Origin: an uncultured bacterium
Lineage (GTDB): Bacteria; CAYMEV01
Length of the DNA: 64,000 bases
Direction of reading: 5' to 3'
Assembly (NCBI GenBank): GCA_964431655.1
Contig: CAYSKJ010000001.1
Location: 13,984 to 77,983 of the forward strand
The position numbers were made by a program, and so were the translations under genes. The notes under the pieces were generated by a model. The model made no database searches. It was not told the DNA's origin and saw only the letters and a list, made by a program, of their open reading frames with translations. Shown piece by piece: positions 1 through 64,000 of this stretch. How positions within the stretch are numbered: the first letter of the stretch is position 1; each line of letters opens with the position of its first letter.

Positions 1-30
1 CAAGGATGAATGGGTTAAAAAAAGGAAGGC

Positions 31-1458
31 CTAGTTTAGTATAAGGTTTTTAATGCGGCCCCAGAATCTGTTTGTTTCCAGAGATTCACCGCTGAAAAAG
101 GCCGTACCGCCGAAATTTCCGGTTTCATAAATAACATTATAAGAGTTTGTGATATAGCTGAAGGGGTGATTCTTTTCCCTTTTGAGAGTAAGATAGGCAC
201 CAATTCCGGGTATAATCCTTGGATGATTTTCGGGTTTTACAAAGGTTATGTAGTCCTTCATGTGCTCTATGGACTGGGGGAAATAATAGGTCATCGGGAA
301 AATAAGGTCCACCAGGTTTTCGTTAAGCCACATCGCCGGGTCCTGAAAATGGTTTTCAGCAGAAAATCCGGTTCCCTTCATTTTACCTATTACAGCCACT
401 GATACTGTAATATCACTGGAACCGGACTTTATGAATTCTGAGAATCCCTTAAGGTGTTCATTTATTCTGTCTTTGATAAAGGCTTCATAGCTGGATTTTA
501 CATCAAGGGAATTGTATTCTTCCTGAATTTCTTCATTGTAAATGTATTTACTGCTGTCAAGACGAAAGTAATCAAAGTGAATGCCGTCAAGATCATAGTT
601 TTTAATAAGCTCATCCAGTATTTTAATGATGTATTCATAAGTTCCCCGGTGTGCAGGATGCAGGAAGATGTAGCCTTTCGATGAAGGCAGATTGCCGTTC
701 CTGTCCTTCGCCAGCAGTGGGCCCAGTTTCCTGACAGGCAGAATAATACTGTTTTTAACAGCAAGTTTTGCTCTTTGTTGATGCTCTATGGGGAAGGTGT
801 TTATCCATGCATGAATCTGCAGATTGTGCCTTCTGCAGGTAGAAACTGCGAATTCCAGAGGATCCCAGCCCGGATCTTCCCCTATTATGCCCTCAAGACT
901 AAGGAGATGGCTGAAGGGCTCAATAGCGCTTTTATAAAATACATCTCCGCTTCCGCGGACCTGGAAGATTATGTCGGTTATTCCGCTTTTTGAGGCGTTA
1001 ATAATGATTGTTGAGAGTATTTCCTGTATCCTCTGGCTGTAATCCGCCTGGGTTGAAAAATCCTTCCTGCTGATTAAATGGGCGAAATCAAACCTGCTTA
1101 TCCACAGAAAGCTCCTTTTTAATAAAATCCTTTCCTTTTCTTTGAAAAATGAGAATTTTTTATGTTCCAGGAGTATTCCATTGCCGTAATAGTTGATACC
1201 AAGAGTGTGAAGACCGTCCCGGAGCTCTGAAAGCCTGATTCTGAATGACTGGCTTACTGACTCTCTGGAAGTCCTTATCTCCTTCCCCGCATTGAATACA
1301 ATACCTATGGAATCGGATTTGTCATGATTGGTAATGAAAATGTGGCGGTTATCTTCAAATCCTCTGTATTCAAAGCTGAAGGCAGTGTCATGAACCGGTC
1401 CTGCCTGAAGAAGAGAAAGCAGAGTAAGGCATAGTATCATAGATCTGAATAGTGGCAT
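31..1458 (-). CDS. Secreted glycoside hydrolase-like family 10 (GHL10 / YddW-type) protein
   Basis: N-terminal signal peptide (MPLFRSMILCLTLLSLLQAG); DGIHFDYFR motif resembling the GHL10 (PF02638-like) DGIHxDYxRYP signature; length 475 aa typical of YddW/YngK-type lipoproteins. Confidence 0.5.
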   Translation of the reverse strand: MPLFRSMILCLTLLSLLQAGPVHDTAFSFEYRGFEDNRHIFITNHDKSDSIGIVFNAGKEIRTSRESVSQSFRIRLSELRDGLHTLGINYYGNGILLEHKKFSFFKEKERILLKRSFLWISRFDFAHLISRKDFSTQADYSQRIQEILSTIIINASKSGITDIIFQVRGSGDVFYKSAIEPFSHLLSLEGIIGEDPGWDPLEFAVSTCRRHNLQIHAWINTFPIEHQQRAKLAVKNSIILPVRKLGPLLAKDRNGNLPSSKGYIFLHPAHRGTYEYIIKILDELIKNYDLDGIHFDYFRLDSSKYIYNEEIQEEYNSLDVKSSYEAFIKDRINEHLKGFSEFIKSGSSDITVSVAVIGKMKGTGFSAENHFQDPAMWLNENLVDLIFPMTYYFPQSIEHMKDYITFVKPENHPRIIPGIGAYLTLKREKNHPFSYITNSYNVIYETGNFGGTAFFSGESLETNRFWGRIKNLILN

Positions 1459-1554
1459 GTAAAGATTTTAACCATTTATTGGTCATATCGTCAAGAATAA
1501 TAAAAAGGGCTTAAAATTATGGTGATTTCTTGTTTTTTCTGCTAATATTCTAAT

Positions 1555-2505
1555 ATGGATGCAGTTATACTGAGTGCAGGATATGGAAAGAGGCTTCTGC
1601 CTATAACCCGGTTTTACCAGAAAGCAGTCCTGGGTGTATACGGTATCCCTCCCCTTCTGTATCAGATTTACAATCTTAAGCAGAAGGGAATTAAACAATT
1701 TTTTATTAATATGCACCATGGGAAAGATACCCTGAAAAAGCTTTTAGCAGCATTCCTGCCGCCTGATGGTGATACAGCGGTTAATCTGATAGAAGAAAAT
1801 GAGATACTTGGAACTGGCGGTGCTTTAGTGAATTTGAGAAAACTGCTATCTGATGATTTTCTGGTTATTAACGGCGATTCCTACCTGGACATTGATCTTG
1901 ATTCGTTTTACAGATTTTTTAAGCAGTCCGGTTGTGTTTCTGCTTTAATGCTTGGAGACAGAGAGAACAGGAACATATCAGGAATAGGCATGAAGGCCGG
2001 GCTCATAAACTGCATAGATATAAGAAAACAGGCAAAACTGCCCTATATGTTCTACGGCTGTCATCTGATCAACAGGAAGATATTTGATATCTGCAGTAGA
2101 TCAGGTTATGCGGATATTATAACAGATATTTACAGCACACTCATTAAAGAAAGGCTTCTGGCGGGATACGGGGTAAAAAAGCCTCTATTTGATATCGGCA
2201 CCTTTTCTAATATAAGAGAAGGCCTTAGAGACCTTACAGGCTCTTCATTTGAAGTTATTAATCTTAAGGATTTCTGTACCTATGATCCGAAGGGGAATTC
2301 CCTTTATTTCAACACCTGCCCTGATACCAGCCCGGAAAGAATTATAAACTCAACCCTGTCCTTTGATGTCCGTGTTTCAAAAAAGGCCAGGATTAAAAAT
2401 TCAGTTATCATGCAGAATAATTATATAGGGCCTGAGGAAAGAATATCAGAATCCGTTGTACCGCCGGGTTTTTTCAGCAGTTGTCTGTGTTCTGAGCAGA
2501 GGTAG
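1555..2505 (+). CDS. Sugar-phosphate nucleotidyltransferase family protein (NTP_transferase fold)
   Basis: N-terminal ILSAGYGKRLLPIT...K motif and LGTGGAL motif typical of sugar-1-phosphate nucleotidyltransferases (MurU/RmlA/GlmU N-domain-like). Confidence 0.55.
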   Translation: MDAVILSAGYGKRLLPITRFYQKAVLGVYGIPPLLYQIYNLKQKGIKQFFINMHHGKDTLKKLLAAFLPPDGDTAVNLIEENEILGTGGALVNLRKLLSDDFLVINGDSYLDIDLDSFYRFFKQSGCVSALMLGDRENRNISGIGMKAGLINCIDIRKQAKLPYMFYGCHLINRKIFDICSRSGYADIITDIYSTLIKERLLAGYGVKKPLFDIGTFSNIREGLRDLTGSSFEVINLKDFCTYDPKGNSLYFNTCPDTSPERIINSTLSFDVRVSKKARIKNSVIMQNNYIGPEERISESVVPPGFFSSCLCSEQR

Positions 2506-3806
2506 AATGAACCTGTTATAACCGTGAGAGAACCGGGAGCCAGCATTTTAGACTCAGAAAGGATTTGGTATGTCTCGCAAATGTTTTTTGAGTGTTTATG
2601 ACTGAGGCAAAGACCCTTAAGCTGTGAGTCCTTTTTGAAATCATGGTTCCTTTCACTGGAGATGTCCTGAAAGATTGTAAAATCAGGTTTGTATCGGGTA
2701 ATTACTTCAAGCATTCCCTTTATATCCTTATCCTTAAGGCATCCGAATATAAGAATTTTTCGTTTTAACGGCCATTTTTCCTTTATATTACAAAAAAGGA
2801 TTTCAAGGCTGTCTTTATTATGCGCTGCGTCTATGATGAAAAGCCGATTCGGTTTCCTTACAACCTCAAAACGGCATGGCAGATTGAAAGATTTCATGGA
2901 AAAGCATGCTTTACCCAAAAGCTTTGGGGTAATACGGGATGCCACTGCCAATGCAAGACAGAGGTTGTAAAGGTGAAATCCAGGATAATTGCGGGGTATT
3001 TTCATATCTACTGCCTGATCCCTTCCTGGGTAAAATCTTATGTCTGTCCCTTTTTTCTCATAATGAAAGCCCTTGCCATAGGAAATTAATGAGTAGTTTT
3101 TAAGGCGTTTTTCATATTTTTTTATGTCAATATATCTCTGAAAACCCAGATAAAGGGGCTGACCCTTTCTTGCTACAGCTATTTTTTCCAGAAATATCCT
3201 GTCGCAGGTATCTCCCAGTATAGCGGTATGGTCAAGGCTTATTGAGGTTATAACTGCAATCCTGTCATCAGGCAGGCAGTTTACGGCATCAAGCCTTCCT
3301 CCAAGCCCTGCTTCAAATATATCAGCCCCGGTATCCTTTTCATCGAAATACATCTTTGCCATGAGGGTGAGAACCTCAAAGACTGATGGAGAAAAGCAGG
3401 AGGATCTGGTATTTTTAAAATCCTGATAAATAGGCATAACAGTCTGATAGATCCTGTCGAAATCCCGGCTGGATATCTGTCTGCCGTTAATGACGATTCT
3501 TTCATTAACCCTGTAGATGTGGGGAGATGTGAAAAGCCCGACTTTTTTATAGACCTTTTTTAGTATTTTGTAGAGGAAATGGCAGGTTGAGCCCTTGCCC
3601 TTGGTGCCTGCAACAATTATGAGGGGCTTTTTCTTATGAGAGGGGCATGCATGGTTAAAAAATTCCTTCAGTATAAGGAACCTGTCCCGGGAAAACCCCA
3701 GGTCAGCAATTCCCCTTTTTTCATAATTGGCCAGGCTGTAAAGATCGTTGATGCAATCCGGTTCAGAATTTTGTGCCGAGTATCTTGGAGAATTCCTGGT
3801 TTTCAT
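2421..3806 (-). CDS. folC: Folylpolyglutamate synthase / dihydrofolate synthase (Mur ligase family)
   Basis: P-loop IIVAGTKGKGST matching the FolC/Mur ligase VAGTNGKGS signature; length 461 aa; domain order consistent with FolC. Confidence 0.8.
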   Translation of the reverse strand: MKTRNSPRYSAQNSEPDCINDLYSLANYEKRGIADLGFSRDRFLILKEFFNHACPSHKKKPLIIVAGTKGKGSTCHFLYKILKKVYKKVGLFTSPHIYRVNERIVINGRQISSRDFDRIYQTVMPIYQDFKNTRSSCFSPSVFEVLTLMAKMYFDEKDTGADIFEAGLGGRLDAVNCLPDDRIAVITSISLDHTAILGDTCDRIFLEKIAVARKGQPLYLGFQRYIDIKKYEKRLKNYSLISYGKGFHYEKKGTDIRFYPGRDQAVDMKIPRNYPGFHLYNLCLALAVASRITPKLLGKACFSMKSFNLPCRFEVVRKPNRLFIIDAAHNKDSLEILFCNIKEKWPLKRKILIFGCLKDKDIKGMLEVITRYKPDFTIFQDISSERNHDFKKDSQLKGLCLSHKHSKNICETYQILSESKMLAPGSLTVITGSFYLCSEHRQLLKKPGGTTDSDILSSGPI

Positions 3807-4563
3807 AAAGGTTGATCAGGTCTTTGTCATTCTCAGCAATAAATTTTAAAGTAGGATCAAATTTTACTGCATCCTTAAGGCTTTTTATGGCGTTTTTTGC
3901 ATCGTTTTCTTTCGCATAGGCACAGGCCAGGCAGTAAAGGTTATAGGAATTATGAGGTTCTGTCTTTGCAATTGCCCTGAAAACCCTGAGAGCCTCCTTG
4001 GGACTGCCTATCTGAAGGTATATTATGCCTTCAGTTATCTTGGATTCAATATCCCTTGCTGTTGAATCAGGCTTTTCAAGGTCTGACAGGTAATTATAGT
4101 AGGATTTTGCCTTACAGCATATATCTATTTCAGAGCTGAAACTGGTAAATATCTCAAGAAAAAGATCTTTTACCGCTTTTCTTTGAGGTTCAAGAGGTTT
4201 TTGCTTATCTATCTGATGAAACTTCCTGATGGCATTCTCATATAGCTCAATGGCTTTTACCCTGTGGGCTATGTCAGCTTTTGTCCTGGTATCCAGCATA
4301 ATATTACTGGCTTGTCTGGTTTTGGAAGATTTTTGGGATGTTTTTCCCTCTGAAACCGGTTTCGCTGGTTTTTCATCAGGTACTGAAACCTTATCCAGCC
4401 TGTCCGGGGAGGAAGCATAAGAAAGCTTCAGCCTTTTCAGTTTGTTAGTGACAGCACTGACGGTTATTCCAAGATGCCTGGCTATGTCAGGAACAGTCAT
4501 CTTAAAGTGATTCTGCTTTAAGAATTCAATATCCAGATCAGTCCATTTCTTTCTGTTACTCAA
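3763..4563 (-). CDS. Helix-turn-helix (sigma-70 region 4-like) plus TPR repeat protein, function unknown
   Basis: N-terminal VPDIARHLGITVSAVTNKLKRL HTH; C-terminal TPR-like repeats (YNLYCLACAYAKENDAKNAIKSLKDAVKFDP). Confidence 0.5.
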   Translation of the reverse strand: MSNRKKWTDLDIEFLKQNHFKMTVPDIARHLGITVSAVTNKLKRLKLSYASSPDRLDKVSVPDEKPAKPVSEGKTSQKSSKTRQASNIMLDTRTKADIAHRVKAIELYENAIRKFHQIDKQKPLEPQRKAVKDLFLEIFTSFSSEIDICCKAKSYYNYLSDLEKPDSTARDIESKITEGIIYLQIGSPKEALRVFRAIAKTEPHNSYNLYCLACAYAKENDAKNAIKSLKDAVKFDPTLKFIAENDKDLINLYENQEFSKILGTKF

Positions 4564-4693
4564 TGTAAATCACCCCTTGTTTCAATGTATATTTGTATTA
4601 TGAGCCTCTAAAATTAGATGTATATTATAAGCATTAGGCTTCTTGTCAAGGATTTAATTTTATATGATTTTTTTTTTGCCATTTTGATACTAT

Positions 4694-5818
4694 TTGTATA
4701 TAGATTCACTAATGGATGACATCAGAAGAAATGCTCTAATTATCTTTAATCAGGTCATATCACCGGATAAACTGCTTTCCCTCGTTAATGATGAAGAATA
4801 CCTGTGCAGGGTGTATGACTGGGTTTGCAGGTCGGATATTGGCAGGCTTGGGAATATACTGCCAAACCCCGGCAGGCATAAAGATCAGCTCAGCCTGGAT
4901 TTCCTGCATACTCAGCTGGAAAAGGCTGAGAAGAACAGCATCAGAATTATCACCTGCCTGGATGATGAATACCCGGAAAGACTGAAAAATATCTACCAGC
5001 CCCCGCCCGTGGTCTATATAAGAAACAGCCTTATTAAAAGCCCGTCCCTGGGGGTCGTGGGCACCAGAAAAGCCACACCTTACGGGAAAAATGCTGTCAG
5101 CCATATTATTCCCGGGCTGGTTTCGCAGGGTGTATCCATAATCAGCGGGATGGCTTACGGCATAGATTACTATGCCCACAGGGTATGCCTTGAGAATGGC
5201 GGGTATACTGCAGCTGTCCTGGGGACAGGGATGGACATAGTATATCCATCCCAGAATCAGGCTCTATACGACATGATAATAAAGCAAAACAGCTGTCTTG
5301 TATCTGAATACCCCCTGGGCTATACTCCCACCAGATATAGCTTTCTTCAGCGAAACAGGATCATAAGCGGTCTTTCGGACGGCATACTGGTTGTAGAAAG
5401 CAAGGAAAGGGGAGGAGCTCTGTCCACTGCTAATTTTGCCCTGGAGCAGGGCAAAGATGTTTTCAGCATCCCTGGGTCAATATTTTCCCTTCAGTCGGCG
5501 GGATGCAATAATCTCATAAAACAGGGTGCTGTCCCTGTCACAGATCATGAGGACATACTCTTTGCCATGAGAAATAATATTAATATTCAGGAAGCATTTA
5601 AAGAAACAAAGAAAGAAACCAGGAGTATAACAGAAGAAGAGGCCTTGGTCCTGGAGCTTATGGATATGGGCATTACAGGTTTTGAAAGTCTTATGGACAG
5701 GCTGAGTTTTGACATAGGATACCTGTATAATTTATTGTTTGATTTAGAGAGAAAAGGGTATATAAGAAGGGAAGCAGGGAACAGGTATCTCAGAATTATC
5801 TGCAAAGGAGACAATTGA
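4694..5818 (+). CDS. dprA: DNA processing protein DprA (Smf)
   Basis: Rossmann-like DprA core: GVVGTRKATPYG, SGMAYGID, VLGTGMDIVYP, ISGLSDGILVVE; TTG start in ORF track; followed by smg and topA as in the conserved smf-smg-topA unit. Confidence 0.9.
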   Translation: MYIDSLMDDIRRNALIIFNQVISPDKLLSLVNDEEYLCRVYDWVCRSDIGRLGNILPNPGRHKDQLSLDFLHTQLEKAEKNSIRIITCLDDEYPERLKNIYQPPPVVYIRNSLIKSPSLGVVGTRKATPYGKNAVSHIIPGLVSQGVSIISGMAYGIDYYAHRVCLENGGYTAAVLGTGMDIVYPSQNQALYDMIIKQNSCLVSEYPLGYTPTRYSFLQRNRIISGLSDGILVVESKERGGALSTANFALEQGKDVFSIPGSIFSLQSAGCNNLIKQGAVPVTDHEDILFAMRNNINIQEAFKETKKETRSITEEEALVLELMDMGITGFESLMDRLSFDIGYLYNLLFDLERKGYIRREAGNRYLRIICKGDN

Positions 5819-6307
5819 ATGGCAAACAGCGATTTCTTAAAGCTTTTGGGGCTTATAATAGATAAGCTTTCAGAAGAGAATGATATTGATATTGATTTAA
5901 ATGAAGAATTATTTAAATATCTGGAATCCAACGGTTATGAAAATGCGGACATAGACAAGGCATTCAAGCTTGTAAAGAGACTGATGAATATTGGAAGGGA
6001 GGAGAAGGAAAAATTCTTCATCTCTGAAGACCAGGGTTTTGGAATAAGGATCTATACTCCTGAGGAAACCTTCCTTTACAATCATGGCGTACTTAAAAGA
6101 CTGTTCTATTTAAGGGATATCTATTTTATAGAGGACGAGGTTATTGAAGAGATAATAGATATTCTTCTGGGTCTCAGCGTCGATGATGAGATAATAAGCG
6201 AGGATTTTATAGATTCACTCCTAAATACCATATTCCTGGATAATAACTCCTTTGACAGAATTGCCGGCATTTCATCCAGCAGGAAAAGACCGGATACTGT
6301 TCATTAA
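5819..6307 (+). CDS. smg: Smg protein (DUF494)
   Basis: GIRIYTPEE matches the conserved MRIYTPEE core of E. coli Smg; 162 aa; located between dprA and topA. Confidence 0.8.
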   Translation: MANSDFLKLLGLIIDKLSEENDIDIDLNEELFKYLESNGYENADIDKAFKLVKRLMNIGREEKEKFFISEDQGFGIRIYTPEETFLYNHGVLKRLFYLRDIYFIEDEVIEEIIDILLGLSVDDEIISEDFIDSLLNTIFLDNNSFDRIAGISSSRKRPDTVH

Positions 6308-6318
6308 GAAAGCTTTAT

Positions 6319-8709
6319 ATGTCAAAATTAGTTATTGTTGAATCCCCCAAAAAAGCCAAAACCATATCAGGGAAGCTGGATGACAGCTTTAAGGTTGTAT
6401 CAACCAAAGGGCATATAAAGGATCTTCCCAAAAAACGCATCGGAATTGATGTTGAACACAATTTTGAATGTGAATGGGTTACGGTTCCGGGCAAGGAAAA
6501 ACTCATAAAAGAGATAATCCAGCTGGCAGAAAAGTCAGACCAGATACTGCTCGCTTCTGACCCTGACAGGGAAGGAGAGGCGATAGCCTATCATATCCAT
6601 GAACTCCTTAAAGAAAAAAATGCGAATATCAAGAGAATAGTATTCAATGAAATAACACAAAACGCCATAATCAACGCAATAAAATCGCCAAGGGACATTG
6701 ATTGGCACCTCTTTGAATCTCAAAAAGCCAGGAGGATACTGGACAGGCTTGTGGGCTTTCTGCTGAGCCCCCTCCTTATATACTTCCTTAAGAGGAACCT
6801 GAGCGCGGGAAGGGTCCAGTCCATCGCCCTTAAGCTTATTGTTGATCAGGAGAAAGCTATTCTGGCATTCATCCCCGAAGAATACTGGAGAGTTTATGGT
6901 ATTTTCACCCATGATAATCATGATATCGAGCTTGAACTGAAAAAGATTGACGGTAAAAAGCCTGATATTACCAATGGGGATTCTGCAGGCAAGATAGAAA
7001 TAGAGCTGAAAAAATCAAAATACATGGTTGCTGATGTATTGAATGATCATGTAAATAAGACGCCCCCTGATCCCTTTAAAACCAGCACTCTTCAGCAGGA
7101 AGCCAATATAAGGCTTGGTTTCAGCGGTAAAAAGACCATGATGATAGCCCAGGGACTTTATGAGGGCAAGAATATAGGAAAAGAGGAAGCAGGGCTTATA
7201 ACATATATGAGAACTGACTCAGTCAGGGTGTCCGAAGAGGCAAAGACAGCTACCCGGGCCTTTATCCTCAATGAGCTGGGTCTTGATATTGCTTCCCGGG
7301 ACAGAGCTGCCGGCAGGGCCAAAGCAGGAGATATAAAGATACAGGATGCCCACGAGGCTATAAGGCCTGCAGATCCTGCCCTGACCCCCCAGAGCATTGC
7401 AAAATACCTCGGACGAGATGAATTTAAGCTTTATGACCTTATATGGAGAAGATATATCGCGTCCTTCCTGAAAAATGCTGTCTATAAAAGGCTTTCTGTT
7501 CATATAAAAGGGGACGACCGGTTCCTCTTCGAAGCTGATTTCCTTAAGCTGGATCAGGAGGGTTTCCTTAAAATCTACAAGCCAGTCAGCATGGTCAGGA
7601 CAGTGGAATCCATGCCTGAGATTAAAAAAGGGGACAGGGTAAGTCTGAAAGATATAAGACCTGAACAGCACTTTACAGAACCCCCCAAAAGATTCTCCGA
7701 AGCGACACTTATCAAAGCACTGGAGAAGCAGGGAATAGGAAGACCCTCAACTTATGCCACCATACTGGATACACTTAAAAAGAGGGATTATATAAGACTT
7801 GAAAAAAAGACCATATATCCGCTCCCCATAGGCGTTTTTGTTACAGGCATTCTTGATTGCTTTTTCAAAAGCATTATTAATGTGCATTTTACTGCAGAGA
7901 TGGAGGAAAAGCTGGACGCTGTGGAACAGGGCAGAGATGACTGGGTTGAGATGATCAGGAATTATTACAGACTGCTGCATAAGAGTGTCAATACAGCAAA
8001 AAAGGAGATGTCAAAGGGACTTCGCACAGAGGTTGAGTGCCCGGTATGCGGTTCAGGAATGACTGTGAGGTTCAGCAGCAAGGGTGAATATCTTGCCTGC
8101 AGCAATTATCCTGCCTGTACTGCCAAAAGAAAACTGGGTTTTGATGATAAGTTCAATCCTGCGATAGAGGATGAAAAGGAGCATAACCATAAATGCCCCT
8201 CCTGCGGTAAAAAGCTTTTGCTTAAAAAAGGCAGGTATGGTGAATTCTATGGCTGTGAGGGATATCCCGAATGCAAATATACTGAACCCCTGGAAAAAGA
8301 GCCGAAACCGGGCTTGACACTGGATATGCTTCCTGACAGCCGAAAGCTGTGCAGTCTCTGTAATTCAGAGCTGAAGATCGCAGGAGGGCCTTATTCCAAT
8401 TATATGCTCTGTCAGAACCCTGAATGCAGGGCCAAGTCCCCGGTCAGGACCGGTATACCCTGCCCTGATGAAAAATGCGGGGGGGAGCTTGTTGAAAGGC
8501 ACAAGCAGAACAGGCCCTATTATGCATGTTCAAACTATCCTAAATGCCGGATCACTGTGCCCTTCCGGCCTGTTGCCAGAAAATGCCCGGAATGCGGGTA
8601 TAAGGTAATGTATCTGACGGAGTCCAGGACAAGGACTTCGGTTATCTGCGCCAACAGGGAGTGTAAATACAGGGAAATTACAAATAAAAACGGTGATTCT
8701 AGTAAATAA
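6319..8709 (+). CDS. topA: DNA topoisomerase I with C-terminal zinc-ribbon repeats
   Basis: TOPRIM N-terminus (LVIVESPKKAKTI); catalytic region (GLITYMRTDSVRVSEEA); several C-terminal CxxC...CxxC zinc ribbons (CPVCGSGM, CPSCGKKL, CPECGYKV). Confidence 0.95.
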   Translation: MSKLVIVESPKKAKTISGKLDDSFKVVSTKGHIKDLPKKRIGIDVEHNFECEWVTVPGKEKLIKEIIQLAEKSDQILLASDPDREGEAIAYHIHELLKEKNANIKRIVFNEITQNAIINAIKSPRDIDWHLFESQKARRILDRLVGFLLSPLLIYFLKRNLSAGRVQSIALKLIVDQEKAILAFIPEEYWRVYGIFTHDNHDIELELKKIDGKKPDITNGDSAGKIEIELKKSKYMVADVLNDHVNKTPPDPFKTSTLQQEANIRLGFSGKKTMMIAQGLYEGKNIGKEEAGLITYMRTDSVRVSEEAKTATRAFILNELGLDIASRDRAAGRAKAGDIKIQDAHEAIRPADPALTPQSIAKYLGRDEFKLYDLIWRRYIASFLKNAVYKRLSVHIKGDDRFLFEADFLKLDQEGFLKIYKPVSMVRTVESMPEIKKGDRVSLKDIRPEQHFTEPPKRFSEATLIKALEKQGIGRPSTYATILDTLKKRDYIRLEKKTIYPLPIGVFVTGILDCFFKSIINVHFTAEMEEKLDAVEQGRDDWVEMIRNYYRLLHKSVNTAKKEMSKGLRTEVECPVCGSGMTVRFSSKGEYLACSNYPACTAKRKLGFDDKFNPAIEDEKEHNHKCPSCGKKLLLKKGRYGEFYGCEGYPECKYTEPLEKEPKPGLTLDMLPDSRKLCSLCNSELKIAGGPYSNYMLCQNPECRAKSPVRTGIPCPDEKCGGELVERHKQNRPYYACSNYPKCRITVPFRPVARKCPECGYKVMYLTESRTRTSVICANRECKYREITNKNGDSSK

Positions 8710-10195
8710 TGTCAAAGTTACCCTGATGCAGGTTTGGGTCAAGGCGTATTGACAGATTGGGATGATTGCTCCCGAAAATATCATTCAGTATCAGATCCCT
8801 GTTCTTATAGAAATCCTGGGCTATATCCGGATGTATCCTAAGGGTAAATTCCTGGTTTTTTATCTTTCTGAGGTTCATGGAGATTTCTTTGTGGATTTCG
8901 GATAGAACCGTCATACTGTTCTTTATCGTTCCCTTCCCCTGGCAGTAGGGGCAGGTTCTGGTCATCAGCTTTTCCAGACTGATTTTAACCCTCTTACGGG
9001 TCATTTCTATAAGCCCCAGCTTACTAATCTGAAGTATGGTAGTCTTGGCCCTGTCATTCTTGAGTTCATTTTCAAGGGTTGAGAAAATGAGCTCCCTGTT
9101 TTCCACCTCTTCCATATCTATAAAATCAATAATTATAATACCCCCCAGGTTTCTAAGCCTTACCTGCCTGACTATTTCCCTGCATGCCTCTATATTGGTC
9201 CTTACTATGGTTTCCTCCAGTGATTTACTGCCGAGGTATTTTCCTGTATTAACATCAATGGAAACCAGTGCCTCTGTCTGGTCAATAACTATATACCCTC
9301 CTGATTTCAGCCATACCTTCCTTTTTAGTGCCTTTACCACTTCGGTTTCTATATTAAACTTGTCAAAGATAGGGGTGCTTGATGAGTAAAGCTTGACCCT
9401 GTCTGTAAGGTGAGGGAAAAATTTGTTAACGAAATCGAGAAGTTCTGTATAGTCGTTCTGGTTGTCAAGTATGAAGGAGGATATGTCCGAAGTGAAGACA
9501 TCCCTTGCCAGCCTCTGGATAATCCCCAGGTCTTTATGAAGCAGGCTGGGGGCTGAAACCTTGTCATACCTTTCTTTTACTTCAGTCCAAAGCTTCTGAA
9601 GAATTATCATATCCCCCTTCAAATCTCCCTCTTCATGGCCTTCGCATGCTGTCCGGAGGATATATCCGCCTTTGCTGTCATGTATCCTGTCCATAATATC
9701 ACGAAGGCGCTTGCGCTCCTGTTCCGAAGATATCCGTCTGGATATCCCGATATGCTGTATAGTAGGCATATAAACCACATATCTGCCCGGAAAGGACACA
9801 TGGGAAGTCACTCTCGGTCCCTTGGTCCCAATGGCTTCTTTGAGTACGTGGACAAGGATCTCCTGCCCCTCGATAAGGAGGTCATCAATATTGCTGTTCG
9901 GTTTCCTGTCGTCATTAGCCTCTTCAATGTCCTGTTCTTCTTCTTCCCCTGAATCAAGGGTTTCCGGAAAATAATGTACATCATCCACATAAAGGAAGGC
10001 GTCTTTGCCTATGCCTATGTCTACAAAGGCAGCTTCCATGCCGGGAAGCACCCGGGTGACCTTACCTTTGTATATATTGCCGGCAAGACGTGTCTGGCTT
10101 TTCCTTTCAATGTAGAGCTCGCACAGCTGACCGTCTTCCAGAAGGGCAACCCTGGTCTCAAAGGGATTTGTTGATGCAATAAGTTCTTTATACAT
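8699..10195 (-). CDS. rng: Ribonuclease G/E family endoribonuclease
   Basis: N-terminal S1 domain (ETRVALLEDGQLCELYIER...GNIYKGKVTRVLPGMEAAFVDIG) and RNase E/G catalytic core; 498 aa fits RNase G; its 3-prime end overlaps topA by 11 nt (convergent). Confidence 0.85.
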   Translation of the reverse strand: MYKELIASTNPFETRVALLEDGQLCELYIERKSQTRLAGNIYKGKVTRVLPGMEAAFVDIGIGKDAFLYVDDVHYFPETLDSGEEEEQDIEEANDDRKPNSNIDDLLIEGQEILVHVLKEAIGTKGPRVTSHVSFPGRYVVYMPTIQHIGISRRISSEQERKRLRDIMDRIHDSKGGYILRTACEGHEEGDLKGDMIILQKLWTEVKERYDKVSAPSLLHKDLGIIQRLARDVFTSDISSFILDNQNDYTELLDFVNKFFPHLTDRVKLYSSSTPIFDKFNIETEVVKALKRKVWLKSGGYIVIDQTEALVSIDVNTGKYLGSKSLEETIVRTNIEACREIVRQVRLRNLGGIIIIDFIDMEEVENRELIFSTLENELKNDRAKTTILQISKLGLIEMTRKRVKISLEKLMTRTCPYCQGKGTIKNSMTVLSEIHKEISMNLRKIKNQEFTLRIHPDIAQDFYKNRDLILNDIFGSNHPNLSIRLDPNLHQGNFDIIY

Positions 10196-10278
10196 TGTTA
10201 TTTTTTAAAGTTTTTATACTACTTTATACAATATCCGTTTAATTTAGGTTTCAATAAAAGTTAATAAATAATCATGGG

Positions 10279-11205
10279 TTAGTTCTCATAAGCAAAAAAG
10301 GAGTTCGGCCTTCCATAGGTGTGTTTACGGCAAAGGTAGAGGTAATACAGGTAGCAATGGGGCTGATTTCTCACCCTGGATTCAAGAATCCCTGCATATC
10401 TTTGAAGGACTGCACCCATGAAATCCTCTTTTGTTAATCCTTCGGTACCGCAGTTTAAAGGGGGTGTAAAGCATATTTTAATCCTGTCTCCCTGTCTTAC
10501 AGGGAAAACCGGTATTATGGATGCTCCCGTGATAAAGGCAAGCTTAAGGGGTCCCTCTGAAAAATATGCATCTTTGCCGAGGAATTTTGCTTTAATGAAT
10601 TTTCTCCCTGCTCTGCCGTCTGCTGCTATGCCTACGGTATGGCCCCGCCTCAGATAAGCCAGGGCCTGGCGAAGTCCTGTTTCATGGCTGATGAAATCAG
10701 CTCCGGTCCTTTCAAAAAGCCTGTCTTTAATACGCAGTATTTTTAGCTGAGCCTTGTCGGTTATATCGTTTTCTTTTACCAGGTCTGTGGGTGAAAGCCC
10801 CACCTGGTGGTAACCGGAAATAGAGCTCAGGGCAGGGATTATGCCAGCGTTCGGCCCGAAATGGGATATGAAGAGGATCTTTCCTTCGGGGCATTTTTCA
10901 AGGACCTCATGGTTTTCAAAGTCTGCAGTCCTTCTAAGTTTTGAGGGCTTTGAGAAATAAAAGATATCAGTTTCATTTAAAATATGCTCTATTATTGCCT
11001 TTTTTGCTGTGCCTTTTCCTGAAAGGCCTGTAAATTCAGCCTCACATTCGAGTTCTTTTATCCTTTTTCTGAAAACCACTGGCGCTATCGGGGACAGGCA
11101 ATGTATAATTCTCCACATTGCAGCAGGGGGTATTATAGGGGACAGTGGCCTGAAAAAGCCCCATATTAGAAATCTTGATATATTTCTGATAATTCTTGAA
11201 ATCAT
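10279..11205 (-). CDS. Lipid A biosynthesis acyltransferase (LpxL/LpxM/HtrB family, LPLAT superfamily)
   Basis: HFGPNAG motif at the position of the LpxL HFGNWE catalytic HX4(D/E) box; size and hydrophobic N-terminus typical of Kdo2-lipid IVA acyltransferases. Confidence 0.6.
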   Translation of the reverse strand: MISRIIRNISRFLIWGFFRPLSPIIPPAAMWRIIHCLSPIAPVVFRKRIKELECEAEFTGLSGKGTAKKAIIEHILNETDIFYFSKPSKLRRTADFENHEVLEKCPEGKILFISHFGPNAGIIPALSSISGYHQVGLSPTDLVKENDITDKAQLKILRIKDRLFERTGADFISHETGLRQALAYLRRGHTVGIAADGRAGRKFIKAKFLGKDAYFSEGPLKLAFITGASIIPVFPVRQGDRIKICFTPPLNCGTEGLTKEDFMGAVLQRYAGILESRVRNQPHCYLYYLYLCRKHTYGRPNSFFAYEN

Positions 11206-11235
11206 TGTGCTCTGAGATATAATAAGACCAAAAGA

Positions 11236-12024
11236 ATGATTAGCAAGGAAAAGATAAAATTCTACCTCTATGATGATAAAAGTACTGCAGGAAAGGCAGT
11301 TGACCTGTTTTTAATTATTGTCAATATTATGGCGATTATCCATTATATTGTTGAGGTTGAAACAGTTGATCCCTCAAAACTGAAACTGCTTTTCATCCTT
11401 GAAATCATCTTTGTTTCAGTATTTATAGCAGAATATATGTTAAGGCTCCTGGTTGCGGAAAACAAAAGGAAGTTTGTTTTTTCTGTTTATTCATTCTTTG
11501 ATATCCTGTCCATAATCCCTATTGCCTTCACAATCTACAAGATTGGATTTTTAAGGATACTCAGGGTTTTCAGGATACTTAGATTCCAGAAGTATCTTGA
11601 GAATGAGTATTTCTTTTTCGGCAGGATAAAGCCTTACCAGCTCCAGGTTATGAGGCTTATATTCATCATAATTACCATAGTCCTTATTTCAGCAGGATTT
11701 ATTTACTCTATCGAGGGAAGGGAAGGCACAAACACATTAAAAAGCTTCCTTGATGCTGTCTACTTTACTGTGTCTACTGTTACAACAGTGGGATTCGGGG
11801 ATTTTACGCCCTCAACCAATGCCGGTAAGCTGGTAACCATCGGAATAATATTAAGCGGTGTCTTACTGCTTCCCTACAGCCTGGGCAGGCTTATCAAGAC
11901 AATCATTGAAACAAAACCTGCTGAGGATGCCAAATCCGTGTGCAGTTTCTGCCACCATGCAAACCCTTCAGGGATTGATAAATGCGAAGTATGCCAGAAA
12001 CCCCTTGAAAAGAATGATATTTAG
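11236..12024 (+). CDS. Voltage-gated potassium channel (ion_trans family) with C-terminal zinc ribbon
   Basis: Selectivity filter TVGFGD; S4-like arginine ladder RILRVFRILRFQK; C-terminal CSFCHH...CEVC. Confidence 0.8.
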   Translation: MISKEKIKFYLYDDKSTAGKAVDLFLIIVNIMAIIHYIVEVETVDPSKLKLLFILEIIFVSVFIAEYMLRLLVAENKRKFVFSVYSFFDILSIIPIAFTIYKIGFLRILRVFRILRFQKYLENEYFFFGRIKPYQLQVMRLIFIIITIVLISAGFIYSIEGREGTNTLKSFLDAVYFTVSTVTTVGFGDFTPSTNAGKLVTIGIILSGVLLLPYSLGRLIKTIIETKPAEDAKSVCSFCHHANPSGIDKCEVCQKPLEKNDI

Positions 12025-12766
12025 AAAGCTGGCTGTAATCCTGCTTCTGCTTAGCCTTTTATCCCTTTATTTAACTCCTCTCATGCCCTTTGTGCTTTTT
12101 TTGTACCTTTTCTTTTTTGTTATTTATTTTTACAATATGATAAAAATCAACAGCAATGCCTTCGGGGAGATTATCTGCAGCATGCCTGGAGAAGGATGTA
12201 AGTCGGTTTATCTTACCTTTGACGACGGTCCGGATTTGACCAGTACACCTGCTATACTCAGCCTTCTGGAAAGGGAAAAGGTTCCTGCAACCTTCTTCCT
12301 TACAGGAAAAAAGGCTGAAAAAAACCGGGAAATAACCCGGGCTATAATATCAGCAGATCATGGCCTGGGCAACCACACCTATACACATAACAATTTTCTG
12401 ACCCTGTCTTCAAAAAAGACGATATGCAGAGAAATCAGCATGACAAACAAGCTTCTGAGGGATGAATTCAATTATGAATGCAGGCTTTTCAGGCCCTGTG
12501 CGGGGCTGAAGGATATGTACATAATGGATTCAGCAAAAAAGCTGGGGATGAAGGTAATAGGCTGGAACAGAAGATCCCTGGATACCGTGAGCAGAAGCCC
12601 TCAAAGGGTATTCGGCAGGCTGGCAGACATCCATGCGAAAAACGGAGACATCCTTCTTCTGCATGACCGGCCCACAAAACTCAGCCTGGAGGATAAGCTC
12701 CTGGTAATAGGGATGGTGATTGAGTTCTACCGGGATAAAGGGTTTATTTTCCTGAAAATGGAATGA
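12014..12766 (+). CDS. Polysaccharide deacetylase (NodB homology domain)
   Basis: TFDDGP and HTYTH NodB motifs; N-terminal TM helix; start placed at internal ATG 12014 because the longer ORF from 11858 overlaps the K+ channel gene. Confidence 0.8.
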   Translation: MIFRKLAVILLLLSLLSLYLTPLMPFVLFLYLFFFVIYFYNMIKINSNAFGEIICSMPGEGCKSVYLTFDDGPDLTSTPAILSLLEREKVPATFFLTGKKAEKNREITRAIISADHGLGNHTYTHNNFLTLSSKKTICREISMTNKLLRDEFNYECRLFRPCAGLKDMYIMDSAKKLGMKVIGWNRRSLDTVSRSPQRVFGRLADIHAKNGDILLLHDRPTKLSLEDKLLVIGMVIEFYRDKGFIFLKME

Positions 12767-12800
12767 AAAAAGGCTCAGACCTGAAGGTCTGAGCCTTGAA
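12765..12800. terminator. Bidirectional rho-independent terminator between convergent genes
   Basis: Perfect 10-bp stem ggctcagacc / ggtctgagcc with loop tgaa, flanked by an A-run upstream and T-rich sequence downstream. Confidence 0.6.
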
Positions 12801-12819
12801 TCATAGCCCCAGGAATTTG

Positions 12820-13443
12820 CTATCCGGCAATATTCCTGACAGCATTCATCTTGGTATCGTGAGCGTTTTTCATGGTATTCTGAAGCAGCTGCTGGAGCTG
12901 TGAAAGCTGCTGCTGGAGCTGTTGCAGCTCTGTCTGCTGGCTCTGGGACAGCTTCTCTGAGCCGCTGGCTTTTTTTGCTGCATCTTCCAGCTTTTTTTCA
13001 GTCTTTTCAATAAGCTGGCTCAGTACCCTGGACAGGAAATCTTCTATGCTCTCACCGGGTTTACGGGATGTTCCCCCGGTCTGCTGAGATTGCTGGGCCT
13101 GATCAGTCTGCTGAGCCTGCCCAACCTTCTGCCCTGCCTCAAAACCGGCCCTGAAACCGGAAGCCCTGCCGGCCATGTATCCCCTGAGGAAGTTGCCGAT
13201 GGTAGGCCTGTTCATTGCCCCGAAACCGGAAGGCCTGAACATGCCTCCCAGGCCTTTCTGAAGGGTCTGGGCAAAATCCCCGATCTTGTTGAAAAGATTG
13301 CCCATGCTCTTTGCTATGGAGCTGATTCCGCCGAGCATGCCCATGGGGCCCTGGGTTATTGCGCTGATTGCTTTGCCTATAGCACCCATATTCGGGAGAA
13401 TTTTGGATGCAATACTTGAAACGATGCTACCGATAAACGGCAT
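12820..13443 (-). CDS. Gly/Gln-rich low-complexity hypothetical protein
   Basis: 207-aa ORF with a small-residue amphipathic N-terminus (MPFIGSIVSSIASKILPNMGAIGKAISAI), a Gly/Arg/Phe-rich middle and a Gln/Leu coiled-coil tail (QQLQQQLSQLQQLLQ); good coding periodicity; no recognisable catalytic motif. Confidence 0.5.
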   Translation of the reverse strand: MPFIGSIVSSIASKILPNMGAIGKAISAITQGPMGMLGGISSIAKSMGNLFNKIGDFAQTLQKGLGGMFRPSGFGAMNRPTIGNFLRGYMAGRASGFRAGFEAGQKVGQAQQTDQAQQSQQTGGTSRKPGESIEDFLSRVLSQLIEKTEKKLEDAAKKASGSEKLSQSQQTELQQLQQQLSQLQQLLQNTMKNAHDTKMNAVRNIAG

Positions 13444-13658
13444 TTTAAGTACCTCCTGTATATTTTTTTCAGGAGGATATCAAGTGTTTGGGATCCTTTT
13501 TCAAGAATTCCAAGCATTTAATATCCTTCTTTCCTATATTATCTGTACTGCTTGGATTTTGTTGCTAAAAAAATTATATTTCTTGAATATTTTTTCAATG
13601 AATATATTATTTTACTGATGAATACTACATGATGAAACCTGGTTAAGGAGTTATATAT

Positions 13659-14012
13659 ATGCATTTGTCAAGGTACAAAAAGGGAGATATTGATATCATT
13701 GAGATAGGCGGAAAGCTTGAGGACAGCCATTCCCAGGAATTTATAGATTATATCGACGAAATAATCAGTGCAGGCTCAAGCTATTTAATAATAGATATGA
13801 ACAGTCTTGATTATATAAGCTCAAGCGGGCTTGGGGCAATCTCAGCAAAACATATAAGCCTGAGCATAAGAGGGGGGAAATTGATACTGACTCAGATGAA
13901 ACCGAATATAGAGAAGGTATTTCAAATCACCCGCATATTACGGATAATACCAAACTACCCTACTCTGAAAGATGCCCTGGAAGACCTGGAAAGGCAAAAA
14001 CCAGGCAGTTAG
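13659..14012 (+). CDS. STAS-domain anti-sigma factor antagonist (SpoIIAA-like)
   Basis: 117 aa; STAS fold signature LDYISSSGLGAI with the conserved phosphorylatable Ser region. Confidence 0.8.
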   Translation: MHLSRYKKGDIDIIEIGGKLEDSHSQEFIDYIDEIISAGSSYLIIDMNSLDYISSSGLGAISAKHISLSIRGGKLILTQMKPNIEKVFQITRILRIIPNYPTLKDALEDLERQKPGS

Positions 14013-14581
14013 CCCTTATATCCGGCCTTTTCAAAAAGCAATGTCCTGGTAAAGACAGGGATGAACCTGTAATCAGTAAGGAGCTGGCCTGCTCCCTCTT
14101 CTCTGTCCACCAGGCACAGGACTGCCTCAACCCTGTGGCCTTCCTCCTCAACAGCTCTTATCGCTGACAGGGTTGACCCCCCGGTTGTTGCCACATCATC
14201 CACGATTATTACGCTGGAACCGCCTTCTATATGTCCCTCTATCCTCTTTTTTTTGCCATGCCCCTTGGCTTCCTTTCTTACCAGAAATCCGTCTACCGGC
14301 ATATTATTCTGCCAGGATACCACGGTAACAGCTGTTGTAATTGGATCTGCCCCCAGGGACAGGCCCCCTATGTACCTTGAATTAAGCCCAAGCTTTTTTA
14401 TGGCATCAAAAAGCACATTGCCTATCAGGTATGAACCGCGGGATGACAGGGTGGTTATCCTTGCATCAAAGTAGAAACTGCTTTTCTTTCCTGATGCAAG
14501 GGTGAAATCTCCGAAGCTCAGGGATTTCTCAATTAGAAGGTCAAGTAGTTCTCTTTTAGTATTGTCCATATAAAGCTCCAT
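14009..14581 (-). CDS. pyrE: Orotate phosphoribosyltransferase
   Basis: PRPP-binding motif VIIVDDVATTGGS; N-terminal FGDFTLASGKKSSFYFD typical of PyrE; start moved to internal MELYMDN. Confidence 0.9.
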   Translation of the reverse strand: MELYMDNTKRELLDLLIEKSLSFGDFTLASGKKSSFYFDARITTLSSRGSYLIGNVLFDAIKKLGLNSRYIGGLSLGADPITTAVTVVSWQNNMPVDGFLVRKEAKGHGKKKRIEGHIEGGSSVIIVDDVATTGGSTLSAIRAVEEEGHRVEAVLCLVDREEGAGQLLTDYRFIPVFTRTLLFEKAGYKG

Positions 14582-14656
14582 TATAAAATTGATTTTTGAT
14601 TTTTCATTGTTATTGTATTTTATTATTAGAAATAGCAAGATAAAAAGGAGAATGAA

Positions 14657-14902
14657 TTGGATATCAAACTGCCATTATTGCTCAATATGCTAAAAGACCT
14701 TATTGATATTGATTTTAATGATAATATGAGCAGTGTCGAAAAGGAAACCGAGCTGAAAGATAAAATCAGGAAAAATGAGGCAAAGCTGAAGAACAAGGTT
14801 TTTGAGCTCAACGGTGAAAGGGAGATGCTCCAGGACAAGCTGGAGGATATTGAATCTATTATCATAAATATTGAATACCTTGTGGATTGGGCAAAATCCT
14901 GA
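14657..14902 (+). CDS. Small coiled-coil hypothetical protein
   Basis: 81-aa charged, heptad-like ORF (KETELKDKIRKNEAKLKNKVFELNGEREMLQDKLEDIE); no known motif. Confidence 0.35.
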   Translation: MDIKLPLLLNMLKDLIDIDFNDNMSSVEKETELKDKIRKNEAKLKNKVFELNGEREMLQDKLEDIESIIINIEYLVDWAKS

Positions 14903-14933
14903 AAGTACTGATACTGCTGATGAGCCGGCTGAC

Positions 14934-15866
14934 ATGAGAAAGCGGAGAGCCGTTGGACTGCTGTCTTTCGGCCTTGACAGCAGGCTCGCCTATGCAGTTA
15001 TGAAAAGAGCCGGCTTTGAAATACAGCCGGTTTATATCGATATGGGTTTTTGTGCCTGTGACATACACAGGTTTTTTTCCGGCTGGGGCGATGAGGAAAG
15101 CATTTATGAAAACCTCATTATTATTGATGCTTTTAACAGGTTTAAGGACATACTCATAAATCCGCGTTTTGGCTATGGAAAGAACCTGAACCCTTGCATT
15201 GACTGCAAAATAATGATGTTTATGCTTGCAAGGGAAATCATGGAAGAAAGCTCCATGGACCTGATCTTTACAGGAGAAGTAAAGGGTCAGAGGATGATGA
15301 GCCAGATAAACAGGAATATGAATATTATAGAAAGGGAGGCAGGAACCCGGGGAAAAGTGTTCAGGCCTCTCTCTGCTAAGCTTTTTGAACCGGTAGAGCT
15401 GGAGAGGGAAGGCCTGATAGAGAAAAGCCGGTTCTACGGGTTTTTCGGAAAATCCAGAAAACCCCAGATAAAGCTCGCAGAAGCCTTGAATATCAGGAAT
15501 TTTCCATCTCCTTCAGGGGGATGCCTTCTGACCTACCGGGGTTTTTCCCGGAAGGCTGGAGAGCTCCTTTCCTTTTATGGCCCAGATAAAATTACAAGGC
15601 AGAACGTTTCCCTTCTCAAAACCGGGAGGCATTTCTTTATTTATGATTCCCTGCATGCAATCATTGGAAGGAACCAGGATGAAAACAACAGGCTGATGGC
15701 TGTTAAAAATGCGGACTGGATTTTAACGCCGGCGGATGAGAAAGGGCCTTGCTCTATAATATTTGAGAAAAAACCCTGTGAAACTGCCATGGAAAAGTGC
15801 AGGTCGCTGGTCAGGAGATATTCAGACAATAACCCTGATATCCTTCAGTATAGAATACCCGGCTGA
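14934..15866 (+). CDS. ThiI-like PP-loop ATPase (adenine nucleotide alpha-hydrolase) without THUMP domain
   Basis: PP-loop SFGLDS; NPCIDCK motif; TGEVKGQRMMSQ resembling the ThiI GESLGQVASQ signature; start set at MRKRR (14934) to avoid overlap with the upstream small ORF. Confidence 0.55.
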   Translation: MRKRRAVGLLSFGLDSRLAYAVMKRAGFEIQPVYIDMGFCACDIHRFFSGWGDEESIYENLIIIDAFNRFKDILINPRFGYGKNLNPCIDCKIMMFMLAREIMEESSMDLIFTGEVKGQRMMSQINRNMNIIEREAGTRGKVFRPLSAKLFEPVELEREGLIEKSRFYGFFGKSRKPQIKLAEALNIRNFPSPSGGCLLTYRGFSRKAGELLSFYGPDKITRQNVSLLKTGRHFFIYDSLHAIIGRNQDENNRLMAVKNADWILTPADEKGPCSIIFEKKPCETAMEKCRSLVRRYSDNNPDILQYRIPG

Positions 15867-15939
15867 AAAATATTTTTGCTTTTAAGCTTCCAGGGATCTA
15901 TAATTAGATGAAAGCATTTCTAAAAAGGGGGTATATTCC

Positions 15940-16980
15940 ATGCCTGGATATAAGAAATATTGTGTGGGAGTCTTTCATTTTGCCAGCCCTTTCGGCGATG
16001 AGCTTGTAAAGCGTCTTAATGCGACTGAACCTTTCCTTATTGACAGCATTGAATACAAGATAACAGCTGATGATGTAAAGATACATGAATTCGGGCTTGA
16101 ATGGGGTTCCTCCCACCAGCTTATAATAGACAGGGGCTCCCATGTCTACCAGCAGGCGAGGAATGTATTCAAAATGCTTTCCTTCAGGGGAGTCCATATA
16201 ATAAATAATCCCTATTCCTTTGAATTCTTCATGAACAAGGATGTAGGCTACTATTATGTCAATATGCTCGGTGTTCCGGTACCCCCTACCTACAGCCTTC
16301 CCCCTCATGACAATTTCGGCTTTACTCCGGAGGAACTCCGCAATAACCTTTATTTCGACTGGGAAAAGATGATAGAAGAGGTTGGTTTTCCCATGTTTAT
16401 CAAGCCTGCCCAGGGAAGGGGAGGGCTGAACACCTATGAAGTCAGAAATTACCAGGAGCTTTTAGAATACTATAACCGCTCCGGTGACTCGGTAATGAGC
16501 CTTCAGAAAAAGATAGACAGCAACAGGGGCTATATTGTCAGGACTCTGTGCATAGGCAGGAAGATACTCCCTGTAAAGTATATATTCAAAAATACTGACG
16601 GTCCTGAGTATATTTATGACGAATCCTTCCTGAGCCCTGAAGAAGGCAGGAAGGTAACAGAGTATGCCAGGATCATCAATTTTGTTTTCGGATACAAGAT
16701 GAATTCTGTAGAATTTATAATCAAAGACGGCATACCGTGGGCAATTGACTTCAACAATCCGGTTCCTGACGGCAGGAAGGAAGCCCTGGGAGAAATCTAT
16801 TTCAATGATTACCAGGAGGCTCTGGTCAATCTCGTGATTGAAACTGCAAAATCAGGTAAAATGTCGGAATTTATACCTCCTATGAATAAGATAGCAGAGC
16901 TGGCAAGGCTTGATATCCCGCCTTCAGAAAGGTGCAGGAGAATTCTTAAGCTTGCCGAAGATATGTACTATAATAGTTAG
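15940..16980 (+). CDS. ATP-grasp domain protein (RimK/glutathione synthetase-like ligase)
   Basis: FPMFIKPAQGRGGLNTYEV and surrounding pattern typical of the ATP-grasp central/C-terminal domain. Confidence 0.6.
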   Translation: MPGYKKYCVGVFHFASPFGDELVKRLNATEPFLIDSIEYKITADDVKIHEFGLEWGSSHQLIIDRGSHVYQQARNVFKMLSFRGVHIINNPYSFEFFMNKDVGYYYVNMLGVPVPPTYSLPPHDNFGFTPEELRNNLYFDWEKMIEEVGFPMFIKPAQGRGGLNTYEVRNYQELLEYYNRSGDSVMSLQKKIDSNRGYIVRTLCIGRKILPVKYIFKNTDGPEYIYDESFLSPEEGRKVTEYARIINFVFGYKMNSVEFIIKDGIPWAIDFNNPVPDGRKEALGEIYFNDYQEALVNLVIETAKSGKMSEFIPPMNKIAELARLDIPPSERCRRILKLAEDMYYNS

Positions 16981-17011
16981 CATAAGCCATATTCCAAAAA
17001 AGGAGGAGCAT

Positions 17012-17602
17012 ATGAAACGATTACTTTCTCTGGCAGGCATTGTTTGCCTGTTCGCGTCCCTGCTGATCGCGGGTGATAACGCTATTTCGGAAAAGAAGAT
17101 GGACCCTTTTGCTATTGTATGCATGCACTGCAACGGTTCTTATGAGCAAATGAACAAAGCCATTGAGGGATTCATCCAGGAATTTTTCAGCCAGAAACTC
17201 GTACCTGATGGCCCCCTTATGGGTATTTACTACAATTCACCCGACATGGTCAGTCCTGAAGAGCTTAAGTGGGCTGTCGGCTTTCCCGTTGTTGGCAATG
17301 TAAAGGTAAATGAGCCCCTGAAGCTGTGTCATTTCAAGCACGAGCTGGTGCTCTGCCATCTTTACAAGGGCCCCTACGAGCAAATGGCCAAGGCCTACGA
17401 GGCCATTGAAGCCTACATGAAGGAAAACAGCTACCAGTGGGACGGCCCTGCTTATGAGAGGTGGCTTGACAACCCCCAGGAAGTTAAACCCGAAAACCTG
17501 CGCACGGAAATCATTGTGCCTGTAAAAAGGTGTACGGTTGAAGTGGTAAAACCGGAAGAGGGAAAGCCCCTGAAACCCGAAGAACAGCAGGAACCCAGAT
17601 AA
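17012..17602 (+). CDS. Secreted GyrI-like small-molecule-binding domain protein
   Basis: Signal peptide MKRLLSLAGIVCLFASLLIAG; repeated GPYEQM/SYEQM half-domains typical of GyrI-like/AraC effector-binding fold; start moved to internal ATG. Confidence 0.5.
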   Translation: MKRLLSLAGIVCLFASLLIAGDNAISEKKMDPFAIVCMHCNGSYEQMNKAIEGFIQEFFSQKLVPDGPLMGIYYNSPDMVSPEELKWAVGFPVVGNVKVNEPLKLCHFKHELVLCHLYKGPYEQMAKAYEAIEAYMKENSYQWDGPAYERWLDNPQEVKPENLRTEIIVPVKRCTVEVVKPEEGKPLKPEEQQEPR

Positions 17603-17611
17603 TCAAATTCT

Positions 17612-17636
17612 CCAGGGCAGCGGACAGCTGCCCTGG
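17612..17636. terminator. Bidirectional hairpin terminator between convergent genes
   Basis: Perfect 10-bp stem ccagggcagc / gctgccctgg with 5-nt loop ggaca, placed between the stop codons of the GyrI-like gene and the SBP gene. Confidence 0.6.
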
Positions 17637-17755
17637 TTCCAGATCATTCTGTTTTCTGCCAGAATAGAGAGGACCTTTTATACCAGAAACATATGAAAAG
17701 ACCCGGTGGAGAAAATTTTTAATTCTGTTAAATTATTAAGATGCAGGGCTTAAGC

Positions 17756-19291
17756 TTAAGGCCCTGCAAGTTCTACATCCAGAAGGAAATTGAAGGAGCC
17801 GTCGGGATAAGGCACTGCATTCTCTATCCTTCTGGAGCATAATATAAGGTTTGAGTGGTACCAGAGGTGTATATAGGGGAGTTCCTCGTTGAGTATATGC
17901 TGTATTCTGCAGTAGTAATCCCTTCTTTTATCCCTGTCGGATGTTTTCCTTGCCAGGTCTATGAGCCTGTCAACGCTCTGGTTGGTATACCTGCCCCTGT
18001 TGGCGCCCTCGGGGGGTATACTTGAGGATGAGAGCACATAATAAAAAATATCAGGATCTGAAATTCCTACCCACCTTAGTGAAAACAGCTGAAAATCGCC
18101 CTTTTTTATATCACTGTAAAAGGTTCCCCATTCCCTGGACACGATTTTTATGCCTATACCCGCATTCCGGAGCTGGTCCTGAATTATCTGGGCAAGGAGC
18201 AGGGCCTGGGCATTTTCGCTGGTTTTGTATTCCAGGGTAAAATAAATACCCTTTTCATCCTTTCTGTATCCCTCTTTTTCAATAAGCTCCCCTGCTTTTT
18301 CCGGGTCATACCCATATGAAACCAGACCATCGCAGTGTGCCCAGTTCATTGGTGATAAAATGCTGTCGGCCTTAAGGGCAAAACCCCTGTAAATATGCTT
18401 GATAATAGTATCCCTGTCGATGCTGAAGGCCAGGGCTTTCCTGATGTTATTGTTTTTTAGTATGCTGTCCTGCAGGTTAAATCCTATATACTGATAGTTA
18501 ATGCCCTGAGAGGACGACAGGGTATAGTCTTTGTCCCTGCTGAACCGGTCCACTGAATCATAGGGGATATCGTTCTGCAGGAGATCTATGCCCTTGTTCT
18601 CCAGCTCAAGCATACGGGTTGTTGTGTCTGGAATTATCCTGAATATTATGTTTTTGATTTTCGGCTTTTTGCCAAAATATTCATCGAACCTCTCCAGGGA
18701 CAGGGATATACCTTCCCTGTGATTCACCAGCCTGAAGGGCCCGCTGCCTACGGGGTTTTTCCTGAGAAAAGAGCTGTCGGTCCTGTCTATGTTCTCAGGG
18801 ATAATCCCGATTGTCAAATAATCGAGGAAGGGAGAAAATACTTCTTTAAGCTCAAACGCCAGAGTATAGTCATCTATTATCATGATTTCTTTTATTATCT
18901 CATAGGAGGCTTTTTTAAAGGAGACAAAGTCCTCATCGAGCATACTGCAGAAGGTATATTTAATATCCCTGGAGGTCAGTTCCCTTTTATCATGAAATAA
19001 TATTCCCCTTTTGATATGAAAAATAAATACCAGGTCATCCTCTATCTCATAGCTCTCGACAATATCAGGTATAAGATTTGAATCCCTCCCTTTGGTAAAA
19101 AGAGAGCTGTAAATAAGGGAGCATATGCGGGATGAATTTGCATCGGTTGCAGTTCTCGGATCAAGGTCTTCCACTGAAGCTTCAAGACCCATGGTGATGC
19201 ATTCCGGATCAGCTTTACTGGCCTTGCCGGTGCAGGAGAAAAGGTTTATTAAAGCCAGGGAAAGCAGGAAAATAAAAAACCTGGGTTTCAT
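17756..19291 (-). CDS. ABC transporter substrate-binding lipoprotein, family 5 (oligopeptide/nickel, OppA/DppA-like)
   Basis: Lipoprotein signal ...LINLFSC; SBP_bac_5-type length (511 aa) and motif distribution. Confidence 0.85.
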   Translation of the reverse strand: MKPRFFIFLLSLALINLFSCTGKASKADPECITMGLEASVEDLDPRTATDANSSRICSLIYSSLFTKGRDSNLIPDIVESYEIEDDLVFIFHIKRGILFHDKRELTSRDIKYTFCSMLDEDFVSFKKASYEIIKEIMIIDDYTLAFELKEVFSPFLDYLTIGIIPENIDRTDSSFLRKNPVGSGPFRLVNHREGISLSLERFDEYFGKKPKIKNIIFRIIPDTTTRMLELENKGIDLLQNDIPYDSVDRFSRDKDYTLSSSQGINYQYIGFNLQDSILKNNNIRKALAFSIDRDTIIKHIYRGFALKADSILSPMNWAHCDGLVSYGYDPEKAGELIEKEGYRKDEKGIYFTLEYKTSENAQALLLAQIIQDQLRNAGIGIKIVSREWGTFYSDIKKGDFQLFSLRWVGISDPDIFYYVLSSSSIPPEGANRGRYTNQSVDRLIDLARKTSDRDKRRDYYCRIQHILNEELPYIHLWYHSNLILCSRRIENAVPYPDGSFNFLLDVELAGP

Positions 19292-19977
19292 AAATTGCCT
19301 CCATAAATGGTATTCTCATCTCTAATACCCATGCTTCTGAAGGCCTCTGACCTGAAAAGGCAGGAATCGCATGTCCTGCAGGGCTTACGACCTTGAGGGT
19401 TATAGCATGAGAAGGTTCTGGCGTAGTCTACACCAAGGGAAAAGCCGATTTGCAGTATTTCATTTTTGGACTTATCAATAAAGGGAGCCTCAATGCACAG
19501 GGGGGAACCCTGGGTTCCTGCTTTTGTACCTGCCTTTAACAGTTCATTGAACGTTTTAAGGTATTCCGGCCTGCAGTCAGGATATCCTGAATAGTCCACA
19601 GAATTTATACCCGTAAACACCCTGCCTATCCCCTTTGATTCCGCCAGGGAGCTTGCTATTGCCAGGAAAACGGTATTTCTTGATGGCACATAGGTGTTGG
19701 GAATAGAACTGCGGCTGATCGAGCCGGTTTCAACCTCAAGGGACATGTCGGTCAAAGCTGAGCCCTTTATAAGTTCGAAGGAAAGAGGAAATATTATATG
19801 TTCAGATACATTATATCTTTTTGCCTGGTATTCGGCATAGCAGATTTCCACCCGGTTCCGCTGGGAGTAGTCGAAAGTAAGGGCAACGGGTTTCTGCCCC
19901 ATGGATGCAAGATATGCAAGGAGAGTCGTTGAGTCAAGCCCCCCGCTCAGTATAATTAAAGAACTGCCATTACTCAT
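19288..19977 (-). CDS. queC: 7-cyano-7-deazaguanine synthase
   Basis: PP-loop ILSGGLDS; C-terminal zinc site CRTCDSC; length ~230 aa; start moved to internal MSNGSS. Confidence 0.9.
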   Translation of the reverse strand: MSNGSSLIILSGGLDSTTLLAYLASMGQKPVALTFDYSQRNRVEICYAEYQAKRYNVSEHIIFPLSFELIKGSALTDMSLEVETGSISRSSIPNTYVPSRNTVFLAIASSLAESKGIGRVFTGINSVDYSGYPDCRPEYLKTFNELLKAGTKAGTQGSPLCIEAPFIDKSKNEILQIGFSLGVDYARTFSCYNPQGRKPCRTCDSCLFRSEAFRSMGIRDENTIYGGNL

Positions 19978-20059
19978 AAAACAATTTAAATCATTGATAT
20001 TTTCATTTATTATAATATAATCAGTCAGCAATATTTATACAAGCTTTTATTTTATAATT

Positions 20060-23000
20060 ATGGATAAAACTAATCTTTTAAAGTATTTTACTGTCAGCAA
20101 AAAGGCAACAGGGCTCGAGTACAAAACCCATCATGTATTTGACAATTTTGCCAAGAGGGATAAAAAACTTACGATTATTTCCCCGGATAATTATAATGAG
20201 TTCAGCATGAACCATTTTGCCAGCCTTTTTAATATATTTTCCTCGGAGGACAGCCATTTCCTTGAGTATTTACTTGAATGGGGAATCCTTGAGGATCAGA
20301 GCCTATATATCCTCAGGGATGCAAGGGATATAAGCATGATACCCGATGAACTCTTTTTGGTCAGGCAGATACCGCTTATTATCCTTGATATACTCATAGG
20401 CCTTTATGCTGTCCACAGAAATAACTTTTATTATGGCGGTGTAAAGAAGGAGGACCTTCTTTATAAGTACAGCAGGAGGCATAACATTGACGGTTTCAGC
20501 TATTACCTCTCCGGCGCCAAGATACTTAAAGCAGAGATTAACTCGGATATTCTCAATCTTCAGAGAGAGGATATAAAATCCCTGGTATTCAGCATAATCT
20601 CTTTTGTCAAAAACAAGGAAAGGGCAAAGCATGCCAGTGTCAACAGCCTTAATATGAACCAGCTGGTTGAGTATTTTATCAAGGACAAGATTATCAGGGA
20701 TATAATACTCGAGATATTCAGGGCTGAGGAAAGCATAACATATTATATAAGACTTCTGGTAAAGAATTTATTCTTTAATAATGAGCCACAGAGAGAATTC
20801 TACAACTCCATTATTCAAAGGCTTCCATGTCCGGACATCCCGCTGGAAAGGCACAGGATATCCCCGGAGGAGATCAAAAAACATAAAGCTGTCGTCATAA
20901 GCGGGGTAACCGGTATTGGAAAGTCTTTTTACATTAAGGATATTCTCAATATCTACAGGAAGATGAAATATGCCCCCTTTGTAATTAATGCTGCCCAGCA
21001 CAGCACAAGCAACTATGATTTTATACGCAATATAACTGACCTTATAAATGTAATGCTCAGGAAAAATGACTCCATGACCCTTGAAAAGCCGGCCAGCTCT
21101 TCAGAAGAGATGAGCTTTGAAGAGAGGATGTACCTTCTTTACAGGTTCGATCAGGCGGTCAGGCCTGTATTTGTGCTGGAGAATGCTGACCATGCAGATG
21201 AAAATACGCTTTTGCTCTTCAGAACCATAATAGAATCAGGTATCTCTGTAATTATAACCAACAATAATGATATAAGCAGTGACGGCTATATAAGGCTGGT
21301 CAAAGGGTTAAAAAAAGAAAGCATATACCCGGTAGTGCTTGATGAATGGAATGCAAATGAAATCTGTTCTTTTCTTGAAAGGGTTTTTTTCAATGAGAAC
21401 AAGAAAAAGATAAGAATTATGTCTGAGATGCTGTTCAAGAAAGGCCTGAAAACGCCGAAAAAGGTACGTGATATGGTAAACTATCTGCACAGCAGGGAAA
21501 AAGGGCTTTTTAACTATGATATAAATGATTTTAAGAACAGCATAGAGATAAATATAGACCTGTTCAGGGATTTTAAGGAAAAGCTTTTCATCAGCCTTAA
21601 TCCGGATGAGTCGCGTCTACTCAGGACCCTCTACCTTTTTCCCTGTGATGTGGAAGGCCTCTGCATGCTTCACTCAATGGAAGAAAAACGTGTAAAGGAT
21701 GTCCTGAACAGCCTGCTTTTAAAAAAGATGATTTTTCTGGATAAGAACAAGTATATGGTGAAAGACAGGGATATTTCCAGCGAGCTTTCTGCAAAGCTCA
21801 GCAGGCACGAACTTCATGATGAGTATCGCAGAATAGGCGCCTTTCTGCTAAAAGGCACCTCTGTGTCGCGAGCTATTCATGCACTCAATACTGCTGATTA
21901 CCTTATAAGGGGGGGGTATTGCCTCGAGGCGGCAAAGCTTATCCTGGACTATTCAGGGGAATCGGACAGGGTGCTGGAGAAGGGAAGGCATATCTGGTAC
22001 TATAACAAGGCCCTTGATATATTCAGGCAGAACAGGATGAAAAAAGAGCAGGTAATAATCCTGGAGAGGCTGTTTGAGATACATTACAGGCGAAGTGATT
22101 ATTCAAAGGCTGAAACAATACTCCATTTTCTGAGCAGGGCAGGGTATGATTCCTTCAAGCTCCACAAGAAATATGCACTTCTCCTCGAATCCACCGGGGA
22201 TTACAAACGAGCCATCGATTATTACAACAGGGCTTTCAGCTCCATAAAAAAAAGCACCGACAGTAACCTAAAGATTGATATATATATAGACATTGCCAGG
22301 CTTCTTCTTAAGACTTACAGGGAAGATTCAGCACGGGACATACTCCAGAAGGCGATTATTACCGAAAAGGAAAGCAATAATATGGACAGGCACAATATCA
22401 TACTGTCCCTGCTTGGGGAGCTTTATTTGCTTGAAGGAGACATTGATTCTTCGCTGAAGGCTTTCATAGAATCAGCTGAATTAAGCGAGAAAATCACGGA
22501 TTACTATACCCTGAGCCATACCCTGTCAGGTATCGGGCTTTTATATTTCAGGAAAAGGTCCTTTGACAAGGCATATGTATATTATAAAAAATCCCTGGAC
22601 CTTGCCATTAGAAATGACAATATTCAGGGTATTTCCCTGGGATACTCCAACCTGGGTAAGATAAACATGGTTTCAGGAAACTTTTCAGGGGCTTATGAGC
22701 AGTATACCAATGCCATGATCCTTCACCAGAAAACGGGTGACAGGAAGCAGTATGTCAATGACAGTTACAGGATATCATATCTGCTGACAGAGAAGGGAGA
22801 GCTGAGCCGGGCATATTATTCCGTCAAAGAGGGTCTGGATATAGCAGAAAAGGTAAAGGACCAGGAACTGAAGGCCATGATGCTCAGCAGTTTCGGCAGG
22901 ATATACCATTGTCTCGGAAGTTACGGTGAATCTGTCAACTATCATTACTATTCAAGAGTGATAGCAAAAAAACAGGGTTTTAAGGAATTCCTGGCCAGAA

Positions 23001-23671
23001 TAAACAATTCCCTGTCAAGCCTAATGTTCGATCTTGGCGATTACGTGAAATCCGGCCAGTTTGCTCAGAAATCGATCATCCTGGAGGAAGAACTCCGGAC
23101 AAATGAGTTTATTCCCCTGAATAATGCCCTCATAACTGCATCCCGGATATTTCTCGGGGATGCTGATGACCCTCTTGCCATGATCAGGGAATTGAAGAAT
23201 GAGGAGAATCTTCCGGATGATTTTTACCGGTTCAGGTATTATAAAACAGTATATGATGCGGGAAGATACCTCGGAGTGCGCGACCTGATGATATATTGTC
23301 TGCAGATGATAAAAGACCTTAACCTGGGTGCTTACAGCGTCTGGTATGACCTTGTGCAGGCCCTCTGCCATCAGTGGCTTTTTAATGATATGCCCGAGGA
23401 GGCAATCCTGAAACATTTAGAGACAGCTAATCAGATGGATTTCAGCGAGCTCCAGTGGGTGTGGGAATATGTCCTGGCCAATCATCTCTATTCAGCCGGT
23501 AAGCAGCAGGAATCCTATAATCACTACCTCGGGGCATATGAAAAGATAAAGGACAGGCTTTACAGCATATCAGAAATTTACAGGAATGCATATATTTCCA
23601 GCCCGTTCCGCCGTTTTGCCTATGAAAAGGGCGAGAAGGTTTTTCAGAAATTCAGCAGTTTATATTACTGA
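20060..23671 (+). CDS. STAND-type P-loop NTPase with C-terminal TPR array and uncharacterised ~270-aa N-terminal domain
   Basis: Walker A AVVISGVTGIGKSF near residue 280; Walker B-like VFVLENADHADE; ~600 aa of TPR-like repeats C-terminal; N-terminal domain contains AVHRNNFYYGGVKKEDLLY and IDGFSYY, faintly kinase catalytic-loop/DFG-like; no HTH found. Confidence 0.7.
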   Translation: MDKTNLLKYFTVSKKATGLEYKTHHVFDNFAKRDKKLTIISPDNYNEFSMNHFASLFNIFSSEDSHFLEYLLEWGILEDQSLYILRDARDISMIPDELFLVRQIPLIILDILIGLYAVHRNNFYYGGVKKEDLLYKYSRRHNIDGFSYYLSGAKILKAEINSDILNLQREDIKSLVFSIISFVKNKERAKHASVNSLNMNQLVEYFIKDKIIRDIILEIFRAEESITYYIRLLVKNLFFNNEPQREFYNSIIQRLPCPDIPLERHRISPEEIKKHKAVVISGVTGIGKSFYIKDILNIYRKMKYAPFVINAAQHSTSNYDFIRNITDLINVMLRKNDSMTLEKPASSSEEMSFEERMYLLYRFDQAVRPVFVLENADHADENTLLLFRTIIESGISVIITNNNDISSDGYIRLVKGLKKESIYPVVLDEWNANEICSFLERVFFNENKKKIRIMSEMLFKKGLKTPKKVRDMVNYLHSREKGLFNYDINDFKNSIEINIDLFRDFKEKLFISLNPDESRLLRTLYLFPCDVEGLCMLHSMEEKRVKDVLNSLLLKKMIFLDKNKYMVKDRDISSELSAKLSRHELHDEYRRIGAFLLKGTSVSRAIHALNTADYLIRGGYCLEAAKLILDYSGESDRVLEKGRHIWYYNKALDIFRQNRMKKEQVIILERLFEIHYRRSDYSKAETILHFLSRAGYDSFKLHKKYALLLESTGDYKRAIDYYNRAFSSIKKSTDSNLKIDIYIDIARLLLKTYREDSARDILQKAIITEKESNNMDRHNIILSLLGELYLLEGDIDSSLKAFIESAELSEKITDYYTLSHTLSGIGLLYFRKRSFDKAYVYYKKSLDLAIRNDNIQGISLGYSNLGKINMVSGNFSGAYEQYTNAMILHQKTGDRKQYVNDSYRISYLLTEKGELSRAYYSVKEGLDIAEKVKDQELKAMMLSSFGRIYHCLGSYGESVNYHYYSRVIAKKQGFKEFLARINNSLSSLMFDLGDYVKSGQFAQKSIILEEELRTNEFIPLNNALITASRIFLGDADDPLAMIRELKNEENLPDDFYRFRYYKTVYDAGRYLGVRDLMIYCLQMIKDLNLGAYSVWYDLVQALCHQWLFNDMPEEAILKHLETANQMDFSELQWVWEYVLANHLYSAGKQQESYNHYLGAYEKIKDRLYSISEIYRNAYISSPFRRFAYEKGEKVFQKFSSLYY

Positions 23672-24018
23672 CCGTTGTCTATACCTTCGAAGTGCTCAAT
23701 CTCTGCTCTTTTGCCGTATACAATAAGGGCAATGACATCAAATCGTATTTTTGAGAATCTCTTTTTCCCTGAATTCAGATAATGGACAGCTGTCTTATGC
23801 ATACGGTCAATTTTGTCCGGGTTGACCCTTTCTTCCGGGTAACCGTAAAAGGGACTGCCTGATGTCTTGACCTCAACAAATACAATAGCATCACCCTTGC
23901 ATGCTATAATATCAATTTCCCCGCAGAATGCGCGGTAATTTCTCTCCAGTATGGAATAACCCTTGTCCCGGAGGTACTTTACAGCCATGTCCTCGCCTTT
24001 GGTGCCTAAATGGGTCAC
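23665..24018 (-). CDS. yraN: YraN family (UPF0102) endonuclease-like protein
   Basis: 117 aa; conserved FCGEIDIIA...VFVEVK core of the YraN/UPF0102 family; overlaps rplS stop by 4 nt. Confidence 0.85.
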   Translation of the reverse strand: MTHLGTKGEDMAVKYLRDKGYSILERNYRAFCGEIDIIACKGDAIVFVEVKTSGSPFYGYPEERVNPDKIDRMHKTAVHYLNSGKKRFSKIRFDVIALIVYGKRAEIEHFEGIDNGQ

Positions 24019-24362
24019 CTGAAGCGCTTTTCTTTAATCCTGGCAGCCTTTCCGGTTCTTTCTCTAAGGTAGTAAAGTTTGGCTCTTCTGACCTTGCCAA
24101 GCCTCTTGACCTCAATCCTGGAGAGCAGGGGCGAATGGTAGGGGAAGGTTTTTTCAACACCTACGCCATAGGATGTTTTTCTCAGGGTAAAATTGGTCCT
24201 GTGCATCCCTTTCTTTATTTTAAGTACAACACCCTCGAAGGGCTGTTCCCTTGTCTTTTCGCCTTCCTTTATTGTGAAGTATACTCTTACGGTATCCCCG
24301 ATATGAAAGGGAATAGGCTCTTCTTTCAGATGCCTTCTCTCAATCTTTTCCAAAAGGTTCAT
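24015..24362 (-). CDS. rplS: 50S ribosomal protein L19
   Basis: Characteristic L19 sequence (FHIGDTVRVYFTIKEGEKTREQPFEGVVLKIKKG...RTFPYHSP). Confidence 0.95.
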   Translation of the reverse strand: MNLLEKIERRHLKEEPIPFHIGDTVRVYFTIKEGEKTREQPFEGVVLKIKKGMHRTNFTLRKTSYGVGVEKTFPYHSPLLSRIEVKRLGKVRRAKLYYLRERTGKAARIKEKRFR

Positions 24363-24480
24363 TAAAAATCCTCCTTAGCCTCTGTCACAACCTGGATTAT
24401 TGGTTTCAGCAGGTTGACATGCTTTGTTTTAAAAAATAAGAACTTACCTATAACCTCATATTATTAATTAATCAAGAAAA

Positions 24481-25974
24481 TTATTTCTTAAAAATACCGA
24501 AGCCCTTTTTATCCTTTTCCGACATTTTGGATGTGAAATCCTCTATTGTATGCTTTAATTTAGAGATTTCCTGGTCCTTTTCCTTCTGCATCCTGACGGA
24601 TTTTTCATAAAGGGCTGAACTCTTCTGGTTTGCTTTCTGAAGTTCATTTCTTAGCTCAAGAAGCTCTCTTTCCAGTTCCTTTATTATACTGTCCTTTTCC
24701 TGGATTGCAGAGTCTTTGTCAGTCAGGTCCTTATTGTATTTATCCAGCTGTTCCTGGAAATCCTTCTCCATCTCCATAAGCTTCATGATTTTTGAAAAAT
24801 CTGCTTTGCTCAATTCCGGTTTACCCCCTTTGTGTTCATAGTCATCAGGTTCTTTGAATTTATCGGCAAACAGCTTTGTAAGGTTAAGCTCCAGCTCAGA
24901 AGCATTGGCACTGCACCTTAAAGCCTCTTCTTTCGTAATAACATTATTCAGAATCAAGGCCATGAGGGACTGGTTCATGGACTGCATCCTGGTGTGAACG
25001 ACACTTGATTCTATCTCGTCTATCAATTCACTGGTATTGCCTGTAAGTATCAGTTTTTTGGCATTAGGCGATGCTATGAGAATCTCCACACCCGCCACCA
25101 TTCCGTCAACATTCTTTTTTTTCACCAGCTGTTGCGAAAGAACAGCAAGGAGAACATGTGAAAGCTGAAGCTTTATCTGCTGCTGCTGAGATGAGGGGAA
25201 CATGTCTATAATCCTGTCTATGGTCTGGGATGCGTCATTGGTATGAAGGGTGGAAAGAACCAGATGTCCTGTTTCTGCAGCCGTGAGTACAGTCTCCATG
25301 GTTTCCTGGTCCCTCATTTCGCCGACCATTATTACATCAGGGTCCTGCCTTAATACATTTCTAAGGGCCTCGGCAAAGTTGGGAGTATCGAAACCTACCT
25401 CCCTCTGGCTTATACAGGCCAGATTATCACGGAACAGGAATTCTATCGGGTCTTCAATAGTAACGATATGTACATTTCTTGTATTGTTTATCTCCTTGAT
25501 CATTGCCGCCAGGGTTGTTGATTTACCGCTGCCGGTGGGACCTGTAACCAGTATAAGGCCCTGTTTCCTTGAGACAAGGTCCAGGAGCTGTTCGGGCAGG
25601 TCAAGATCCTTTATGGACAGGATTTCATGGGGTATATTCCTGAACACTATCCCGAAAGAGCTCCTCTGCTGGAATATATGGGTCCTGAACCTGGCCAGGC
25701 CGGGTACGGAATACCCGACATCAATTGCCTTTTTTTCCCTGAATTTTTCTCTGCTGTCCCTTGGAAGAATGCAAAGGGCAATGGATTTTATATCATCCGG
25801 CTTGAGTACTGGAAAATCCAGGGGTATGAGCCTGCCGTCCAGCCTGATCATCGGCGGCCTCATGACTTTCAGATGTAAATCCGATGCCTTCCGGCTGACA
25901 AGCTCCTTGAGAAAATTATTCAGCATGGAGGTACTGTAAGCCCTCTGATCCTGTATGGTCTTTTCAATTGTCAA
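24481..25974 (-). CDS. pilT: Type IV pilus retraction ATPase PilT family with ~140-aa C-terminal coiled-coil extension
   Basis: Walker A LILVTGPTGSGKSTT; Asp box and His box of PilT/PilU secretion ATPases; C-terminal Lys/Glu-rich coiled coil not present in canonical ~345-aa PilT. Confidence 0.85.
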   Translation of the reverse strand: MTIEKTIQDQRAYSTSMLNNFLKELVSRKASDLHLKVMRPPMIRLDGRLIPLDFPVLKPDDIKSIALCILPRDSREKFREKKAIDVGYSVPGLARFRTHIFQQRSSFGIVFRNIPHEILSIKDLDLPEQLLDLVSRKQGLILVTGPTGSGKSTTLAAMIKEINNTRNVHIVTIEDPIEFLFRDNLACISQREVGFDTPNFAEALRNVLRQDPDVIMVGEMRDQETMETVLTAAETGHLVLSTLHTNDASQTIDRIIDMFPSSQQQQIKLQLSHVLLAVLSQQLVKKKNVDGMVAGVEILIASPNAKKLILTGNTSELIDEIESSVVHTRMQSMNQSLMALILNNVITKEEALRCSANASELELNLTKLFADKFKEPDDYEHKGGKPELSKADFSKIMKLMEMEKDFQEQLDKYNKDLTDKDSAIQEKDSIIKELERELLELRNELQKANQKSSALYEKSVRMQKEKDQEISKLKHTIEDFTSKMSEKDKKGFGIFKK

Positions 25975-26075
25975 GGTCCTGCTCCTTTATCATTGGATAC
26001 AGCTTTATTACAAAAATTACTGTTATCTGATAATATTACTTCCATGAAGCAATTAGTCAAAAATAATCTTGTGAA

Positions 26076-26093
26076 TGTCAATATAAATTGACA
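26076..26093. promoter_or_regulatory. 18-bp perfect palindrome TGTCAATATAAATTGACA in the pilT/murB divergent intergenic region (candidate operator)
   Basis: 7-bp inverted arms TGTCAAT/ATTGACA around ATAA read directly from the sequence; contains a TTGACA -35-like hexamer. Confidence 0.3.
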
Positions 26094-26160
26094 TATCCCA
26101 TGTTTTTACTATCCTTTTTATGTTTCATGACTGTTCCAGGATGGGAGAGGCCTTCTGAAG

Positions 26161-27030
26161 ATTATTAAAAATGCGGAACTGAAAGAATACACAACCTATA
26201 GAATCGGCGGTACTGCCTGCAAGATGCTGTTTCCTGAGAGCAGGGAGGATATTGGAAATATTGCATGCCATATAGGCAGTAATCCCTATTTTATAATGTC
26301 CAGCGGTTCAAATATGCTCTTTAACGATATACCCTTTGACGGAATGATTGTAAATATGTCAAGGTTCTGCAGTATAAAGCATCAGGAGGGTTCTCTGACT
26401 GTTTCATCCGGAACCAGAAACAGCGATATAATTAAATTTGCAAAGGAAAAAGGTGTTTCAAACCTTGTTTTTCTTGCCGGTATCCCGGGCAGGACAGGGG
26501 GTGCTTTATATATGAATGCCGGTGCTTACGGGCATTGTATATCGGATTTAATCAGCAGTATTGAGCTGTTTGATATGAAAGAAAAAAAATTTATAAATAT
26601 AAATAGAAAATCCATGGATTATTTTTACCGGGGCCAGGGTTTTATTAAACCATGGCATATAATAGTATCGGGCGTTTTTCAAATACAGTGCGGAGATCCG
26701 GAAAGAACAAAAAAAGATATAGAATCAATAATTAACAGCAGGAGTTCAAAACATCCCCCGGAACCTTCCGCCGGCTCAGTTTTCAAGAATCCTCCGGGCC
26801 ACACAGCAGGAAGGCTCCTGGAGGAGTTGGGGCTGAAGGGTAAAACCCGGGGCGGTGCCCGGATATCGGATAAGCACGCAAATTTTATCGTAAACATGGG
26901 AAATGCCCGATTTGCTGATGTAATGTACCTGATAAGGGACGCCAAAGCTAAAACCCTTGAAAAATACGATATTCAACTGGAAACAGAGATCCGGATCATT
27001 GAGTCCCTGGAGGATTTCTACAGGCTATGA
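26161..27030 (+). CDS. murB: UDP-N-acetylenolpyruvoylglucosamine reductase; proposed ATT start at 26161, first ATG is 26224
   Basis: Conserved MurB N-terminus LKEYTTYRIGGTA lies upstream of the first ATG with no ATG/GTG/TTG in frame back to the stop at 26128; strong SD GGGAGAGG (26143-26150) sits 10 nt before ATT 26161; downstream motifs SSGSNMLF and FKNP fit MurB. Confidence 0.7.
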   Translation: MIKNAELKEYTTYRIGGTACKMLFPESREDIGNIACHIGSNPYFIMSSGSNMLFNDIPFDGMIVNMSRFCSIKHQEGSLTVSSGTRNSDIIKFAKEKGVSNLVFLAGIPGRTGGALYMNAGAYGHCISDLISSIELFDMKEKKFININRKSMDYFYRGQGFIKPWHIIVSGVFQIQCGDPERTKKDIESIINSRSSKHPPEPSAGSVFKNPPGHTAGRLLEELGLKGKTRGGARISDKHANFIVNMGNARFADVMYLIRDAKAKTLEKYDIQLETEIRIIESLEDFYRL

Positions 27031-28418
27031 AGGTTCTTTTCATTCAGAGGCTTTTTTTTGAATACACAGGGGTATCCTACCTGTCGGCATCCCTGAAAAA
27101 AAACGGTTTTTCCACGGACCTAATCATTGAAAAGAGCATAAATAAGATAAAGAACTATATATCTGCTTCAAGGCCTGATGTCGTTGCCATGTCCATAATA
27201 AGCGGCTATGAAGGGTTTTATGGAAACACTGCCAAAGCCATAAGGGAGATTTCCAGGGATATTGTCCTGGTAGCAGGGGGTCCCCATATTACTTTTTTCC
27301 CCGGTTTTCTAAAAAATTCAGAATTCAATTTCGGTATGATGGGCGAGGTTGATACCCTTCTGCCCGTTGCCCTTCAAAACATGGAATCCCTGGAAAAGGT
27401 TCCCAATGTTGTCATAGACGGCCAGGCAGTCTCCTGCATTGACAGCCTTGAGGAGGACCTTGATACCCTGCCATTTCCTGACAGGGACCTGTACCTTAAG
27501 AAATACCCCCTTCTGGGCAATATCCCCAACAAGCACTTCGTGACAGGAAGGGGATGCCCCTATGAATGCTCTTTCTGCTTCAATGTATCATTAAAAAATA
27601 TTTACAGAGGGAAGGGGAGTTTTGTCAGAAGACTTTCCCCGGAAAGGGTCATAAGCGAGATTGAATATATCAGGAAGCACTACCCGTTAAAGGCCGTCCG
27701 GTTTGATGATGATGTATTTACCCTGGACAGCAGATGGCTCTGTGAATTCCTGCCCCTGTACAAAGAAAGGATTAACCTGCCTTACAGCTGTCTTATAAGG
27801 GCCAATAATTTTTCCGATGATACAGGAAGACTGCTGAAGGACACCAGCTGTCATTTCGTTCAGTTCGGAATAGAATCAGCCAATGACAGGCTCAGGAAGG
27901 AGGTGCTGAACAAGAAAATTGAGAAAAAACATATTATTGATGCATCCCTTATCCTCAAGAAATACCGGATCAAATTCGGCACCTTTAATATGCTTAATAT
28001 ACCAACGGAGACCTTCGACCAGGGCTTTGAAACCATTGAATTAAACCGTTTTATACATACATCCCTTCCCTGGTGTTCAGTAATACAGCCCTATCCCGGA
28101 ACAGGGCTTGCTGAATATGCCAGGAGCATAGGGCTCCTTGATGACAAAGGCCTTGAAGGGATACAAGGCAGTTATTTCAACAGGGGGCTATTATGGAACA
28201 GGGATTCAAAAAGGCTTATCAGGATGCAGAAGCTTTTCTTTTTCCTGTGCAAAATAAAGCTAAGCCGCAGGATCACCCGTTTTTTAGTGTCCCTTCCCCT
28301 TTCTTTTGTTTACAATGCGGTATTCTTTGCAACCTTCGGGTACCGCTATCTAAAGACGTACAGGATCGGCTTAAAATACCTTATTATTCTGGGCATTAAA
28401 ACCAGGGGCGACTTCTAG
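27027..28418 (+). CDS. B12-binding domain radical SAM protein
   Basis: N-terminal cobalamin-binding Rossmann region then CPYECSFC (CxxxCxxC) radical SAM cluster motif; start overlaps murB stop by 4 nt. Confidence 0.85.
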   Translation: MKVLFIQRLFFEYTGVSYLSASLKKNGFSTDLIIEKSINKIKNYISASRPDVVAMSIISGYEGFYGNTAKAIREISRDIVLVAGGPHITFFPGFLKNSEFNFGMMGEVDTLLPVALQNMESLEKVPNVVIDGQAVSCIDSLEEDLDTLPFPDRDLYLKKYPLLGNIPNKHFVTGRGCPYECSFCFNVSLKNIYRGKGSFVRRLSPERVISEIEYIRKHYPLKAVRFDDDVFTLDSRWLCEFLPLYKERINLPYSCLIRANNFSDDTGRLLKDTSCHFVQFGIESANDRLRKEVLNKKIEKKHIIDASLILKKYRIKFGTFNMLNIPTETFDQGFETIELNRFIHTSLPWCSVIQPYPGTGLAEYARSIGLLDDKGLEGIQGSYFNRGLLWNRDSKRLIRMQKLFFFLCKIKLSRRITRFLVSLPLSFVYNAVFFATFGYRYLKTYRIGLKYLIILGIKTRGDF

Positions 28419-29749
28419 GTTTTAAGGGTCCTGTCCTCTTCACGGAACCTGGAATAGAGGTTCAGGGCGCTTTCAATGCTGTTGTCCATATTGTTATAGA
28501 AAAAAGCCCCTGTCCTTCCCGCAAGATACAGGTTTTCAAACTTTTCTGCATCTTCCTTTAGAAGCCTTAACTGTTTCCTGTAATCTATGTGGTAAATGGG
28601 GTAGGCATCCCTGATTCTCTCAATTCTTATATCCTTTATACGGTTCCTTTGCACCAGGTTTATTCTTGAAAGGTCGTCAATTACCCTTTGAATATATTTT
28701 TCAGGATTTTCCCAGAGATCCTGATCCTTTACCGTTACTTCCACACAAAGGCCGTATCTGTCTTTTCTGAAAAGGTAGGGTGAAAAGTTATGGGGAAAGG
28801 ATATCCTGGTAAAGACAAGTTCCTTTTCACCGTAATAAACCCATTGGTCCTGGACATTAATGTCGGTGTCAACTATAATATTGAAGAGGACTATATCCAG
28901 GTAGGGAAGGTATCTTCCGGGCATCCCTAAAAGAGAGCAGAGGTCCTTTATATTCCCGGTCCACACAAGCCTGTCCGCTGTGAAAGTATCTTCTCCTGCC
29001 CTGATTTCTGTTATCCTGTTTCCCTGGAGCTTAACCCTGTCTATTGTCCTGCCGGTAAGCACCTTTGCCCCCCCCTGCTCAATCATACTGCATATCTTAT
29101 TGCAGTAGACATAACATCCCTTCCTGGGATAGATGAAAAGGGTATTGACTGCAGGCCTTGGAAGGAGTGAGACCTTGATGGTGTCCAGCAGGCTTCCCAC
29201 CTGCAGGCGTTTATCTATAATAGCCCTTTCTACCCCGGTCATTGCCCAGTCGTAGTGGAGCTGGGACGGTTCTATCCTGCAGAATTTCCTGGAATAATCT
29301 CTGAAGAATATGGAATAAAGGGTTTTTCCGTACTTGCTTATGACATATTCCTCAAAGCTTTTCATCTGCGGCGTGAACCTGGGCTTTGTAAAGAGGTCCA
29401 GAAAGGATTTTACGAGGAATCCCTTGGGAAGCTTAATTACCGTATTGAGCCTTATGGGCCAGGGATGCCTGAGACCGTAGAGATGGACGGAACTTTTCCT
29501 CTGGATGTATATCAGGTCGTCTTTTAGGACCTCAAGGATGATATCATTTATTTTTTGATTATCGGTATGAAACCGGTGCGGCCCGACATCAAAGGTCCCA
29601 TCCTGGTAGGTAAAGCTTCTTGCAAGACCTCCGGGGACATCATTCTTTTCAACTATGAGAACCCGGAAGCCTTTTTTAATAAGGAGATAGGCCAGGGTCA
29701 GACCGGTAACCCCCGCTCCTGCAATGATAACATCATATTTATTCTTCAT
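28415..29749 (-). CDS. FAD-dependent oxidoreductase (amine oxidase / phytoene desaturase-like fold)
   Basis: N-terminal dinucleotide-binding motif DVIIAGAGVTGLTLAYLL...VLIVEKNDVPGG. Confidence 0.7.
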   Translation of the reverse strand: MKNKYDVIIAGAGVTGLTLAYLLIKKGFRVLIVEKNDVPGGLARSFTYQDGTFDVGPHRFHTDNQKINDIILEVLKDDLIYIQRKSSVHLYGLRHPWPIRLNTVIKLPKGFLVKSFLDLFTKPRFTPQMKSFEEYVISKYGKTLYSIFFRDYSRKFCRIEPSQLHYDWAMTGVERAIIDKRLQVGSLLDTIKVSLLPRPAVNTLFIYPRKGCYVYCNKICSMIEQGGAKVLTGRTIDRVKLQGNRITEIRAGEDTFTADRLVWTGNIKDLCSLLGMPGRYLPYLDIVLFNIIVDTDINVQDQWVYYGEKELVFTRISFPHNFSPYLFRKDRYGLCVEVTVKDQDLWENPEKYIQRVIDDLSRINLVQRNRIKDIRIERIRDAYPIYHIDYRKQLRLLKEDAEKFENLYLAGRTGAFFYNNMDNSIESALNLYSRFREEDRTLKT

Positions 29750-30740
29750 GGTTCTTAATTTCCTTCAGGGTCAGGTAAGCCTTCTGACTGAAGCCGGGGG
29801 AATGGCAGTCAATGCATATTCCGGGCTTTTTCCCAAAAATATAGCGGTTTCTGAAGGATGTGTAAAACCTGCTGTTCCATATATCCCTTATGGAATTATG
29901 GATTACACTGCCCAGTTTATGCTCAAGTCTGAAGTCAAAACAGCATGGATATACACTGCCGTCACTGTTTATCAAAAAAAGTGAATAGAGTCTTCTGCAC
30001 AATTCATTGTTTGCAGACCTTCTGATCATCCATTTTGACTTTTTTCCGCTGTCAAAATGAAAGTCAACCCTGCGGAATGAAACACAGTCACATCCTGCAT
30101 CTTTTAACTGTTCATTTGATTGCTCCAGCAAAAGGACCGGCTGGTTATCCAAAATTATTACCGCATCTATAAAGGGGTGATTTTTCCCTGCTCTGGTATT
30201 TGCCAGTTTTATTATCATATCCCGGTACAGGGCAATATCATCCTCTTTATTTATGTAACAGCTTATTTTAAGGTAATCAAGCCCGCAATCAACAGTTTTG
30301 GCCATCTTTTCCCCATCAAGAAGAAAACCATTGGTTGTGATCATGGAAAAGATCCTGTATTTTCTGCACAGGCCTATCAGCCTGAAAATATTGTCAGCCA
30401 TAAAAGGCTCCCCGTAATTCCAGAGCATTACCATGAAAGTACTGTCTTTTATCTCTTCCAGTATCCTTTCAAACAGCTCCGGGTCAAAATCCTCAAGTTT
30501 ACGGTCCGACTGGTAAAGGGTCCTGGCGCACATGGAGCATTTCAGATTGCATTTATTGGTGGCTTCCAGCATAAGAAGTCCGGGAAGGGATTTAAGAACT
30601 GTCCTTCTGCGGGCAAAATCACTTTTCTGCCTCAGCAGATTCCAAAGCCTTTTATAATTCAGTACAGCCCTTGAAAGAGGGATAATCAGCTTTTTCAGTT
30701 CTCCCGGCTTATAAGGCTGATTTAATAAACTAATATGCAT
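29739..30740 (-). CDS. Radical SAM protein with C-terminal SPASM/twitch domain
   Basis: CNLKCSMC radical SAM motif; C-terminal Cys-rich region with GSVYPCCF and CIDCH typical of SPASM auxiliary-cluster domains; overlaps downstream FAD oxidoreductase start by 11 nt. Confidence 0.8.
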   Translation of the reverse strand: MHISLLNQPYKPGELKKLIIPLSRAVLNYKRLWNLLRQKSDFARRRTVLKSLPGLLMLEATNKCNLKCSMCARTLYQSDRKLEDFDPELFERILEEIKDSTFMVMLWNYGEPFMADNIFRLIGLCRKYRIFSMITTNGFLLDGEKMAKTVDCGLDYLKISCYINKEDDIALYRDMIIKLANTRAGKNHPFIDAVIILDNQPVLLLEQSNEQLKDAGCDCVSFRRVDFHFDSGKKSKWMIRRSANNELCRRLYSLFLINSDGSVYPCCFDFRLEHKLGSVIHNSIRDIWNSRFYTSFRNRYIFGKKPGICIDCHSPGFSQKAYLTLKEIKNHEE

Positions 30741-30791
30741 CCTATTATCTTTTTTTGTTAAATTTAATTAAAATCAGAGAATTATCAAGAT

Positions 30792-32141
30792 TTAAATATT
30801 CCTGTCCGGCCATTTCTGTTTTTTATAAGGTATATAAAGGACAAGCCCCTTTAGCATGGTTGTTATATGTATTGCTATCCATACACCGATTACCCTGTAG
30901 TCGAGCAGCACAGCCAGCAGATAGGCTATGGGGATTCTCAGGGCTGTTATGGGTGTATTAATAAGGAGTACAGGCAGTGTATTGCCGGAACCCTGGAAGG
31001 CTCCGGACAGGATTATCTCAAGGCTGTGGAAGAATAGAACCATGTACAGTATTCTGATATATACAGTGCAGTAGCTTATTACCAGCATATTATCCGTAAA
31101 GAGAGAAAATACCCAGGGGGCGAAAAGGAAAAGCAGTGTGCCAGTAGTATAAGCCCCTGCATTAGCAAGGATAACTGAATGCCTCACAGATTCCCTTGCT
31201 TTCCGGGGCTGGCCTGCACCGAGATTCTGCCCTACCATGGACATGGTCGCCTGGGAGAATCCGAAAAATATAAAGTAGGTCATGCTTTCAACCTTGTGCA
31301 CCAGGCCCATGGAAGCGATTGCTTCTGTTCCGAATCTCGAGAGTATGCTTGAAATAAAAATATATATGGATGAAAAGAGAAACCCGTTGATGGAGGGCGG
31401 AAAGCCTATCTTCAATATCTTTTTTATTATCTCAGAATAATAGCTTAAAGGCCGCCTTAAACCTGAGGCACGGTACCTGCTCAGAAAATTCAGATTCAAT
31501 ACCCGGTATGCCATCACGCATCCCGATATACGTGAAATTACTGTTGCCAGAGCAGCGCCCCGGATGCCCATTTCGGGGAAGAAAAACCACCCGAAGATCA
31601 GTATCGGGTCAAGGATTATATTTATTATCAGGCTTGTTATAAGTATCTTAAAAAATACAATATTATTGCCTATTGCATTGAATGTATTGCCGAGGACCTG
31701 ATAGAAGAACAGAAAAAAGGAGCTTATTATCATGATGCTTGTATAGGTAACCCCCTGCGAGCTGACAAGGGAGTCGGAGGTCATGAATCTGAATAACAGG
31801 GGTATTACCCAAAGCCCCGTTAATATGAAAAGTACGCTAAGTACAGCGCACAGTACCGCCGAGGTCCTGAATACATCAACAGAGCTTTCAAAGTTTTTCT
31901 CGCCTATTCTCCTGGCAATGATCGAGGTCTGGCCGGTGGCAATAATGCTCCCTATGCTCATTATACCCCATAGAATAAAGGATGAAACTGATATGGCAGC
32001 TATGCTGTGATGCCCTAACTTCCCTATCCAGAATATATCAATGAGCTCGAAGGCTGATTGAAACACCATCATCCCTATTGCCGGAAAGGCAAGGCGCAAA
32101 ATGTTCCTGTTCAATGAGCCTGTTGTCAGATCCCTGTACAT
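30792..32141 (-). CDS. MATE family multidrug/sodium efflux transporter
   Basis: 449 aa, 12 predicted TM helices, MATE N-terminus (NILRLAFPAIGMMVFQSAFELIDIFWIGKLG); 51 nt upstream of the rSAM-SPASM gene on the same strand. Confidence 0.9.
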   Translation of the reverse strand: MYRDLTTGSLNRNILRLAFPAIGMMVFQSAFELIDIFWIGKLGHHSIAAISVSSFILWGIMSIGSIIATGQTSIIARRIGEKNFESSVDVFRTSAVLCAVLSVLFILTGLWVIPLLFRFMTSDSLVSSQGVTYTSIMIISSFFLFFYQVLGNTFNAIGNNIVFFKILITSLIINIILDPILIFGWFFFPEMGIRGAALATVISRISGCVMAYRVLNLNFLSRYRASGLRRPLSYYSEIIKKILKIGFPPSINGFLFSSIYIFISSILSRFGTEAIASMGLVHKVESMTYFIFFGFSQATMSMVGQNLGAGQPRKARESVRHSVILANAGAYTTGTLLFLFAPWVFSLFTDNMLVISYCTVYIRILYMVLFFHSLEIILSGAFQGSGNTLPVLLINTPITALRIPIAYLLAVLLDYRVIGVWIAIHITTMLKGLVLYIPYKKQKWPDRNI

Positions 32142-32247
32142 GATGAATAATCTTATTAATGGAAAAAGCGGTTAATTGCAAATGAAAAATTTGCCGAAGT
32201 ATGAGCTGCATATTATGCCTCACAAAGCTGAATATCAAATTTAAATA

Positions 32248-32276
32248 TTGACATAAAAAAGATATACGGTTAACAT
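32248..32276 (+). promoter_or_regulatory. Candidate sigma-70 promoter for ileS (TTGACA-17-TAACAT)
   Basis: TTGACA at 32248-32253, 17-nt spacer, TAACAT at 32271-32276, about 38 nt upstream of the ileS ATG; identical copy at 56809-56837. Confidence 0.4.
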
Positions 32277-32313
32277 ACCCTGTCATTTTATCATTATTAG
32301 CTGGAGGCTCGAT

Positions 32314-35082
32314 ATGGACAGTCAAAAAATAAAGGAGACCCTTAATCTTCCAAGGACAGGATTTCCCATGAAGGCGAATCTGTCTGCCAACGAACCGAAA
32401 ATACTGGAATTCTGGGAGAAAGAGGGTATTTATCATGCGATAAGGGAAAATAAATCAGGCCTGCCAAAATTCATACTTCATGACGGCCCGCCTTATGCTA
32501 CAGGCCATATACATATCGGCACAGCCCTCAACAAGGTTTTAAAGGATTTTATTGTTAAATATAAAAATATTACAGGTTTTGACGCACCCTATGTTCCTGG
32601 CTGGGATTGCCACGGGCTGCCCATTGAGAATAAGGTTGAAAAAACCATGAAAGATAAAAAGGAATCCCTTTCAAAACTTGAGATTCGGAAAAGATGCTAT
32701 GATTATGCCGTATCCTATGTTGATATAATGCGTGAGGAATTCAAGAGGCTGGGAGTTCTGGGCCGGTGGGAAGAACCCTATCTGACCCTGAACCCTGTTT
32801 ATGAGGCGGTTATCCTCAGGGTTCTCGCATCAGCAGTCAGGCAGGGGTATGTCTACCGCCAGCTCAAACCCATACACTGGTGCATGGGGTGTACAACCGC
32901 CCTGGCAGAGGCGGAGCTTGAATATTCGGATGCAGAATCGGATTCCATATTCGTGAGGTTTGCTCTCAAGAGGGCAGGTATTGCAAGTCCCCTTAAGGAA
33001 TATGAAGGCAGAGAAAATGTCTTCTTTATGATCTGGACCACCACTCCCTGGACCATACCTGCAAATATGGCCCTGGCAGTCCATCCGGACCTGGATTACG
33101 GCATTTACAGCGTTGACGGTGAGTTGCTTATACTTGCCAGTGAGCTGAAGGATAGCCTTGAATCAAAACTGGGTATCGGCTCTTTTAAGCTGTTGAAACA
33201 GTTCAGGGGCAATATGCTGGAAGGGGATATCGCCCGGCATCCCCTTATAGACAGGGAGTCTGCAGTAGTTCTGGCAAACTATGTAACCCTTGAACAGGGT
33301 TCAGGTATTGTGCATACAGCACCGGGGCACGGCCAGGAAGATTATCAGACCGGACAGAAATACAATATAGAAACCTTCTGCCCGGTGGATGAAAAGGGGA
33401 GATTCACCAGCGGATTCGCACCCTTTGAGGGGGTCAATGTCTTTGAATCAAACCCCGGTATAGTACAGATGCTCAAAGACAGGGGCATGTTATTGAAAAG
33501 CGAGAGCTTTTCCCATTCCTATCCCCATTGCTGGAGATGCAAAAAACCTGTTATATTCAGGGCGACAGAGCAGTGGTTTATAAATATTGACCACAACGGC
33601 CTGAGAAAAAAAGCCCTGGACAGTATCCGGAGCGTTGACTGGATACCAGGCTGGGGTATGAACAGGATATATGCCATGATAGAGAACAGACCCGACTGGT
33701 GCATTTCAAGGCAGAGAAACTGGGGAGTTCCCATCGTTGCAGTAAAGTGCAGTGACTGCGGAGAGATAAGCATCGATGCTGACCTTATAGACAGGGTAGC
33801 GGATATTGTTGAAAAAGAAGGTATAGGTATCTATTTTGAAAAGAATATAAGGGAAATAATCCCCGGTTTGAAATGCCCGCGGTGCGAATCGCATAATATA
33901 ATACAGGAAGAGGACATACTGGATGTATGGTTTGAATCCGGGGTATCCCATAAGGCTGTTCTGACAACCAATGAGGAGCTGTCCTGGCCTTCGGACCTGT
34001 ATCTTGAAGGTAGCGACCAGCACAGGGGATGGTTCAATTCTTCCCTAATACTTTCACTGATATCGGAAAAGACCCCCCCTTACAGGCAGGTACTGACCCA
34101 TGGTTTTGTCGTTGATGAGCAGGGGAAAAAGATGTCCAAGTCTCTGGGTAATTTTATCAGCCATGAGGATATAATCGGAAAGTACGGCGGAGACATACTT
34201 AGGATGTGGGTTGCATCCGAGGATTACAGGGAGGATATAAGGGTATCCAGAAACATCATTGACAATCTTTCGGAAAGCTACAGGAAGATAAGAAACACCT
34301 TCCGCTTTGCACTTTCAAATCTCTATGATTTCAACCCTGATAAGGACATGGTAAGGCTTGAGAATATGACCGGCCTGGATAAATTCTATTTTGAAAAGTA
34401 TCTAGCTATTGCAGAAAGGATAAAATCTGCCTACGAGAAGTACAATTTCCATATTGTTGTCCAGAACCTTGTCAACTTTGCCAGCATTGACCTGTCAAGC
34501 CAGTACCATGACATTATCAAGGACAGGCTCTATGTAAACAGGGCTGACAGCAGGGAGAGGAGGAGCACCCAGAGCTGCATATACAGGATAATAAAGGGGC
34601 TTCTGACCCTTTCTTCCCCGATTCTGTCCTTTACAGCCGACGAAGCATGGCAGTATCTTCCTAAATCATCCAAAGATCCTGTCAGCGTTCATCTCTCCAC
34701 TCTCGGGGAATATGGTTTTCATTTTGAAAAAACAGGTATTTTTGAGGACATTTTGAGCATAAGGTCTGCAGTATCCAAAAAGCTGGAAATCCTGAGGAAA
34801 GAGAATGTAATCGGCTTGTCCCTGGATTCTCATGTGAGCATCAAAATACCTGCAAGGCTCTTTGAACAGCTCAATTGCATGAAAGATGAGCTGAAAGAGA
34901 TATTGATGATATCGGAAATAGAGCTTGTTAAATCAGAGGAAAAAGAAAAGGATACTGTTGAGGAATCAATAGAAATATCTGCAAAAAAGCATGACGGGGA
35001 GAAATGCCCCCGATGCTGGCGGTATTTTTACAAAAGCCAGGAACTGTGTCCGAGATGTTCCTCCATAATAAAAGATATTTAG
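32314..35082 (+). CDS. ileS: Isoleucyl-tRNA synthetase
   Basis: PYATGHIHIGT (HIGH), KMSKS, GWDCHGLPIE editing-domain junction and C-terminal CPRCW...CPRC zinc finger; strongly matches bacterial IleRS; followed by lspA as in the classical ileS-lspA linkage. Confidence 0.95.
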   Translation: MDSQKIKETLNLPRTGFPMKANLSANEPKILEFWEKEGIYHAIRENKSGLPKFILHDGPPYATGHIHIGTALNKVLKDFIVKYKNITGFDAPYVPGWDCHGLPIENKVEKTMKDKKESLSKLEIRKRCYDYAVSYVDIMREEFKRLGVLGRWEEPYLTLNPVYEAVILRVLASAVRQGYVYRQLKPIHWCMGCTTALAEAELEYSDAESDSIFVRFALKRAGIASPLKEYEGRENVFFMIWTTTPWTIPANMALAVHPDLDYGIYSVDGELLILASELKDSLESKLGIGSFKLLKQFRGNMLEGDIARHPLIDRESAVVLANYVTLEQGSGIVHTAPGHGQEDYQTGQKYNIETFCPVDEKGRFTSGFAPFEGVNVFESNPGIVQMLKDRGMLLKSESFSHSYPHCWRCKKPVIFRATEQWFINIDHNGLRKKALDSIRSVDWIPGWGMNRIYAMIENRPDWCISRQRNWGVPIVAVKCSDCGEISIDADLIDRVADIVEKEGIGIYFEKNIREIIPGLKCPRCESHNIIQEEDILDVWFESGVSHKAVLTTNEELSWPSDLYLEGSDQHRGWFNSSLILSLISEKTPPYRQVLTHGFVVDEQGKKMSKSLGNFISHEDIIGKYGGDILRMWVASEDYREDIRVSRNIIDNLSESYRKIRNTFRFALSNLYDFNPDKDMVRLENMTGLDKFYFEKYLAIAERIKSAYEKYNFHIVVQNLVNFASIDLSSQYHDIIKDRLYVNRADSRERRSTQSCIYRIIKGLLTLSSPILSFTADEAWQYLPKSSKDPVSVHLSTLGEYGFHFEKTGIFEDILSIRSAVSKKLEILRKENVIGLSLDSHVSIKIPARLFEQLNCMKDELKEILMISEIELVKSEEKEKDTVEESIEISAKKHDGEKCPRCWRYFYKSQELCPRCSSIIKDI

Positions 35083-35083
35083 C

Positions 35084-35614
35084 ATGATGTTTAAGAAAAA
35101 CCCTGCAGGGGCATTTGTGTTATTCCTGCTGTCAGTTGCTGTTATTGACCAGCTGAGCAAGTTTTATATTCTCAGGCTAAATGCTCTGGACCCTGGGGCT
35201 CTGCTTTCGGGTATCCCTATAATAATCGGTTTCCTCGAGATAACCCTGACCTATAATCAGGGCATCATTTTTGGTTTTCTTGGGAATGCCAATAATCTGG
35301 TGATACTAACACTTAATATATTCATACTTGCAGGGGTATTTATCTTTGTTGCCATGGATATAAAAAGGGGCAGGACGGGGCTTTTATATCTCGGGGGCTT
35401 CGGTCTGATTCTGGGAGGAGCCCTGGGGAATATCCTTGACAGGATAATTGTAGGAAAGGTCATAGATTTCATTAAGGTATATATAACATCTGATTTTATA
35501 TGGCCAATATTCAATATTGCCGATTCAGCAATAACCGTCGGAATAATCCTGGTATTTGCTGATATGATTTTTTTTGACAGGGAGAGTAAGATAAATGCAC
35601 CCGATACTGCTTGA
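35084..35614 (+). CDS. lspA: Lipoprotein signal peptidase (signal peptidase II)
   Basis: Conserved NQGIIFGFL and FNIADSAITVG motifs with catalytic Asp residues; 4 TM helices; 176 aa. Confidence 0.9.
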   Translation: MMFKKNPAGAFVLFLLSVAVIDQLSKFYILRLNALDPGALLSGIPIIIGFLEITLTYNQGIIFGFLGNANNLVILTLNIFILAGVFIFVAMDIKRGRTGLLYLGGFGLILGGALGNILDRIIVGKVIDFIKVYITSDFIWPIFNIADSAITVGIILVFADMIFFDRESKINAPDTA

Positions 35615-36371
35615 TCTTGGATTTATAAGGCTCCATACCTATGGTTTCTGTATTTCACTGGGTGTAGTGGCTGCTTTATTGCTGGCCATAAAGCTGGGCA
35701 GGTCCTTTGATATAAGCAGGGATTTCATACTGGATCTTACGATAAAACTGCTTATATCGGGGATCATTGGCTCGAAAATCCTCTATATCATGGTATATTA
35801 CCAGGAATTTATCCAGGAACCTGTCAGGATAATCAGGGATTTCAGGTCTGGATTTGTTTTTTTCGGGGGACTTATCCTTGCATTTATAATGGGCTATCTG
35901 CATGTCAGAAAGAGTAAATACAGGATGGGCAATCTTTTTGATGTTTTCGCCCCTGCATTGGCCCTTGCCCATTCCTTTGGAAGGCTCGGGTGCACCATGG
36001 CTGGATGCTGTTATGGAAAGGCGGTGCCCCATGATGCCTTTTATACCCTGCGTTTCTGCCATCCTGAAACCATTGCCTGTCCTGTATGCAGGCCTCTTAT
36101 TGCGACACAGCCCATAAGTTCGATATTTCTCTTTCTGCTGTCGATGCTTATGCTATCTCTTTTTTTTAAATGGAAAAAGCGTTATCCTGGAAGCCTATTA
36201 TTTATCTATGCATCAACTTATTCCCTTTTCAGGTTTATTATTGAGTTTTTCCGCGGTGATGACCGCGGGTTCCTTTTCGGGCTTTCAACATCCCAGGTCA
36301 TCAGCATGGCTGTATTTCCGGCAGCCATTTACCTTCTTTTCAAATATAATATACGCAGAAAGAAACCATGA
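35595..36371 (+). CDS. lgt: Prolipoprotein diacylglyceryl transferase
   Basis: Lgt N-terminus (PILLDLGFIRLHTYGFCISLGVVAA); Lgt signature region GRLGCTMAGCCYGK; overlaps lspA by 20 nt. Confidence 0.9.
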   Translation: MHPILLDLGFIRLHTYGFCISLGVVAALLLAIKLGRSFDISRDFILDLTIKLLISGIIGSKILYIMVYYQEFIQEPVRIIRDFRSGFVFFGGLILAFIMGYLHVRKSKYRMGNLFDVFAPALALAHSFGRLGCTMAGCCYGKAVPHDAFYTLRFCHPETIACPVCRPLIATQPISSIFLFLLSMLMLSLFFKWKKRYPGSLLFIYASTYSLFRFIIEFFRGDDRGFLFGLSTSQVISMAVFPAAIYLLFKYNIRRKKP

Positions 36372-37357
36372 GTGCGGATATCCCGACAAAAGGGTCTGTT
36401 ATGTGCCGAAAACCCGGCAGTGAATTATCAGGTCTCAGGCTTGATATTGCTCTTTCAGAAATGGATCCGGGTATTTCAAGGAATTTTGCACAATATCTTA
36501 TAATATCCGGATATGTTTTTGTCAATGGCAGGCAGGAAATTCGCAAATCCCAGAGACTGAATGCTGAAGATATCGTAGAGGTCTTGGAATATGAAAAAAA
36601 ATCTGATGCCGTTCCCCTGCCAAAAAAAGCAGAGCTGAATATACTGTATCAGGATGAATTCCTTCTGGTCATTGACAAGCCTTCAGGTCTAACAGTCCAT
36701 CCAGGATCCGGCAATACCCAGGACACCCTTGTTAATGCCCTGCTCTATTACCGGGAAATGTTCAGCATACGCCTTTCAGATATGCAGGGCATATCCCGGT
36801 GCGGTATAGTGCACAGGCTTGACAAGGATACATCCGGTGCCATGCTTATTGCCAAGGAAAATGAGGCGCACCTTAAGCTTCAAGGACTGTTCAAGGAGCG
36901 CAGGGTCAAGAAGGAATACCTTGCGGTGGTATGGGGCGAGATAATGCCGAACGAACTTATAATTGACAGCCCTATTGGAAGGCACCCCAAAAACAGGCTT
37001 AAATTTTCATCAAAATCATCCTTTCCGAAGGATGCATTTACAAAAGTGAGGGTATTCAGCCGTTTCAACGGATTCAGCCTCATTAAGGCCTATCCCCTTA
37101 CCGGCCGGACCCACCAGATCCGTGTTCACATGAAAGAGGCCGGGTTTCCCATTGTCGGAGATAAAGTATATTCTGCCAAAAGGACACAGAGTATGGAGAA
37201 ATATTTTGCCAGAAACAGTACGGTTTTAAGACTGATGCTTCACAGTCAAAGGATTTTATTTCCCCATCCCTTTAAAAGTGATATATTAATTATCAGTTCA
37301 CCGGTTCCAGCTGATTACAGGGAGTGTTTAAGGGTTTTAAGGCATTATAATGGTTAG
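36368..37357 (+). CDS. RluA-family 23S rRNA pseudouridine synthase (RluD-like, N-terminal S4 domain)
   Basis: Catalytic motif GIVHRLDKDTSGAMLIAK; S4-like N-terminus; 4-nt overlap with lgt stop. Confidence 0.85.
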   Translation: MSADIPTKGSVMCRKPGSELSGLRLDIALSEMDPGISRNFAQYLIISGYVFVNGRQEIRKSQRLNAEDIVEVLEYEKKSDAVPLPKKAELNILYQDEFLLVIDKPSGLTVHPGSGNTQDTLVNALLYYREMFSIRLSDMQGISRCGIVHRLDKDTSGAMLIAKENEAHLKLQGLFKERRVKKEYLAVVWGEIMPNELIIDSPIGRHPKNRLKFSSKSSFPKDAFTKVRVFSRFNGFSLIKAYPLTGRTHQIRVHMKEAGFPIVGDKVYSAKRTQSMEKYFARNSTVLRLMLHSQRILFPHPFKSDILIISSPVPADYRECLRVLRHYNG

Positions 37358-38603
37358 AGTCCTAATAGTCGATGATTCAGAAATTATCCGGAAACAGCTC
37401 AGGGCATTTCTGGAGACGAAGAAGCGCTATGAGGTTCAGGAGGCTTCAGACGGCCTGGAAGCAATACAAAAGCTGAAGGCTGACCCTGATTTTGACATCA
37501 TTGCCCTTGATGTCGAGATGCCGCGTCTTAACGGGCTGGAAACCCTCAGGGGAATATCTTCCATGGATCTGGATGCTGTGTGTATCATGATAACATCAAG
37601 GAGTGACTTTAATACCGTAATACAGGCCGTACGTCAAGGAGCCTATGATTATGTTACAAAACCCATTGATTTTGAAAACCTCCTTCTTGTAATTGATCGC
37701 GCCCTGGAGAAAAGGGCTCTGGAAAAGGAGAACAAGAGGCTGATTGATGATCTGCAGAAGATGAACAGCAATCTTACCCAGCTGGTAAGGCAGAGAACAA
37801 AACATCTTGCAGAAGCGGAACAGAAGGCCAGAACCTATGCCAACCAGCTTGAAAAGGCCTATGAAGAGCTTAAAAGCCTTGATAAAATGAAGGGCGATTT
37901 TATTTCCCTTGCCTCCCACGAGCTCCGGACGCCTCTTGTTCTTATCAAGGGCTACAGCGAGATACTTCTAAGGAAAAGATACGGGCATATGTCGGAGCAG
38001 GTAGAGAATGCCCTGAAGATACAGAGCGAGAATATAGAAAAACTCAGTGAGATAATAAATGAAATATTAATGATAAATAACCTTGAGATTCTCGAGAATA
38101 TCTACAAAGAAGAAAATATTGACATTAATCCGGTCCTTGTGGAGGCCTATGAGTCATTAAAGGAATTTATAAATCTCCGCAATCAGGTCTTCAAGTCCGA
38201 GATCAGTGAAATCCCCCTTATTGTAAAAGGCAATAATAAACTGCTTTTTTATGCTGTCCATAACCTTCTTATCAATGCCATCAAATTTACCCCCGATGGC
38301 GGTGTAATAGTATTAAGAAGCGCAATGAAGAATTCAGAAAGCCCTTCCAAAGCCCTGATATCTGTCTCTGATACAGGCATAGGCATCCCCCAGGAATCTC
38401 TGGAAAAAATATTTACCCCTTTTTACGAAGTAAAGGATATTAAGTACCACAGCTCAGGAAAATTTCAGTTCCTTTCCGGAGGGCTCGGAGTAGGACTGTC
38501 TATAGCAAAAAACATTGTAAACCAGCATTCAGGCAGGATTGCTGTAGAAAGCTCCCTGGGAAAGGGAAGTACCTTCTATATCACCCTTCCCCTCGTGAAA
38601 TAA
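37350..38603 (+). CDS. Hybrid response regulator / histidine kinase (REC-HisKA-HATPase_c)
   Basis: REC domain MVRVLIVDDSEIIRKQL...IALDVEMPRLNG; H-box SHELRTPL; G-boxes DTGIGIP and GGLGVGLSI. Confidence 0.85.
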   Translation: MVRVLIVDDSEIIRKQLRAFLETKKRYEVQEASDGLEAIQKLKADPDFDIIALDVEMPRLNGLETLRGISSMDLDAVCIMITSRSDFNTVIQAVRQGAYDYVTKPIDFENLLLVIDRALEKRALEKENKRLIDDLQKMNSNLTQLVRQRTKHLAEAEQKARTYANQLEKAYEELKSLDKMKGDFISLASHELRTPLVLIKGYSEILLRKRYGHMSEQVENALKIQSENIEKLSEIINEILMINNLEILENIYKEENIDINPVLVEAYESLKEFINLRNQVFKSEISEIPLIVKGNNKLLFYAVHNLLINAIKFTPDGGVIVLRSAMKNSESPSKALISVSDTGIGIPQESLEKIFTPFYEVKDIKYHSSGKFQFLSGGLGVGLSIAKNIVNQHSGRIAVESSLGKGSTFYITLPLVK

Positions 38604-38700
38604 CCCCTTTTCCCGCAGGGAACACCTCTGATAAATATTGACAACAGGTCCAATCAAAATAGGATTAGACTGTAGCTTCAATATAAAAGGGTGTCATCCT

Positions 38701-41700
38701 ATGTACGCAGGCATCGATGCAGGTTCGCTGTCATTCAAAATTGTCCTGGCTGAAGATGAGGGGCTCCTGAGAAAAACGGTTTATCATGAAGGAGAGCCCC
38801 TAAAAGCATTCAATAGTATTCTTGAGCAATTCAGGCTGGATAACGCAGTCATTACCGGCAGATATGGCGCGCTTATTTCCGGCAGGTACAGAATACCTTC
38901 CGCTGACCCTGTCAGAGCCCTGCTTTACAACCAGCAGTCCAGTGTAAGCCGGATTGTGGATATCGGTGCATCCAGACTCTCCATGATAGAGCTTAAGGGG
39001 AAAAAGTTCCACAGGTTAAATACCAATTCCCTTTGTGCATCAGGAACAGGTGCCTTCCTTGACCAGCAGATGAAACGGATGGGACTGGATTACAGCATGC
39101 TGGAAGGCATTGACTTCATTGAAGACCCCCCTTCCATTGCAACCCGTTGTGCAGTCTTTGCAAAAAGCGACCTTATACACAGACAGCAGGAGGGTTACCC
39201 GGTAAAGATGCTGTGGAACGGCCTGGTGCGTGGAATGGCTGAATCAGCATTTTCCACCCTTTTCAGGGGGAAAAATATCAGCGGGGACATTCTTCTGATA
39301 GGCGGTCTGGCAAACAACCGCATATTTGCAGAATACCTTAAAAGGCTCTGCGATCCAGCTTGTCTTGTAGTTCCCCAGTATTCATCCTATTACCAGGCTG
39401 AGTCAAACCTCCTTTACTGTCAGAATAATAAGGAGCATAAAAAATATTTTTCTATCCCCGGAATTGCAAAAACCCGGGAAAAGCCGCTTTTAATTGAAAC
39501 AGAAAAAATAGAAGGGCATTTCTGGGAAATGGACTGCTACGGCAATGAGGCTGATATATATTCACTTAAAAAGGGACTGAAAGAAGAAGTCTTTATCGGG
39601 GTGGATATCGGCTCCACCAGCACCAAGCTCGTTGCCGGCGACAGGAATGGAAAGATACTTTTTGGACTTTATAACCGGACCGGGGGCAGGCCTGTTGAAG
39701 CTATGAAAAACCTTCTCAGGGGTATAAAAAGGCTTATTCATGAGTACTCCCTGGAACTTCGGATAAAAGCCATCGGGACCACAGGAAGCGGGAGAAAACT
39801 GGTAGGGCATTTTATCGGAGCCGATATGATAATAAATGAGATTACAGCCCATTTAAAAGGAGCAGTCAAGGAATACCCGCGCATACAGACGATTTTTGAG
39901 ATAGGAGGCCAGGATTCCAAGTATATATCGGTTGAGGACGGCTGGATGAAAGATGCCAGTATGAACTATGTATGTGCCGCCGGCACAGGATCTTTCATAG
40001 AGGAACAAGCGCTGAACCTCGGCCTGAAACTGGAAGATATAGAAAAGCTTTGCAACGGAGTCAGCCCTCCGGTATCCAGCGACCGGTGCACCGTTTTCAT
40101 GGAGCAGGATGCTGTTCAGCTTCTTATAAACGGTTTTTCAAAGAGCGAAGTAATGGCCAGCATGCTTTATTCTGTATGCAGGAATTATCTTCACAGGGTT
40201 GTGCAGTCAAGACCTGTCAGGGAACCAGTTCTCTTTCTGGGTGCTACATCGAAAAATAAAGGTCTGGTCAGGGCTTTTGAAAATATCATGCAGAAAAGGG
40301 TATATACATCTGTCTATGGCCATATAACCGGTGCTATAGGTGTTGCAGAGGCTCTAAGGAAAACCCCCCCCCTTGAAACAAGATTCCGGGGGCTGGGTAT
40401 CAGCGAAGCCGAAGTGGATCTGTCAGAGGCCAACTGCGGGCTGTGTGCCAACAGATGCAGGATTACACATATGAATATGCCTTCCCTGGGCAAGGCCTTG
40501 AGCTGGGGCTATATGTGCGGTAAAGAGCCCGAAGAAACATCAGCCAGGAAAGTTCATGCCCTGAGATATTTAAAAGAGCTTGAATCCTCCACCTTTGATT
40601 CAACAGAAAAAAGAAACGCCGGGGATGCCGTCTATTACCCCAGAGCCCTGCAGTTCTATTCCCATTATCCCCTGTGGGAGCATTTTTTCAAACAGCTTGG
40701 CATCAATATTATACCCTCCATGCAGTCAGGGGATAAAACAGCCCGGCTGAGCAGGGAGTATGCCATATCCGATTTCTGCTATCCCCTCAAGCTTTCCATC
40801 GGCCATGTCGTGAACCTGGTAAAGGATAATAAAATGCCTGTATTTCTGCCCTGCAATATACAGGATACCCCTAACCCGAAGACCAGGAAGAGCCATTTCT
40901 GCCCGATCAGCCAGGGACTTCCGTCAATAATAAAAAATACCCTCCAGTACAATAATCTACCGAGTGATTTTCTCTTAAGCCCGGTTGTAGATTTTGAAAA
41001 AAGCCTGGAGGAAAACTCTGAAAGTATCTGCAGAGAGCTTCGCAGGCATTTCAGCTTTTCCCGTAAATCAGTAAAGGAAGCCTTCAGAAAAGCAGTCATA
41101 TACTATGATAGCATGATCTTGAAAAGAATAAAAAGGGGCAGGGAGATTATTACAGAGCATCGTAAAAAGAAAGTCAATAGCCTGGTTCTGCTGGGAAGGC
41201 CTTATAATATCTTTGACGGGGTTTTGAACCAGAAAATTCCCAGGAGCTTAAGCCGGTTCGGCCTTGATATTATCCCGGGAGATTTCATCCCGGTTGAGCG
41301 TTCTGACATAGGACCCGATACCTCTGACCTGTACTGGGCCTATAGCCAGCATCTTGCAGCATGTGCAGAATTCATCCGGGATGAGCCGGGGCTTTATCCG
41401 GTATACCTGACAAATTTCAGCTGCGGTCCTGATTCTTTTCTCTTAAGTCTTCTGGAAAAGATTATGGGTAAAAAACCCTTCCTGGTGCTGGAGCTTGATG
41501 AGCTCGGAGGTGATGCCGGCTATATTACAAGGCTGGAAGCCTTCTATGACAGGATAGAGGCCTGCAGGAACAGATCCCCGGAGAAAGAGGAAAAGCCTTC
41601 CCTGAAGATTAATCTTTGCAGGAGCATAAACGGCCACCGCCTGTTCATACCCCCTATGCACCCCTTTGCCACAAAACTGCTGAGCCATGCCTTCAGGGCC

Positions 41701-42771
41701 TTTGACATTGAGGCGGTGGCAATGCTTAAGGAGGATATGCATACCTTTTCCCTGGGCAGGTCTGTTGTAAGGGGTTCTGAATGCATGCCGGCAGCATCCA
41801 CCATCGGTTCTTTTCTGCATTATATTGAAAGCTCCAGAGTCAGGGGAAAGGCGAAAAACCTGCTGTTTATGCCCTGCACCTCAGGCCCCTGCAGATTCGG
41901 ACAGTATGCAAGGCTTCATGGCAGTATCATAAGTGACCGTGGTATTGATGCTGAAGTTTTTTCGCCTTCAAGCGAGGATAATTACGGCAGTCTCGGGGGC
42001 AGACTGCGTATACACCTCCTCAAAAGCGTTATAGTTGCAGATGTCCTTACGAAGCTGGGTTGCGCATTAAGGCCATGGGAGACAAAAGGCGGGGAAACGG
42101 ATGCCATAATAGCAAAATATACCGGTCTGCTGGCTGAGGCCTTTGAAAAGAGGGCGGATATATGTAAGCTTCTCAAATCTCTCAGCAGGGATCTTCATTC
42201 GGTGAATACGGACAGGAAAAAGAAAAAGCCTCTTATAGGAATTGTTGGAGAGATATATGTCAGGAATTCCCCCTTTTCCAATAATAATCTCATTGGCAAT
42301 ATAGAGAAAAACGGCGGGGAGGCATGGCTCTGCTCATCCCTGGAATGGATGTATTATACAGGCTATATATGGCGTCTGGGCCGCAGGACTCTCTGCAGTC
42401 TGCTTAAAAACTCTCTTTCAGCCAGGATCCTGAGTTTCCTGGAACACCGTTACATGAACATATTCAGCGATATGCTTAAGAGCAGAAGGGAACCCGATAT
42501 AACTCAGATTCTTGATGCTGGAAAGGAATACATACCTCTGGAGTTTACGGGTGAAGCCATACTGACTATCGGCAGAGGCATTCATTTTATAAAACAGGGA
42601 GCCGACATGATAGTGAATGTTTCGCCTTTTACATGCATGCCCGGCGCTATAAGCAGTGCTATCTTCAGAAATATATCAAAGATATACAAAGTGCCGGTCA
42701 TATCGGTCTTTTATGACGGAGAGACTGATTTTAACGAACTTTTAAGCACATATATAAATAATATAAATTGA
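38701..42771 (+). CDS. CoA-substrate-specific enzyme activase (BadF/BadG/BcrA/BcrD ATPase, two ASKHA domains) fused to a 2-hydroxyacyl-CoA dehydratase-like C-terminal region
   Basis: Two acetate/sugar kinase-type ATPase domains (GIDAGSLSFKIV, and FIGVDIGSTSTKLV); cysteine motif CGLCANRC; ~1350-aa architecture known from activase-dehydratase fusions; start at ATG 38701 with an upstream RBS. Confidence 0.8.
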   Translation: MYAGIDAGSLSFKIVLAEDEGLLRKTVYHEGEPLKAFNSILEQFRLDNAVITGRYGALISGRYRIPSADPVRALLYNQQSSVSRIVDIGASRLSMIELKGKKFHRLNTNSLCASGTGAFLDQQMKRMGLDYSMLEGIDFIEDPPSIATRCAVFAKSDLIHRQQEGYPVKMLWNGLVRGMAESAFSTLFRGKNISGDILLIGGLANNRIFAEYLKRLCDPACLVVPQYSSYYQAESNLLYCQNNKEHKKYFSIPGIAKTREKPLLIETEKIEGHFWEMDCYGNEADIYSLKKGLKEEVFIGVDIGSTSTKLVAGDRNGKILFGLYNRTGGRPVEAMKNLLRGIKRLIHEYSLELRIKAIGTTGSGRKLVGHFIGADMIINEITAHLKGAVKEYPRIQTIFEIGGQDSKYISVEDGWMKDASMNYVCAAGTGSFIEEQALNLGLKLEDIEKLCNGVSPPVSSDRCTVFMEQDAVQLLINGFSKSEVMASMLYSVCRNYLHRVVQSRPVREPVLFLGATSKNKGLVRAFENIMQKRVYTSVYGHITGAIGVAEALRKTPPLETRFRGLGISEAEVDLSEANCGLCANRCRITHMNMPSLGKALSWGYMCGKEPEETSARKVHALRYLKELESSTFDSTEKRNAGDAVYYPRALQFYSHYPLWEHFFKQLGINIIPSMQSGDKTARLSREYAISDFCYPLKLSIGHVVNLVKDNKMPVFLPCNIQDTPNPKTRKSHFCPISQGLPSIIKNTLQYNNLPSDFLLSPVVDFEKSLEENSESICRELRRHFSFSRKSVKEAFRKAVIYYDSMILKRIKRGREIITEHRKKKVNSLVLLGRPYNIFDGVLNQKIPRSLSRFGLDIIPGDFIPVERSDIGPDTSDLYWAYSQHLAACAEFIRDEPGLYPVYLTNFSCGPDSFLLSLLEKIMGKKPFLVLELDELGGDAGYITRLEAFYDRIEACRNRSPEKEEKPSLKINLCRSINGHRLFIPPMHPFATKLLSHAFRAFDIEAVAMLKEDMHTFSLGRSVVRGSECMPAASTIGSFLHYIESSRVRGKAKNLLFMPCTSGPCRFGQYARLHGSIISDRGIDAEVFSPSSEDNYGSLGGRLRIHLLKSVIVADVLTKLGCALRPWETKGGETDAIIAKYTGLLAEAFEKRADICKLLKSLSRDLHSVNTDRKKKKPLIGIVGEIYVRNSPFSNNNLIGNIEKNGGEAWLCSSLEWMYYTGYIWRLGRRTLCSLLKNSLSARILSFLEHRYMNIFSDMLKSRREPDITQILDAGKEYIPLEFTGEAILTIGRGIHFIKQGADMIVNVSPFTCMPGAISSAIFRNISKIYKVPVISVFYDGETDFNELLSTYINNIN

Positions 42772-44291
42772 AAGCAATGAACAGGGAATATATAAGGTAT
42801 TTTATTTTAGCCCTTTCGGGAATCCTCATGGGATTGTCCAGGGATAATGCATGGCTCTTTGTGTTTTCACTTTTTGCACTCCTGCCCCTCATCTATTATA
42901 CCGTTTTGTCAAAAAGCGCCTTTTCTGCTTTTATTTCGGGTATTTTCTATGGTTTTTCCTACAATATGTTCTGTATATACTGGATAATCAATACCATGGT
43001 GAATTATGGCGGTCTCAGCATGATGGAGGCTGTTTTTGTCCTGATTCTCCTGTGCATCTATTTAGCCCTGTTCTGGGGTGTTTTTGCCATGCTGATACAT
43101 CATGCCTCAAAAAGGGGTATTTCCATTTTCATTCTGCCTGGTGCCTGGGTACTGCTGGAATATGTCATATCCTTTCTTTTTACCGGGTTTCCCTGGACAC
43201 TTCTGGGCTACAACTGGGGCAGAAGCCTTTTATTCATACAGCTTCTTGATATAGGGGGAGTATATATGCTTTCCTTTTTGCTGGTTTTTATAAATGTGCT
43301 TCTATTCCGTATATGGATGGAAGGGTCTAAAAGGAGGGATATTGCCTTATTAATCATGACTGTATCCCTTATTTCATGCTACGGTTTTTCCAGGCTCACG
43401 TATTTCGGGCGTGCCGAACCAGCAGATACCAAGACCATTGCCATGATACAGACCAATATAGACCAGGGTGAGAAGATGGACCGTAGAAAAAGGTTCGAGA
43501 TACTGGACGGCATGCTTGCTTATCTGGAGAGATTTGTCACACTGGAAACTGACCTTATTGTATATCCGGAGACAGCATTCAATATAAATATCAGAGATAC
43601 CGGTTACTTTTATAACCTAATAAACTGGGCCCGGGATAACAGCAAACCGGTTCTTGCCGGAACCATCGATTACAGGTCGGAGGGCGGCAATATCCTTTAT
43701 TTCAATGCAAGCATGTTTACTGAAAAAGGCAACTACAGTTTTTATCACAAAATCCACCTGGTACCCTTCGGTGAATACCTGCCCCTGGCAAACCTTCCCA
43801 TAATAAAGAATTTAAGGAATATTGTACCCTCAGACACGGACAGGGGCAGGGACAGGACAATATTCTGCGACAGCTCCGGTTTCTGTTTCATAACACCCAT
43901 ATGTTTCGAGATTATATTTCCTGAAGAAGTTGCAGGCTGGGCCTCTGATAATGCCGATGCCATTATTACACTGACTAATGACGCATGGTTCGGCAGGACC
44001 AAGGCATCCCTGCAGCATTTTGACAAGGTCATCTTCAGGGCAGTGGAAAACCGAAGGCCTTCCCTGATGCTTGCCAATACCGGTGTTTCCGGTTTCGTTG
44101 ATATTACGGGCAGGCCCTACAGCATGACAGGTTTGTTTTCTGAAGAAATAGTCGTTGATAGAATGCATCTTTATGAAAAAAGTAAAACCTTATGGAATAT
44201 CATTTATAAATACAATATACTTTTTTACATAGTACTGACTTTATTGCCTGCTTATGTAAAAAAGCCGGGGGAGACTCAGAATGAGATATAA
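42768..44291 (+). CDS. lnt: Apolipoprotein N-acyltransferase
   Basis: N-terminal multi-TM region plus C-terminal CN-hydrolase domain with catalytic triad context (VYPETAF Glu, Lys, and Cys in ICFEIIFPE); 4-nt overlap with the activase stop. Confidence 0.85.
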   Translation: MKAMNREYIRYFILALSGILMGLSRDNAWLFVFSLFALLPLIYYTVLSKSAFSAFISGIFYGFSYNMFCIYWIINTMVNYGGLSMMEAVFVLILLCIYLALFWGVFAMLIHHASKRGISIFILPGAWVLLEYVISFLFTGFPWTLLGYNWGRSLLFIQLLDIGGVYMLSFLLVFINVLLFRIWMEGSKRRDIALLIMTVSLISCYGFSRLTYFGRAEPADTKTIAMIQTNIDQGEKMDRRKRFEILDGMLAYLERFVTLETDLIVYPETAFNINIRDTGYFYNLINWARDNSKPVLAGTIDYRSEGGNILYFNASMFTEKGNYSFYHKIHLVPFGEYLPLANLPIIKNLRNIVPSDTDRGRDRTIFCDSSGFCFITPICFEIIFPEEVAGWASDNADAIITLTNDAWFGRTKASLQHFDKVIFRAVENRRPSLMLANTGVSGFVDITGRPYSMTGLFSEEIVVDRMHLYEKSKTLWNIIYKYNILFYIVLTLLPAYVKKPGETQNEI

Positions 44292-47022
44292 AGACGGTAT
44301 AGAAAGGGAAAATCTGAAGCTGGAAGGCATCCAGGCAGTAGCATGGCACAGTATCGGAACAGAAAAGGCATACAGCAAGCTATATACAGACCCGAACGGC
44401 CTTGAGGAAAAAGAAGCAGGCATCAGGCTTGACGAGTTCGGTGAAAACTCTCTCCCGCCAAAAGAACCTCCTTCAATGACTGAAATATTCCTGCATCAAT
44501 TTAAAAGCCCGCTAATTTATATACTCATCTTTGCAGGTTTTATTGCTTTGCTTATAAATGAAATAACCGATGCGGCCTTTATATTAGGTATAATTATGCT
44601 TAACAGTGTCCTGGGAACCTACCAGGAGTATAATGCCGAGAAAAGCGCCGCTTCCCTTCAAAATATGATTAAATTGCAGGCAAAGGTAAGAAGAAACGGG
44701 CGCGAGCAGACCATATCATCCAGGGATATTGTTCCGGGCGATATAGTTATGCTGGAATCGGGAGACAGGGTTCCTGCTGATATGCTGCTGACAGAAAATA
44801 ATAATATCTCTGTGGATGAATCCTTCCTCACCGGAGAAAGCAGGCCGGTCTTAAAGACTTCAGGTGCACTGGATAAGGATACCCCGCTGGCTGACAGGCT
44901 TAATGTCCTGTATGCCGGTTCAACTGTGGTCTCAGGCAGAGGTACGGGTATTGTCTATAAAACAGGCCTGAATACGGAGGTCGGGCAGATCGCAAGTTCC
45001 GTAAACCTTTCTGAACCGGCCAAGCCGCCGCTGGTCATACGCATGGAAAAATTCAGCAGGAATATCTCTTTTGCTGTTATCGGGGCATGCCTGATTCTTT
45101 CAGTTATTGCTGTCAGCAGGAATATGCCCTTTGCCGATATTGTTTTCATGGCAGTGGCCCTTGCTGTATCTGCCATACCTGAGGGTTTGCCTGTTGCCCT
45201 TACTGTAGCACTGTCTATAGGAACAAAAAGGATGGCTGACAGGAATGTTATTGTAAGAAAGCTCACAGCAGTCGAGGGACTTGGAAGCTGTACCTACATA
45301 GCGTCGGACAAGACGGGAACCCTTACCCTTAATAAACAGCTGGTGAGAATAGCGGTTCTGCCCGATGAAAAGGCCTTCACCATAACAGGGGATGAAATAT
45401 CCGGGGAAGGTGAGATACTTGGGGAAGACAGCCTTAAGCCCGATGCCCGGGAAAGCAGTCTGATACTGCGTATTGCCGAAGCTGTATCCGTAACAAATGA
45501 AGCATCCCTTTATAAAAAGGAAGGAAACTGGGCTTACAGCGGTGATGCTGTGGATGCGGCCCTCCTTGCTTTCTCAGTAAAAGCAGGCCTTGAACCCGAT
45601 AAAATTAAACGGGGTATAAAAATTATCAGCGATATACCTTATGAGAGTGAAAACCGCCTGTCTGCAACTCTTTATTCCAGGGACGGCAGGGTATATACTG
45701 CGGTAAAGGGGGCCTCAGAGGCTGTTATTCCCTTTTGTGAGCAGATAATCGATAAAAATGGCAAGCGGAGCATAGAGAGGGATAAAATGATGGGCATAGC
45801 TGATAATCTTGCCTCAGAAGGATACAGGGTGCTTGCGGTGGCCTATTCCGAACATGGACCTGAAGAAAGGGATATGGATTTCAATATAAGAAATCTGGGC
45901 AGATTGACCCTTGCCGGTTTTATCGGCATGATTGACCCTCTTAGATCTGATGCTGCCCAGGCAGTAATGGAGGCATATGGGGCAGGGGTTATTGTATCCA
46001 TGGTAACAGGTGACCATCCTGCCACAGCCCTTGCCATTGCCAAAAAAATCGGCATAGCTGACAATTACAAAGATGTGGTGACCGGAGCAGAGCTTGACAG
46101 AATAGGCCCTCCAGAAGTACCGGAATTTTTTGAAAGGGTAAAGCATGCCAGGGTTTTTGCAAGGGTCACTCCGATGCAGAAGCTTGAGATAGTGGAAGCA
46201 CTGCTTAGACTCGGGCATTTTGTTGCTGTTACCGGAGACGGGATAAACGATGCCCCTGCATTGAAAAGGGCCAGCATTGGCGTAGCCATGGGCAGCGGAA
46301 CGGATGTTACCAAAGAGACTGCTTCCATAATCATTACCGATGATAAGTTCTCATCCATAGTATCGGGCATTGAAGAAGGAAGGATTGCCTATGACAATGT
46401 CAGGAAAGTAATTTACCTTCTCCTCTCCACCGGTACTGCCGAAATCCTTTTATTTATACTTGCCATGATATTCAATCATCCTTTGCCCCTGCTTGCTGTC
46501 CAGATACTCTGGCTAAACCTGGTAACCAACGGTATACAGGATATTGCCCTTGCCTTTGAAAAGGGAGAGAAGGATATAATGCTGAGGAAGCCAAAGAGGC
46601 CGGATGAAGGCATATTTAACATCCCGATGATAAAGCAGGTACTGATATCAGGTTTTTCAATGGGGTTTATTGCTTTTTTCGCCTGGGACTATTTTTTAAG
46701 AACCGGGTATAATGAGGCCTACAGCCGCAGTCTTGTCCTTATGCTCATGGTTCTCATGCAGAACATTCACCTGTTTAACTGCCGCTCTGAAAGCAACTCT
46801 GCCTTCAGGGTTCCTCTGAGCAATAATTATATTCTGCTGGCAGGCCTGCTTGCGGCCCAGACAATACATGTCCTCTCTACAAGGATTCCTTTCATGCAGA
46901 ACCTGCTCGGGATTGAAGCCATTAGATTCTATGAATGGCTGAACCTTCTCCTGCTCAGTTTTTTACTTCTTGCTATTATGGAGCTTTACAAGCTTGCAGA
47001 TCATATTATCAAAAAAGCTTGA
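44281..47022 (+). CDS. Cation-transporting P-type ATPase (type II, Ca2+/Mg2+-like, HAD superfamily)
   Basis: Phosphorylation motif SDKTGTLT, hinge VTGDGINDAPAL, TM4 IPEGLPVALTVALS typical of Ca2+-ATPases, Cation_ATPase_N-like N-terminus; overlaps lnt stop by 11 nt. Confidence 0.9.
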   Translation: MRYKDGIERENLKLEGIQAVAWHSIGTEKAYSKLYTDPNGLEEKEAGIRLDEFGENSLPPKEPPSMTEIFLHQFKSPLIYILIFAGFIALLINEITDAAFILGIIMLNSVLGTYQEYNAEKSAASLQNMIKLQAKVRRNGREQTISSRDIVPGDIVMLESGDRVPADMLLTENNNISVDESFLTGESRPVLKTSGALDKDTPLADRLNVLYAGSTVVSGRGTGIVYKTGLNTEVGQIASSVNLSEPAKPPLVIRMEKFSRNISFAVIGACLILSVIAVSRNMPFADIVFMAVALAVSAIPEGLPVALTVALSIGTKRMADRNVIVRKLTAVEGLGSCTYIASDKTGTLTLNKQLVRIAVLPDEKAFTITGDEISGEGEILGEDSLKPDARESSLILRIAEAVSVTNEASLYKKEGNWAYSGDAVDAALLAFSVKAGLEPDKIKRGIKIISDIPYESENRLSATLYSRDGRVYTAVKGASEAVIPFCEQIIDKNGKRSIERDKMMGIADNLASEGYRVLAVAYSEHGPEERDMDFNIRNLGRLTLAGFIGMIDPLRSDAAQAVMEAYGAGVIVSMVTGDHPATALAIAKKIGIADNYKDVVTGAELDRIGPPEVPEFFERVKHARVFARVTPMQKLEIVEALLRLGHFVAVTGDGINDAPALKRASIGVAMGSGTDVTKETASIIITDDKFSSIVSGIEEGRIAYDNVRKVIYLLLSTGTAEILLFILAMIFNHPLPLLAVQILWLNLVTNGIQDIALAFEKGEKDIMLRKPKRPDEGIFNIPMIKQVLISGFSMGFIAFFAWDYFLRTGYNEAYSRSLVLMLMVLMQNIHLFNCRSESNSAFRVPLSNNYILLAGLLAAQTIHVLSTRIPFMQNLLGIEAIRFYEWLNLLLLSFLLLAIMELYKLADHIIKKA

Positions 47023-47230
47023 TGAAAATTGGAATATATGTTAATATATAATCAAGTTTGGATTTTTTTCAGTTTTGGTAAGTGGTTTTTACAGGCATAA
47101 TACCTGGTTTAATGGTTATTTTATTATATTTTGGGTGATTTATATTCCGGGAGTAATTTCTTGAAATCTCCCCAGAACCTTTCATCCAATTAATTTAATC
47201 AAAAGAATCCACCTGCCCAGATTAAAAATT

Positions 47231-48580
47231 ATGGAGGTGAAGAAACTGATGATTAACAAATCTACAGCTTTGAAAAAGCTGGCAAAAAAAATAGATCCTG
47301 ATATAGCAAAAAACAGCTGGTATCAGTGGAAATGGCATATCAGGAACAGCATCAGGGATATCAGTACCTTTGAAAACCTGCTGGATATAAGGTTTTCAAA
47401 ACAGGAAAGGGAGTTTTATGAAAATACCTGCAAAAAATTCCCCATGTCCATAACCCCTTATTATTTGTCTTTGATAGACGTGGATGATTTCAGGCATGAC
47501 CCTGTCTTCAGGCAGTCCTTCCCATCAAGGGAGGAGCTTGTTATCAATCGTTATGACATGAAAGACCCTCTTTCCGAGGATAAGGACAGTCCTGTGGAGG
47601 GGGTAACACACCGGTACCCGGACAGGGTGCTTTTCCACATATCCAATATATGCTCGATGTACTGCAGGCACTGCACCAGGAAGAGAAAAGTCGGGGATAT
47701 TGACTATATACCTGACAGAAAGACTATCAAAAAAGGCATAGATTATATCAGCAGAACACCCCGGGTAAGGGATGTACTGCTTTCGGGAGGAGACCCCCTT
47801 ATGCTTTCCGACGAGTACCTGGAATGGATACTTAAGGAACTCAGGGCTATTCCCCATGTGGAGATAATCAGGATAGGTACAAGGATGCCAGTCGTCCTGC
47901 CTTACAGGATTACCGACGAGCTTGTGGACATGCTTAAAAAGTATAATCCTTTGTGGCTTAATACTCATTTCAACCATCCAAGGGAGATAACAGCCTCTTC
48001 AAAGAAGGCTCTGGCCAGGCTTGCTGATGCTGGTATACCTCTCGGGAACCAGTCAGTACTTCTTTCAGGGGTAAATGACTGTCCAAGGATTATGAAAAAT
48101 CTTGTCCACAAGCTTGTAGCCAACCGGGTAAGGCCCTATTATCTTTATCAGTGCGATCTTTCCGAAGGTTTAGAGCACTTCAGAACCCCTGTGGGCAAAG
48201 GTATTGAGATAATTGAGAATCTTATCGGCCATACCACGGGTTTTGCAGTTCCGACCTATGTCATAGATGCCCCCGGAGGCGGGGGGAAGATACCCATAAT
48301 GCCCAATTACCTGATCAGCTGGTCCACTAACAAGGTTGTGCTGAGGAATTTTGAAGGTGTTATTACAACATATAAGGAACCTGATTCCTATGAGCCTATA
48401 TTCTGCGACAGAAAATGTGACGATTGTGTTCTTCCTCTGAAAACCGATGAAGCCGAAGAATCAAAAGCTATTGGCATAAGCCAGCTTTTATCGGATTATG
48501 ATAATACAATATCCCTTGTTCCCCAGGATAATGAAAGAATCAGCAGGCGGGAAGGCCAGGACGGGGAATCAGGGGATTAA
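47231..48580 (+). CDS. kamA: Lysine 2,3-aminomutase (radical SAM, KamA/AblA)
   Basis: [11 protein letters not shown] radical SAM motif in KamA context; KamA N-terminus ([12 protein letters not shown]); PLP region GGDPLML; C-terminal zinc-binding Cys. Confidence 0.9.
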
Positions 48581-48582
48581 TC

Positions 48583-49440
48583 ATGGACAGCATTGAGATC
48601 ATTGGAGCTGGAAGCATTATCCAGCACGGGACTTACAATAACAGAATATACCTTATGAAACTTAACCCCGGGGATTACCCCGGGATTATACCGGTAATGG
48701 AAGAGAAAGCCGCCCGGGAAGGTTATGGCAAGATAACCGCAAAGGTCCCTGCCTCGGTTTATGATGGCTTTGTCAGCTCGGGCTACAAAAAGGAAGCTTT
48801 TATCCCCAGGTATTTTCCTGATGAAACAGACCTGTATTTTGTTTCGAGGTTTCTGGATGTTAAAAGGGCTGTCGATCCCAGGGAAGAGCGCTGTGACGAT
48901 GTTGTAAGCACGGCTATCTCCAGGGAAAAATCCAGCCGGCCCCGGTCCCTTCAAGACCCCTATTCATGCCGTCTGCTTGACGACAGGGATGTACAGCACA
49001 TAACCGAGGTCTATAAACAGGTTTTCAAAACCTATCCCTTTCCCATCTTTGACTGCAAATACATTAAAAAGACCATGAAGGAAAACCTCATCTATTTTGG
49101 AGTATTCCTTGACAAAAAAGAGCTGGTATCGGTTTCATCCACAGAGATGGACATGGAGAATAAAAGCGTTGAAATGACAGACTTCAGCACCCTTCCTGAG
49201 TACCGGGGGAATGGCTTTGCAGCCTGTCTCCTGTCCAGGATGGAGGAGGAGATGGACCGCATGGGGATAAGAACCTTCTATACCATCGCCAGGAGCATGT
49301 CCTACGGAATGAATATAACCTTCGCCAAAAACAGCTATATTTATAGCGGAAGGCTTGTTAACAACACTAATATAAGCGGAAGCATAGAGAGCATGAATAT
49401 CTGGTACAAAATCAGGGAGCATCGGAACAAGTCCAAATAA
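48583..49440 (+). CDS. ablB: GNAT acetyltransferase, probable beta-lysine N6-acetyltransferase (AblB/YodP family)
   Basis: 285 aa two-lobed GNAT immediately downstream of kamA (3-nt gap), the arrangement of ablA-ablB / kamA-yodP loci; GNAT motif RGNGFAACLLSRMEEEM. Confidence 0.65.
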   Translation: MDSIEIIGAGSIIQHGTYNNRIYLMKLNPGDYPGIIPVMEEKAAREGYGKITAKVPASVYDGFVSSGYKKEAFIPRYFPDETDLYFVSRFLDVKRAVDPREERCDDVVSTAISREKSSRPRSLQDPYSCRLLDDRDVQHITEVYKQVFKTYPFPIFDCKYIKKTMKENLIYFGVFLDKKELVSVSSTEMDMENKSVEMTDFSTLPEYRGNGFAACLLSRMEEEMDRMGIRTFYTIARSMSYGMNITFAKNSYIYSGRLVNNTNISGSIESMNIWYKIREHRNKSK

Positions 49441-49445
49441 AAAAA

Positions 49446-49470
49446 GGCCCTCCGCCGGGAGGGCCTTTTA
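49446..49470. terminator. Rho-independent terminator downstream of ablB, bidirectional with the convergent gene
   Basis: GC-rich hairpin ggccctcc-gccg-ggagggcc followed by ttttaatat; preceded by an A-run serving the minus-strand gene. Confidence 0.7.
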
Positions 49471-49487
49471 ATATAAATGCTTTTTAT

Positions 49488-49994
49488 TTACGGCGTAGAG
49501 GGGCTTGCTTCATCATCATCATCATCCAGGATTTCCAGCGCCACATAGACCGTTGCCCCTGTTACCCCAGTAATAAGAGCGATACCGACAGGCGAGAGGA
49601 AAAAGATACCGGCAGGGCTGGTATTGAGCAGTAAATTCAGGTCAATCAGAACCGCTTCTTCACCGATTATCAGTCTGCCCTGAACATAATAGCTGGAAGC
49701 TTCTGTTGTCTCGTCTACAGTATGGCTGCGGGTGAAAGACTTGACGCGGACTCTGATATCGAATTCACCCGGGGGCACGCTGTCAATCATGTAATAACCC
49801 GTATCATCAGTATAACCAGAAGGATATTCATTTCCTTCATTGTCAATCAGGAAGATTGTCCCGTTTTTTACTGCAGTTTCGCCGTCCCTGTAGAATAGGA
49901 AACCTGAAACCTTGGCTGCGGATACAGCAGGAACAAGAACGAAAAGGTTGATAATACAGAATATCAACAAGTATATCAGTAAAAATTTTCTCAT
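49488..49994 (-). CDS. Secreted carboxypeptidase-regulatory-like (CarbopepD_reg/transthyretin-like) domain protein with C-terminal TM helix and acidic tail
   Basis: Signal peptide MRKFLLIYLLIFCIINLFVLVPAVSA; beta-sandwich pattern GTIFLIDNEGNEYPSGYTDDTGYYMIDSVPPGEFDIRVRV; C-terminal TM helix then DDDDDE; GGAGG RBS before ATG 49994. Confidence 0.5.
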   Translation of the reverse strand: MRKFLLIYLLIFCIINLFVLVPAVSAAKVSGFLFYRDGETAVKNGTIFLIDNEGNEYPSGYTDDTGYYMIDSVPPGEFDIRVRVKSFTRSHTVDETTEASSYYVQGRLIIGEEAVLIDLNLLLNTSPAGIFFLSPVGIALITGVTGATVYVALEILDDDDDEASPSTP

Positions 49995-50079
49995 AAAAAT
50001 CCTCCCTGGGAAATTAACGTAGTTAAAATAAATAATATTATGCAATAGCTATTCTGTCAATAGAATAATTCAAATATTT

Positions 50080-52389
50080 TTAATGGCTGTTTCCTTTCAA
50101 AAGGGTATCTACAAAACTTTCGGGTTCAAAGGGCATAAGATCATAGGCCTTTTCACCCACGCCTATGTATTTTATGGGAAGATCAAGCTCTTCCGATATG
50201 GCAGCAATTATGCCTCCCCTGGCGGTTCCGTCAAGCTTGGTAAGTACAATCCCGTTAATATCTACTATCTGCTTGAACTGCTTTGCCTGAGAGATTGCAT
50301 TCTGGCCATTGGTAGCATCCAGCACCAGTATTGTTGAATGGGGAGCTCCGGGGAGCTGTTTGCTGACTGTCCTCTTTATCTTTTCAAGTTCCTGCATAAG
50401 ATTGGTTTTGGTATGAAGCCTGCCAGCCGTGTCTATTATAAGGACATCATGGTTTTTAGCCTTAATGGAATTTACAGCATCAAATGCCACAGCAGACGGG
50501 TCTGCCCCCTCCTTGTGGGAGACCATGGGGACATTAAGCCTTTGAGCCCATATTTCCAGCTGCTGTATGGCTGCTGCACGAAAAGTGTCGCATGCTGCAA
50601 TCATAATGGTTTTGCCTTCCTTCTGGAACTGCAGGGCGAGCTTTGCAATGGTGGTTGTTTTACCTACTCCGTTTACCCCGACAACCATTATTACATAAGG
50701 CTTAGGGGACGAGGCATCAATGGGGCCGGTTCCTGGTCTCGACAGGACATTTACCAGATGCTGTCTGATATAGGAAATGAGAAGGGACGGTTCCTTTTTT
50801 TCTCTGGGGCTGAGGTCCTTTTCAATGTTTGTGATTATTCTGGATGTTACACCTACCCCTATATCGCTCAAGATCAGCAGCTCCTCGAGCTCTTCGGCCA
50901 TATCCTCATCCATCATGCCCCTGGCTCTGTTTAAAAAGGCATTTAAGCGGCCGTAAAACTGGTCCTGGGTCTTGGAAAGACCCTCTCTCAGGCGGTTGAT
51001 AAGTTTTTTTCGGGAGAGGGTGTCCTCCAGAAATTCCTTGACTTTAAGCTCCTGAGAGCTGAGTTCCCCTGATTTTTCCTGCTTTTTGTAATCCCTGGAT
51101 ATGCTTTTCATGAGTTCAACTGATTCAGTATACAGGGAGGTGTCTTTGAATTTATTTTCTATTTCTGAAAGAAAATCAACAGCTTCAGCATAGTTCCCGT
51201 TTCCGGCAAGAAGCTTTGCAAACAGGAGAAGGTGCTTTGGTGCAAAATGGGACCTGTCGGTCCTGGATATATCATCAAAAATTTTTAGTGACTGATTGTT
51301 TCTCTGCTGATGGTAATATAGCTCAGCAAGGATCAGCCTGGCATGTGTCCCCAGTGCATGACCTGATTCAGGATTCCTTGATGCTTCTTTCATGCCTCGT
51401 TCAATTTTTTTAGATACCGGGTCTTCAATTTCCAGAACCTTTCCGTTGTCGGACAGTTCTCTGATAAGCCCGGCGGCCGCTTTTATGCTGTTTTCATCAA
51501 AAAAAGGCTGATCCAGGATAGATGAGAGGTATTGAATGCTCAGCTCCTGATTTTTCATCCGGCTGTATATAAGCCCCAGCTGTAGAAGAAAGGGGTTTTT
51601 ATTCTTATCAGGGACAGCATCCAGGGATTCTTTCAGTATATCCGCGGCTTTCCTGTAATTTTCCTGTTCTGAGAATATTCTGGCAAAAGCAAGGATATCC
51701 TCCGGCACGATATCTTTACGGGAGTATTTTTTATGCAGACTGTTTTTAAGTTCTTTTAAGATGGCATGAACCTTAAGAGATAATTCGGCATTCTCGGTAT
51801 ATTTCAAAAGAGAGCAGACAGTCTCCAAAGCACTGATATTGTCACCGGTATTTACAAAGTACTTTCCCTTTAAAAATCTGTATGCAGGGTCACTTCGGTC
51901 AAGTTCACTTATTTGACCCATTTCCACCATATCCATTAGCATGGAAAAGGCTTCCGGGTTGTCATGCCTGATGAAAAAATCAAGGCCTTTCATTGCAATA
52001 TCTTTGGTTCTGAAGGATTTAATATTTTTTATCGCTGAAACGGCATAATCGGCCAGGATTCTTGAATCACCGCCGGAAAGAAAGGACGGTTCTATAAGAT
52101 CAAAGCCGGAAAAAAGCTCGCCTGCAATTTCCGCATTATCCTTTACCTGATCCAGGCGGGGAAGGATAAAGGCCAGAGAATCGGCAATCCTTCCAGTCCT
52201 TGCAAGAGATGTATACTTAGGCTGTATAAGCAGATCCTGCTCGAAACCCGGTGTCTTTTCCAGTTCCCTGATAACCTTAAGGCACAGCTTAGGGTCTTTT
52301 AAAGCAAGGGTTCTTAGTTCATCCCCGGGGTGTACTGAATTAAGTATTTCCCTGGTTAGTGCATGAGATTTTGATTTAATAAAGAGCAT
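50080..52389 (-). CDS. ftsY: Signal recognition particle receptor FtsY with long (~460 aa) TPR-like N-terminal extension
   Basis: C-terminal NG domain: [33 protein letters not shown]; NG domain C-terminal as in FtsY; N-terminal region helical-repeat rich. Confidence 0.85.
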
Positions 52390-52405
52390 TTTGTACTTAA
52401 ACCTG

Positions 52406-53194
52406 CTATTCTACCAGGGTTTCAATACCTTCAAGATTTATCAGCCTCTGCCTTATGGCTCTTGCAAGGTCTTCAGGGCAATCAGGGCTGTTCAGGGCTT
52501 TTTTATAATTCTCAACGGCAGCAGGCCTGTTGTTTTTCAGTTCATAGACCTGGGCGATATTATATATAAACTGAGGGATGTCCGGCTGAATTGCAAGAGC
52601 CCTCTGAAAAATGTCAAGGCTGTCATTGTACCTTTTGGTATCCTTGTAAAGAAGCCCAAGCTGAAGGTAGCTGTATAGAAAGTCGGGAGCTATTTCCACA
52701 GATTTCTGGAGTTCCGATATGGCCAGGTCCTTTTTGTTCTCCTTTATGAAAATCAGGGCAAGATTATAGTGAGCAAGCTCAGGAGTCGGGTAGGCTTTAT
52801 TTTTTAATACTTCAACAAAATGGCTTTTAGCCTTATCATACTGGCCTGTCTCGGCATAGAGGACACCCAGGTTGTTGTGGGTATCAAAGAATCCAGGCTC
52901 AAGCTTCAGGGCATCCCTGAAATAATCTTCAGCGCTCTTAAAATCCTTGAGGCCTTTATAGGCAAGCCCTATGGCGTTTACGAGGACAGGGTCGTTTTTA
53001 ATCCCCTGGTATGCCTGTTTCAGCTCCTTCAGGGCCTGTCCAAAATCACCGTTGTCAAGAAACCTCATGCCTATCCTCATATGTGCCTGGGCAGTCTGCA
53101 TGTCGGAAACCTTTTTTTCAGTCCTCCGGGCAGAGGAACATCCTGTCAGAATTATAAAAATTGCCACCAGGGCAATAAGGCTAATTTTCTTCAT
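52406..53194 (-). CDS. TPR-repeat lipoprotein (PilF/PilW-like)
   Basis: Lipobox IILTGCSS after signal peptide; about six TPR repeats; 262 aa. Confidence 0.7.
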   Translation of the reverse strand: MKKISLIALVAIFIILTGCSSARRTEKKVSDMQTAQAHMRIGMRFLDNGDFGQALKELKQAYQGIKNDPVLVNAIGLAYKGLKDFKSAEDYFRDALKLEPGFFDTHNNLGVLYAETGQYDKAKSHFVEVLKNKAYPTPELAHYNLALIFIKENKKDLAISELQKSVEIAPDFLYSYLQLGLLYKDTKRYNDSLDIFQRALAIQPDIPQFIYNIAQVYELKNNRPAAVENYKKALNSPDCPEDLARAIRQRLINLEGIETLVE

Positions 53195-54863
53195 GGAAAT
53201 TTCTCCTTATAGATTCATAATATGCGTTTTCAAAAGCTATAACAATCTTAGGGTCATATTTTGTACCCGACCATTCAATGACTTTTGCCAGGACATCATC
53301 AGGATCCCACCTGTTCTGGTAGGGACGGTCTGTGGTCATGGCGTCAAAGGTGTCGGCAATGGCAATTATACGGGCCTCAAGGGGTATAAGTTCTCCTCTG
53401 ATTTTATCGGGATAACCCGAGCCGTCCCATTTTTCGTGATGGTGCTTCATTCCGGGAATTATATCATGCAGTTTTGTTATGCTGCCCATGATATTTGCCC
53501 CGTAAATCGGGTGTTTCTGCATTTCCCTGTATTCTTCGTCATCAAGTATGCCGGGTTTCTGGAGTATGCTGTCAACTATGCCTATCTTGCCTACATCATG
53601 AAGAAGTGCAGCTATCTTTACCTTTTTGATTATATTGGGGGGCAGGCCCAGTGAAAAGGCTATGGCAACACTGTACCTTGTAACCCTTTCGGAATGGCCC
53701 TTTGTATAGGGGTCTTTGGCATCAATGGAAGATGCCAGGGCCTGTATGCTCTGAAAGAAAAGCTCCTCATTATCCTTTGCTGCTTTCTCCAGCTGAACGA
53801 TATACTCCTTGATCTTCCTGGTCATAAGGTTGAAGGTATTGGCAAGACTGCCAATCTCATTCTTTGATTTTATATTAATCATCTGCGAATACTCGCCGTC
53901 AGCTATGGACCTTGATTTCTGTTCAAAGAGCATTATAGGGTTGGAGAGCCTTTTGGCCAGGATATAGCTTACCATGGCAACAGCAACCATTGTAGTCAGA
54001 AGGATGGTAAGGGATACATAAATTATCTCCGAAATCTGTATCCTGCTTTCCTCTTCGAGCCTTCTGACATAGAAGAGGGCTGTTTTTATCGGTGACTGGG
54101 ATATAATCCCCCAGTTCAGATTGAACATGCTGACATTTGCAAAGGCTCCGAATATATTCTCCCTGTTCTGGTCATGGTATGTGATGGAGCCGGATCCCAT
54201 TCCCAGGAGAGCAGTCTCCACAACCTCCTGGTTACCCATGTACTGCCTGTCTATCATAATATCCCTGTTGCTGTGATAGACAGCAAATCCATTCTGATCA
54301 ACCACAAAGACTGTGCTTTGCCTGTAGTCCTGGCTGAATATCTCCTCAAAAGGCGTATATAGATTGGAACACATCTTCAGAATGACCTCATTCTTATCTT
54401 TCATGTCTGCAAGAGTGTAAAAGCAGAAATAGGAGAATATTTCATTATTGGATTCATACAGATCCAGATGTTCAATGTATATTCCATACCTGCTGATGTT
54501 TGCCGTGAGTTCAGGGTCTGAACCGGATTCAATCACGGAGAATACGCTCTGGGCACCGCTGTTGATATTTTCCAGGGCTTCATCAAGCTCTGAATAGTTA
54601 AGGGCTTTTATGATACTGCCGGCACTGCTGAGTGTATTGATATATCCGGAAAAAAGGATATTAATCTCCTTGGCCAGGGATTTTACCCTGGATACTTCAG
54701 TCTCCTGCAGGTTGGCTATTAGAGTATCCTGGTATTTGTAAATCATGTCCTTGGTAATCTTCTGAGTACTTTTCAAATTAAAAAAGGTAGCAGCAATTAA
54801 GGGAATAATGGATATCAGCAGGGTTGAGACAAGTATCTCGGTCAGTATGGTTCTAATCTTCAT
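53181..54863 (-). CDS. HD-GYP domain c-di-GMP phosphodiesterase with N-terminal periplasmic sensor, TM and HAMP-like region
   Basis: HD motif LHDVGKIGI and GYP motif HHEKWDGSGYP; two TM segments flanking a ~250-aa extracytoplasmic domain. Confidence 0.85.
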   Translation of the reverse strand: MKIRTILTEILVSTLLISIIPLIAATFFNLKSTQKITKDMIYKYQDTLIANLQETEVSRVKSLAKEINILFSGYINTLSSAGSIIKALNYSELDEALENINSGAQSVFSVIESGSDPELTANISRYGIYIEHLDLYESNNEIFSYFCFYTLADMKDKNEVILKMCSNLYTPFEEIFSQDYRQSTVFVVDQNGFAVYHSNRDIMIDRQYMGNQEVVETALLGMGSGSITYHDQNRENIFGAFANVSMFNLNWGIISQSPIKTALFYVRRLEEESRIQISEIIYVSLTILLTTMVAVAMVSYILAKRLSNPIMLFEQKSRSIADGEYSQMINIKSKNEIGSLANTFNLMTRKIKEYIVQLEKAAKDNEELFFQSIQALASSIDAKDPYTKGHSERVTRYSVAIAFSLGLPPNIIKKVKIAALLHDVGKIGIVDSILQKPGILDDEEYREMQKHPIYGANIMGSITKLHDIIPGMKHHHEKWDGSGYPDKIRGELIPLEARIIAIADTFDAMTTDRPYQNRWDPDDVLAKVIEWSGTKYDPKIVIAFENAYYESIRRNFHEEN

Positions 54864-55980
54864 TGCCTGGCCTGCTGTCAGGACCGGTATTCATGGGAGG
54901 CAGTTCTGTTAAGGTTTCACCGGTCAGTTCATAAGCCAGGACCTTCTGGGTTTTTCCTTTAAGGAGAAGTTCTCCCAGGGGTCTGGCACAGAAATAACTT
55001 TTTGTGTTTATATAGGTCTCCTCACCTATGGTAACATACTGGGGCCTTGATACCGATTCCAGTCTTTTTGCCACGTTTACCGCGTCTCCCAGCGCAGTAT
55101 ATTCCATTCGTATATCTGAGCCCAGGTTACCTGCCACCACCTTGCCGGTGTTTATGCCTACCCTTATCGAAAACCGCTGGTCATGAGGAAGATCACTATT
55201 CAATCTTTCCACCTCCCGGATCATTTCTATGCCGCACTTCACTGCTTTTAACGGATTGAACTGGTCGTAATGGGGCGCACCGAATAAGGCCATAATGCCG
55301 TCGCCCATGAACTTATCCACAATGCCGCCATTATCAAAGATGACCTTGGTCATGGAATTAAGGTATTTATTGAGGAATACAGCAACCTGAGGCGGAGGAA
55401 GCATTTCGGAAAGCCTGCTGAAATCCTTTACATCGCAAAAAAGGACTGAAAGGGTCGTTTTCTGCAGGTCTAAGGTATTTCTTTCCTTACCTATATTGCT
55501 TACAATTACCTCTACGATATCAGGGCTGAAGTACCTCTGAAGATTATTCCTGATATTTCTTTCTGCTATTATATTGTCCATAAGCCTGACTTTATGAACA
55601 GCCAGGGCAATATTGTTGGCTATGGTAATAAGAAGGGACATATCATCCTTGCTGAATATATTTTCACTTATAAGGCTGTCGAGGTAGATGACTCCTATCA
55701 CCTGGTCTTCCAGCCATAAGGGAACGCAGAGAACACTCCGGATGCCGTACATATGTATGGAATCGCCGGCTTTGAACCTTGGATCGAGCACGGCATTACT
55801 GGTGATAATACCCACCCTTTCATTGAATACCTTGTTCAGGATGGTTGTGCTGATCTTTATATTGTTGTCAAACCTGTTATCTTTGCTCTTTGTGGCCTTT
55901 ATTTTCAGTTTTTTTGCGTTTTCGTCGTAAAGAAGGATAAAACCTCTGTCGGATGAGAATACATCAAAAAGCAGAGCCAT
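54853..55980 (-). CDS. GAF domain-containing class III adenylate/guanylate cyclase
   Basis: CHD motifs LFCDVKDFSRL, FMGDGIMALFGAP, RVGINTGKVVAGNLG; N-terminal GAF; start set at MALLFDVF (55980); upstream part of the 432-aa ORF to 56151 is the duplicated MATE sequence read in another frame. Confidence 0.8.
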   Translation of the reverse strand: MALLFDVFSSDRGFILLYDENAKKLKIKATKSKDNRFDNNIKISTTILNKVFNERVGIITSNAVLDPRFKAGDSIHMYGIRSVLCVPLWLEDQVIGVIYLDSLISENIFSKDDMSLLITIANNIALAVHKVRLMDNIIAERNIRNNLQRYFSPDIVEVIVSNIGKERNTLDLQKTTLSVLFCDVKDFSRLSEMLPPPQVAVFLNKYLNSMTKVIFDNGGIVDKFMGDGIMALFGAPHYDQFNPLKAVKCGIEMIREVERLNSDLPHDQRFSIRVGINTGKVVAGNLGSDIRMEYTALGDAVNVAKRLESVSRPQYVTIGEETYINTKSYFCARPLGELLLKGKTQKVLAYELTGETLTELPPMNTGPDSRPGNED

Positions 55981-56002
55981 GATATTTTCAAGCAGTGATT
56001 CA

Positions 56003-56702
56003 AGCTTAAAGGCCGCCTTAAACCTGAGGCACGGTACCTGCTCAGAAAATTCAGATTCAATACCCGGTATGCCATCACGCATCCCGATATACGTGAAATT
56101 ACTGTTGCCAGAGCAGCGCCCCGGATGCCCATTTCGGGGAAGAAAAACCACCCGAAGATCAGTATCGGGTCAAGGATTATATTTATTATCAGGCTTGTTA
56201 TAAGTATCTTAAAAAATACAATATTATTGCCTATTGCATTGAATGTATTGCCGAGGACCTGATAGAAGAACAGAAAAAAGGAGCTTATTATCATGATGCT
56301 TGTATAGGTAACCCCCTGCGAGCTGACAAGGGAGTCGGAGGTCATGAATCTGAATAACAGGGGTATTACCCAAAGCCCCGTTAATATGAAAAGTACGCTA
56401 AGTACAGCGCACAGTACCGCCGAGGTCCTGAATACATCAACAGAGCTTTCAAAGTTTTTCTCGCCTATTCTCCTGGCAATGATCGAGGTCTGGCCGGTGG
56501 CAATAATGCTCCCTATGCTCATTATACCCCATAGAATAAAGGATGAAACTGATATGGCAGCTATGCTGTGATGCCCTAACTTCCCTATCCAGAATATATC
56601 AATGAGCTCGAAGGCTGATTGAAACACCATCATCCCTATTGCCGGAAAGGCAAGGCGCAAAATGTTCCTGTTCAATGAGCCTGTTGTCAGATCCCTGTAC
56701 AT
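56003..56702 (-). pseudogene. 5-prime-truncated duplicate of the MATE efflux gene (N-terminal 233 codons only, cut at the duplication junction)
   Basis: Identical to codons 1-233 of the MATE gene at 30792..32141; reading frame runs into unrelated sequence after 56003 and terminates at 55905 (chimeric 265-aa ORF). Confidence 0.85.
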
Positions 56703-56874
56703 GATGAATAATCTTATTAATGGAAAAAGCGGTTAATTGCAAATGAAAAATTTGCCGAAGTATGAGCTGCATATTATGCCTCACAAAGCTGAATATCAAA
56801 TTTAAATATTGACATAAAAAAGATATACGGTTAACATACCCTGTCATTTTATCATTATTAGCTGGAGGCTCGAT

Positions 56875-59643
56875 ATGGACAGTCAAAAAATAAAGGAGAC
56901 CCTTAATCTTCCAAGGACAGGATTTCCCATGAAGGCGAATCTGTCTGCCAACGAACCGAAAATACTGGAATTCTGGGAGAAAGAGGGTATTTATCATGCG
57001 ATAAGGGAAAATAAATCAGGCCTGCCAAAATTCATACTTCATGACGGCCCGCCTTATGCTACAGGCCATATACATATCGGCACAGCCCTCAACAAGGTTT
57101 TAAAGGATTTTATTGTTAAATATAAAAATATTACAGGTTTTGACGCACCCTATGTTCCTGGCTGGGATTGCCACGGGCTGCCCATTGAGAATAAGGTTGA
57201 AAAAACCATGAAAGATAAAAAGGAATCCCTTTCAAAACTTGAGATTCGGAAAAGATGCTATGATTATGCCGTATCCTATGTTGATATAATGCGTGAGGAA
57301 TTCAAGAGGCTGGGAGTTCTGGGCCGGTGGGAAGAACCCTATCTGACCCTGAACCCTGTTTATGAGGCGGTTATCCTCAGGGTTCTCGCATCAGCAGTCA
57401 GGCAGGGGTATGTCTACCGCCAGCTCAAACCCATACACTGGTGCATGGGGTGTACAACCGCCCTGGCAGAGGCGGAGCTTGAATATTCGGATGCAGAATC
57501 GGATTCCATATTCGTGAGGTTTGCTCTCAAGAGGGCAGGTATTGCAAGTCCCCTTAAGGAATATGAAGGCAGAGAAAATGTCTTCTTTATGATCTGGACC
57601 ACCACTCCCTGGACCATACCTGCAAATATGGCCCTGGCAGTCCATCCGGACCTGGATTACGGCATTTACAGCGTTGACGGTGAGTTGCTTATACTTGCCA
57701 GTGAGCTGAAGGATAGCCTTGAATCAAAACTGGGTATCGGCTCTTTTAAGCTGTTGAAACAGTTCAGGGGCAATATGCTGGAAGGGGATATCGCCCGGCA
57801 TCCCCTTATAGACAGGGAGTCTGCAGTAGTTCTGGCAAACTATGTAACCCTTGAACAGGGTTCAGGTATTGTGCATACAGCACCGGGGCACGGCCAGGAA
57901 GATTATCAGACCGGACAGAAATACAATATAGAAACCTTCTGCCCGGTGGATGAAAAGGGGAGATTCACCAGCGGATTCGCACCCTTTGAGGGGGTCAATG
58001 TCTTTGAATCAAACCCCGGTATAGTACAGATGCTCAAAGACAGGGGCATGTTATTGAAAAGCGAGAGCTTTTCCCATTCCTATCCCCATTGCTGGAGATG
58101 CAAAAAACCTGTTATATTCAGGGCGACAGAGCAGTGGTTTATAAATATTGACCACAACGGCCTGAGAAAAAAAGCCCTGGACAGTATCCGGAGCGTTGAC
58201 TGGATACCAGGCTGGGGTATGAACAGGATATATGCCATGATAGAGAACAGACCCGACTGGTGCATTTCAAGGCAGAGAAACTGGGGAGTTCCCATCGTTG
58301 CAGTAAAGTGCAGTGACTGCGGAGAGATAAGCATCGATGCTGACCTTATAGACAGGGTAGCGGATATTGTTGAAAAAGAAGGTATAGGTATCTATTTTGA
58401 AAAGAATATAAGGGAAATAATCCCCGGTTTGAAATGCCCGCGGTGCGAATCGCATAATATAATACAGGAAGAGGACATACTGGATGTATGGTTTGAATCC
58501 GGGGTATCCCATAAGGCTGTTCTGACAACCAATGAGGAGCTGTCCTGGCCTTCGGACCTGTATCTTGAAGGTAGCGACCAGCACAGGGGATGGTTCAATT
58601 CTTCCCTAATACTTTCACTGATATCGGAAAAGACCCCCCCTTACAGGCAGGTACTGACCCATGGTTTTGTCGTTGATGAGCAGGGGAAAAAGATGTCCAA
58701 GTCTCTGGGTAATTTTATCAGCCATGAGGATATAATCGGAAAGTACGGCGGAGACATACTTAGGATGTGGGTTGCATCCGAGGATTACAGGGAGGATATA
58801 AGGGTATCCAGAAACATCATTGACAATCTTTCGGAAAGCTACAGGAAGATAAGAAACACCTTCCGCTTTGCACTTTCAAATCTCTATGATTTCAACCCTG
58901 ATAAGGACATGGTAAGGCTTGAGAATATGACCGGCCTGGATAAATTCTATTTTGAAAAGTATCTAGCTATTGCAGAAAGGATAAAATCTGCCTACGAGAA
59001 GTACAATTTCCATATTGTTGTCCAGAACCTTGTCAACTTTGCCAGCATTGACCTGTCAAGCCAGTACCATGACATTATCAAGGACAGGCTCTATGTAAAC
59101 AGGGCTGACAGCAGGGAGAGGAGGAGCACCCAGAGCTGCATATACAGGATAATAAAGGGGCTTCTGACCCTTTCTTCCCCGATTCTGTCCTTTACAGCCG
59201 ACGAAGCATGGCAGTATCTTCCTAAATCATCCAAAGATCCTGTCAGCGTTCATCTCTCCACTCTCGGGGAATATGGTTTTCATTTTGAAAAAACAGGTAT
59301 TTTTGAGGACATTTTGAGCATAAGGTCTGCAGTATCCAAAAAGCTGGAAATCCTGAGGAAAGAGAATGTAATCGGCTTGTCCCTGGATTCTCATGTGAGC
59401 ATCAAAATACCTGCAAGGCTCTTTGAACAGCTCAATTGCATGAAAGATGAGCTGAAAGAGATATTGATGATATCGGAAATAGAGCTTGTTAAATCAGAGG
59501 AAAAAGAAAAGGATACTGTTGAGGAATCAATAGAAATATCTGCAAAAAAGCATGACGGGGAGAAATGCCCCCGATGCTGGCGGTATTTTTACAAAAGCCA
59601 GGAACTGTGTCCGAGATGTTCCTCCATAATAAAAGATATTTAG
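56875..59643 (+). CDS. ileS: Isoleucyl-tRNA synthetase, second identical copy
   Basis: 922-aa translation identical to 32314..35082. Confidence 0.9.
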   Translation: MDSQKIKETLNLPRTGFPMKANLSANEPKILEFWEKEGIYHAIRENKSGLPKFILHDGPPYATGHIHIGTALNKVLKDFIVKYKNITGFDAPYVPGWDCHGLPIENKVEKTMKDKKESLSKLEIRKRCYDYAVSYVDIMREEFKRLGVLGRWEEPYLTLNPVYEAVILRVLASAVRQGYVYRQLKPIHWCMGCTTALAEAELEYSDAESDSIFVRFALKRAGIASPLKEYEGRENVFFMIWTTTPWTIPANMALAVHPDLDYGIYSVDGELLILASELKDSLESKLGIGSFKLLKQFRGNMLEGDIARHPLIDRESAVVLANYVTLEQGSGIVHTAPGHGQEDYQTGQKYNIETFCPVDEKGRFTSGFAPFEGVNVFESNPGIVQMLKDRGMLLKSESFSHSYPHCWRCKKPVIFRATEQWFINIDHNGLRKKALDSIRSVDWIPGWGMNRIYAMIENRPDWCISRQRNWGVPIVAVKCSDCGEISIDADLIDRVADIVEKEGIGIYFEKNIREIIPGLKCPRCESHNIIQEEDILDVWFESGVSHKAVLTTNEELSWPSDLYLEGSDQHRGWFNSSLILSLISEKTPPYRQVLTHGFVVDEQGKKMSKSLGNFISHEDIIGKYGGDILRMWVASEDYREDIRVSRNIIDNLSESYRKIRNTFRFALSNLYDFNPDKDMVRLENMTGLDKFYFEKYLAIAERIKSAYEKYNFHIVVQNLVNFASIDLSSQYHDIIKDRLYVNRADSRERRSTQSCIYRIIKGLLTLSSPILSFTADEAWQYLPKSSKDPVSVHLSTLGEYGFHFEKTGIFEDILSIRSAVSKKLEILRKENVIGLSLDSHVSIKIPARLFEQLNCMKDELKEILMISEIELVKSEEKEKDTVEESIEISAKKHDGEKCPRCWRYFYKSQELCPRCSSIIKDI

Positions 59644-59644
59644 C

Positions 59645-60175
59645 ATGATGTTTAAGAAAAACCCTGCAGGGGCATTTGTGTTATTCCTGCTGTCAGTTGC
59701 TGTTATTGACCAGCTGAGCAAGTTTTATATTCTCAGGCTAAATGCTCTGGACCCTGGGGCTCTGCTTTCGGGTATCCCTATAATAATCGGTTTCCTCGAG
59801 ATAACCCTGACCTATAATCAGGGCATCATTTTTGGTTTTCTTGGGAATGCCAATAATCTGGTGATACTAACACTTAATATATTCATACTTGCAGGGGTAT
59901 TTATCTTTGTTGCCATGGATATAAAAAGGGGCAGGACGGGGCTTTTATATCTCGGGGGCTTCGGTCTGATTCTGGGAGGAGCCCTGGGGAATATCCTTGA
60001 CAGGATAATTGTAGGAAAGGTCATAGATTTCATTAAGGTATATATAACATCTGATTTTATATGGCCAATATTCAATATTGCCGATTCAGCAATAACCGTC
60101 GGAATAATCCTGGTATTTGCTGATATGATTTTTTTTGACAGGGAGAGTAAGATAAATGCACCCGATACTGCTTGA
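59645..60175 (+). CDS. lspA: Lipoprotein signal peptidase, second identical copy
   Basis: Identical to 35084..35614. Confidence 0.9.
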   Translation: MMFKKNPAGAFVLFLLSVAVIDQLSKFYILRLNALDPGALLSGIPIIIGFLEITLTYNQGIIFGFLGNANNLVILTLNIFILAGVFIFVAMDIKRGRTGLLYLGGFGLILGGALGNILDRIIVGKVIDFIKVYITSDFIWPIFNIADSAITVGIILVFADMIFFDRESKINAPDTA

Positions 60176-60932
60176 TCTTGGATTTATAAGGCTCCATACC
60201 TATGGTTTCTGTATTTCACTGGGTGTAGTGGCTGCTTTATTGCTGGCCATAAAGCTGGGCAGGTCCTTTGATATAAGCAGGGATTTCATACTGGATCTTA
60301 CGATAAAACTGCTTATATCGGGGATCATTGGCTCGAAAATCCTCTATATCATGGTATATTACCAGGAATTTATCCAGGAACCTGTCAGGATAATCAGGGA
60401 TTTCAGGTCTGGATTTGTTTTTTTCGGGGGACTTATCCTTGCATTTATAATGGGCTATCTGCATGTCAGAAAGAGTAAATACAGGATGGGCAATCTTTTT
60501 GATGTTTTCGCCCCTGCATTGGCCCTTGCCCATTCCTTTGGAAGGCTCGGGTGCACCATGGCTGGATGCTGTTATGGAAAGGCGGTGCCCCATGATGCCT
60601 TTTATACCCTGCGTTTCTGCCATCCTGAAACCATTGCCTGTCCTGTATGCAGGCCTCTTATTGCGACACAGCCCATAAGTTCGATATTTCTCTTTCTGCT
60701 GTCGATGCTTATGCTATCTCTTTTTTTTAAATGGAAAAAGCGTTATCCTGGAAGCCTATTATTTATCTATGCATCAACTTATTCCCTTTTCAGGTTTATT
60801 ATTGAGTTTTTCCGCGGTGATGACCGCGGGTTCCTTTTCGGGCTTTCAACATCCCAGGTCATCAGCATGGCTGTATTTCCGGCAGCCATTTACCTTCTTT
60901 TCAAATATAATATACGCAGAAAGAAACCATGA
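60156..60932 (+). CDS. lgt: Prolipoprotein diacylglyceryl transferase, second identical copy
   Basis: Identical to 35595..36371. Confidence 0.9.
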   Translation: MHPILLDLGFIRLHTYGFCISLGVVAALLLAIKLGRSFDISRDFILDLTIKLLISGIIGSKILYIMVYYQEFIQEPVRIIRDFRSGFVFFGGLILAFIMGYLHVRKSKYRMGNLFDVFAPALALAHSFGRLGCTMAGCCYGKAVPHDAFYTLRFCHPETIACPVCRPLIATQPISSIFLFLLSMLMLSLFFKWKKRYPGSLLFIYASTYSLFRFIIEFFRGDDRGFLFGLSTSQVISMAVFPAAIYLLFKYNIRRKKP

Positions 60933-61918
60933 GTGCGGATATCCCGACAAAAGGGTCTGTTATGTGCCGAAAACCCGGCAGTGAATTATCAGGTCTCAGG
61001 CTTGATATTGCTCTTTCAGAAATGGATCCGGGTATTTCAAGGAATTTTGCACAATATCTTATAATATCCGGATATGTTTTTGTCAATGGCAGGCAGGAAA
61101 TTCGCAAATCCCAGAGACTGAATGCTGAAGATATCGTAGAGGTCTTGGAATATGAAAAAAAATCTGATGCCGTTCCCCTGCCAAAAAAAGCAGAGCTGAA
61201 TATACTGTATCAGGATGAATTCCTTCTGGTCATTGACAAGCCTTCAGGTCTAACAGTCCATCCAGGATCCGGCAATACCCAGGACACCCTTGTTAATGCC
61301 CTGCTCTATTACCGGGAAATGTTCAGCATACGCCTTTCAGATATGCAGGGCATATCCCGGTGCGGTATAGTGCACAGGCTTGACAAGGATACATCCGGTG
61401 CCATGCTTATTGCCAAGGAAAATGAGGCGCACCTTAAGCTTCAAGGACTGTTCAAGGAGCGCAGGGTCAAGAAGGAATACCTTGCGGTGGTATGGGGCGA
61501 GATAATGCCGAACGAACTTATAATTGACAGCCCTATTGGAAGGCACCCCAAAAACAGGCTTAAATTTTCATCAAAATCATCCTTTCCGAAGGATGCATTT
61601 ACAAAAGTGAGGGTATTCAGCCGTTTCAACGGATTCAGCCTCATTAAGGCCTATCCCCTTACCGGCCGGACCCACCAGATCCGTGTTCACATGAAAGAGG
61701 CCGGGTTTCCCATTGTCGGAGATAAAGTATATTCTGCCAAAAGGACACAGAGTATGGAGAAATATTTTGCCAGAAACAGTACGGTTTTAAGACTGATGCT
61801 TCACAGTCAAAGGATTTTATTTCCCCATCCCTTTAAAAGTGATATATTAATTATCAGTTCACCGGTTCCAGCTGATTACAGGGAGTGTTTAAGGGTTTTA
61901 AGGCATTATAATGGTTAG
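60929..61918 (+). CDS. RluA-family pseudouridine synthase, second identical copy
   Basis: Identical to 36368..37357. Confidence 0.85.
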   Translation: MSADIPTKGSVMCRKPGSELSGLRLDIALSEMDPGISRNFAQYLIISGYVFVNGRQEIRKSQRLNAEDIVEVLEYEKKSDAVPLPKKAELNILYQDEFLLVIDKPSGLTVHPGSGNTQDTLVNALLYYREMFSIRLSDMQGISRCGIVHRLDKDTSGAMLIAKENEAHLKLQGLFKERRVKKEYLAVVWGEIMPNELIIDSPIGRHPKNRLKFSSKSSFPKDAFTKVRVFSRFNGFSLIKAYPLTGRTHQIRVHMKEAGFPIVGDKVYSAKRTQSMEKYFARNSTVLRLMLHSQRILFPHPFKSDILIISSPVPADYRECLRVLRHYNG

Positions 61919-63164
61919 AGTCCTAATAGTCGATGATTCAGAAATTATCCGGAAACAGCTCAGGGCATTTCTGGAGACGAAGAAGCGCTATGAGGTTCAG
62001 GAGGCTTCAGACGGCCTGGAAGCAATACAAAAGCTGAAGGCTGACCCTGATTTTGACATCATTGCCCTTGATGTCGAGATGCCGCGTCTTAACGGGCTGG
62101 AAACCCTCAGGGGAATATCTTCCATGGATCTGGATGCTGTGTGTATCATGATAACATCAAGGAGTGACTTTAATACCGTAATACAGGCCGTACGTCAAGG
62201 AGCCTATGATTATGTTACAAAACCCATTGATTTTGAAAACCTCCTTCTTGTAATTGATCGCGCCCTGGAGAAAAGGGCTCTGGAAAAGGAGAACAAGAGG
62301 CTGATTGATGATCTGCAGAAGATGAACAGCAATCTTACCCAGCTGGTAAGGCAGAGAACAAAACATCTTGCAGAAGCGGAACAGAAGGCCAGAACCTATG
62401 CCAACCAGCTTGAAAAGGCCTATGAAGAGCTTAAAAGCCTTGATAAAATGAAGGGCGATTTTATTTCCCTTGCCTCCCACGAGCTCCGGACGCCTCTTGT
62501 TCTTATCAAGGGCTACAGCGAGATACTTCTAAGGAAAAGATACGGGCATATGTCGGAGCAGGTAGAGAATGCCCTGAAGATACAGAGCGAGAATATAGAA
62601 AAACTCAGTGAGATAATAAATGAAATATTAATGATAAATAACCTTGAGATTCTCGAGAATATCTACAAAGAAGAAAATATTGACATTAATCCGGTCCTTG
62701 TGGAGGCCTATGAGTCATTAAAGGAATTTATAAATCTCCGCAATCAGGTCTTCAAGTCCGAGATCAGTGAAATCCCCCTTATTGTAAAAGGCAATAATAA
62801 ACTGCTTTTTTATGCTGTCCATAACCTTCTTATCAATGCCATCAAATTTACCCCCGATGGCGGTGTAATAGTATTAAGAAGCGCAATGAAGAATTCAGAA
62901 AGCCCTTCCAAAGCCCTGATATCTGTCTCTGATACAGGCATAGGCATCCCCCAGGAATCTCTGGAAAAAATATTTACCCCTTTTTACGAAGTAAAGGATA
63001 TTAAGTACCACAGCTCAGGAAAATTTCAGTTCCTTTCCGGAGGGCTCGGAGTAGGACTGTCTATAGCAAAAAACATTGTAAACCAGCATTCAGGCAGGAT
63101 TGCTGTAGAAAGCTCCCTGGGAAAGGGAAGTACCTTCTATATCACCCTTCCCCTCGTGAAATAA
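61911..63164 (+). CDS. Hybrid response regulator / histidine kinase, second identical copy
   Basis: Identical to 37350..38603. Confidence 0.85.
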   Translation: MVRVLIVDDSEIIRKQLRAFLETKKRYEVQEASDGLEAIQKLKADPDFDIIALDVEMPRLNGLETLRGISSMDLDAVCIMITSRSDFNTVIQAVRQGAYDYVTKPIDFENLLLVIDRALEKRALEKENKRLIDDLQKMNSNLTQLVRQRTKHLAEAEQKARTYANQLEKAYEELKSLDKMKGDFISLASHELRTPLVLIKGYSEILLRKRYGHMSEQVENALKIQSENIEKLSEIINEILMINNLEILENIYKEENIDINPVLVEAYESLKEFINLRNQVFKSEISEIPLIVKGNNKLLFYAVHNLLINAIKFTPDGGVIVLRSAMKNSESPSKALISVSDTGIGIPQESLEKIFTPFYEVKDIKYHSSGKFQFLSGGLGVGLSIAKNIVNQHSGRIAVESSLGKGSTFYITLPLVK

Positions 63165-63261
63165 CCCCTTTTCCCGCAGGGAACACCTCTGATAAATATT
63201 GACAACAGGTCCAATCAAAATAGGATTAGACTGTAGCTTCAATATAAAAGGGTGTCATCCT

Positions 63262-64000
63262 ATGTACGCAGGCATCGATGCAGGTTCGCTGTCATTCAAA
63301 ATTGTCCTGGCTGAAGATGAGGGGCTCCTGAGAAAAACGGTTTATCATGAAGGAGAGCCCCTAAAAGCATTCAATAGTATTCTTGAGCAATTCAGGCTGG
63401 ATAACGCAGTCATTACCGGCAGATATGGCGCGCTTATTTCCGGCAGGTACAGAATACCTTCCGCTGACCCTGTCAGAGCCCTGCTTTACAACCAGCAGTC
63501 CAGTGTAAGCCGGATTGTGGATATCGGTGCATCCAGACTCTCCATGATAGAGCTTAAGGGGAAAAAGTTCCACAGGTTAAATACCAATTCCCTTTGTGCA
63601 TCAGGAACAGGTGCCTTCCTTGACCAGCAGATGAAACGGATGGGACTGGATTACAGCATGCTGGAAGGCATTGACTTCATTGAAGACCCCCCTTCCATTG
63701 CAACCCGTTGTGCAGTCTTTGCAAAAAGCGACCTTATACACAGACAGCAGGAGGGTTACCCGGTAAAGATGCTGTGGAACGGCCTGGTGCGTGGAATGGC
63801 TGAATCAGCATTTTCCACCCTTTTCAGGGGGAAAAATATCAGCGGGGACATTCTTCTGATAGGCGGTCTGGCAAACAACCGCATATTTGCAGAATACCTT
63901 AAAAGGCTCTGCGATCCAGCTTGTCTTGTAGTTCCCCAGTATTCATCCTATTACCAGGCTGAGTCAAACCTCCTTTACTGTCAGAATAATAAGGAGCATA
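63262..64000 (+). CDS. CoA-substrate-specific enzyme activase, second copy, truncated by the window end
   Basis: Identical to 38701..39439; the ORF continues off the window. Confidence 0.8.
   Translation, partial: MYAGIDAGSLSFKIVLAEDEGLLRKTVYHEGEPLKAFNSILEQFRLDNAVITGRYGALISGRYRIPSADPVRALLYNQQSSVSRIVDIGASRLSMIELKGKKFHRLNTNSLCASGTGAFLDQQMKRMGLDYSMLEGIDFIEDPPSIATRCAVFAKSDLIHRQQEGYPVKMLWNGLVRGMAESAFSTLFRGKNISGDILLIGGLANNRIFAEYLKRLCDPACLVVPQYSSYYQAESNLLYCQNNKEH

Follow-up and report, generated by a model that had tools for sequence, protein, structure and literature searches.

Background

Kinase-STAND fusions and STAND proteins with a TPR sensor are both already known; the former are a recognised STAND subfamily that includes PknK (PMC4381067), and the activation mechanism of TPR-STANDs has been described (PMC6468293). 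In the Avs proteins an N-terminal output domain is followed by a NOD and a C-terminal TPR-like sensor, which binds one target protein, leading to oligomerisation (PMC13581612), and Ser/Thr kinases have been reported to serve bacterial conflict systems as effectors (PMC8195603). Bacterial kinase-STAND and TPR-STAND members are now almost automatically taken for phage defence. Here we describe a gene, called gene X, for which this reading seems not to be the best one. The gene lies in a stretch of 64,000 nt (the window), and all coordinates given below are positions of the window on its plus strand.

Gene X and its domain layout

The gene X ORF (20060..23671) starts with ATG, ends with a stop codon at 23669-23671 and codes for 1203 aa. 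Since full-length relatives of 1196-1236 aa exist, with identities of 65%, 58%, 52% and about 26%, gene X is, judged by these sequences, a real gene and more than a chance ORF. Its 3' end overlaps the convergent yraN by 7 nt. The 82-nt divergent intergenic region between queC and gene X holds a sigma-70-like sequence, TTGATA-16-TATAAT (19994..20021; 11/12 consensus matches), about 38 nt 5' of the ATG. It should be noted that the number of sigma-70-like sites in this region was not above that found in shuffles, and the sequence is hence a promoter candidate only.

The protein is made up of an N-terminal domain (aa 1-262), a NOD (263-600), a TPR region (640-1013) and a helical tail. The original prediction, which proposed a STAND-like protein with an N-terminal domain, a P-loop NOD and a TPR sensor, was borne out on this point by Pfam and hhalign, and the two strings that it quoted from the N-terminal domain were found at aa 119-135 (HRNNFYYGGVKKEDLLY) and aa 143-149 (IDGFSYY). 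No Pfam match was obtained for aa 1-280 or aa 981-1203 even at E<=10. As aa 981-1203 gave no match, no HTH is detectable in gene X, in line with what had been predicted; a C-terminal LuxR/GerE-type HTH was absent both from this region (Pfam, E<=10) and from the full Pfam scan.

The NOD

A STAND-type NOD with P-loop NBD, helical domain and winged helix was assigned to aa 263-600 (20846..21859) from weak Pfam matches and hhalign. In the full protein Pfam detected a P-loop NTPase signal at aa 272-398, with AAA_22 and AAA_16 at E about 1e-5. When the subsequence aa 271-667 was searched, AAA_22, a generic model, scored 28.3 bits (cut-off 27) and was the sole model to pass. The curated STAND models remained below their gathering scores (AAA_16 26.5 vs 32.6, nSTAND3 20.5 vs 27.2, NACHT 14.4 vs 26.7), NB-ARC gave no direct Pfam match on gene X, and the other weak Pfam matches in the NOD were nSTAND6 and APAF-1-like_WHD (E=0.12). 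A profile of the NOD searched against PDB sequences gave P-loop-level matches only (E>=0.027).

The six-sequence profile of aa 255-650 was aligned by hhalign with the NB-ARC/TPR protein P0016 over 329 columns (probability 89%, P=2.3e-6), the two being in register at Walker A, Walker B and sensor 1 and through the winged helix. P0016 itself passes the Pfam NB-ARC model (29.1 bits, cut-off 23.5), and the NB-ARC link of gene X is transitive, via this one protein.

The Walker A motif is GVTGIGKS at aa 282-289 (20903..20926), where G282, G285, G287 and K288 are invariant in the six sequences. At the Walker B position we find VFVLEN (aa 370-375, 21167..21184), aligned with 'LLFIDN' of P0016. This does not follow the canonical hhhhD[DE]; all four orthologues have a non-canonical 'EN', while the paralogues have the canonical L-M-I-D-D. 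The sensor-1 strand VIITNNN (aa 397-403, 21248..21268) aligns with 'VVITSRN' of the NB-ARC protein and has Asn where the paralogues carry Arg. Asn is a normal AAA+ sensor-1 residue; degeneration of sensor 1 in the gene X group was therefore rejected, and we treat the Walker B 'EN' alone as atypical. The conserved L-E-N suggests that ATP hydrolysis may be slow or absent in this group, and as the Walker B is non-canonical, nucleotide-dependent switching is not assured. The winged-helix domain (aa 513-569, 21596..21766; LNPDESRLLRTLYLFPC ... KYMVKD) aligns with 'LTEYEINVLEAFSIFPY ... SYMMHP', and the MHD-type His position is occupied by Lys in gene X.

TPR array and C-terminal region

The TPR sensor array, aa 640-1013 (21977..23098), is matched in Pfam by TPR_12 (81.9 bits vs a cut-off of 30.1, E=3.7e-23), TPR_1 (43 bits), TPR_2 and, weakly, TPR_MalT. 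The LGN/Pins TPR structures match gene X at E about 1e-12. Behind the array follows a helical C-terminal region, aa 1014-1203 (23099..23668), with the family-specific motifs D[FY][SG]EL[QIL]W.WE (aa 1127-1136) and PFR (aa 1182-1184). We considered these C-terminal 190 aa as additional TPRs and rejected this, the similarity to the family's own TPR region not being significant (hhalign P=0.06).

The kinase-like N-terminal domain

Each line of evidence for a kinase fold in aa 1-262 (20060..20845) is weak alone (E=0.016-0.1; hhalign P about 0.02), and the weak lines agree on a protein-kinase-like domain. In a search of the family profile of this head against PDB sequences the best match was a kinase (E=0.016). 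With the six-sequence profile, 14 of 15 PDB matches were kinases, all at the alphaE/catalytic-loop region. In local mode, hhalign gave a collinear alignment of residues 3-244 with kinase residues 4-262 (P about 0.02), a score reached by none of 60 column shuffles and by one of 60 block shuffles. Kinases dominated the match lists in three libraries, one of them viral. An AF2 model of the head was built from a three-sequence alignment, and its top structural matches were JAK2 JH2, PAN3, BIR2, Spir KIND and RKS1, with TM-scores of about 0.3; the model is of low confidence (pLDDT 50, N-lobe <50), and Foldseek gave no match with it at E<=1e-3. A model of aa 1-640 from the single sequence had a pLDDT of 37 and was of no use.

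It is unlikely, though worth weighing, that aa 1-262 form an unrelated lineage-specific alpha/beta domain, whose kinase likeness would come by chance from composition (an AT-rich genome and a sequence rich in Ile, Leu, Tyr and Asn) together with the low-confidence model. The Pfam models Pkinase and PK_Tyr_Ser-Thr were unmatched in aa 1-280 even at E<=10, an exhaustive phmmer search with aa 1-640 returned family members only, and the best PDB match of the head is a protein from the AT-rich Plasmodium, the E-value of which rose to 0.11 with more sequences; the pLDDT and Foldseek values would also fit this reading. However, three different methods agree on both fold and register, the shuffle controls back the alignment, kinases lead the lists of all three libraries, and the motifs stand in the order found in kinases: a hinge-like 'LEY', alphaE with the catalytic loop, and a subdomain IX 'D-I-K-S-L'. 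A kinase-like fold remains the preferred assignment.

Within this putative fold, aa 119-135 (HRNNFYYGGVKKEDLLY, 20414..20464) were identified from the profile and hhalign alignments as the end of alphaE and a remnant of the catalytic loop. In every alignment H119 falls on the conserved His preceding the catalytic loop, as in 'yfHsnn', K129 falls on the catalytic-loop Lys and D132 on the catalytic-loop Asn; H119, R120, N121, Y124, Y125 and G126 are invariant across the family. The original prediction had taken H119-R120-N121 for an HRD triad with Asn instead of Asp, and this register is wrong. It is Y125-G126-G127 that occupies the HRD position; where a kinase has the catalytic Asp, the gene X group thus has Gly and the paralogues have Lys. 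Kinase subdomain IX (D-x-W-S-x-G) corresponds to QREDIKSLV (aa 168-176, 20561..20587), which aligns with 'QKVDIWSLG' and whose D171 and S174 do not vary within the family. The beta3 Lys position is taken by T38, a Thr in five of the six sequences, with Ser in P0005, in an N-lobe register of low confidence. The proposed DFG-like element did not hold, as conservation of D144, the Asp of 'DGF', is limited to the four orthologues and does not extend to the paralogues. Neither a GxGxxG Gly-rich loop nor a conserved DFG was present in the head alignments, and the residues that replace the kinase catalytic residues are invariant.

As the beta3 Lys, the HRD Asp and a conserved DFG are missing, the lines of evidence, weak one by one, agree in pointing to a pseudokinase. 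The predicted kinase-like N-terminal domain with dead catalytic residues is thus supported by the profile searches, by hhalign with its shuffle controls and by the structural matches. It is also the best-conserved domain of the family, orthologue pairs being 70-75% identical in it and paralogous sequences 27-29%, compared with 17% for the NBD. A possible membrane helix at aa 98-116 (Kyte-Doolittle peak 1.97) was rejected; it carries the invariant D110 and aligns with the buried kinase alphaE.

Family and genomic locus

Among about 15 billion proteins the gene X family has just six distinct sequences, of which four are orthologues and two make up an old pair of paralogues. Scanning contigs with the alignment recovered L002 and L003, while exact 8-mers of gene X recovered none. 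Length is conserved among the orthologues: three have 1203 aa and one has 1196 aa, and relative to L002 there are no indels. One of the four orthologue-bearing genomes was deposited as Candidatus Sumerlaeota, and the family is confined to only a few uncultured bacteria of the Sumerlaeota type.

Upstream of gene X lies the divergent queC (Pfam QueC, 225 bits) and downstream the convergent yraN/UPF0102 and rplS, the neighbours being as first named. All four orthologues are found at one locus, convergent with yraN-rplS-pilT-like and among housekeeping genes, and the synteny was seen in L002, L007 and L008. Shared synteny in a few related genomes is also compatible with a defence role of a long-resident gene.

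The identity of gene X among the orthologues (52-65%) is enclosed by that of its neighbours, which spans 49-88%, and its GC3 of 0.509 within a neighbourhood of 0.42-0.53 indicates a native gene. Neither tRNAs nor mobile elements were found near it. We show here that gene X is a stably, vertically inherited chromosomal core gene at one position in four related uncultured bacteria.

An improbable defence role for gene X

Could gene X be an antiviral STAND of the Avs-like or NLR-like kind, in which the TPR region would bind a phage protein, the NOD oligomerise and the kinase-like head act as effector or recruiter? The order effector-NOD-TPR is that of Avs (PMC13581612), Ser/Thr kinases are known as effectors in conflict systems (PMC8195603), the six-member family is extremely narrow, and the gene is solitary with a promoter candidate of its own. 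We nevertheless regard this as quite improbable. PADLOC found no defence-specific model in gene X, a generic TPR model being the only match (E=7.7e-12), and no defence system among the neighbours, where queC matched the QueC model and three others had weak generic matches. No relatives were found in viral contigs or plasmids. With the kinase catalytic residues absent from its head, gene X has no catalytic effector; no nuclease, SIR2, TIR, protease or other cell-killing effector was found, and beyond the NOD and TPR there are only the dead kinase-like head and the helical tail. The fixed locus with housekeeping flanks in four genomes, a divergence like that of the neighbours, the native GC3 and the lack of mobile elements and tRNAs nearby all speak against it further.

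The same observations leave unsupported the suggestion that gene X is a defence or regulatory singleton inserted at this place, the syntenic orthologues in four genomes of the lineage in particular arguing against insertion. A Dpd-type defence link through queC was considered separately and rejected; no other dpd/que genes are adjacent, and this is an ordinary QueC.

Proposed function

Gene X is in our view probably a cytoplasmic STAND-class switch, built of a pseudokinase head, an NB-ARC-like NOD and a TPR array with a helical tail, and most likely an endogenous regulator rather than a phage sensor. By analogy with MalT, Apaf-1, NLRs and Avs, the TPR region would bind a ligand from the cell, which could be a protein or a small molecule. 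This would lift the autoinhibition of the NOD and allow ADP/ATP exchange and oligomerisation. Clustered in the oligomer, the pseudokinase heads might then offer a partner a scaffold or an allosteric platform; the head itself would not be expected to carry out phosphotransfer.

The family falls into group A, which includes gene X and has a dead kinase head and the Walker B 'EN', and group B, the paralogues, with 'DD' and a sensor-1 Arg. Both groups coexist in one genome examined and probably in the other too. We speculate, as something of a long shot, that they act as a pair like sensor and helper NLRs, with a hetero-oligomeric pseudokinase platform controlling a core process, or else that the strongly conserved head carries a non-kinase chemistry switched by oligomerisation; if true, either would make this a housekeeping, non-immune bacterial pseudokinase-STAND. 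Very doubtful is an atypical active enzyme switched on by STAND oligomerisation, with relocated catalytic residues (WNK, CASK) or another chemistry (SelO-type AMPylation, SidJ-type glutamylation), for although no other domain is as well conserved as the head, which sits where STAND proteins carry their effector and has many invariant polar residues beyond the needs of the fold (D28, N29, R33, K35, R86, D87, R89, D110, H119, R120, N121 and D171), it has neither a Gly-rich loop nor the beta3 Lys, the HRD Asp or a conserved DFG Asp, and its N-lobe is poorly modelled.

Returning to the endogenous switch, the gene X family joins a full effector-NOD-sensor layout with a dead kinase-like head, an altered Walker B, core inheritance and a paralogue of ancient origin. 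Its study could reveal how STAND signalling in bacteria runs through a pseudokinase scaffold, and it serves as a concrete warning that a solitary STAND need not be a defence gene. The immediate impact is limited because the family is restricted to few uncultured genomes.

Comparison with known systems

The MalT/LuxR-type STAND transcription factors share with gene X the NOD and the helical-repeat sensor, and their model of autoinhibition and inducer (PMC4381067, PMC6468293) is also the one proposed for gene X; they differ in that gene X has no C-terminal HTH and carries its extra domain at the N-terminus. The PknK-type STAND Ser/Thr kinases (M. tuberculosis PknK; P0018) have the same domain order, with a kinase-fold head (kinase-like in gene X), a P-loop NOD and a helical-repeat sensor, and are solitary, cytoplasmic proteins like gene X. 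The hhalign alignment of gene X aa 7-644 with P0018 residues 2-672 is collinear but weak (P=0.013). P0018 keeps HLDLKPSN and DFG, whereas the gene X head is without any canonical catalytic residue, and the PknK-type NOD is AAA_16/MalT-like, while AAA_16 stays below its cut-off in gene X (26.5 vs 32.6 bits).

By these alignments the gene X NOD is closer to the NB-ARC-type P0016 (P=2.3e-6) than to the AAA_16-type P0018 (P=0.013), and the bacterial NB-ARC/TPR STANDs (AP-ATPase clade; AfsR-like NOD-TPR modules; P0016) are its best-supported homologues. P0016 has Walker B 'IDN' where gene X has 'LEN', and a TPR_12-type array then follows. The N-terminus of P0016 is unassigned where gene X has the kinase-like head, and the MHD His is Lys in gene X. 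With Avs1-21 and the bacterial NLR-related proteins gene X shares the tripartite logic; unlike Avs, it has no Avs/PADLOC model, no catalytic effector and no phage or plasmid relatives, and it holds a core-genome position.

The pseudokinase scaffolds and sensors JAK2 JH2, PAN3, BIR2, Spir KIND and RKS1 use a non-catalytic kinase fold for protein-protein interaction, and are without detectable sequence relationship to the gene X head. In plants, the pseudokinase RKS1 partners the NLR ZAR1, which is a STAND. In the ZAR1 system the pseudokinase acts on the sensor side as a protein of its own; in gene X it is part of the same polypeptide and stands at the N-terminus, the output position.

Gene X and its domain layout

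The ORF of X starts with ATG and encodes 1203 aa (window 20060..23671, plus strand), and Pfam together with the gene context confirmed the ORF, its STAND-like layout and its neighbours as claimed in the original prediction. The queC gene lies upstream of X and is divergent, and yraN (UPF0102), rplS and a PilT-like ATPase gene lie downstream in convergent orientation, with the 3' end of X overlapping yraN by 7 nt. A sigma-70-like hexamer pair with a good match was found in the 82-nt intergenic region, and is regarded as a candidate promoter only.

In the Pfam scan aa 272-398 gave the signal of a P-loop NTPase (AAA_22 and AAA_16, E about 1e-5), and AAA_22 passed its cut-off of 27 with 28.3 bits when aa 271-667 were scanned alone. 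Weak matches were seen to nSTAND3, nSTAND6, NACHT, ATPase_2 and an APAF-1-like WHD. A strong TPR array covers aa ~640-1013 (TPR_12, 81.9 bits), and its best solved relatives are the TPR domains of LGN/Pins. There was no Pfam match at E<=10 for aa 1-280 or aa 981-1203, and the Pfam scan detected no HTH, as had been expected.

Relatives of X

The exact X protein is carried by the ENA metagenome contig ERZ27252298:k141_128107. An exhaustive phmmer search with aa 1-640 of X against 1.84 billion cluster representatives returned only two relatives, P0001 (62%) and P0002 (25%), and both types are encoded in a single MAG deposited as uncultured Candidatus Sumerlaeota bacterium (loci L002 and L003). 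Both types are likewise present in a JGI metagenome, X as a fragment matching it at 100% identity and the distant type as one copy (L004 and L006). Two further members, P0005 (58%) and P0006 (52%), came from a search with a full-length profile. From these phmmer, MAG, JGI and profile matches the family so far consists of group A, four orthologues counting X itself, and group B, an old set of paralogues with two members, which is six distinct sequences among ~15 billion proteins. Group B is ~26% identical to group A, and its two members share 69% identity. No relative of X was found in the viral contigs and plasmids searched.

The N-terminal head

With a three-sequence profile of the head searched against the PDB, the best match was the protein kinase PK6 (E=0.016), aligning LDILIGLYAIHRNNLYYGkVKkEDLLY of the head with a 27-letter PK6 segment. 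With six sequences the E values were 0.1-1.6, kinases making up 14 of the 15 listed matches in the same region, and a second local match paired QKEDIKSL of the head with QKVDIWSLG, which is kinase subdomain IX. In hhalign the head was collinear with four reference kinases, whose sequences may contain small errors (3-244 against 4-262, score 23.9). Column-shuffled controls scored 13.8+-2.2 (0/60 reaching 23.9), block-shuffled controls 14.4+-2.8 (1/60 reaching it) and the reversed profile 12.7. No single one of these lines decides the matter, and taken together they make a kinase-like fold of the head quite likely.

The kinase alignments show no Gly-rich loop in the head, and T38 occupies the position of the beta3 Lys. 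The peptide strings quoted in the original prediction are present in X at aa 119-135 and aa 143-149. Its reading of HRN as the HRD motif was six residues off, since the HRD position aligns to Y125-G126-G127 (Lys in group B); the conclusion that the kinase is dead stands. K129, the catalytic-loop Lys, is retained in group A, and D144 of 'DGF', 17 residues past the HRD position, lacks conservation in group B. No other domain of X is as well conserved as the head, which has 70-75% identity in orthologue pairs and 27-29% between paralogues, the nucleotide-binding domain having 17%; hence the head is functional and not decaying.

The nucleotide-binding domain

The six-sequence profile of aa 255-650 was aligned by hhalign to P0016, an NB-ARC/TPR protein, with a probability of 89% (P=2.3e-6, 329 columns). 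P0016 exceeds the Pfam NB-ARC cut-off (29.1 vs 23.5 bits) and also has TPRs. In register were the Walker A (ISGVTGIGKS in X, VNGMGGVGKT in P0016), the Walker B (PVFVLEN and MLLFIDN), the sensor-1 strand (VIITNNN and VVITSRN) and the winged helix (LNPDESRLLRTLYLFPC...KYMVKD and LTEYEINVLEAFSIFPY...SYMMHP), where Lys in X replaces the MHD-type His. The Walker B reads L-E-N in all four group A proteins, and I-D-D in group B together with an Arg at sensor 1. Further, the kinase-to-NOD part of X aligns collinearly with P0018, a classical Pkinase-AAA_16-TPR protein (7-644 against 2-672), though this hhalign match is weak (P=0.013). By its sequence X belongs to the STAND proteins, and its NOD is NB-ARC-like. 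As X scores below the cut-off of every curated Pfam STAND model, its assignment to any one curated STAND family is not secured.

Genomic context

The window and L002 are collinear over >20 kb, X being 65% identical without any indel and its neighbours 50 to 88%. At L008 and L007 the X orthologue is likewise convergent with yraN, rplS and the pilT-like gene. In three of the four genomes queC lies immediately upstream of the X orthologue, the exception being L007, from the most divergent genome. Here four genes (L007 4538-8747) separate the two, encoding a 96-aa ORF, a MarR/HTH regulator, a cytosine/purine permease and finally the NAD-dependent DNA ligase ligA. As ligA ends 8 nt before the start of X on the same strand, these two genes are probably co-transcribed in L007.

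The original prediction regarded X as an inserted singleton, and itself named conserved syntenic orthologues as evidence against this; such orthologues are present, and insertion is not borne out. In the comparison with the most distant genome, identity is 78% for rplS, 55% for queC and 52% for X, thus X evolves like its neighbours. With a GC3 of 0.509, X does not stand out from the window (0.42 to 0.53), and a search for tRNAs gave none. PADLOC found only a generic TPR model in X and only generic matches (QueC, a P-loop, radical SAM, FAD) in ten of its neighbours. The remaining genes of the window are housekeeping genes: topA, RNase E/G, a class I aminoacyl-tRNA synthetase, ftsY, lnt, a P-type ATPase and murB.

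Paralogue B is syntenic in its two genomes, between a conserved 631-aa protein and a HEAT-PEPCK fusion. The former (625-631 aa, 62% identical; L003 7998-9893, L006 3472-5349) is directly upstream and co-directional, has no Pfam or PDB-sequence match, and may share an operon with the B-type pseudokinase-STAND. The latter is an ATP-dependent PEP carboxykinase of 761 aa (L003 13815-16100, also L006 9258-11534) with an N-terminal HEAT-repeat extension of ~200 aa, an unusual fusion.

Other features of the window

A segment of at least 7,998 bp occurs twice as an exact (100%) direct repeat (window 31442-39439 and 56003-64000, spacing 24,561 bp) and runs past the window end. Its left junction lies inside a MatE-like gene (30792..32141, minus strand), and the second copy, which begins in a truncated version of MatE, again contains the class I aminoacyl-tRNA synthetase (922 aa) and the four next genes. 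Either a segment was duplicated very recently or the repeat is an artefact of assembly. The final 5.5 kb of the window map past the end of a 71.6-kb ENA contig; a 111-kb contig is also listed.

An FtsY-like SRP-receptor GTPase (window 50080-52389, minus strand; SRP54 domain at aa 563-763) carries TPR repeats (aa ~267-408) in its long N-terminal region, which takes the place of the usual acidic A domain. The PilT/T2SSE-type ATPase (window 24481-25974, minus strand; 497 aa) is extended at its C-terminus by ~130 aa that are Lys/Glu-rich and coiled-coil-like, is 75-88% conserved and adjoins rplS-yraN-X in all four genomes. A conserved 346-aa protein (window 15940-16980, plus strand), 78% identical in L002, has no Pfam or PADLOC match.

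Proposed mechanism

Established for X are its architecture, the loss of catalytic residues, an atypical Walker B and vertical inheritance. For its mechanism MalT, the TPR-STAND PH0952, Apaf-1 and Avs may serve as models (PMC4381067, PMC6468293, PMC13581612). By analogy, the TPR array and tail would keep the NOD closed; upon ligand binding the NOD would open, ADP would be swapped for ATP and X would oligomerise, and the clustered pseudokinase heads might then serve as a platform for docking or allosteric control. The 'EN' in the Walker B points to a persistent ATP state. Further, we speculate that co-occurrence of the A and B paralogues would allow a hetero-oligomer.

Comparison with known systems

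X is best described as a STAND with a pseudokinase head whose gene behaves like a core gene within one narrow lineage of uncultured bacteria. The finding is neat and real, but every component is already familiar. PknK-type kinase-STANDs have the same domain order, but differ by an active kinase and an AAA_16 NOD. The best NOD homology is to bacterial NB-ARC/TPR STANDs, which are without the kinase head. Avs proteins share their logic with X, but X fails the defence criteria tested. The scaffold pseudokinases JH2, PAN3, BIR2 and RKS1 (with ZAR1) are also among the nearest known kinds.

Follow-up and report, generated by a model that had tools for sequence, protein, structure and literature searches.

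A Probable Head-to-Tail Duplication of a 24,561-bp Segment at 10-bp Direct Repeats in a Candidatus Sumerlaeota-Related Bacterium

Introduction

Tandem duplication of the class described here is a well-known kind of bacterial mutation. Duplications flanked by IS, rrn or REP sequences arise by RecA-dependent unequal crossing-over, and microhomology-mediated duplications have been studied mostly in laboratory enterobacteria. In the stress-induced amplification of lac in E. coli, the junctions lie in identities of 4–15 bp, at sites 7–32 kb apart (Slack et al., 2006, PMC1428787). Heteroresistance of E. coli to LspA inhibitors involves unstable amplifications containing lspA, in which a modest rise in dosage is adaptive and which are lost without selection; these amplicons range from 89 kb to 3 Mb, were formed mostly at long direct repeats by homologous recombination, and reach 4–11 copies as judged by depth (Pantua et al., 2020, PMC7482066).

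Here we describe a locus on a contig of an uncultured bacterium (CAYSKJ010000001.1; 111,272 bp), analysed as a stretch of 64,000 nucleotides, hereafter the window. According to our analysis, it very likely carries a genuine head-to-tail duplication of a chromosomal segment of 24,561 bp, or possibly an amplification of higher order, formed via 10-bp repeats in a Candidatus Sumerlaeota-related bacterium. The mechanism is a known one and the locus is a new instance of it; no new mechanism or kind of element is revealed.

Results

Extent of the Repeat

The self-comparison of the window confirmed the perfect direct repeat reported by the first-pass annotation: positions 31442..39439 and 56003..64000 agree in 7998 of 7998 bases, with 0 mismatches, at a constant offset of 24561. 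On the left, the identity of the two copies ends exactly at 31441/56002 (T vs. A); on the right, it continues up to the last base of the window, 64000. All repeated 20-mers of the window (7979 of 7979) lie at this offset, and there is no second self-repeat. An exact match of 8 kb cannot arise by chance. The orientation is direct and head-to-tail, without a spacer, and the offset of 24561 equals the length of the unit:

31442..56002: duplicated unit, copy 1 (24,561 bp)
56003..64000: copy 2, its first 7,998 bp up to the end of the window, identical to 31442..39439

Gene Content

The Pfam and NCBIfam assignments bore out the gene list given previously. The unit contains the 5′ part of a MATE gene, ileS, lspA, lgt, a gene for an RluA/RluD-family synthase and one for a response-regulator/histidine-kinase hybrid, followed in our inventory by a BcrAD/BadFG activase fusion, lnt, a P-type ATPase, ablA(kamA)-ablB and a 168-aa protein, and by ftsY, a TPR protein, an HD-GYP-type HAMP-HD protein and a GAF-cyclase without its 5′ end. 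No genes for replication, partition, relaxase, integrase or transfer were found by these assignments among the genes of the unit. The main gene features are as follows:

30792..32141, minus strand: intact MATE efflux gene, 449 aa, spanning the left boundary
32314..36371, plus strand: ileS-lspA-lgt, copy 1 (TIGR00392, TIGR00077 and TIGR00544, the last borderline)
42768..49440, plus strand: lnt, type IIA-like P-type cation ATPase, ablA (lysine 2,3-aminomutase) and ablB (beta-lysine N-acetyltransferase)
50080..54863, minus strand: ftsY (769 aa), TPR protein (262 aa) and HAMP-HD HD-GYP-type protein (560 aa)
54853..56082, minus strand: junction product, 409-aa chimeric ORF made of 24 novel residues and cyclase residues 197–581
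55905..56702, minus strand: junction product, truncated MATE ORF with residues 1–233 (first MatE repeat only) and a 32-aa out-of-frame tail
56875..60932, plus strand: copy 2 equivalents of ileS-lspA-lgt, a repeat of 32314..36371

The ftsY, TPR and HD-GYP genes form the downstream part of an operon that natively begins with Pkinase and the FHA-GAF-cyclase. The 409-aa chimera, which has an alternative GTG start at 56151, keeps intact GAF and cyclase domains but lacks the FHA domain; both breakpoints sit in inter-domain linkers.

Depending on the assembly, AblB is called with 285 or 261 aa and LspA with 176 or 175 aa. This variation was considered as a haplotype difference and rejected, as there is no SNP at the starts and the lengths reflect the choice of the gene caller.

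Breakpoints and Microhomology

With the native flanks taken from other contigs, both ancestral breakpoints were found to share the 10-bp sequence AGCTTAAAGG, 24,561 bp apart. The left one lies within the MATE gene and the right one within a gene for an FHA-GAF-adenylate/guanylate-cyclase. Two sites of the window are involved:

31442..31451, plus strand: left parental 10-bp AGCTTAAAGG, inside the intact MATE gene, in the context ...CAGAATAAT/AGCTTAAAGG/CCGCC
56003..56012, plus strand: novel junction, ...GTGATTCA/AGCTTAAAGG/CCGCC, with the end of the unit on its left and the start of the unit on its right

The 10-mer occurs in the window only at these two positions. Since the intact 449-aa MATE gene crosses 31441/31442, the left boundary is native, and the same left context is also present in single-copy contigs (L001–L004). 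The native right flank is found only in other contigs (L012, L018, L020 and L021), where it reads ...GTGATTCA/AGCTTAAAGG/TCTTATTGACC; of the outer edges of the array, the left is seen in its native form in the window and the right lies beyond the window. The identity between the parental sites is restricted to 10 bp, the preceding base being T vs. A and the following base C vs. T. The junction is a clean crossover within this identity and retains the 10-mer once. A 5-bp microhomology (AGCTT) had been proposed previously; it is corrected here to the 10 bp of AGCTTAAAGG, an identity that becomes visible in full only when other contigs supply the native right flank.

The earlier statement that no mobile element, inverted repeat or rRNA lies at the boundaries is upheld: no tRNA was found at either end, the window as a whole has no Rfam match, the repeats up to 1 kb from either boundary are short and of chance level, and the unit ends carry no IS element, rRNA or long repeat. 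With neither end flanked by a long repeat, homologous recombination can be dismissed as the founding event. The sole tyrosine recombinase is XerC/D-like and is encoded 5.7 kb outside the right breakpoint; site-specific recombination by this enzyme was rejected, as no arms are shared between the two sites past the 10 bp, and a distant relative has the gene in synteny. A HindIII cloning artefact, suggested by A/AGCTT at the junction, was likewise dismissed, given that the native right site already reads CA/AGCTT and the left one T/AGCTT, and that the junction recurs in shotgun metagenomes. A scan for promoters and terminators at the junction gave consensus-level matches only, which were not counted as evidence.

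The Junction in Other Assemblies

An identical junction was found in at least 11 other assemblies produced by three pipelines (ENA/MEGAHIT, JGI and Logan). It is spanned by contigs L006, L007, L011, L013, L014, L019 and L023, and the junction-specific 409-aa ORF is present in nine contigs (ENA ERZ27252285, 297, 303, 287 and 280; JGI 3300033428 and 3300033166; Logan SRR10872669 and SRR10872667). Exact pattern scans of JGI metagenome contigs for the left and right breakpoints returned no match, though another index does hold JGI contigs with the junction. The assemblies with the junction all belong to a single series of closely related samples, and some samples are probably shared among the ENA, JGI and Logan sets; hence, the recurrence is independent with respect to assemblers and samples, but not to populations. 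Because so many independent metagenome assemblies carry the identical join, the junction at 56002/56003 is real.

This bears directly on the suggestion that the repeat is an assembly or circularisation artefact. A mis-join, a terminal overlap of a circularised contig or a concatenation of contigs, with the junction present in no DNA molecule, would agree with the perfect identity of the copies, with a repeat that runs off the window edge and with a source contig of the MAG type. However, the junction recurs base for base in assemblies from three different assemblers; copy 1 is preceded by 31,441 bp of unique sequence spanned by independent contigs, and thus a terminal overlap does not apply; and the clean crossover in the 10-bp identity of both parental sites would have a probability of about 1e-6 under random concatenation. 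We therefore consider this explanation extremely improbable and reject it for the junction itself, although a weaker form survives, in that the copies written into the record may be the choice of the assembler. Tandem amplification, the other possibility raised in the first-pass annotation, gained support from the base-for-base recurrence of the junction, the native left boundary and the single-copy parental alleles.

An extrachromosomal circle of 24.6 kb, either excised at the 10-bp repeats or shed from an unstable array, that coexists with a single-copy chromosome and was threaded into it by the assembler would give exactly the same junction. In line with this, Logan contig SRR10872666_3684 (L005/L022) is a closed cycle of 24,591 nt, i.e., 24,561 + 30 nt (k − 1, with k = 31), and the junction contigs traverse both branch points as though the native edges were rare. 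A tandem array, however, also yields a cycle in a k = 31 graph, and in the source contig the left flank is physically linked to the unit, which runs through the junction into the unit once more. The unit, moreover, encodes no replication, partition, relaxase or integrase functions, only housekeeping and signalling ones, including ileS, ftsY, lgt, lspA and lnt, and a circle lacking maintenance genes could not stay highly abundant in many samples. Finding native and junction edges together would be compatible with a tandem array as well as with a circle. On balance, we regard the circle as very unlikely and favour a tandem duplication.

The Single-Copy Allele and the Age of the Duplication

In contigs DRR835045_23659 (69.6 kb), ERZ27252298 k141_128107 (71.6 kb) and ERZ27252292 k141_64219, the left flank is followed by one unit and by the native right flank AGCTTAAAGG/TCTTATTGACC, in which the full-length 581-aa FHA-GAF-cyclase adjoins a Ser/Thr kinase gene. 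In contig SRR29564167_185845 (40.5 kb), the native left edge was read. The ancestral order, as given by long single-copy contigs from other samples and by a collinear Sumerlaeota relative, is MATE, unit, full-length FHA-GAF-cyclase and Ser/Thr kinase. The best match among representative genomes was a Sumerlaeota MAG (76% aa identity), and a Sumerlaeota MAG contig with 56–80% aa identity is collinear with the native right flank.

The duplication allele is polymorphic: it is dominant in most assemblies of one sample series, and it is absent in two assemblies of that series and in three more divergent strains. The junction, seen in many samples, is linked to at least two ileS haplotypes that differ slightly, the window having G, C and A at 34838/34839/34909 and every contig of the junction series C, T and G. 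This could be expected of an old, stably fixed segmental duplication, the copies of which are kept identical by gene conversion. Against such an age, ERZ27252292 and ERZ27252298, which belong to the same series and are 99.97–99.99% identical to the window, nevertheless have one copy only, and the same holds for all more divergent strains and for the Sumerlaeota relative; furthermore, the haplotypes differ by a cluster of 3 SNPs within 72 bp, a pattern that a single recombination tract or a mixed consensus typically gives. An old duplication thus appears unlikely to us in comparison with a recent and unstable one. The earlier argument that zero divergence implies an event either very recent or non-biological is nonetheless unsafe, given the two haplotypes and the possibility of homogenisation: tandem copies become homogenised via recombination, and also via consensus polishing.

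Copy Number

In the same samples, genes of the unit were found in more and longer contigs than genes of the flanks, which is consistent with extra depth. In a clean two-copy array, short-read contigs are expected to break at the two branch points. All linear junction contigs (10 of 10) run straight through both of them, which a strictly two-copy model fails to account for, and this behaviour of the assembly graph hints that the copies may number more than two. Both the copy number and the integration into the chromosome are read from the layout of the source contig, which the loop resolution of a short-read assembler could have written.

Discussion

Proposed Event

As the origin of the duplication, we propose illegitimate (homology-independent) recombination or a switch of template between the two 10-bp direct repeats AGCTTAAAGG, in the form of an unequal sister-strand exchange or a long-distance template switch. 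The resulting array would be chromosomal, with a complete copy 2 followed by the native right flank (AGCTTAAAGGTCTTATTGACC at +24,561). No gene would have been destroyed, since the intact MATE gene stays at the left end and the intact cyclase should stay at the right end, and the dosage of every gene of the unit would be at least doubled. The junction adds two new ORFs, a half-MATE and an FHA-less GAF-cyclase. The latter, together with the HD-GYP, TPR and ftsY genes of copy 1, is preceded by the MATE promoter region, where natively the Ser/Thr-kinase gene would stand upstream.

Implications

It is conceivable, if doubtful, that the locus represents a selected amplification in a wild population, possibly of more than two copies, driven by gene dosage as a counterpart of laboratory heteroresistance, together with a functional FHA-free cyclase on the MATE promoter. 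If so, an increased dosage of ileS, lspA, lgt and lnt might protect against natural inhibitors of Ile-tRNA synthetase or LspA, or else the driver might be extra copies of the cation ATPase gene and of the osmolyte genes ablAB, of help under salt stress. The junction itself may then have made a functional signalling gene, a GAF-cyclase freed from the phosphothreonine-binding FHA domain and rewired to the MATE promoter.

With regard to curation, the junction is real, and the repeat should thus not be "corrected" as if it were a misassembly; the recorded copy number should be treated as unverified. The locus shows, in an uncultured lineage and in a natural setting, a clean case of a microhomology-mediated duplication that is segregating. 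As the parental sites, the junction and the ancestral allele have all been recovered, ratios of junction reads could be tracked across the existing sample series and serve to measure the rise and fall of such unstable alleles in nature.

Comparison With Known Systems

The lac amplicons of E. coli resemble the present locus in being direct head-to-tail repeats with a novel junction and no IS or rrn at the ends, in the short exact identity at both parental sites (4–15 bp there, 10 bp here), and in the distance between these sites (7–32 kb there, 24.6 kb here). They differ in that they arose under laboratory selection, whereas the duplication described here comes from a wild uncultured population seen via metagenome assemblies, and in their microhomology, which is G-rich there and A/T-rich here. 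The genetic requirements (RecBC, Pol I and others) pertain to the E. coli system.

The lspA amplicons of E. coli likewise carry lspA in the amplified segment, which here includes ileS, lgt and lnt too; the differences are the 24.6-kb unit and 10-bp junction of our locus, known from assemblies, and the inhibitor, which is known in the E. coli case and hypothetical here. With IS-, rrn- or REP-flanked duplications our locus shares the tandem direct repeat, the copies of which would be expanded or lost by homologous recombination, but it differs from them in having no long flanking repeat at either end.

Structure of the repeat and its breakpoints

Self-comparison of the window showed that positions 31442..39439 and 56003..64000 are identical at 7,998 of 7,998 positions; the edge of the repeat at 31441/56002 is a T versus an A, and the identity is still continuing at base 64000. 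All 7,979 repeated 20-mers share one offset, 24,561, so there is no second repeat in the window. The perfect large direct repeat reported at this offset in the first-pass annotation is thus borne out, and an exact repeat of 7,998 bp is beyond chance.

The left boundary of the 24,561-bp unit (31441/31442) falls within an intact MATE efflux gene and is therefore native sequence. The join at 56002/56003 breaks two minus-strand genes, MATE on the side of copy 2 and an FHA-GAF-adenylate/guanylate-cyclase gene on the side of copy 1:

30792..32141, minus strand, intact MATE gene (449 aa), spanning the left boundary
55905..56702, minus strand, half-MATE ORF: MATE codons 1-233, with the first MatE repeat only, and a 32-aa out-of-frame tail
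54853..56082 or 54853..56151, minus strand, FHA-less cyclase ORF with the 5' end missing and the GAF and Guanylate_cyc domains intact

Since the left boundary is native and both genes are interrupted at 56002/56003, the latter is the sole novel junction in the window, and one novel junction is the expectation for a head-to-tail duplication. The cyclase is broken at residue 197 (FHA domain 42-103, GAF domain from 199) and MATE at residue 233 (MatE repeats at 20-180 and 251-408). Both breakpoints hit inter-domain linkers, two residues before GAF and between the MatE repeats, so whole domains are kept in the junction ORFs. This placement could be due to chance or to filtering for products that are tolerated.

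The left flank adjoining the MATE exporter (27027-30740) encodes B12-binding radical SAM, FAD-dependent oxidoreductase (DAO family) and radical SAM/SPASM proteins, and may represent a small modification or RiPP-like cluster.

Recurrence of the junction in other assemblies

Exact-protein look-ups with the window genes in public metagenome assemblies yielded many contigs at 99.7–99.99% identity. According to base-level comparison, the junction reads ...GTGATTCA joined to AGCTTAAAGGCCGCC..., and the same junction is crossed by four ENA/MEGAHIT contigs (ERZ27252285 k141_144274, ERZ27252297 k141_11398, ERZ27252303 k141_187623 and ERZ27252282 k141_156012). The 409-aa chimeric cyclase ORF, used as a junction-specific marker, was present in 9 contigs by exact-protein look-up, adding the assemblies ERZ27252287, ERZ27252280, JGI 3300033428, JGI 3300033166, and Logan SRR10872669 and SRR10872667. 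The Logan contig SRR10872666_3684 (24,591 nt = 20 + 24,561 + 10) opens and closes with the same 30-mer and hence is a closed cycle in the k=31 graph.

One join was thus rebuilt by three different assemblers from several samples. This upholds the tandem reading of the junction and speaks against the assembly or circularisation artefact that had been considered alongside it: a mis-join and contig concatenation are both excluded by the recurrence, as is a terminal-overlap artefact, copy 1 moreover having 31 kb of unique sequence ahead of it, which independent contigs span. Every junction-bearing assembly belongs to one closely related series (ERZ272522xx, SRR108726xx, JGI 33000331xx/3300033428), and some samples are probably common to the ENA, JGI and Logan sets; the SRR10872669 and JGI 3300033428 contigs, for instance, end alike at 54781.

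Ancestral state and microhomology

In three contigs the left flank is followed by a single copy of the unit and then by another right flank: DRR835045_23659 (69.6 kb), ERZ27252298 k141_128107 (71.6 kb) and ERZ27252292 k141_64219 (25.4 kb). In SRR29564167_185845 (40.5 kb), read at its left edge only, that edge is native. The native right flank carries:

full-length FHA-GAF-cyclase, 581 aa
Ser/Thr kinase, 793 aa
protein of 345 aa
FHA protein
SAM hydroxide adenosyltransferase-like protein
XerC/D-like recombinase

Contig CAYMEV010000041 of a Candidatus Sumerlaeota MAG is collinear with this flank (proteins 56-80% identical), and the single copy with the full-length cyclase is therefore ancestral. 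Among the GTDB-representative contigs searched, this MAG is the nearest relative and the species itself is missing; it occurs at 99.7% identity in the unrelated runs DRR835045, SRR29564167 and SRR27911144.

A signalling operon on the native right flank outside the window (contig L018, 547-8342; also contig L026) is conserved in the Sumerlaeota MAG at 56-80% amino acid identity. Its order is FHA protein, 345-aa protein, Ser/Thr kinase, FHA-GAF-cyclase, HAMP-HD (HD-GYP-type), TPR and FtsY, and it links phosphothreonine sensing with cyclic-nucleotide synthesis and breakdown.

The parental sites and the junction compare as follows:

left site, CAGAATAAT / AGCTTAAAGG / CCGCCTTAAACC
right site, AGCAGTGATTCA / AGCTTAAAGG / TCTTATTGACC
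junction, AGCAGTGATTCA / AGCTTAAAGG / CCGCCTTAAACC

The two parental sites, separated by 24,561 bp, have the 10-bp AGCTTAAAGG in common, and within it the junction crosses cleanly from one site to the other. Comparison with the right parental site extends to 10 bp the microhomology first given as 5 bp, which was all that could be seen because that site lies outside the window. The 10-mer was not found elsewhere in the window. Two arbitrary breakpoints would share 10 bp with a chance of ~1e-6, which marks the identity as a signature of the mechanism.

The earlier observation that no mobile element, inverted repeat or rRNA lies at the boundaries also stands: no tRNA or Rfam family was found in the window, the direct or inverted repeats within ~1 kb of the junction and of each parental site are all short and at chance level, and the unit genes include no transposase, integrase, relaxase or replication gene. 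The XerC/D-like gene is not linked to the event, because it is 5.7 kb away from the right breakpoint, beyond the unit, and syntenic in the distant Sumerlaeota relative.

Copy number and age

When a graph holds a simple loop, short-read assemblers can place it once in a contig, and the two copies in the record are therefore possibly not a measurement. We compared junction contigs (L005-L007, L013, L014, L053-L060) with flank contigs (L061, L062, L066, L068). All linear junction contigs (10/10) pass both graph branch points unbroken; contigs from those samples measure 1.6-4.5 kb in the flank versus 13.7-25.4 kb in the unit, and 9 contigs were recovered for the flank gene L19 versus 17-19 for unit genes. 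The pattern fits a unit depth well above flank depth, possibly with more than two copies; low coverage could also produce it.

The ileS 3' end (34035-35000; copy 2, 58596-59561) is a SNP hotspot with ~20 variable sites per 1 kb versus 1-3 per kb elsewhere, and the contigs are mosaic there. The window shares G, C and A at 34838/34839/34909 with the divergent single-copy strains, whereas C, T and G are found in all contigs of the series with the junction, a pattern suggestive of a recombination tract or of mixing in the consensus. The junction is common to the window and the series contigs despite this 3-SNP cluster, which makes the first-pass inference of a very recent or non-biological event from zero divergence unsafe. 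The series also includes two single-copy assemblies; therefore, the allele is segregating, not fixed.

Gene content of the unit

The gene identities proposed for the unit hold, with lgt borderline:

ileS, TIGR00392, over its cut-off
lspA and lnt, confirmed
lgt, borderline
ablA and ablB (kamA-ablB), confirmed
ftsY, confirmed
RluA-family synthase, confirmed
type-II P-type ATPase, type confirmed, ion not assignable

The dosage of these genes is predicted to be at least doubled. No gene should be lost, and the junction adds the half-MATE and FHA-less cyclase ORFs. In copy 1, the truncated cyclase, HD-GYP, TPR and ftsY genes have the MATE 5' region upstream of them instead of the kinase gene; a promoter scan of the junction gave consensus-level matches only. 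Benefits from lspA/ileS dosage or from osmolyte dosage are purely hypothetical.

Other features of the unit were observed. Together with ileS, the complete pathway for lipoprotein maturation (lgt, lspA, lnt) lies within 12 kb (32314-36371 and 42768-44291). FtsY (50080-52389, minus strand) is unusually long for a bacterial FtsY (769 aa; NG domain 494-764), with an N-terminal extension of ~490 aa containing a weak TPR/YbgF-like stretch at 345-418. A 1,377-aa fusion (38638-42771, plus strand; 1,356 aa in other calls) combines BcrAD/BadFG-type activase ATPase domains with DUF2229, with no obvious partner enzyme in the neighbourhood. AblB (48583-49440; 285 or 261 aa) and LspA (35084-35614; 176 or 175 aa) differ in size by assembly; their start codons carry no SNP, so this reflects gene-caller start choice, not biology.

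Mechanism and comparison with known systems

The geometry (direct repeats, one novel junction in the window, 10-bp exact identity, and parental sites that lack long repeats and are separated by 24.6 kb) points to microhomology-mediated tandem duplication or amplification, for which substrate sites and product are seen directly. A template switch or an unequal sister-strand exchange between the two 10-bp sites would have formed the junction, and the perfect 24.6-kb homology would then permit RecA-dependent expansion and loss of the array, as perfect homology between copies allows in tandem arrays.

Overall, the tandem duplication or amplification at this locus is real and polymorphic; it is microhomology-mediated and takes in housekeeping and signalling genes of an uncultured bacterium related to Sumerlaeota. 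Its mechanism is familiar and this new instance would not surprise specialists, but it has value for curation and offers a natural setting in which to follow an unstable allele. In E. coli, lspA-containing amplifications were shown by experiment to be lost without selection (PMC7482066). In the stress-induced lac amplification of E. coli, 31 junctions were attributed to long-distance template switching between replication forks (PMC1428787); they lie in identities of 4-15 bp, 7-32 kb apart, and the present junction has 10 bp and 24.6 kb.

Follow-up and report, generated by a model that had tools for sequence, protein, structure and literature searches.

In the 64,000-nt stretch of DNA from an uncultured bacterium that we analyzed (the window), a chromosomal segment of 24,561 bp was very probably copied in tandem (head to tail), perhaps with further amplification, by an illegitimate event mediated by microhomology. 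Comparison of the window with itself showed that positions 56003-64000 match positions 31442-39439 with 0 mismatches over 7,998 nt and a period of 24,561, and that identity drops at once to ca. 25% left of both repeat starts (31442 and 56003). The first copy of the duplicated unit, U, occupies 31442..56002 (24,561 bp, no strand assigned; delimited by the exact repeat and annotated from Pfam marks on identical contigs and the list of open reading frames). Copy 2 (56003..64000, likewise unstranded, 100% identical to 31442-39439) begins as a direct repeat right after the unit end at 56002, with zero insert between the copies, and is clipped by the window end so that its first 7,998 nt are visible. 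This perfect identity is uninformative if the source contig is a collapsed graph loop that was walked twice. The initial annotation had proposed a duplication junction at a microhomology, which the exact repeat together with the native flanks confirms. We refer to these flanks of U as A and B, to the junction as J, and to the native boundaries as A/U and U/B.

From its start, U comprises, in order, the 5' 700 nt of a gene for a MATE efflux protein, ileS, lspA, lgt, and genes for a pseudouridine synthase and a response regulator-histidine kinase. It continues with genes for a BcrAD/BadFG-type protein of 1,356-1,377 aa, lnt, a P-type ATPase, a KamA-like radical SAM protein, and ftsY, which is followed at the far end by genes for a TPR lipoprotein and an HD-GYP protein and by the 3' part of a cyclase gene. 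Within U, ca. 18 genes are doubled, among them ileS, whose second copy (56875..59643, plus strand) is identical to the first at 32314-35082. All of this is housekeeping content: We found neither mobile-element genes in U nor any for replication, partition, an integrase, or transfer, and GC content is uniform at 41-45% across the window. The nearest tyrosine recombinase (XerC/D-like) is encoded outside U in flank B. Besides the duplication itself, the 64-kb window holds no direct or inverted repeat of at least 60 nt, and Rfam and tRNA scans of the window gave no matches and no rRNA or tRNA genes.

Positions 56002 and 56003 flank the join. Copy 1 reads AGAATAAT followed by AGCTTAAAGGCCGCC, and the junction reads CAGTGATTCA followed by the same AGCTTAAAGGCCGCC. 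An overlap of 5 bp (AGCTT) had been reported initially, but these are merely the first five bases of the repeat, so that the length of the overlap is not readable from the window alone and requires the native right flank. The native cyclase gene, present on four contigs (L006, L020, L021, and L022), follows the window as far as 56012 and departs from it thereafter, and the match to the MATE gene starts at 31442. On the gene strand, all four native alleles read AATAAGA, CCTTTAAGCT, and then TGAATCACTG, and the MATE gene reads GGCGG, CCTTTAAGCT, and then ATTATT. The real overlap is therefore 10 bp, AGCTTAAAGG in the orientation of the window, and was kept once at the junction (56003..56012, no strand; CCTTTAAGCT on the gene strand). 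Its parental counterpart in the intact MATE gene lies at 31442..31451 (no strand) and covers codons 231-234. At random pairs of breakpoints in the window, an overlap of at least 10 bp has an empirical probability of 2.6e-5. Both breakpoints are intragenic, the right one in a gene for an FHA-GAF-class III cyclase and the left one in the MATE gene. We also considered an origin by cloning or ligation via a HindIII site, as the junction creates AAGCTT, and rejected it because the parental site in the MATE gene reads TAGCTT, which is no HindIII site, and because the 10-bp identity explains the join.

The intact MATE gene (30792..32141, minus strand) encodes 449 aa with two MatE repeats (residues 20-180 and 251-408; Pfam MatE, 7e-54) and was found with its context in five other contigs. 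Complete MATE transporters consist of two such repeats, forming N and C lobes with 12 helices in total, and the left breakpoint falls between the two. At the junction, the chimeric open reading frame MATE' (55905..56702, minus strand) keeps the 5' region of the gene and 233 codons, whose product is identical to the first 233 residues of the intact protein, and then reads into foreign sequence, as the initial annotation had described: 32 codons in the +1 frame of the cyclase coding sequence lead to the stop at 55905 and bring the predicted product to 265 aa. With its first MatE repeat only, MATE' is not a complete MATE, though it may yield a six-helix half transporter. The divergent MATE-ileS intergenic region (56703..56874, no strand) was duplicated with U and shows promoter-like hexamers on both strands, and no terminator-like site was seen between MATE' and the cyclase remnant; both observations come from consensus scans only and are weak evidence.

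The native cyclase has 575 aa with FHA (36-97), GAF (193-328), and Guanylate_cyc (375-552) domains and shares this architecture with hundreds of FHA-GAF-class III adenylate/guanylate cyclases in Acidobacteriota, Gemmatimonadota, Desulfobacterota, and other phyla; homologs at 37-82% identity align through the breakpoint. The initial annotation had placed the junction upstream of the cyclase start codon, whereas it falls inside the 575-aa coding sequence at codons 190-193. The minus-strand ATG at 55978-55980, which lies 22 nt from the junction and opens the sequence MALLFDVF, is the internal Met201 of the native protein and the first in-frame ATG 3' of the junction. What the window carries is thus a 5'-truncated remnant (54853..56012, minus strand) that corresponds to native codons 190-575, i.e., GAF and class III cyclase domains with neither FHA domain nor native start, and that differs in this from the full-length cyclases. 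The FHA domain (36-97) is present solely in the native alleles P0001, P0121, and P0122. Gene callers report a 409-aa product from 56082, of which the first 24 residues are out-of-frame MATE sequence. This MATE sequence had been described as antisense to the cyclase, but both fragments lie on the minus strand in different frames. The remnant has no obvious ribosome-binding site, and its first ATG sits inside the MATE' frame. The MATE' and cyclase fragments are probably largely nonfunctional. It had further been claimed that this copy lost its native upstream region. Replacement of the native sequence is indeed evident, but the loss goes beyond the promoter and includes the FHA domain and the coupling to an upstream Ser/Thr kinase gene. 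Downstream of the remnant and in the same direction follow the minus-strand genes for the HAMP-HD-GYP protein (53181-54863) and the TPR lipoprotein (52406-53194) as well as ftsY (50080-52389). These genes (50080..54863) here stand behind the MATE 5' region and not behind the kinase-cyclase operon; L020 and L021 retain the native order.

The exact 100-nt junction sequence is present in 12 contigs from as many samples (ERZ27252280, 282, 285, 287, 297, 303, and 306; JGI 3300033428, 3300033166, and 3300033162; Logan SRR10872667 and SRR10872669). It also begins Logan contig SRR10872666_3684, so that the junction is found in 13 other contigs from 13 samples, assembled by three pipelines (MEGAHIT k141, JGI, and Logan). 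The single-copy, colinear arrangement A-U-B was found in DRR835045_23659, ERZ27252298:k141_128107, SRR29564167_185845, and ERZ27252292:k141_64219. These four contigs represent closely related strains (99.2-99.99% identical) in which both genes are intact, and the 100-nt junction is absent from all of them. Within one ENA study and one haplotype, some samples gave long unbroken A-U-B contigs (ERZ27252298, 71.5 kb; ERZ27252292) and others gave junction-spanning contigs. Variants of ileS are common to contigs linked to A and to J, and the J-linked contigs carry several ileS SNP haplotypes. We looked for copy-specific SNPs by which to date the event, but the ileS variants, being polymorphisms among strains or mosaics of the assembly, do not allow dating.

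Mechanistically, the duplication would go back to the pairing of an end in the FHA-GAF-cyclase gene, either nascent or broken, with the 10-bp identity CCTTTAAGCT in the MATE gene of the sister chromosome, at a distance of 24.6 kb; template switching or short-homology joining would then have produced A-U-J-U-B. At the outer edges, the MATE gene stays intact at A/U inside the window, and the 575-aa cyclase would be intact at U/B beyond the window end. The junction itself carries MATE(1-233), to which cyclase(190-575) is joined out of frame. Like this molecular route, a tandem location on the chromosome of the cells, as opposed to a circle, is our inference.

Two readings would deny that the junction is a derived piece of real DNA. 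We regard it as highly improbable that an assembler joined two sites on a short shared k-mer, as the initial annotation had also considered, and that such DNA does not exist: Although the two copies show no mismatch and the second is cut off by the window end, the shared sequence of 10 bp is far below any k used (k=141 and k=31), and the identical junction in 13 other contigs, including k=141 MEGAHIT contigs that extend for kilobases to both sides, excludes a join of this kind. We give next to no credence to the inverse polarity, in which the junction would be the original state and the derived forms would be the intact genes for MATE and the FHA-cyclase; formal symmetry alone can be invoked for it. 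The full-length MATE protein has both MatE repeats, the full-length FHA-GAF-cyclase is conserved across phyla and aligned through the breakpoint, and the two genes are joined out of frame at the junction, where the reading frame meets a stop 32 foreign codons on. In addition, the sequence upstream of the cyclase in four related contigs differs from 56003..56151, which bears out the initial proposal that the MATE gene of copy 1 is native and the junction derived.

The other readings accept the junction and concern the molecule that carries it. It is rather unlikely, in our estimation, that U is a 24,561-bp extrachromosomal circle closed at the same microhomology beside an unduplicated chromosome, with the window contig being an assembler's walk A-U-J-U through a mixed graph. 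A circle equally predicts the head-to-tail junction, and it would account for junction-spanning contigs that are unbroken at forks and for the length of Logan contig SRR10872666_3684, which at 24,591 nt equals U + 30 (k-1, with k=31). Among the junction-bearing samples, moreover, we found none with a contig that also crosses A/U or U/B for kilobases. However, the housekeeping content of U (ileS, lspA, lgt, lnt, and ftsY), its lack of replication, partition, integrase, and transfer genes, and the absence of a composition shift would leave stable maintenance of a circle unexplained. The same Logan contig starts 20 nt before the junction, at a distance of exactly 30 nt from the divergence of J and B, which suggests that the U/B branch is also present in that sample. 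In the public source contig, moreover, A is connected with J and apparently with B. Chances are about even that the junction is real but overstated by the source contig, in that the duplication or amplification exists in part of the population or at another copy number and A-U-J-U with identical copies is a graph traversal and not one molecule. The distribution of A-U-B and junction-spanning contigs by sample within the same study and haplotype and the several ileS SNP haplotypes on junction-linked contigs favor this reading, which refines rather than contradicts a tandem duplication on the chromosome.

Judging from assembler behavior, the junction would outnumber the native boundaries in some samples and be infrequent in others, and the copy number of the tandem duplication probably varies. 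A simple two-copy duplication should make unitig-type assemblers stop at its forks, but L012 and L013 cross the junction and extend 8-9 kb to either side of it, a pattern more in keeping with a circle or with three or more copies than with exactly two. Classical drug targets are among the genes in U, namely ileS and lspA. Tentatively, and with rather low confidence, U may be a copy-number-variable amplification, or an amplicon circle, of a block of housekeeping genes with ileS, lspA, lgt, and lnt among them that is kept in natural populations of at least two sequencing projects, with the junction dominating the native boundaries in some samples and nearly absent in others, and with extra dosage selected in situ, e.g., by natural inhibitors of IleRS or LspA. 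The link to inhibitors of IleRS or LspA is our own speculation. If the variable copy number holds, this would be a natural unstable amplification of a block with ileS, lspA, lgt, and lnt.

RecA-dependent duplications arise between long repeats such as IS elements, rrn operons, or REP sequences; they also yield tandem duplications that span tens of kilobases, but U has no repeats at its ends, and the parental sites share 10 bp. The kind of event seen here, microhomology-mediated tandem duplication or amplification, is known and ordinary, and to our knowledge it is well described in the laboratory and rarely documented at base resolution in environmental populations. For the uncultured bacterium studied here, a segmental duplication is resolved to the base, with both parental alleles and the derived junction coming from independent metagenomes. 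In E. coli, junctions of lac amplifications form at microhomologies of 4-15 bp that lie 7-32 kb apart (Slack et al. 2006, PMC1428787). Like the short-junction duplications of E. coli and Salmonella, the one in the window is head to tail, has a novel junction at a short identity (10 bp over a distance of 24.6 kb) of which one copy was kept, and involves no IS element or long repeat; both its size and its overlap lie inside the range published for E. coli. Unlike the lac amplifications, which come from laboratory selection, it was found in environmental assemblies of an uncultured bacterium, and, in contrast to those of the E. coli examples, its microhomology is not G-rich. Unstable amplifications selected by antibiotics, such as sdrM amplicons of 7-13 kb, likewise have microhomology or no homology at their junctions (reviewed in PMC11721125). 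They share with our case a tandem array with a microhomology junction, though heterogeneity is deduced here from assembler behavior alone. The instability and copy-number heterogeneity expected of such arrays, which expand and contract, would explain why the junction is dominant in some samples and missing from contigs in others.

The public 409-aa "GAF cyclase" (P0004) is debris of the junction, as is the 265-aa MATE fragment, and neither is a gene with a native start; the true cyclase is the 575-aa FHA-GAF-cyclase in an operon with a Ser/Thr kinase gene. The 409-aa product and an intact 575-aa cyclase (P0121) are each on record from an NCBI contig of 111,272 nt, and a contig of equal length is on record for the exact IleRS of the window (P0123). 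Searches for exact entries of the 375-aa open reading frame, the 265-aa MATE' frame, P0121, and the window IleRS returned no record, and exact DNA scans of genome and metagenome contig sets with a 45-nt pattern common to the junction and the native allele gave no match. A profile scan of genome contigs with the FHA-GAF-cyclase yielded distant relatives only (at most 39% identity) and no close unduplicated genome, and a literature search on the sample accessions found no paper. In a search with the window's IleRS, the nearest named relatives were ca. 50% identical and came from metagenome-assembled genomes of Desulfobacterota, Nitrospinota, and Nitrospirota.

The last 7,998 nt of the window (56003-64000) are a perfect copy of 31442-39439 with 0 mismatches, and identity drops to ~25% directly left of both copy starts (31442 and 56003), which defines a repeat unit, U, of 24,561 bp (31442-56002) whose second copy starts directly where the first one ends. 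This duplication is the sole repeat of at least 60 nt within the 64-kb window. U carries ca. 18 genes, including ileS, lspA, lgt, lnt and ftsY as well as genes for a pseudouridine synthase, a response regulator-kinase, a BcrAD/BadFG-type protein, a P-type ATPase, a KamA-like radical SAM protein, a TPR lipoprotein, an HD-GYP protein and two small ORFs. GC content is uniform across U and the whole window (41-45%), and the genes of U include none for replication, transfer or an integrase; U is not a mobile element. The 64-kb window contains no tRNA genes and no Rfam families above the gathering threshold, and the species-representative genome set yielded no close relative of the host, an uncultured bacterium.

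All relevant genes near the duplication junction, J (56002/56003), lie on the minus strand. These are the intact MATE efflux gene (30792..32141, 449 aa), a 265-aa junction ORF that we call MATE' (start 56702, end 55905) and that has exactly 233 residues in common with intact MATE, an ORF with a MALLFDVF start (from 55980; GAF and class III cyclase domains) and, next after it, the genes for HAMP-HD-GYP, TPR lipoprotein and ftsY. Read on the gene strand, MATE is ...GGCGG CCTTTAAGCT ATTATT..., the native right-hand (cyclase) gene is ...AATAAGA CCTTTAAGCT TGAATCACTG... and the junction is ...GGCGG CCTTTAAGCT TGAATCACTG.... Alignment of the native and junction sequences thus gives a microhomology of 10 bp (plus strand AGCTTAAAGG, at 56003-56012 and 31442-31451) and not the 5-bp overlap of the initial annotation, and identities of at least 10 bp have a probability of 2.6e-5 for random breakpoint pairs in this window. 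The left breakpoint, at MATE codon 233/234, separates the two MatE repeats (20-180 and 251-408) and leaves MATE' with the N lobe only; the right breakpoint, in cyclase codons 190-193, is at the GAF domain's N-terminal edge. The fusion is out of frame by +1 (CCT TTA AGC in MATE vs ACC TTT AAG CTT in the cyclase), and MATE' therefore reads 32 foreign codons across the Met201 ATG of the cyclase to the stop at 55905. This matches the truncated second MATE copy described initially (233 native residues, ORF end at 55905), and every statement made there on the raw sequence is correct, but the MATE sequence that precedes the cyclase remnant, interpreted as antisense, is in fact sense since both genes are on the minus strand. 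A HindIII site (AAGCTT, 56002-56007) is formed at the junction; it does not explain the join, as the parental site in MATE is TAGCTT, and we judge it coincidental.

The native cyclase ORF extends further upstream and encodes 575 aa with FHA (36-97), GAF (193-328) and Guanylate_cyc (375-552) domains. Its internal Met201 is the MALLFDVF start, and the breakpoint is consequently located inside native coding sequence rather than upstream of the cyclase start codon as first proposed. Homologues with 37-82% identity all share the FHA-GAF-cyclase architecture, which is widespread in a profile search of genome contigs, and align through the breakpoint without interruption. Gene callers and public annotation (NCBI, JGI, ENA, Logan) report a 409-aa GAF-cyclase, P0004, at 54853-56082 (minus strand), but its residues 1-24 are MATE DNA translated in the wrong frame and this gene call is an annotation artefact of the junction. 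The start of the native cyclase gene overlaps the 3' end of a 793-aa Ser/Thr kinase gene, upstream of which lie an uncharacterised 345-aa ORF and a gene for a free-standing FHA protein. In native order, the genes for FHA protein, 345-aa ORF, kinase, FHA-GAF-class III cyclase and HAMP-HD-GYP (motif HDVGK...GSGYP) follow each other with overlapping starts (L020 3309-11067 and L021 3320-11078, covering flank B and the end of U). A cAMP/cGMP-type cyclase and an HD-GYP phosphodiesterase under phospho-Thr (FHA) control form an unusual signalling cassette.

Contigs of other public assemblies were retrieved via exact-protein look-ups and searched for the exact 100 nt centred on 56002/56003. Twelve contigs, each from a different sample, contain this sequence; they come from seven MEGAHIT k141 assemblies in a single ENA study (ERZ27252280, 282, 285, 287, 297, 303 and 306), three JGI metagenomes (3300033428, 3300033166 and 3300033162) and two Logan assemblies (SRR10872667 and SRR10872669). 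A thirteenth contig, Logan SRR10872666_3684, starts 20 nt before the junction and reads through it. We therefore reject an assembly artefact, which the initial annotation had considered as a join on a short k-mer, because an identity of 10 bp, all that the parental sequences share, is too short for an assembler to join on at k=31 or k=141.

A single U between native left (A) and right (B) flanks is found in four contigs, DRR835045_23659 (69.5 kb; loci L001, L021), ERZ27252298:k141_128107 (71.5 kb; L002, L022, L112, L115), SRR29564167_185845 (40.5 kb; L003, L020) and ERZ27252292:k141_64219 (25.4 kb; L116, L006). The pieces fetched from them are 99.2-99.99% identical to the window, gapless and colinear with 20792-56012, and their offsets exactly fit a single U. 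All four have a full 449-aa MATE spanning position 31442 and on the right match the window only up to 56012, with other sequence beyond. Judged from these sequences, MATE copy 1 is native and the junction derived, as initially proposed; the refuting condition named in the initial annotation does not apply, as the native sequence upstream in the cyclase gene differs from that at the junction.

The junction product P0004, the intact cyclase P0121 (identical to the window's cyclase over the shared part) and P0123 (the window's exact IleRS) are each encoded on a 111,272-nt NCBI contig. Most simply, this is the source contig and its layout is A-U-J-U-B, in which nothing is lost, with intact MATE at A|U and intact cyclase at U|B, while the ca. 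18 genes of U are doubled and two gene fragments lie at J. In a simple two-copy duplication, A|U, J and U|B would all be equally deep, and for this reason contigs from de Bruijn assemblers without repeat resolution should end at the forks. MEGAHIT contigs nevertheless cross J unbroken (9.4 kb and 8.6 kb in ERZ27252285, 4.6 kb and 9.1 kb in ERZ27252297), and the sole A-side contig found in ERZ27252297 is 1.65 kb long and ends 326 nt before the boundary. Conversely, A-U-B contigs are unbroken in ERZ27252298 and ERZ27252292 of the same ENA study and nearly the same haplotype. From this assembler behaviour, J seems to be more abundant than the native boundaries in part of the samples and rare in others, a pattern to be expected if an amplification expands and contracts or if subpopulations are mixed. 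A 24,561-bp circle of U would give the same junction, but it seems improbable given that U consists of housekeeping genes and that a fork to B appears to be present: SRR10872666_3684 is 24,591 nt long (U + 30, i.e., k-1 for k=31) and begins exactly 30 nt before J and B diverge, and this length and its gapless colinearity are those expected for a loop closed by J with an exit to B.

The 100% identity of the two U copies in the window gives no date for the event, since identical copies would result by construction from a graph walk, and ileS SNPs are common to A-linked and J-linked contigs and not copy-specific. Within IleRS, strain SNPs are concentrated in the C-terminal third (34300-35082; compared to L001-L003, L012 and L013), with amino-acid changes at 679, 756, 798, 806, 842, 866 and 896. 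These variants are combined in a mosaic fashion on A-linked as well as junction-linked contigs, suggesting recombination among strains or assembly mosaics.

A 24.6-kb head-to-tail repeat that keeps one 10-bp identity at J and lacks long end repeats points to a tandem duplication, and the initial reading of a duplication junction at a microhomology thus holds. By analogy, we infer a microhomology-mediated event of the illegitimate, template-switch type. Amplification junctions in E. coli have 4-15-bp microhomologies 7-32 kb apart (PMC1428787), ranges that include the 10 bp and 24.6-kb spacing observed here; the model proposed for them is a template switch over a long distance between sister forks, after which the array grows by homologous expansion (PMC1428787). 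Copy number in arrays of this kind is heterogeneous, and the arrays are unstable (PMC11721125). In our case, a nascent strand may have switched template at the 10-bp identity between MATE and the cyclase gene to create the head-to-tail U.

As a consequence, the second HD-GYP, TPR and ftsY set would now lie behind the duplicated MATE-ileS intergenic region, for which a consensus scan gives weak evidence of promoter-like hexamers and, equally weakly, no terminator-like site ahead of the 5'-truncated cyclase remnant. With its native start lost, no obvious Shine-Dalgarno sequence and a first ATG that lies within the MATE' frame, this remnant is probably poorly translated; any product would be a GAF-cyclase no longer under FHA and kinase control. 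MATE' is predicted to form half a transporter, with six helices and a foreign tail of 32 residues.

The class of event is well known, and we describe a new, unusually well-documented environmental instance. Its significance would be greater if read depth revealed that the ileS-lspA-lgt-lnt block is amplified to variable copy number under selection. U carries all three lipoprotein-maturation genes (lspA, lgt and lnt-like) next to ileS (32314-36371 and 42768-44291; copy 2 from 56875). Since natural antibiotics exist against IleRS and LspA, dosage selection of U via such inhibitors is conceivable. FtsY (50080-52389, minus strand; 769 aa) is unusually long for a bacterial FtsY; an N-terminal extension of ~450 aa, with faint TPR-type matches in Pfam, precedes its SRP54_N and SRP54 domains. 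Directly adjoining the MATE exporter, flank A holds a radical-SAM cluster (27027-30740) with a B12-binding radical SAM protein (463 aa), a SPASM-domain radical SAM protein (333 aa) and an FAD/amine-oxidase-type protein (444 aa); this may be a small cluster for a modified peptide or a cofactor.
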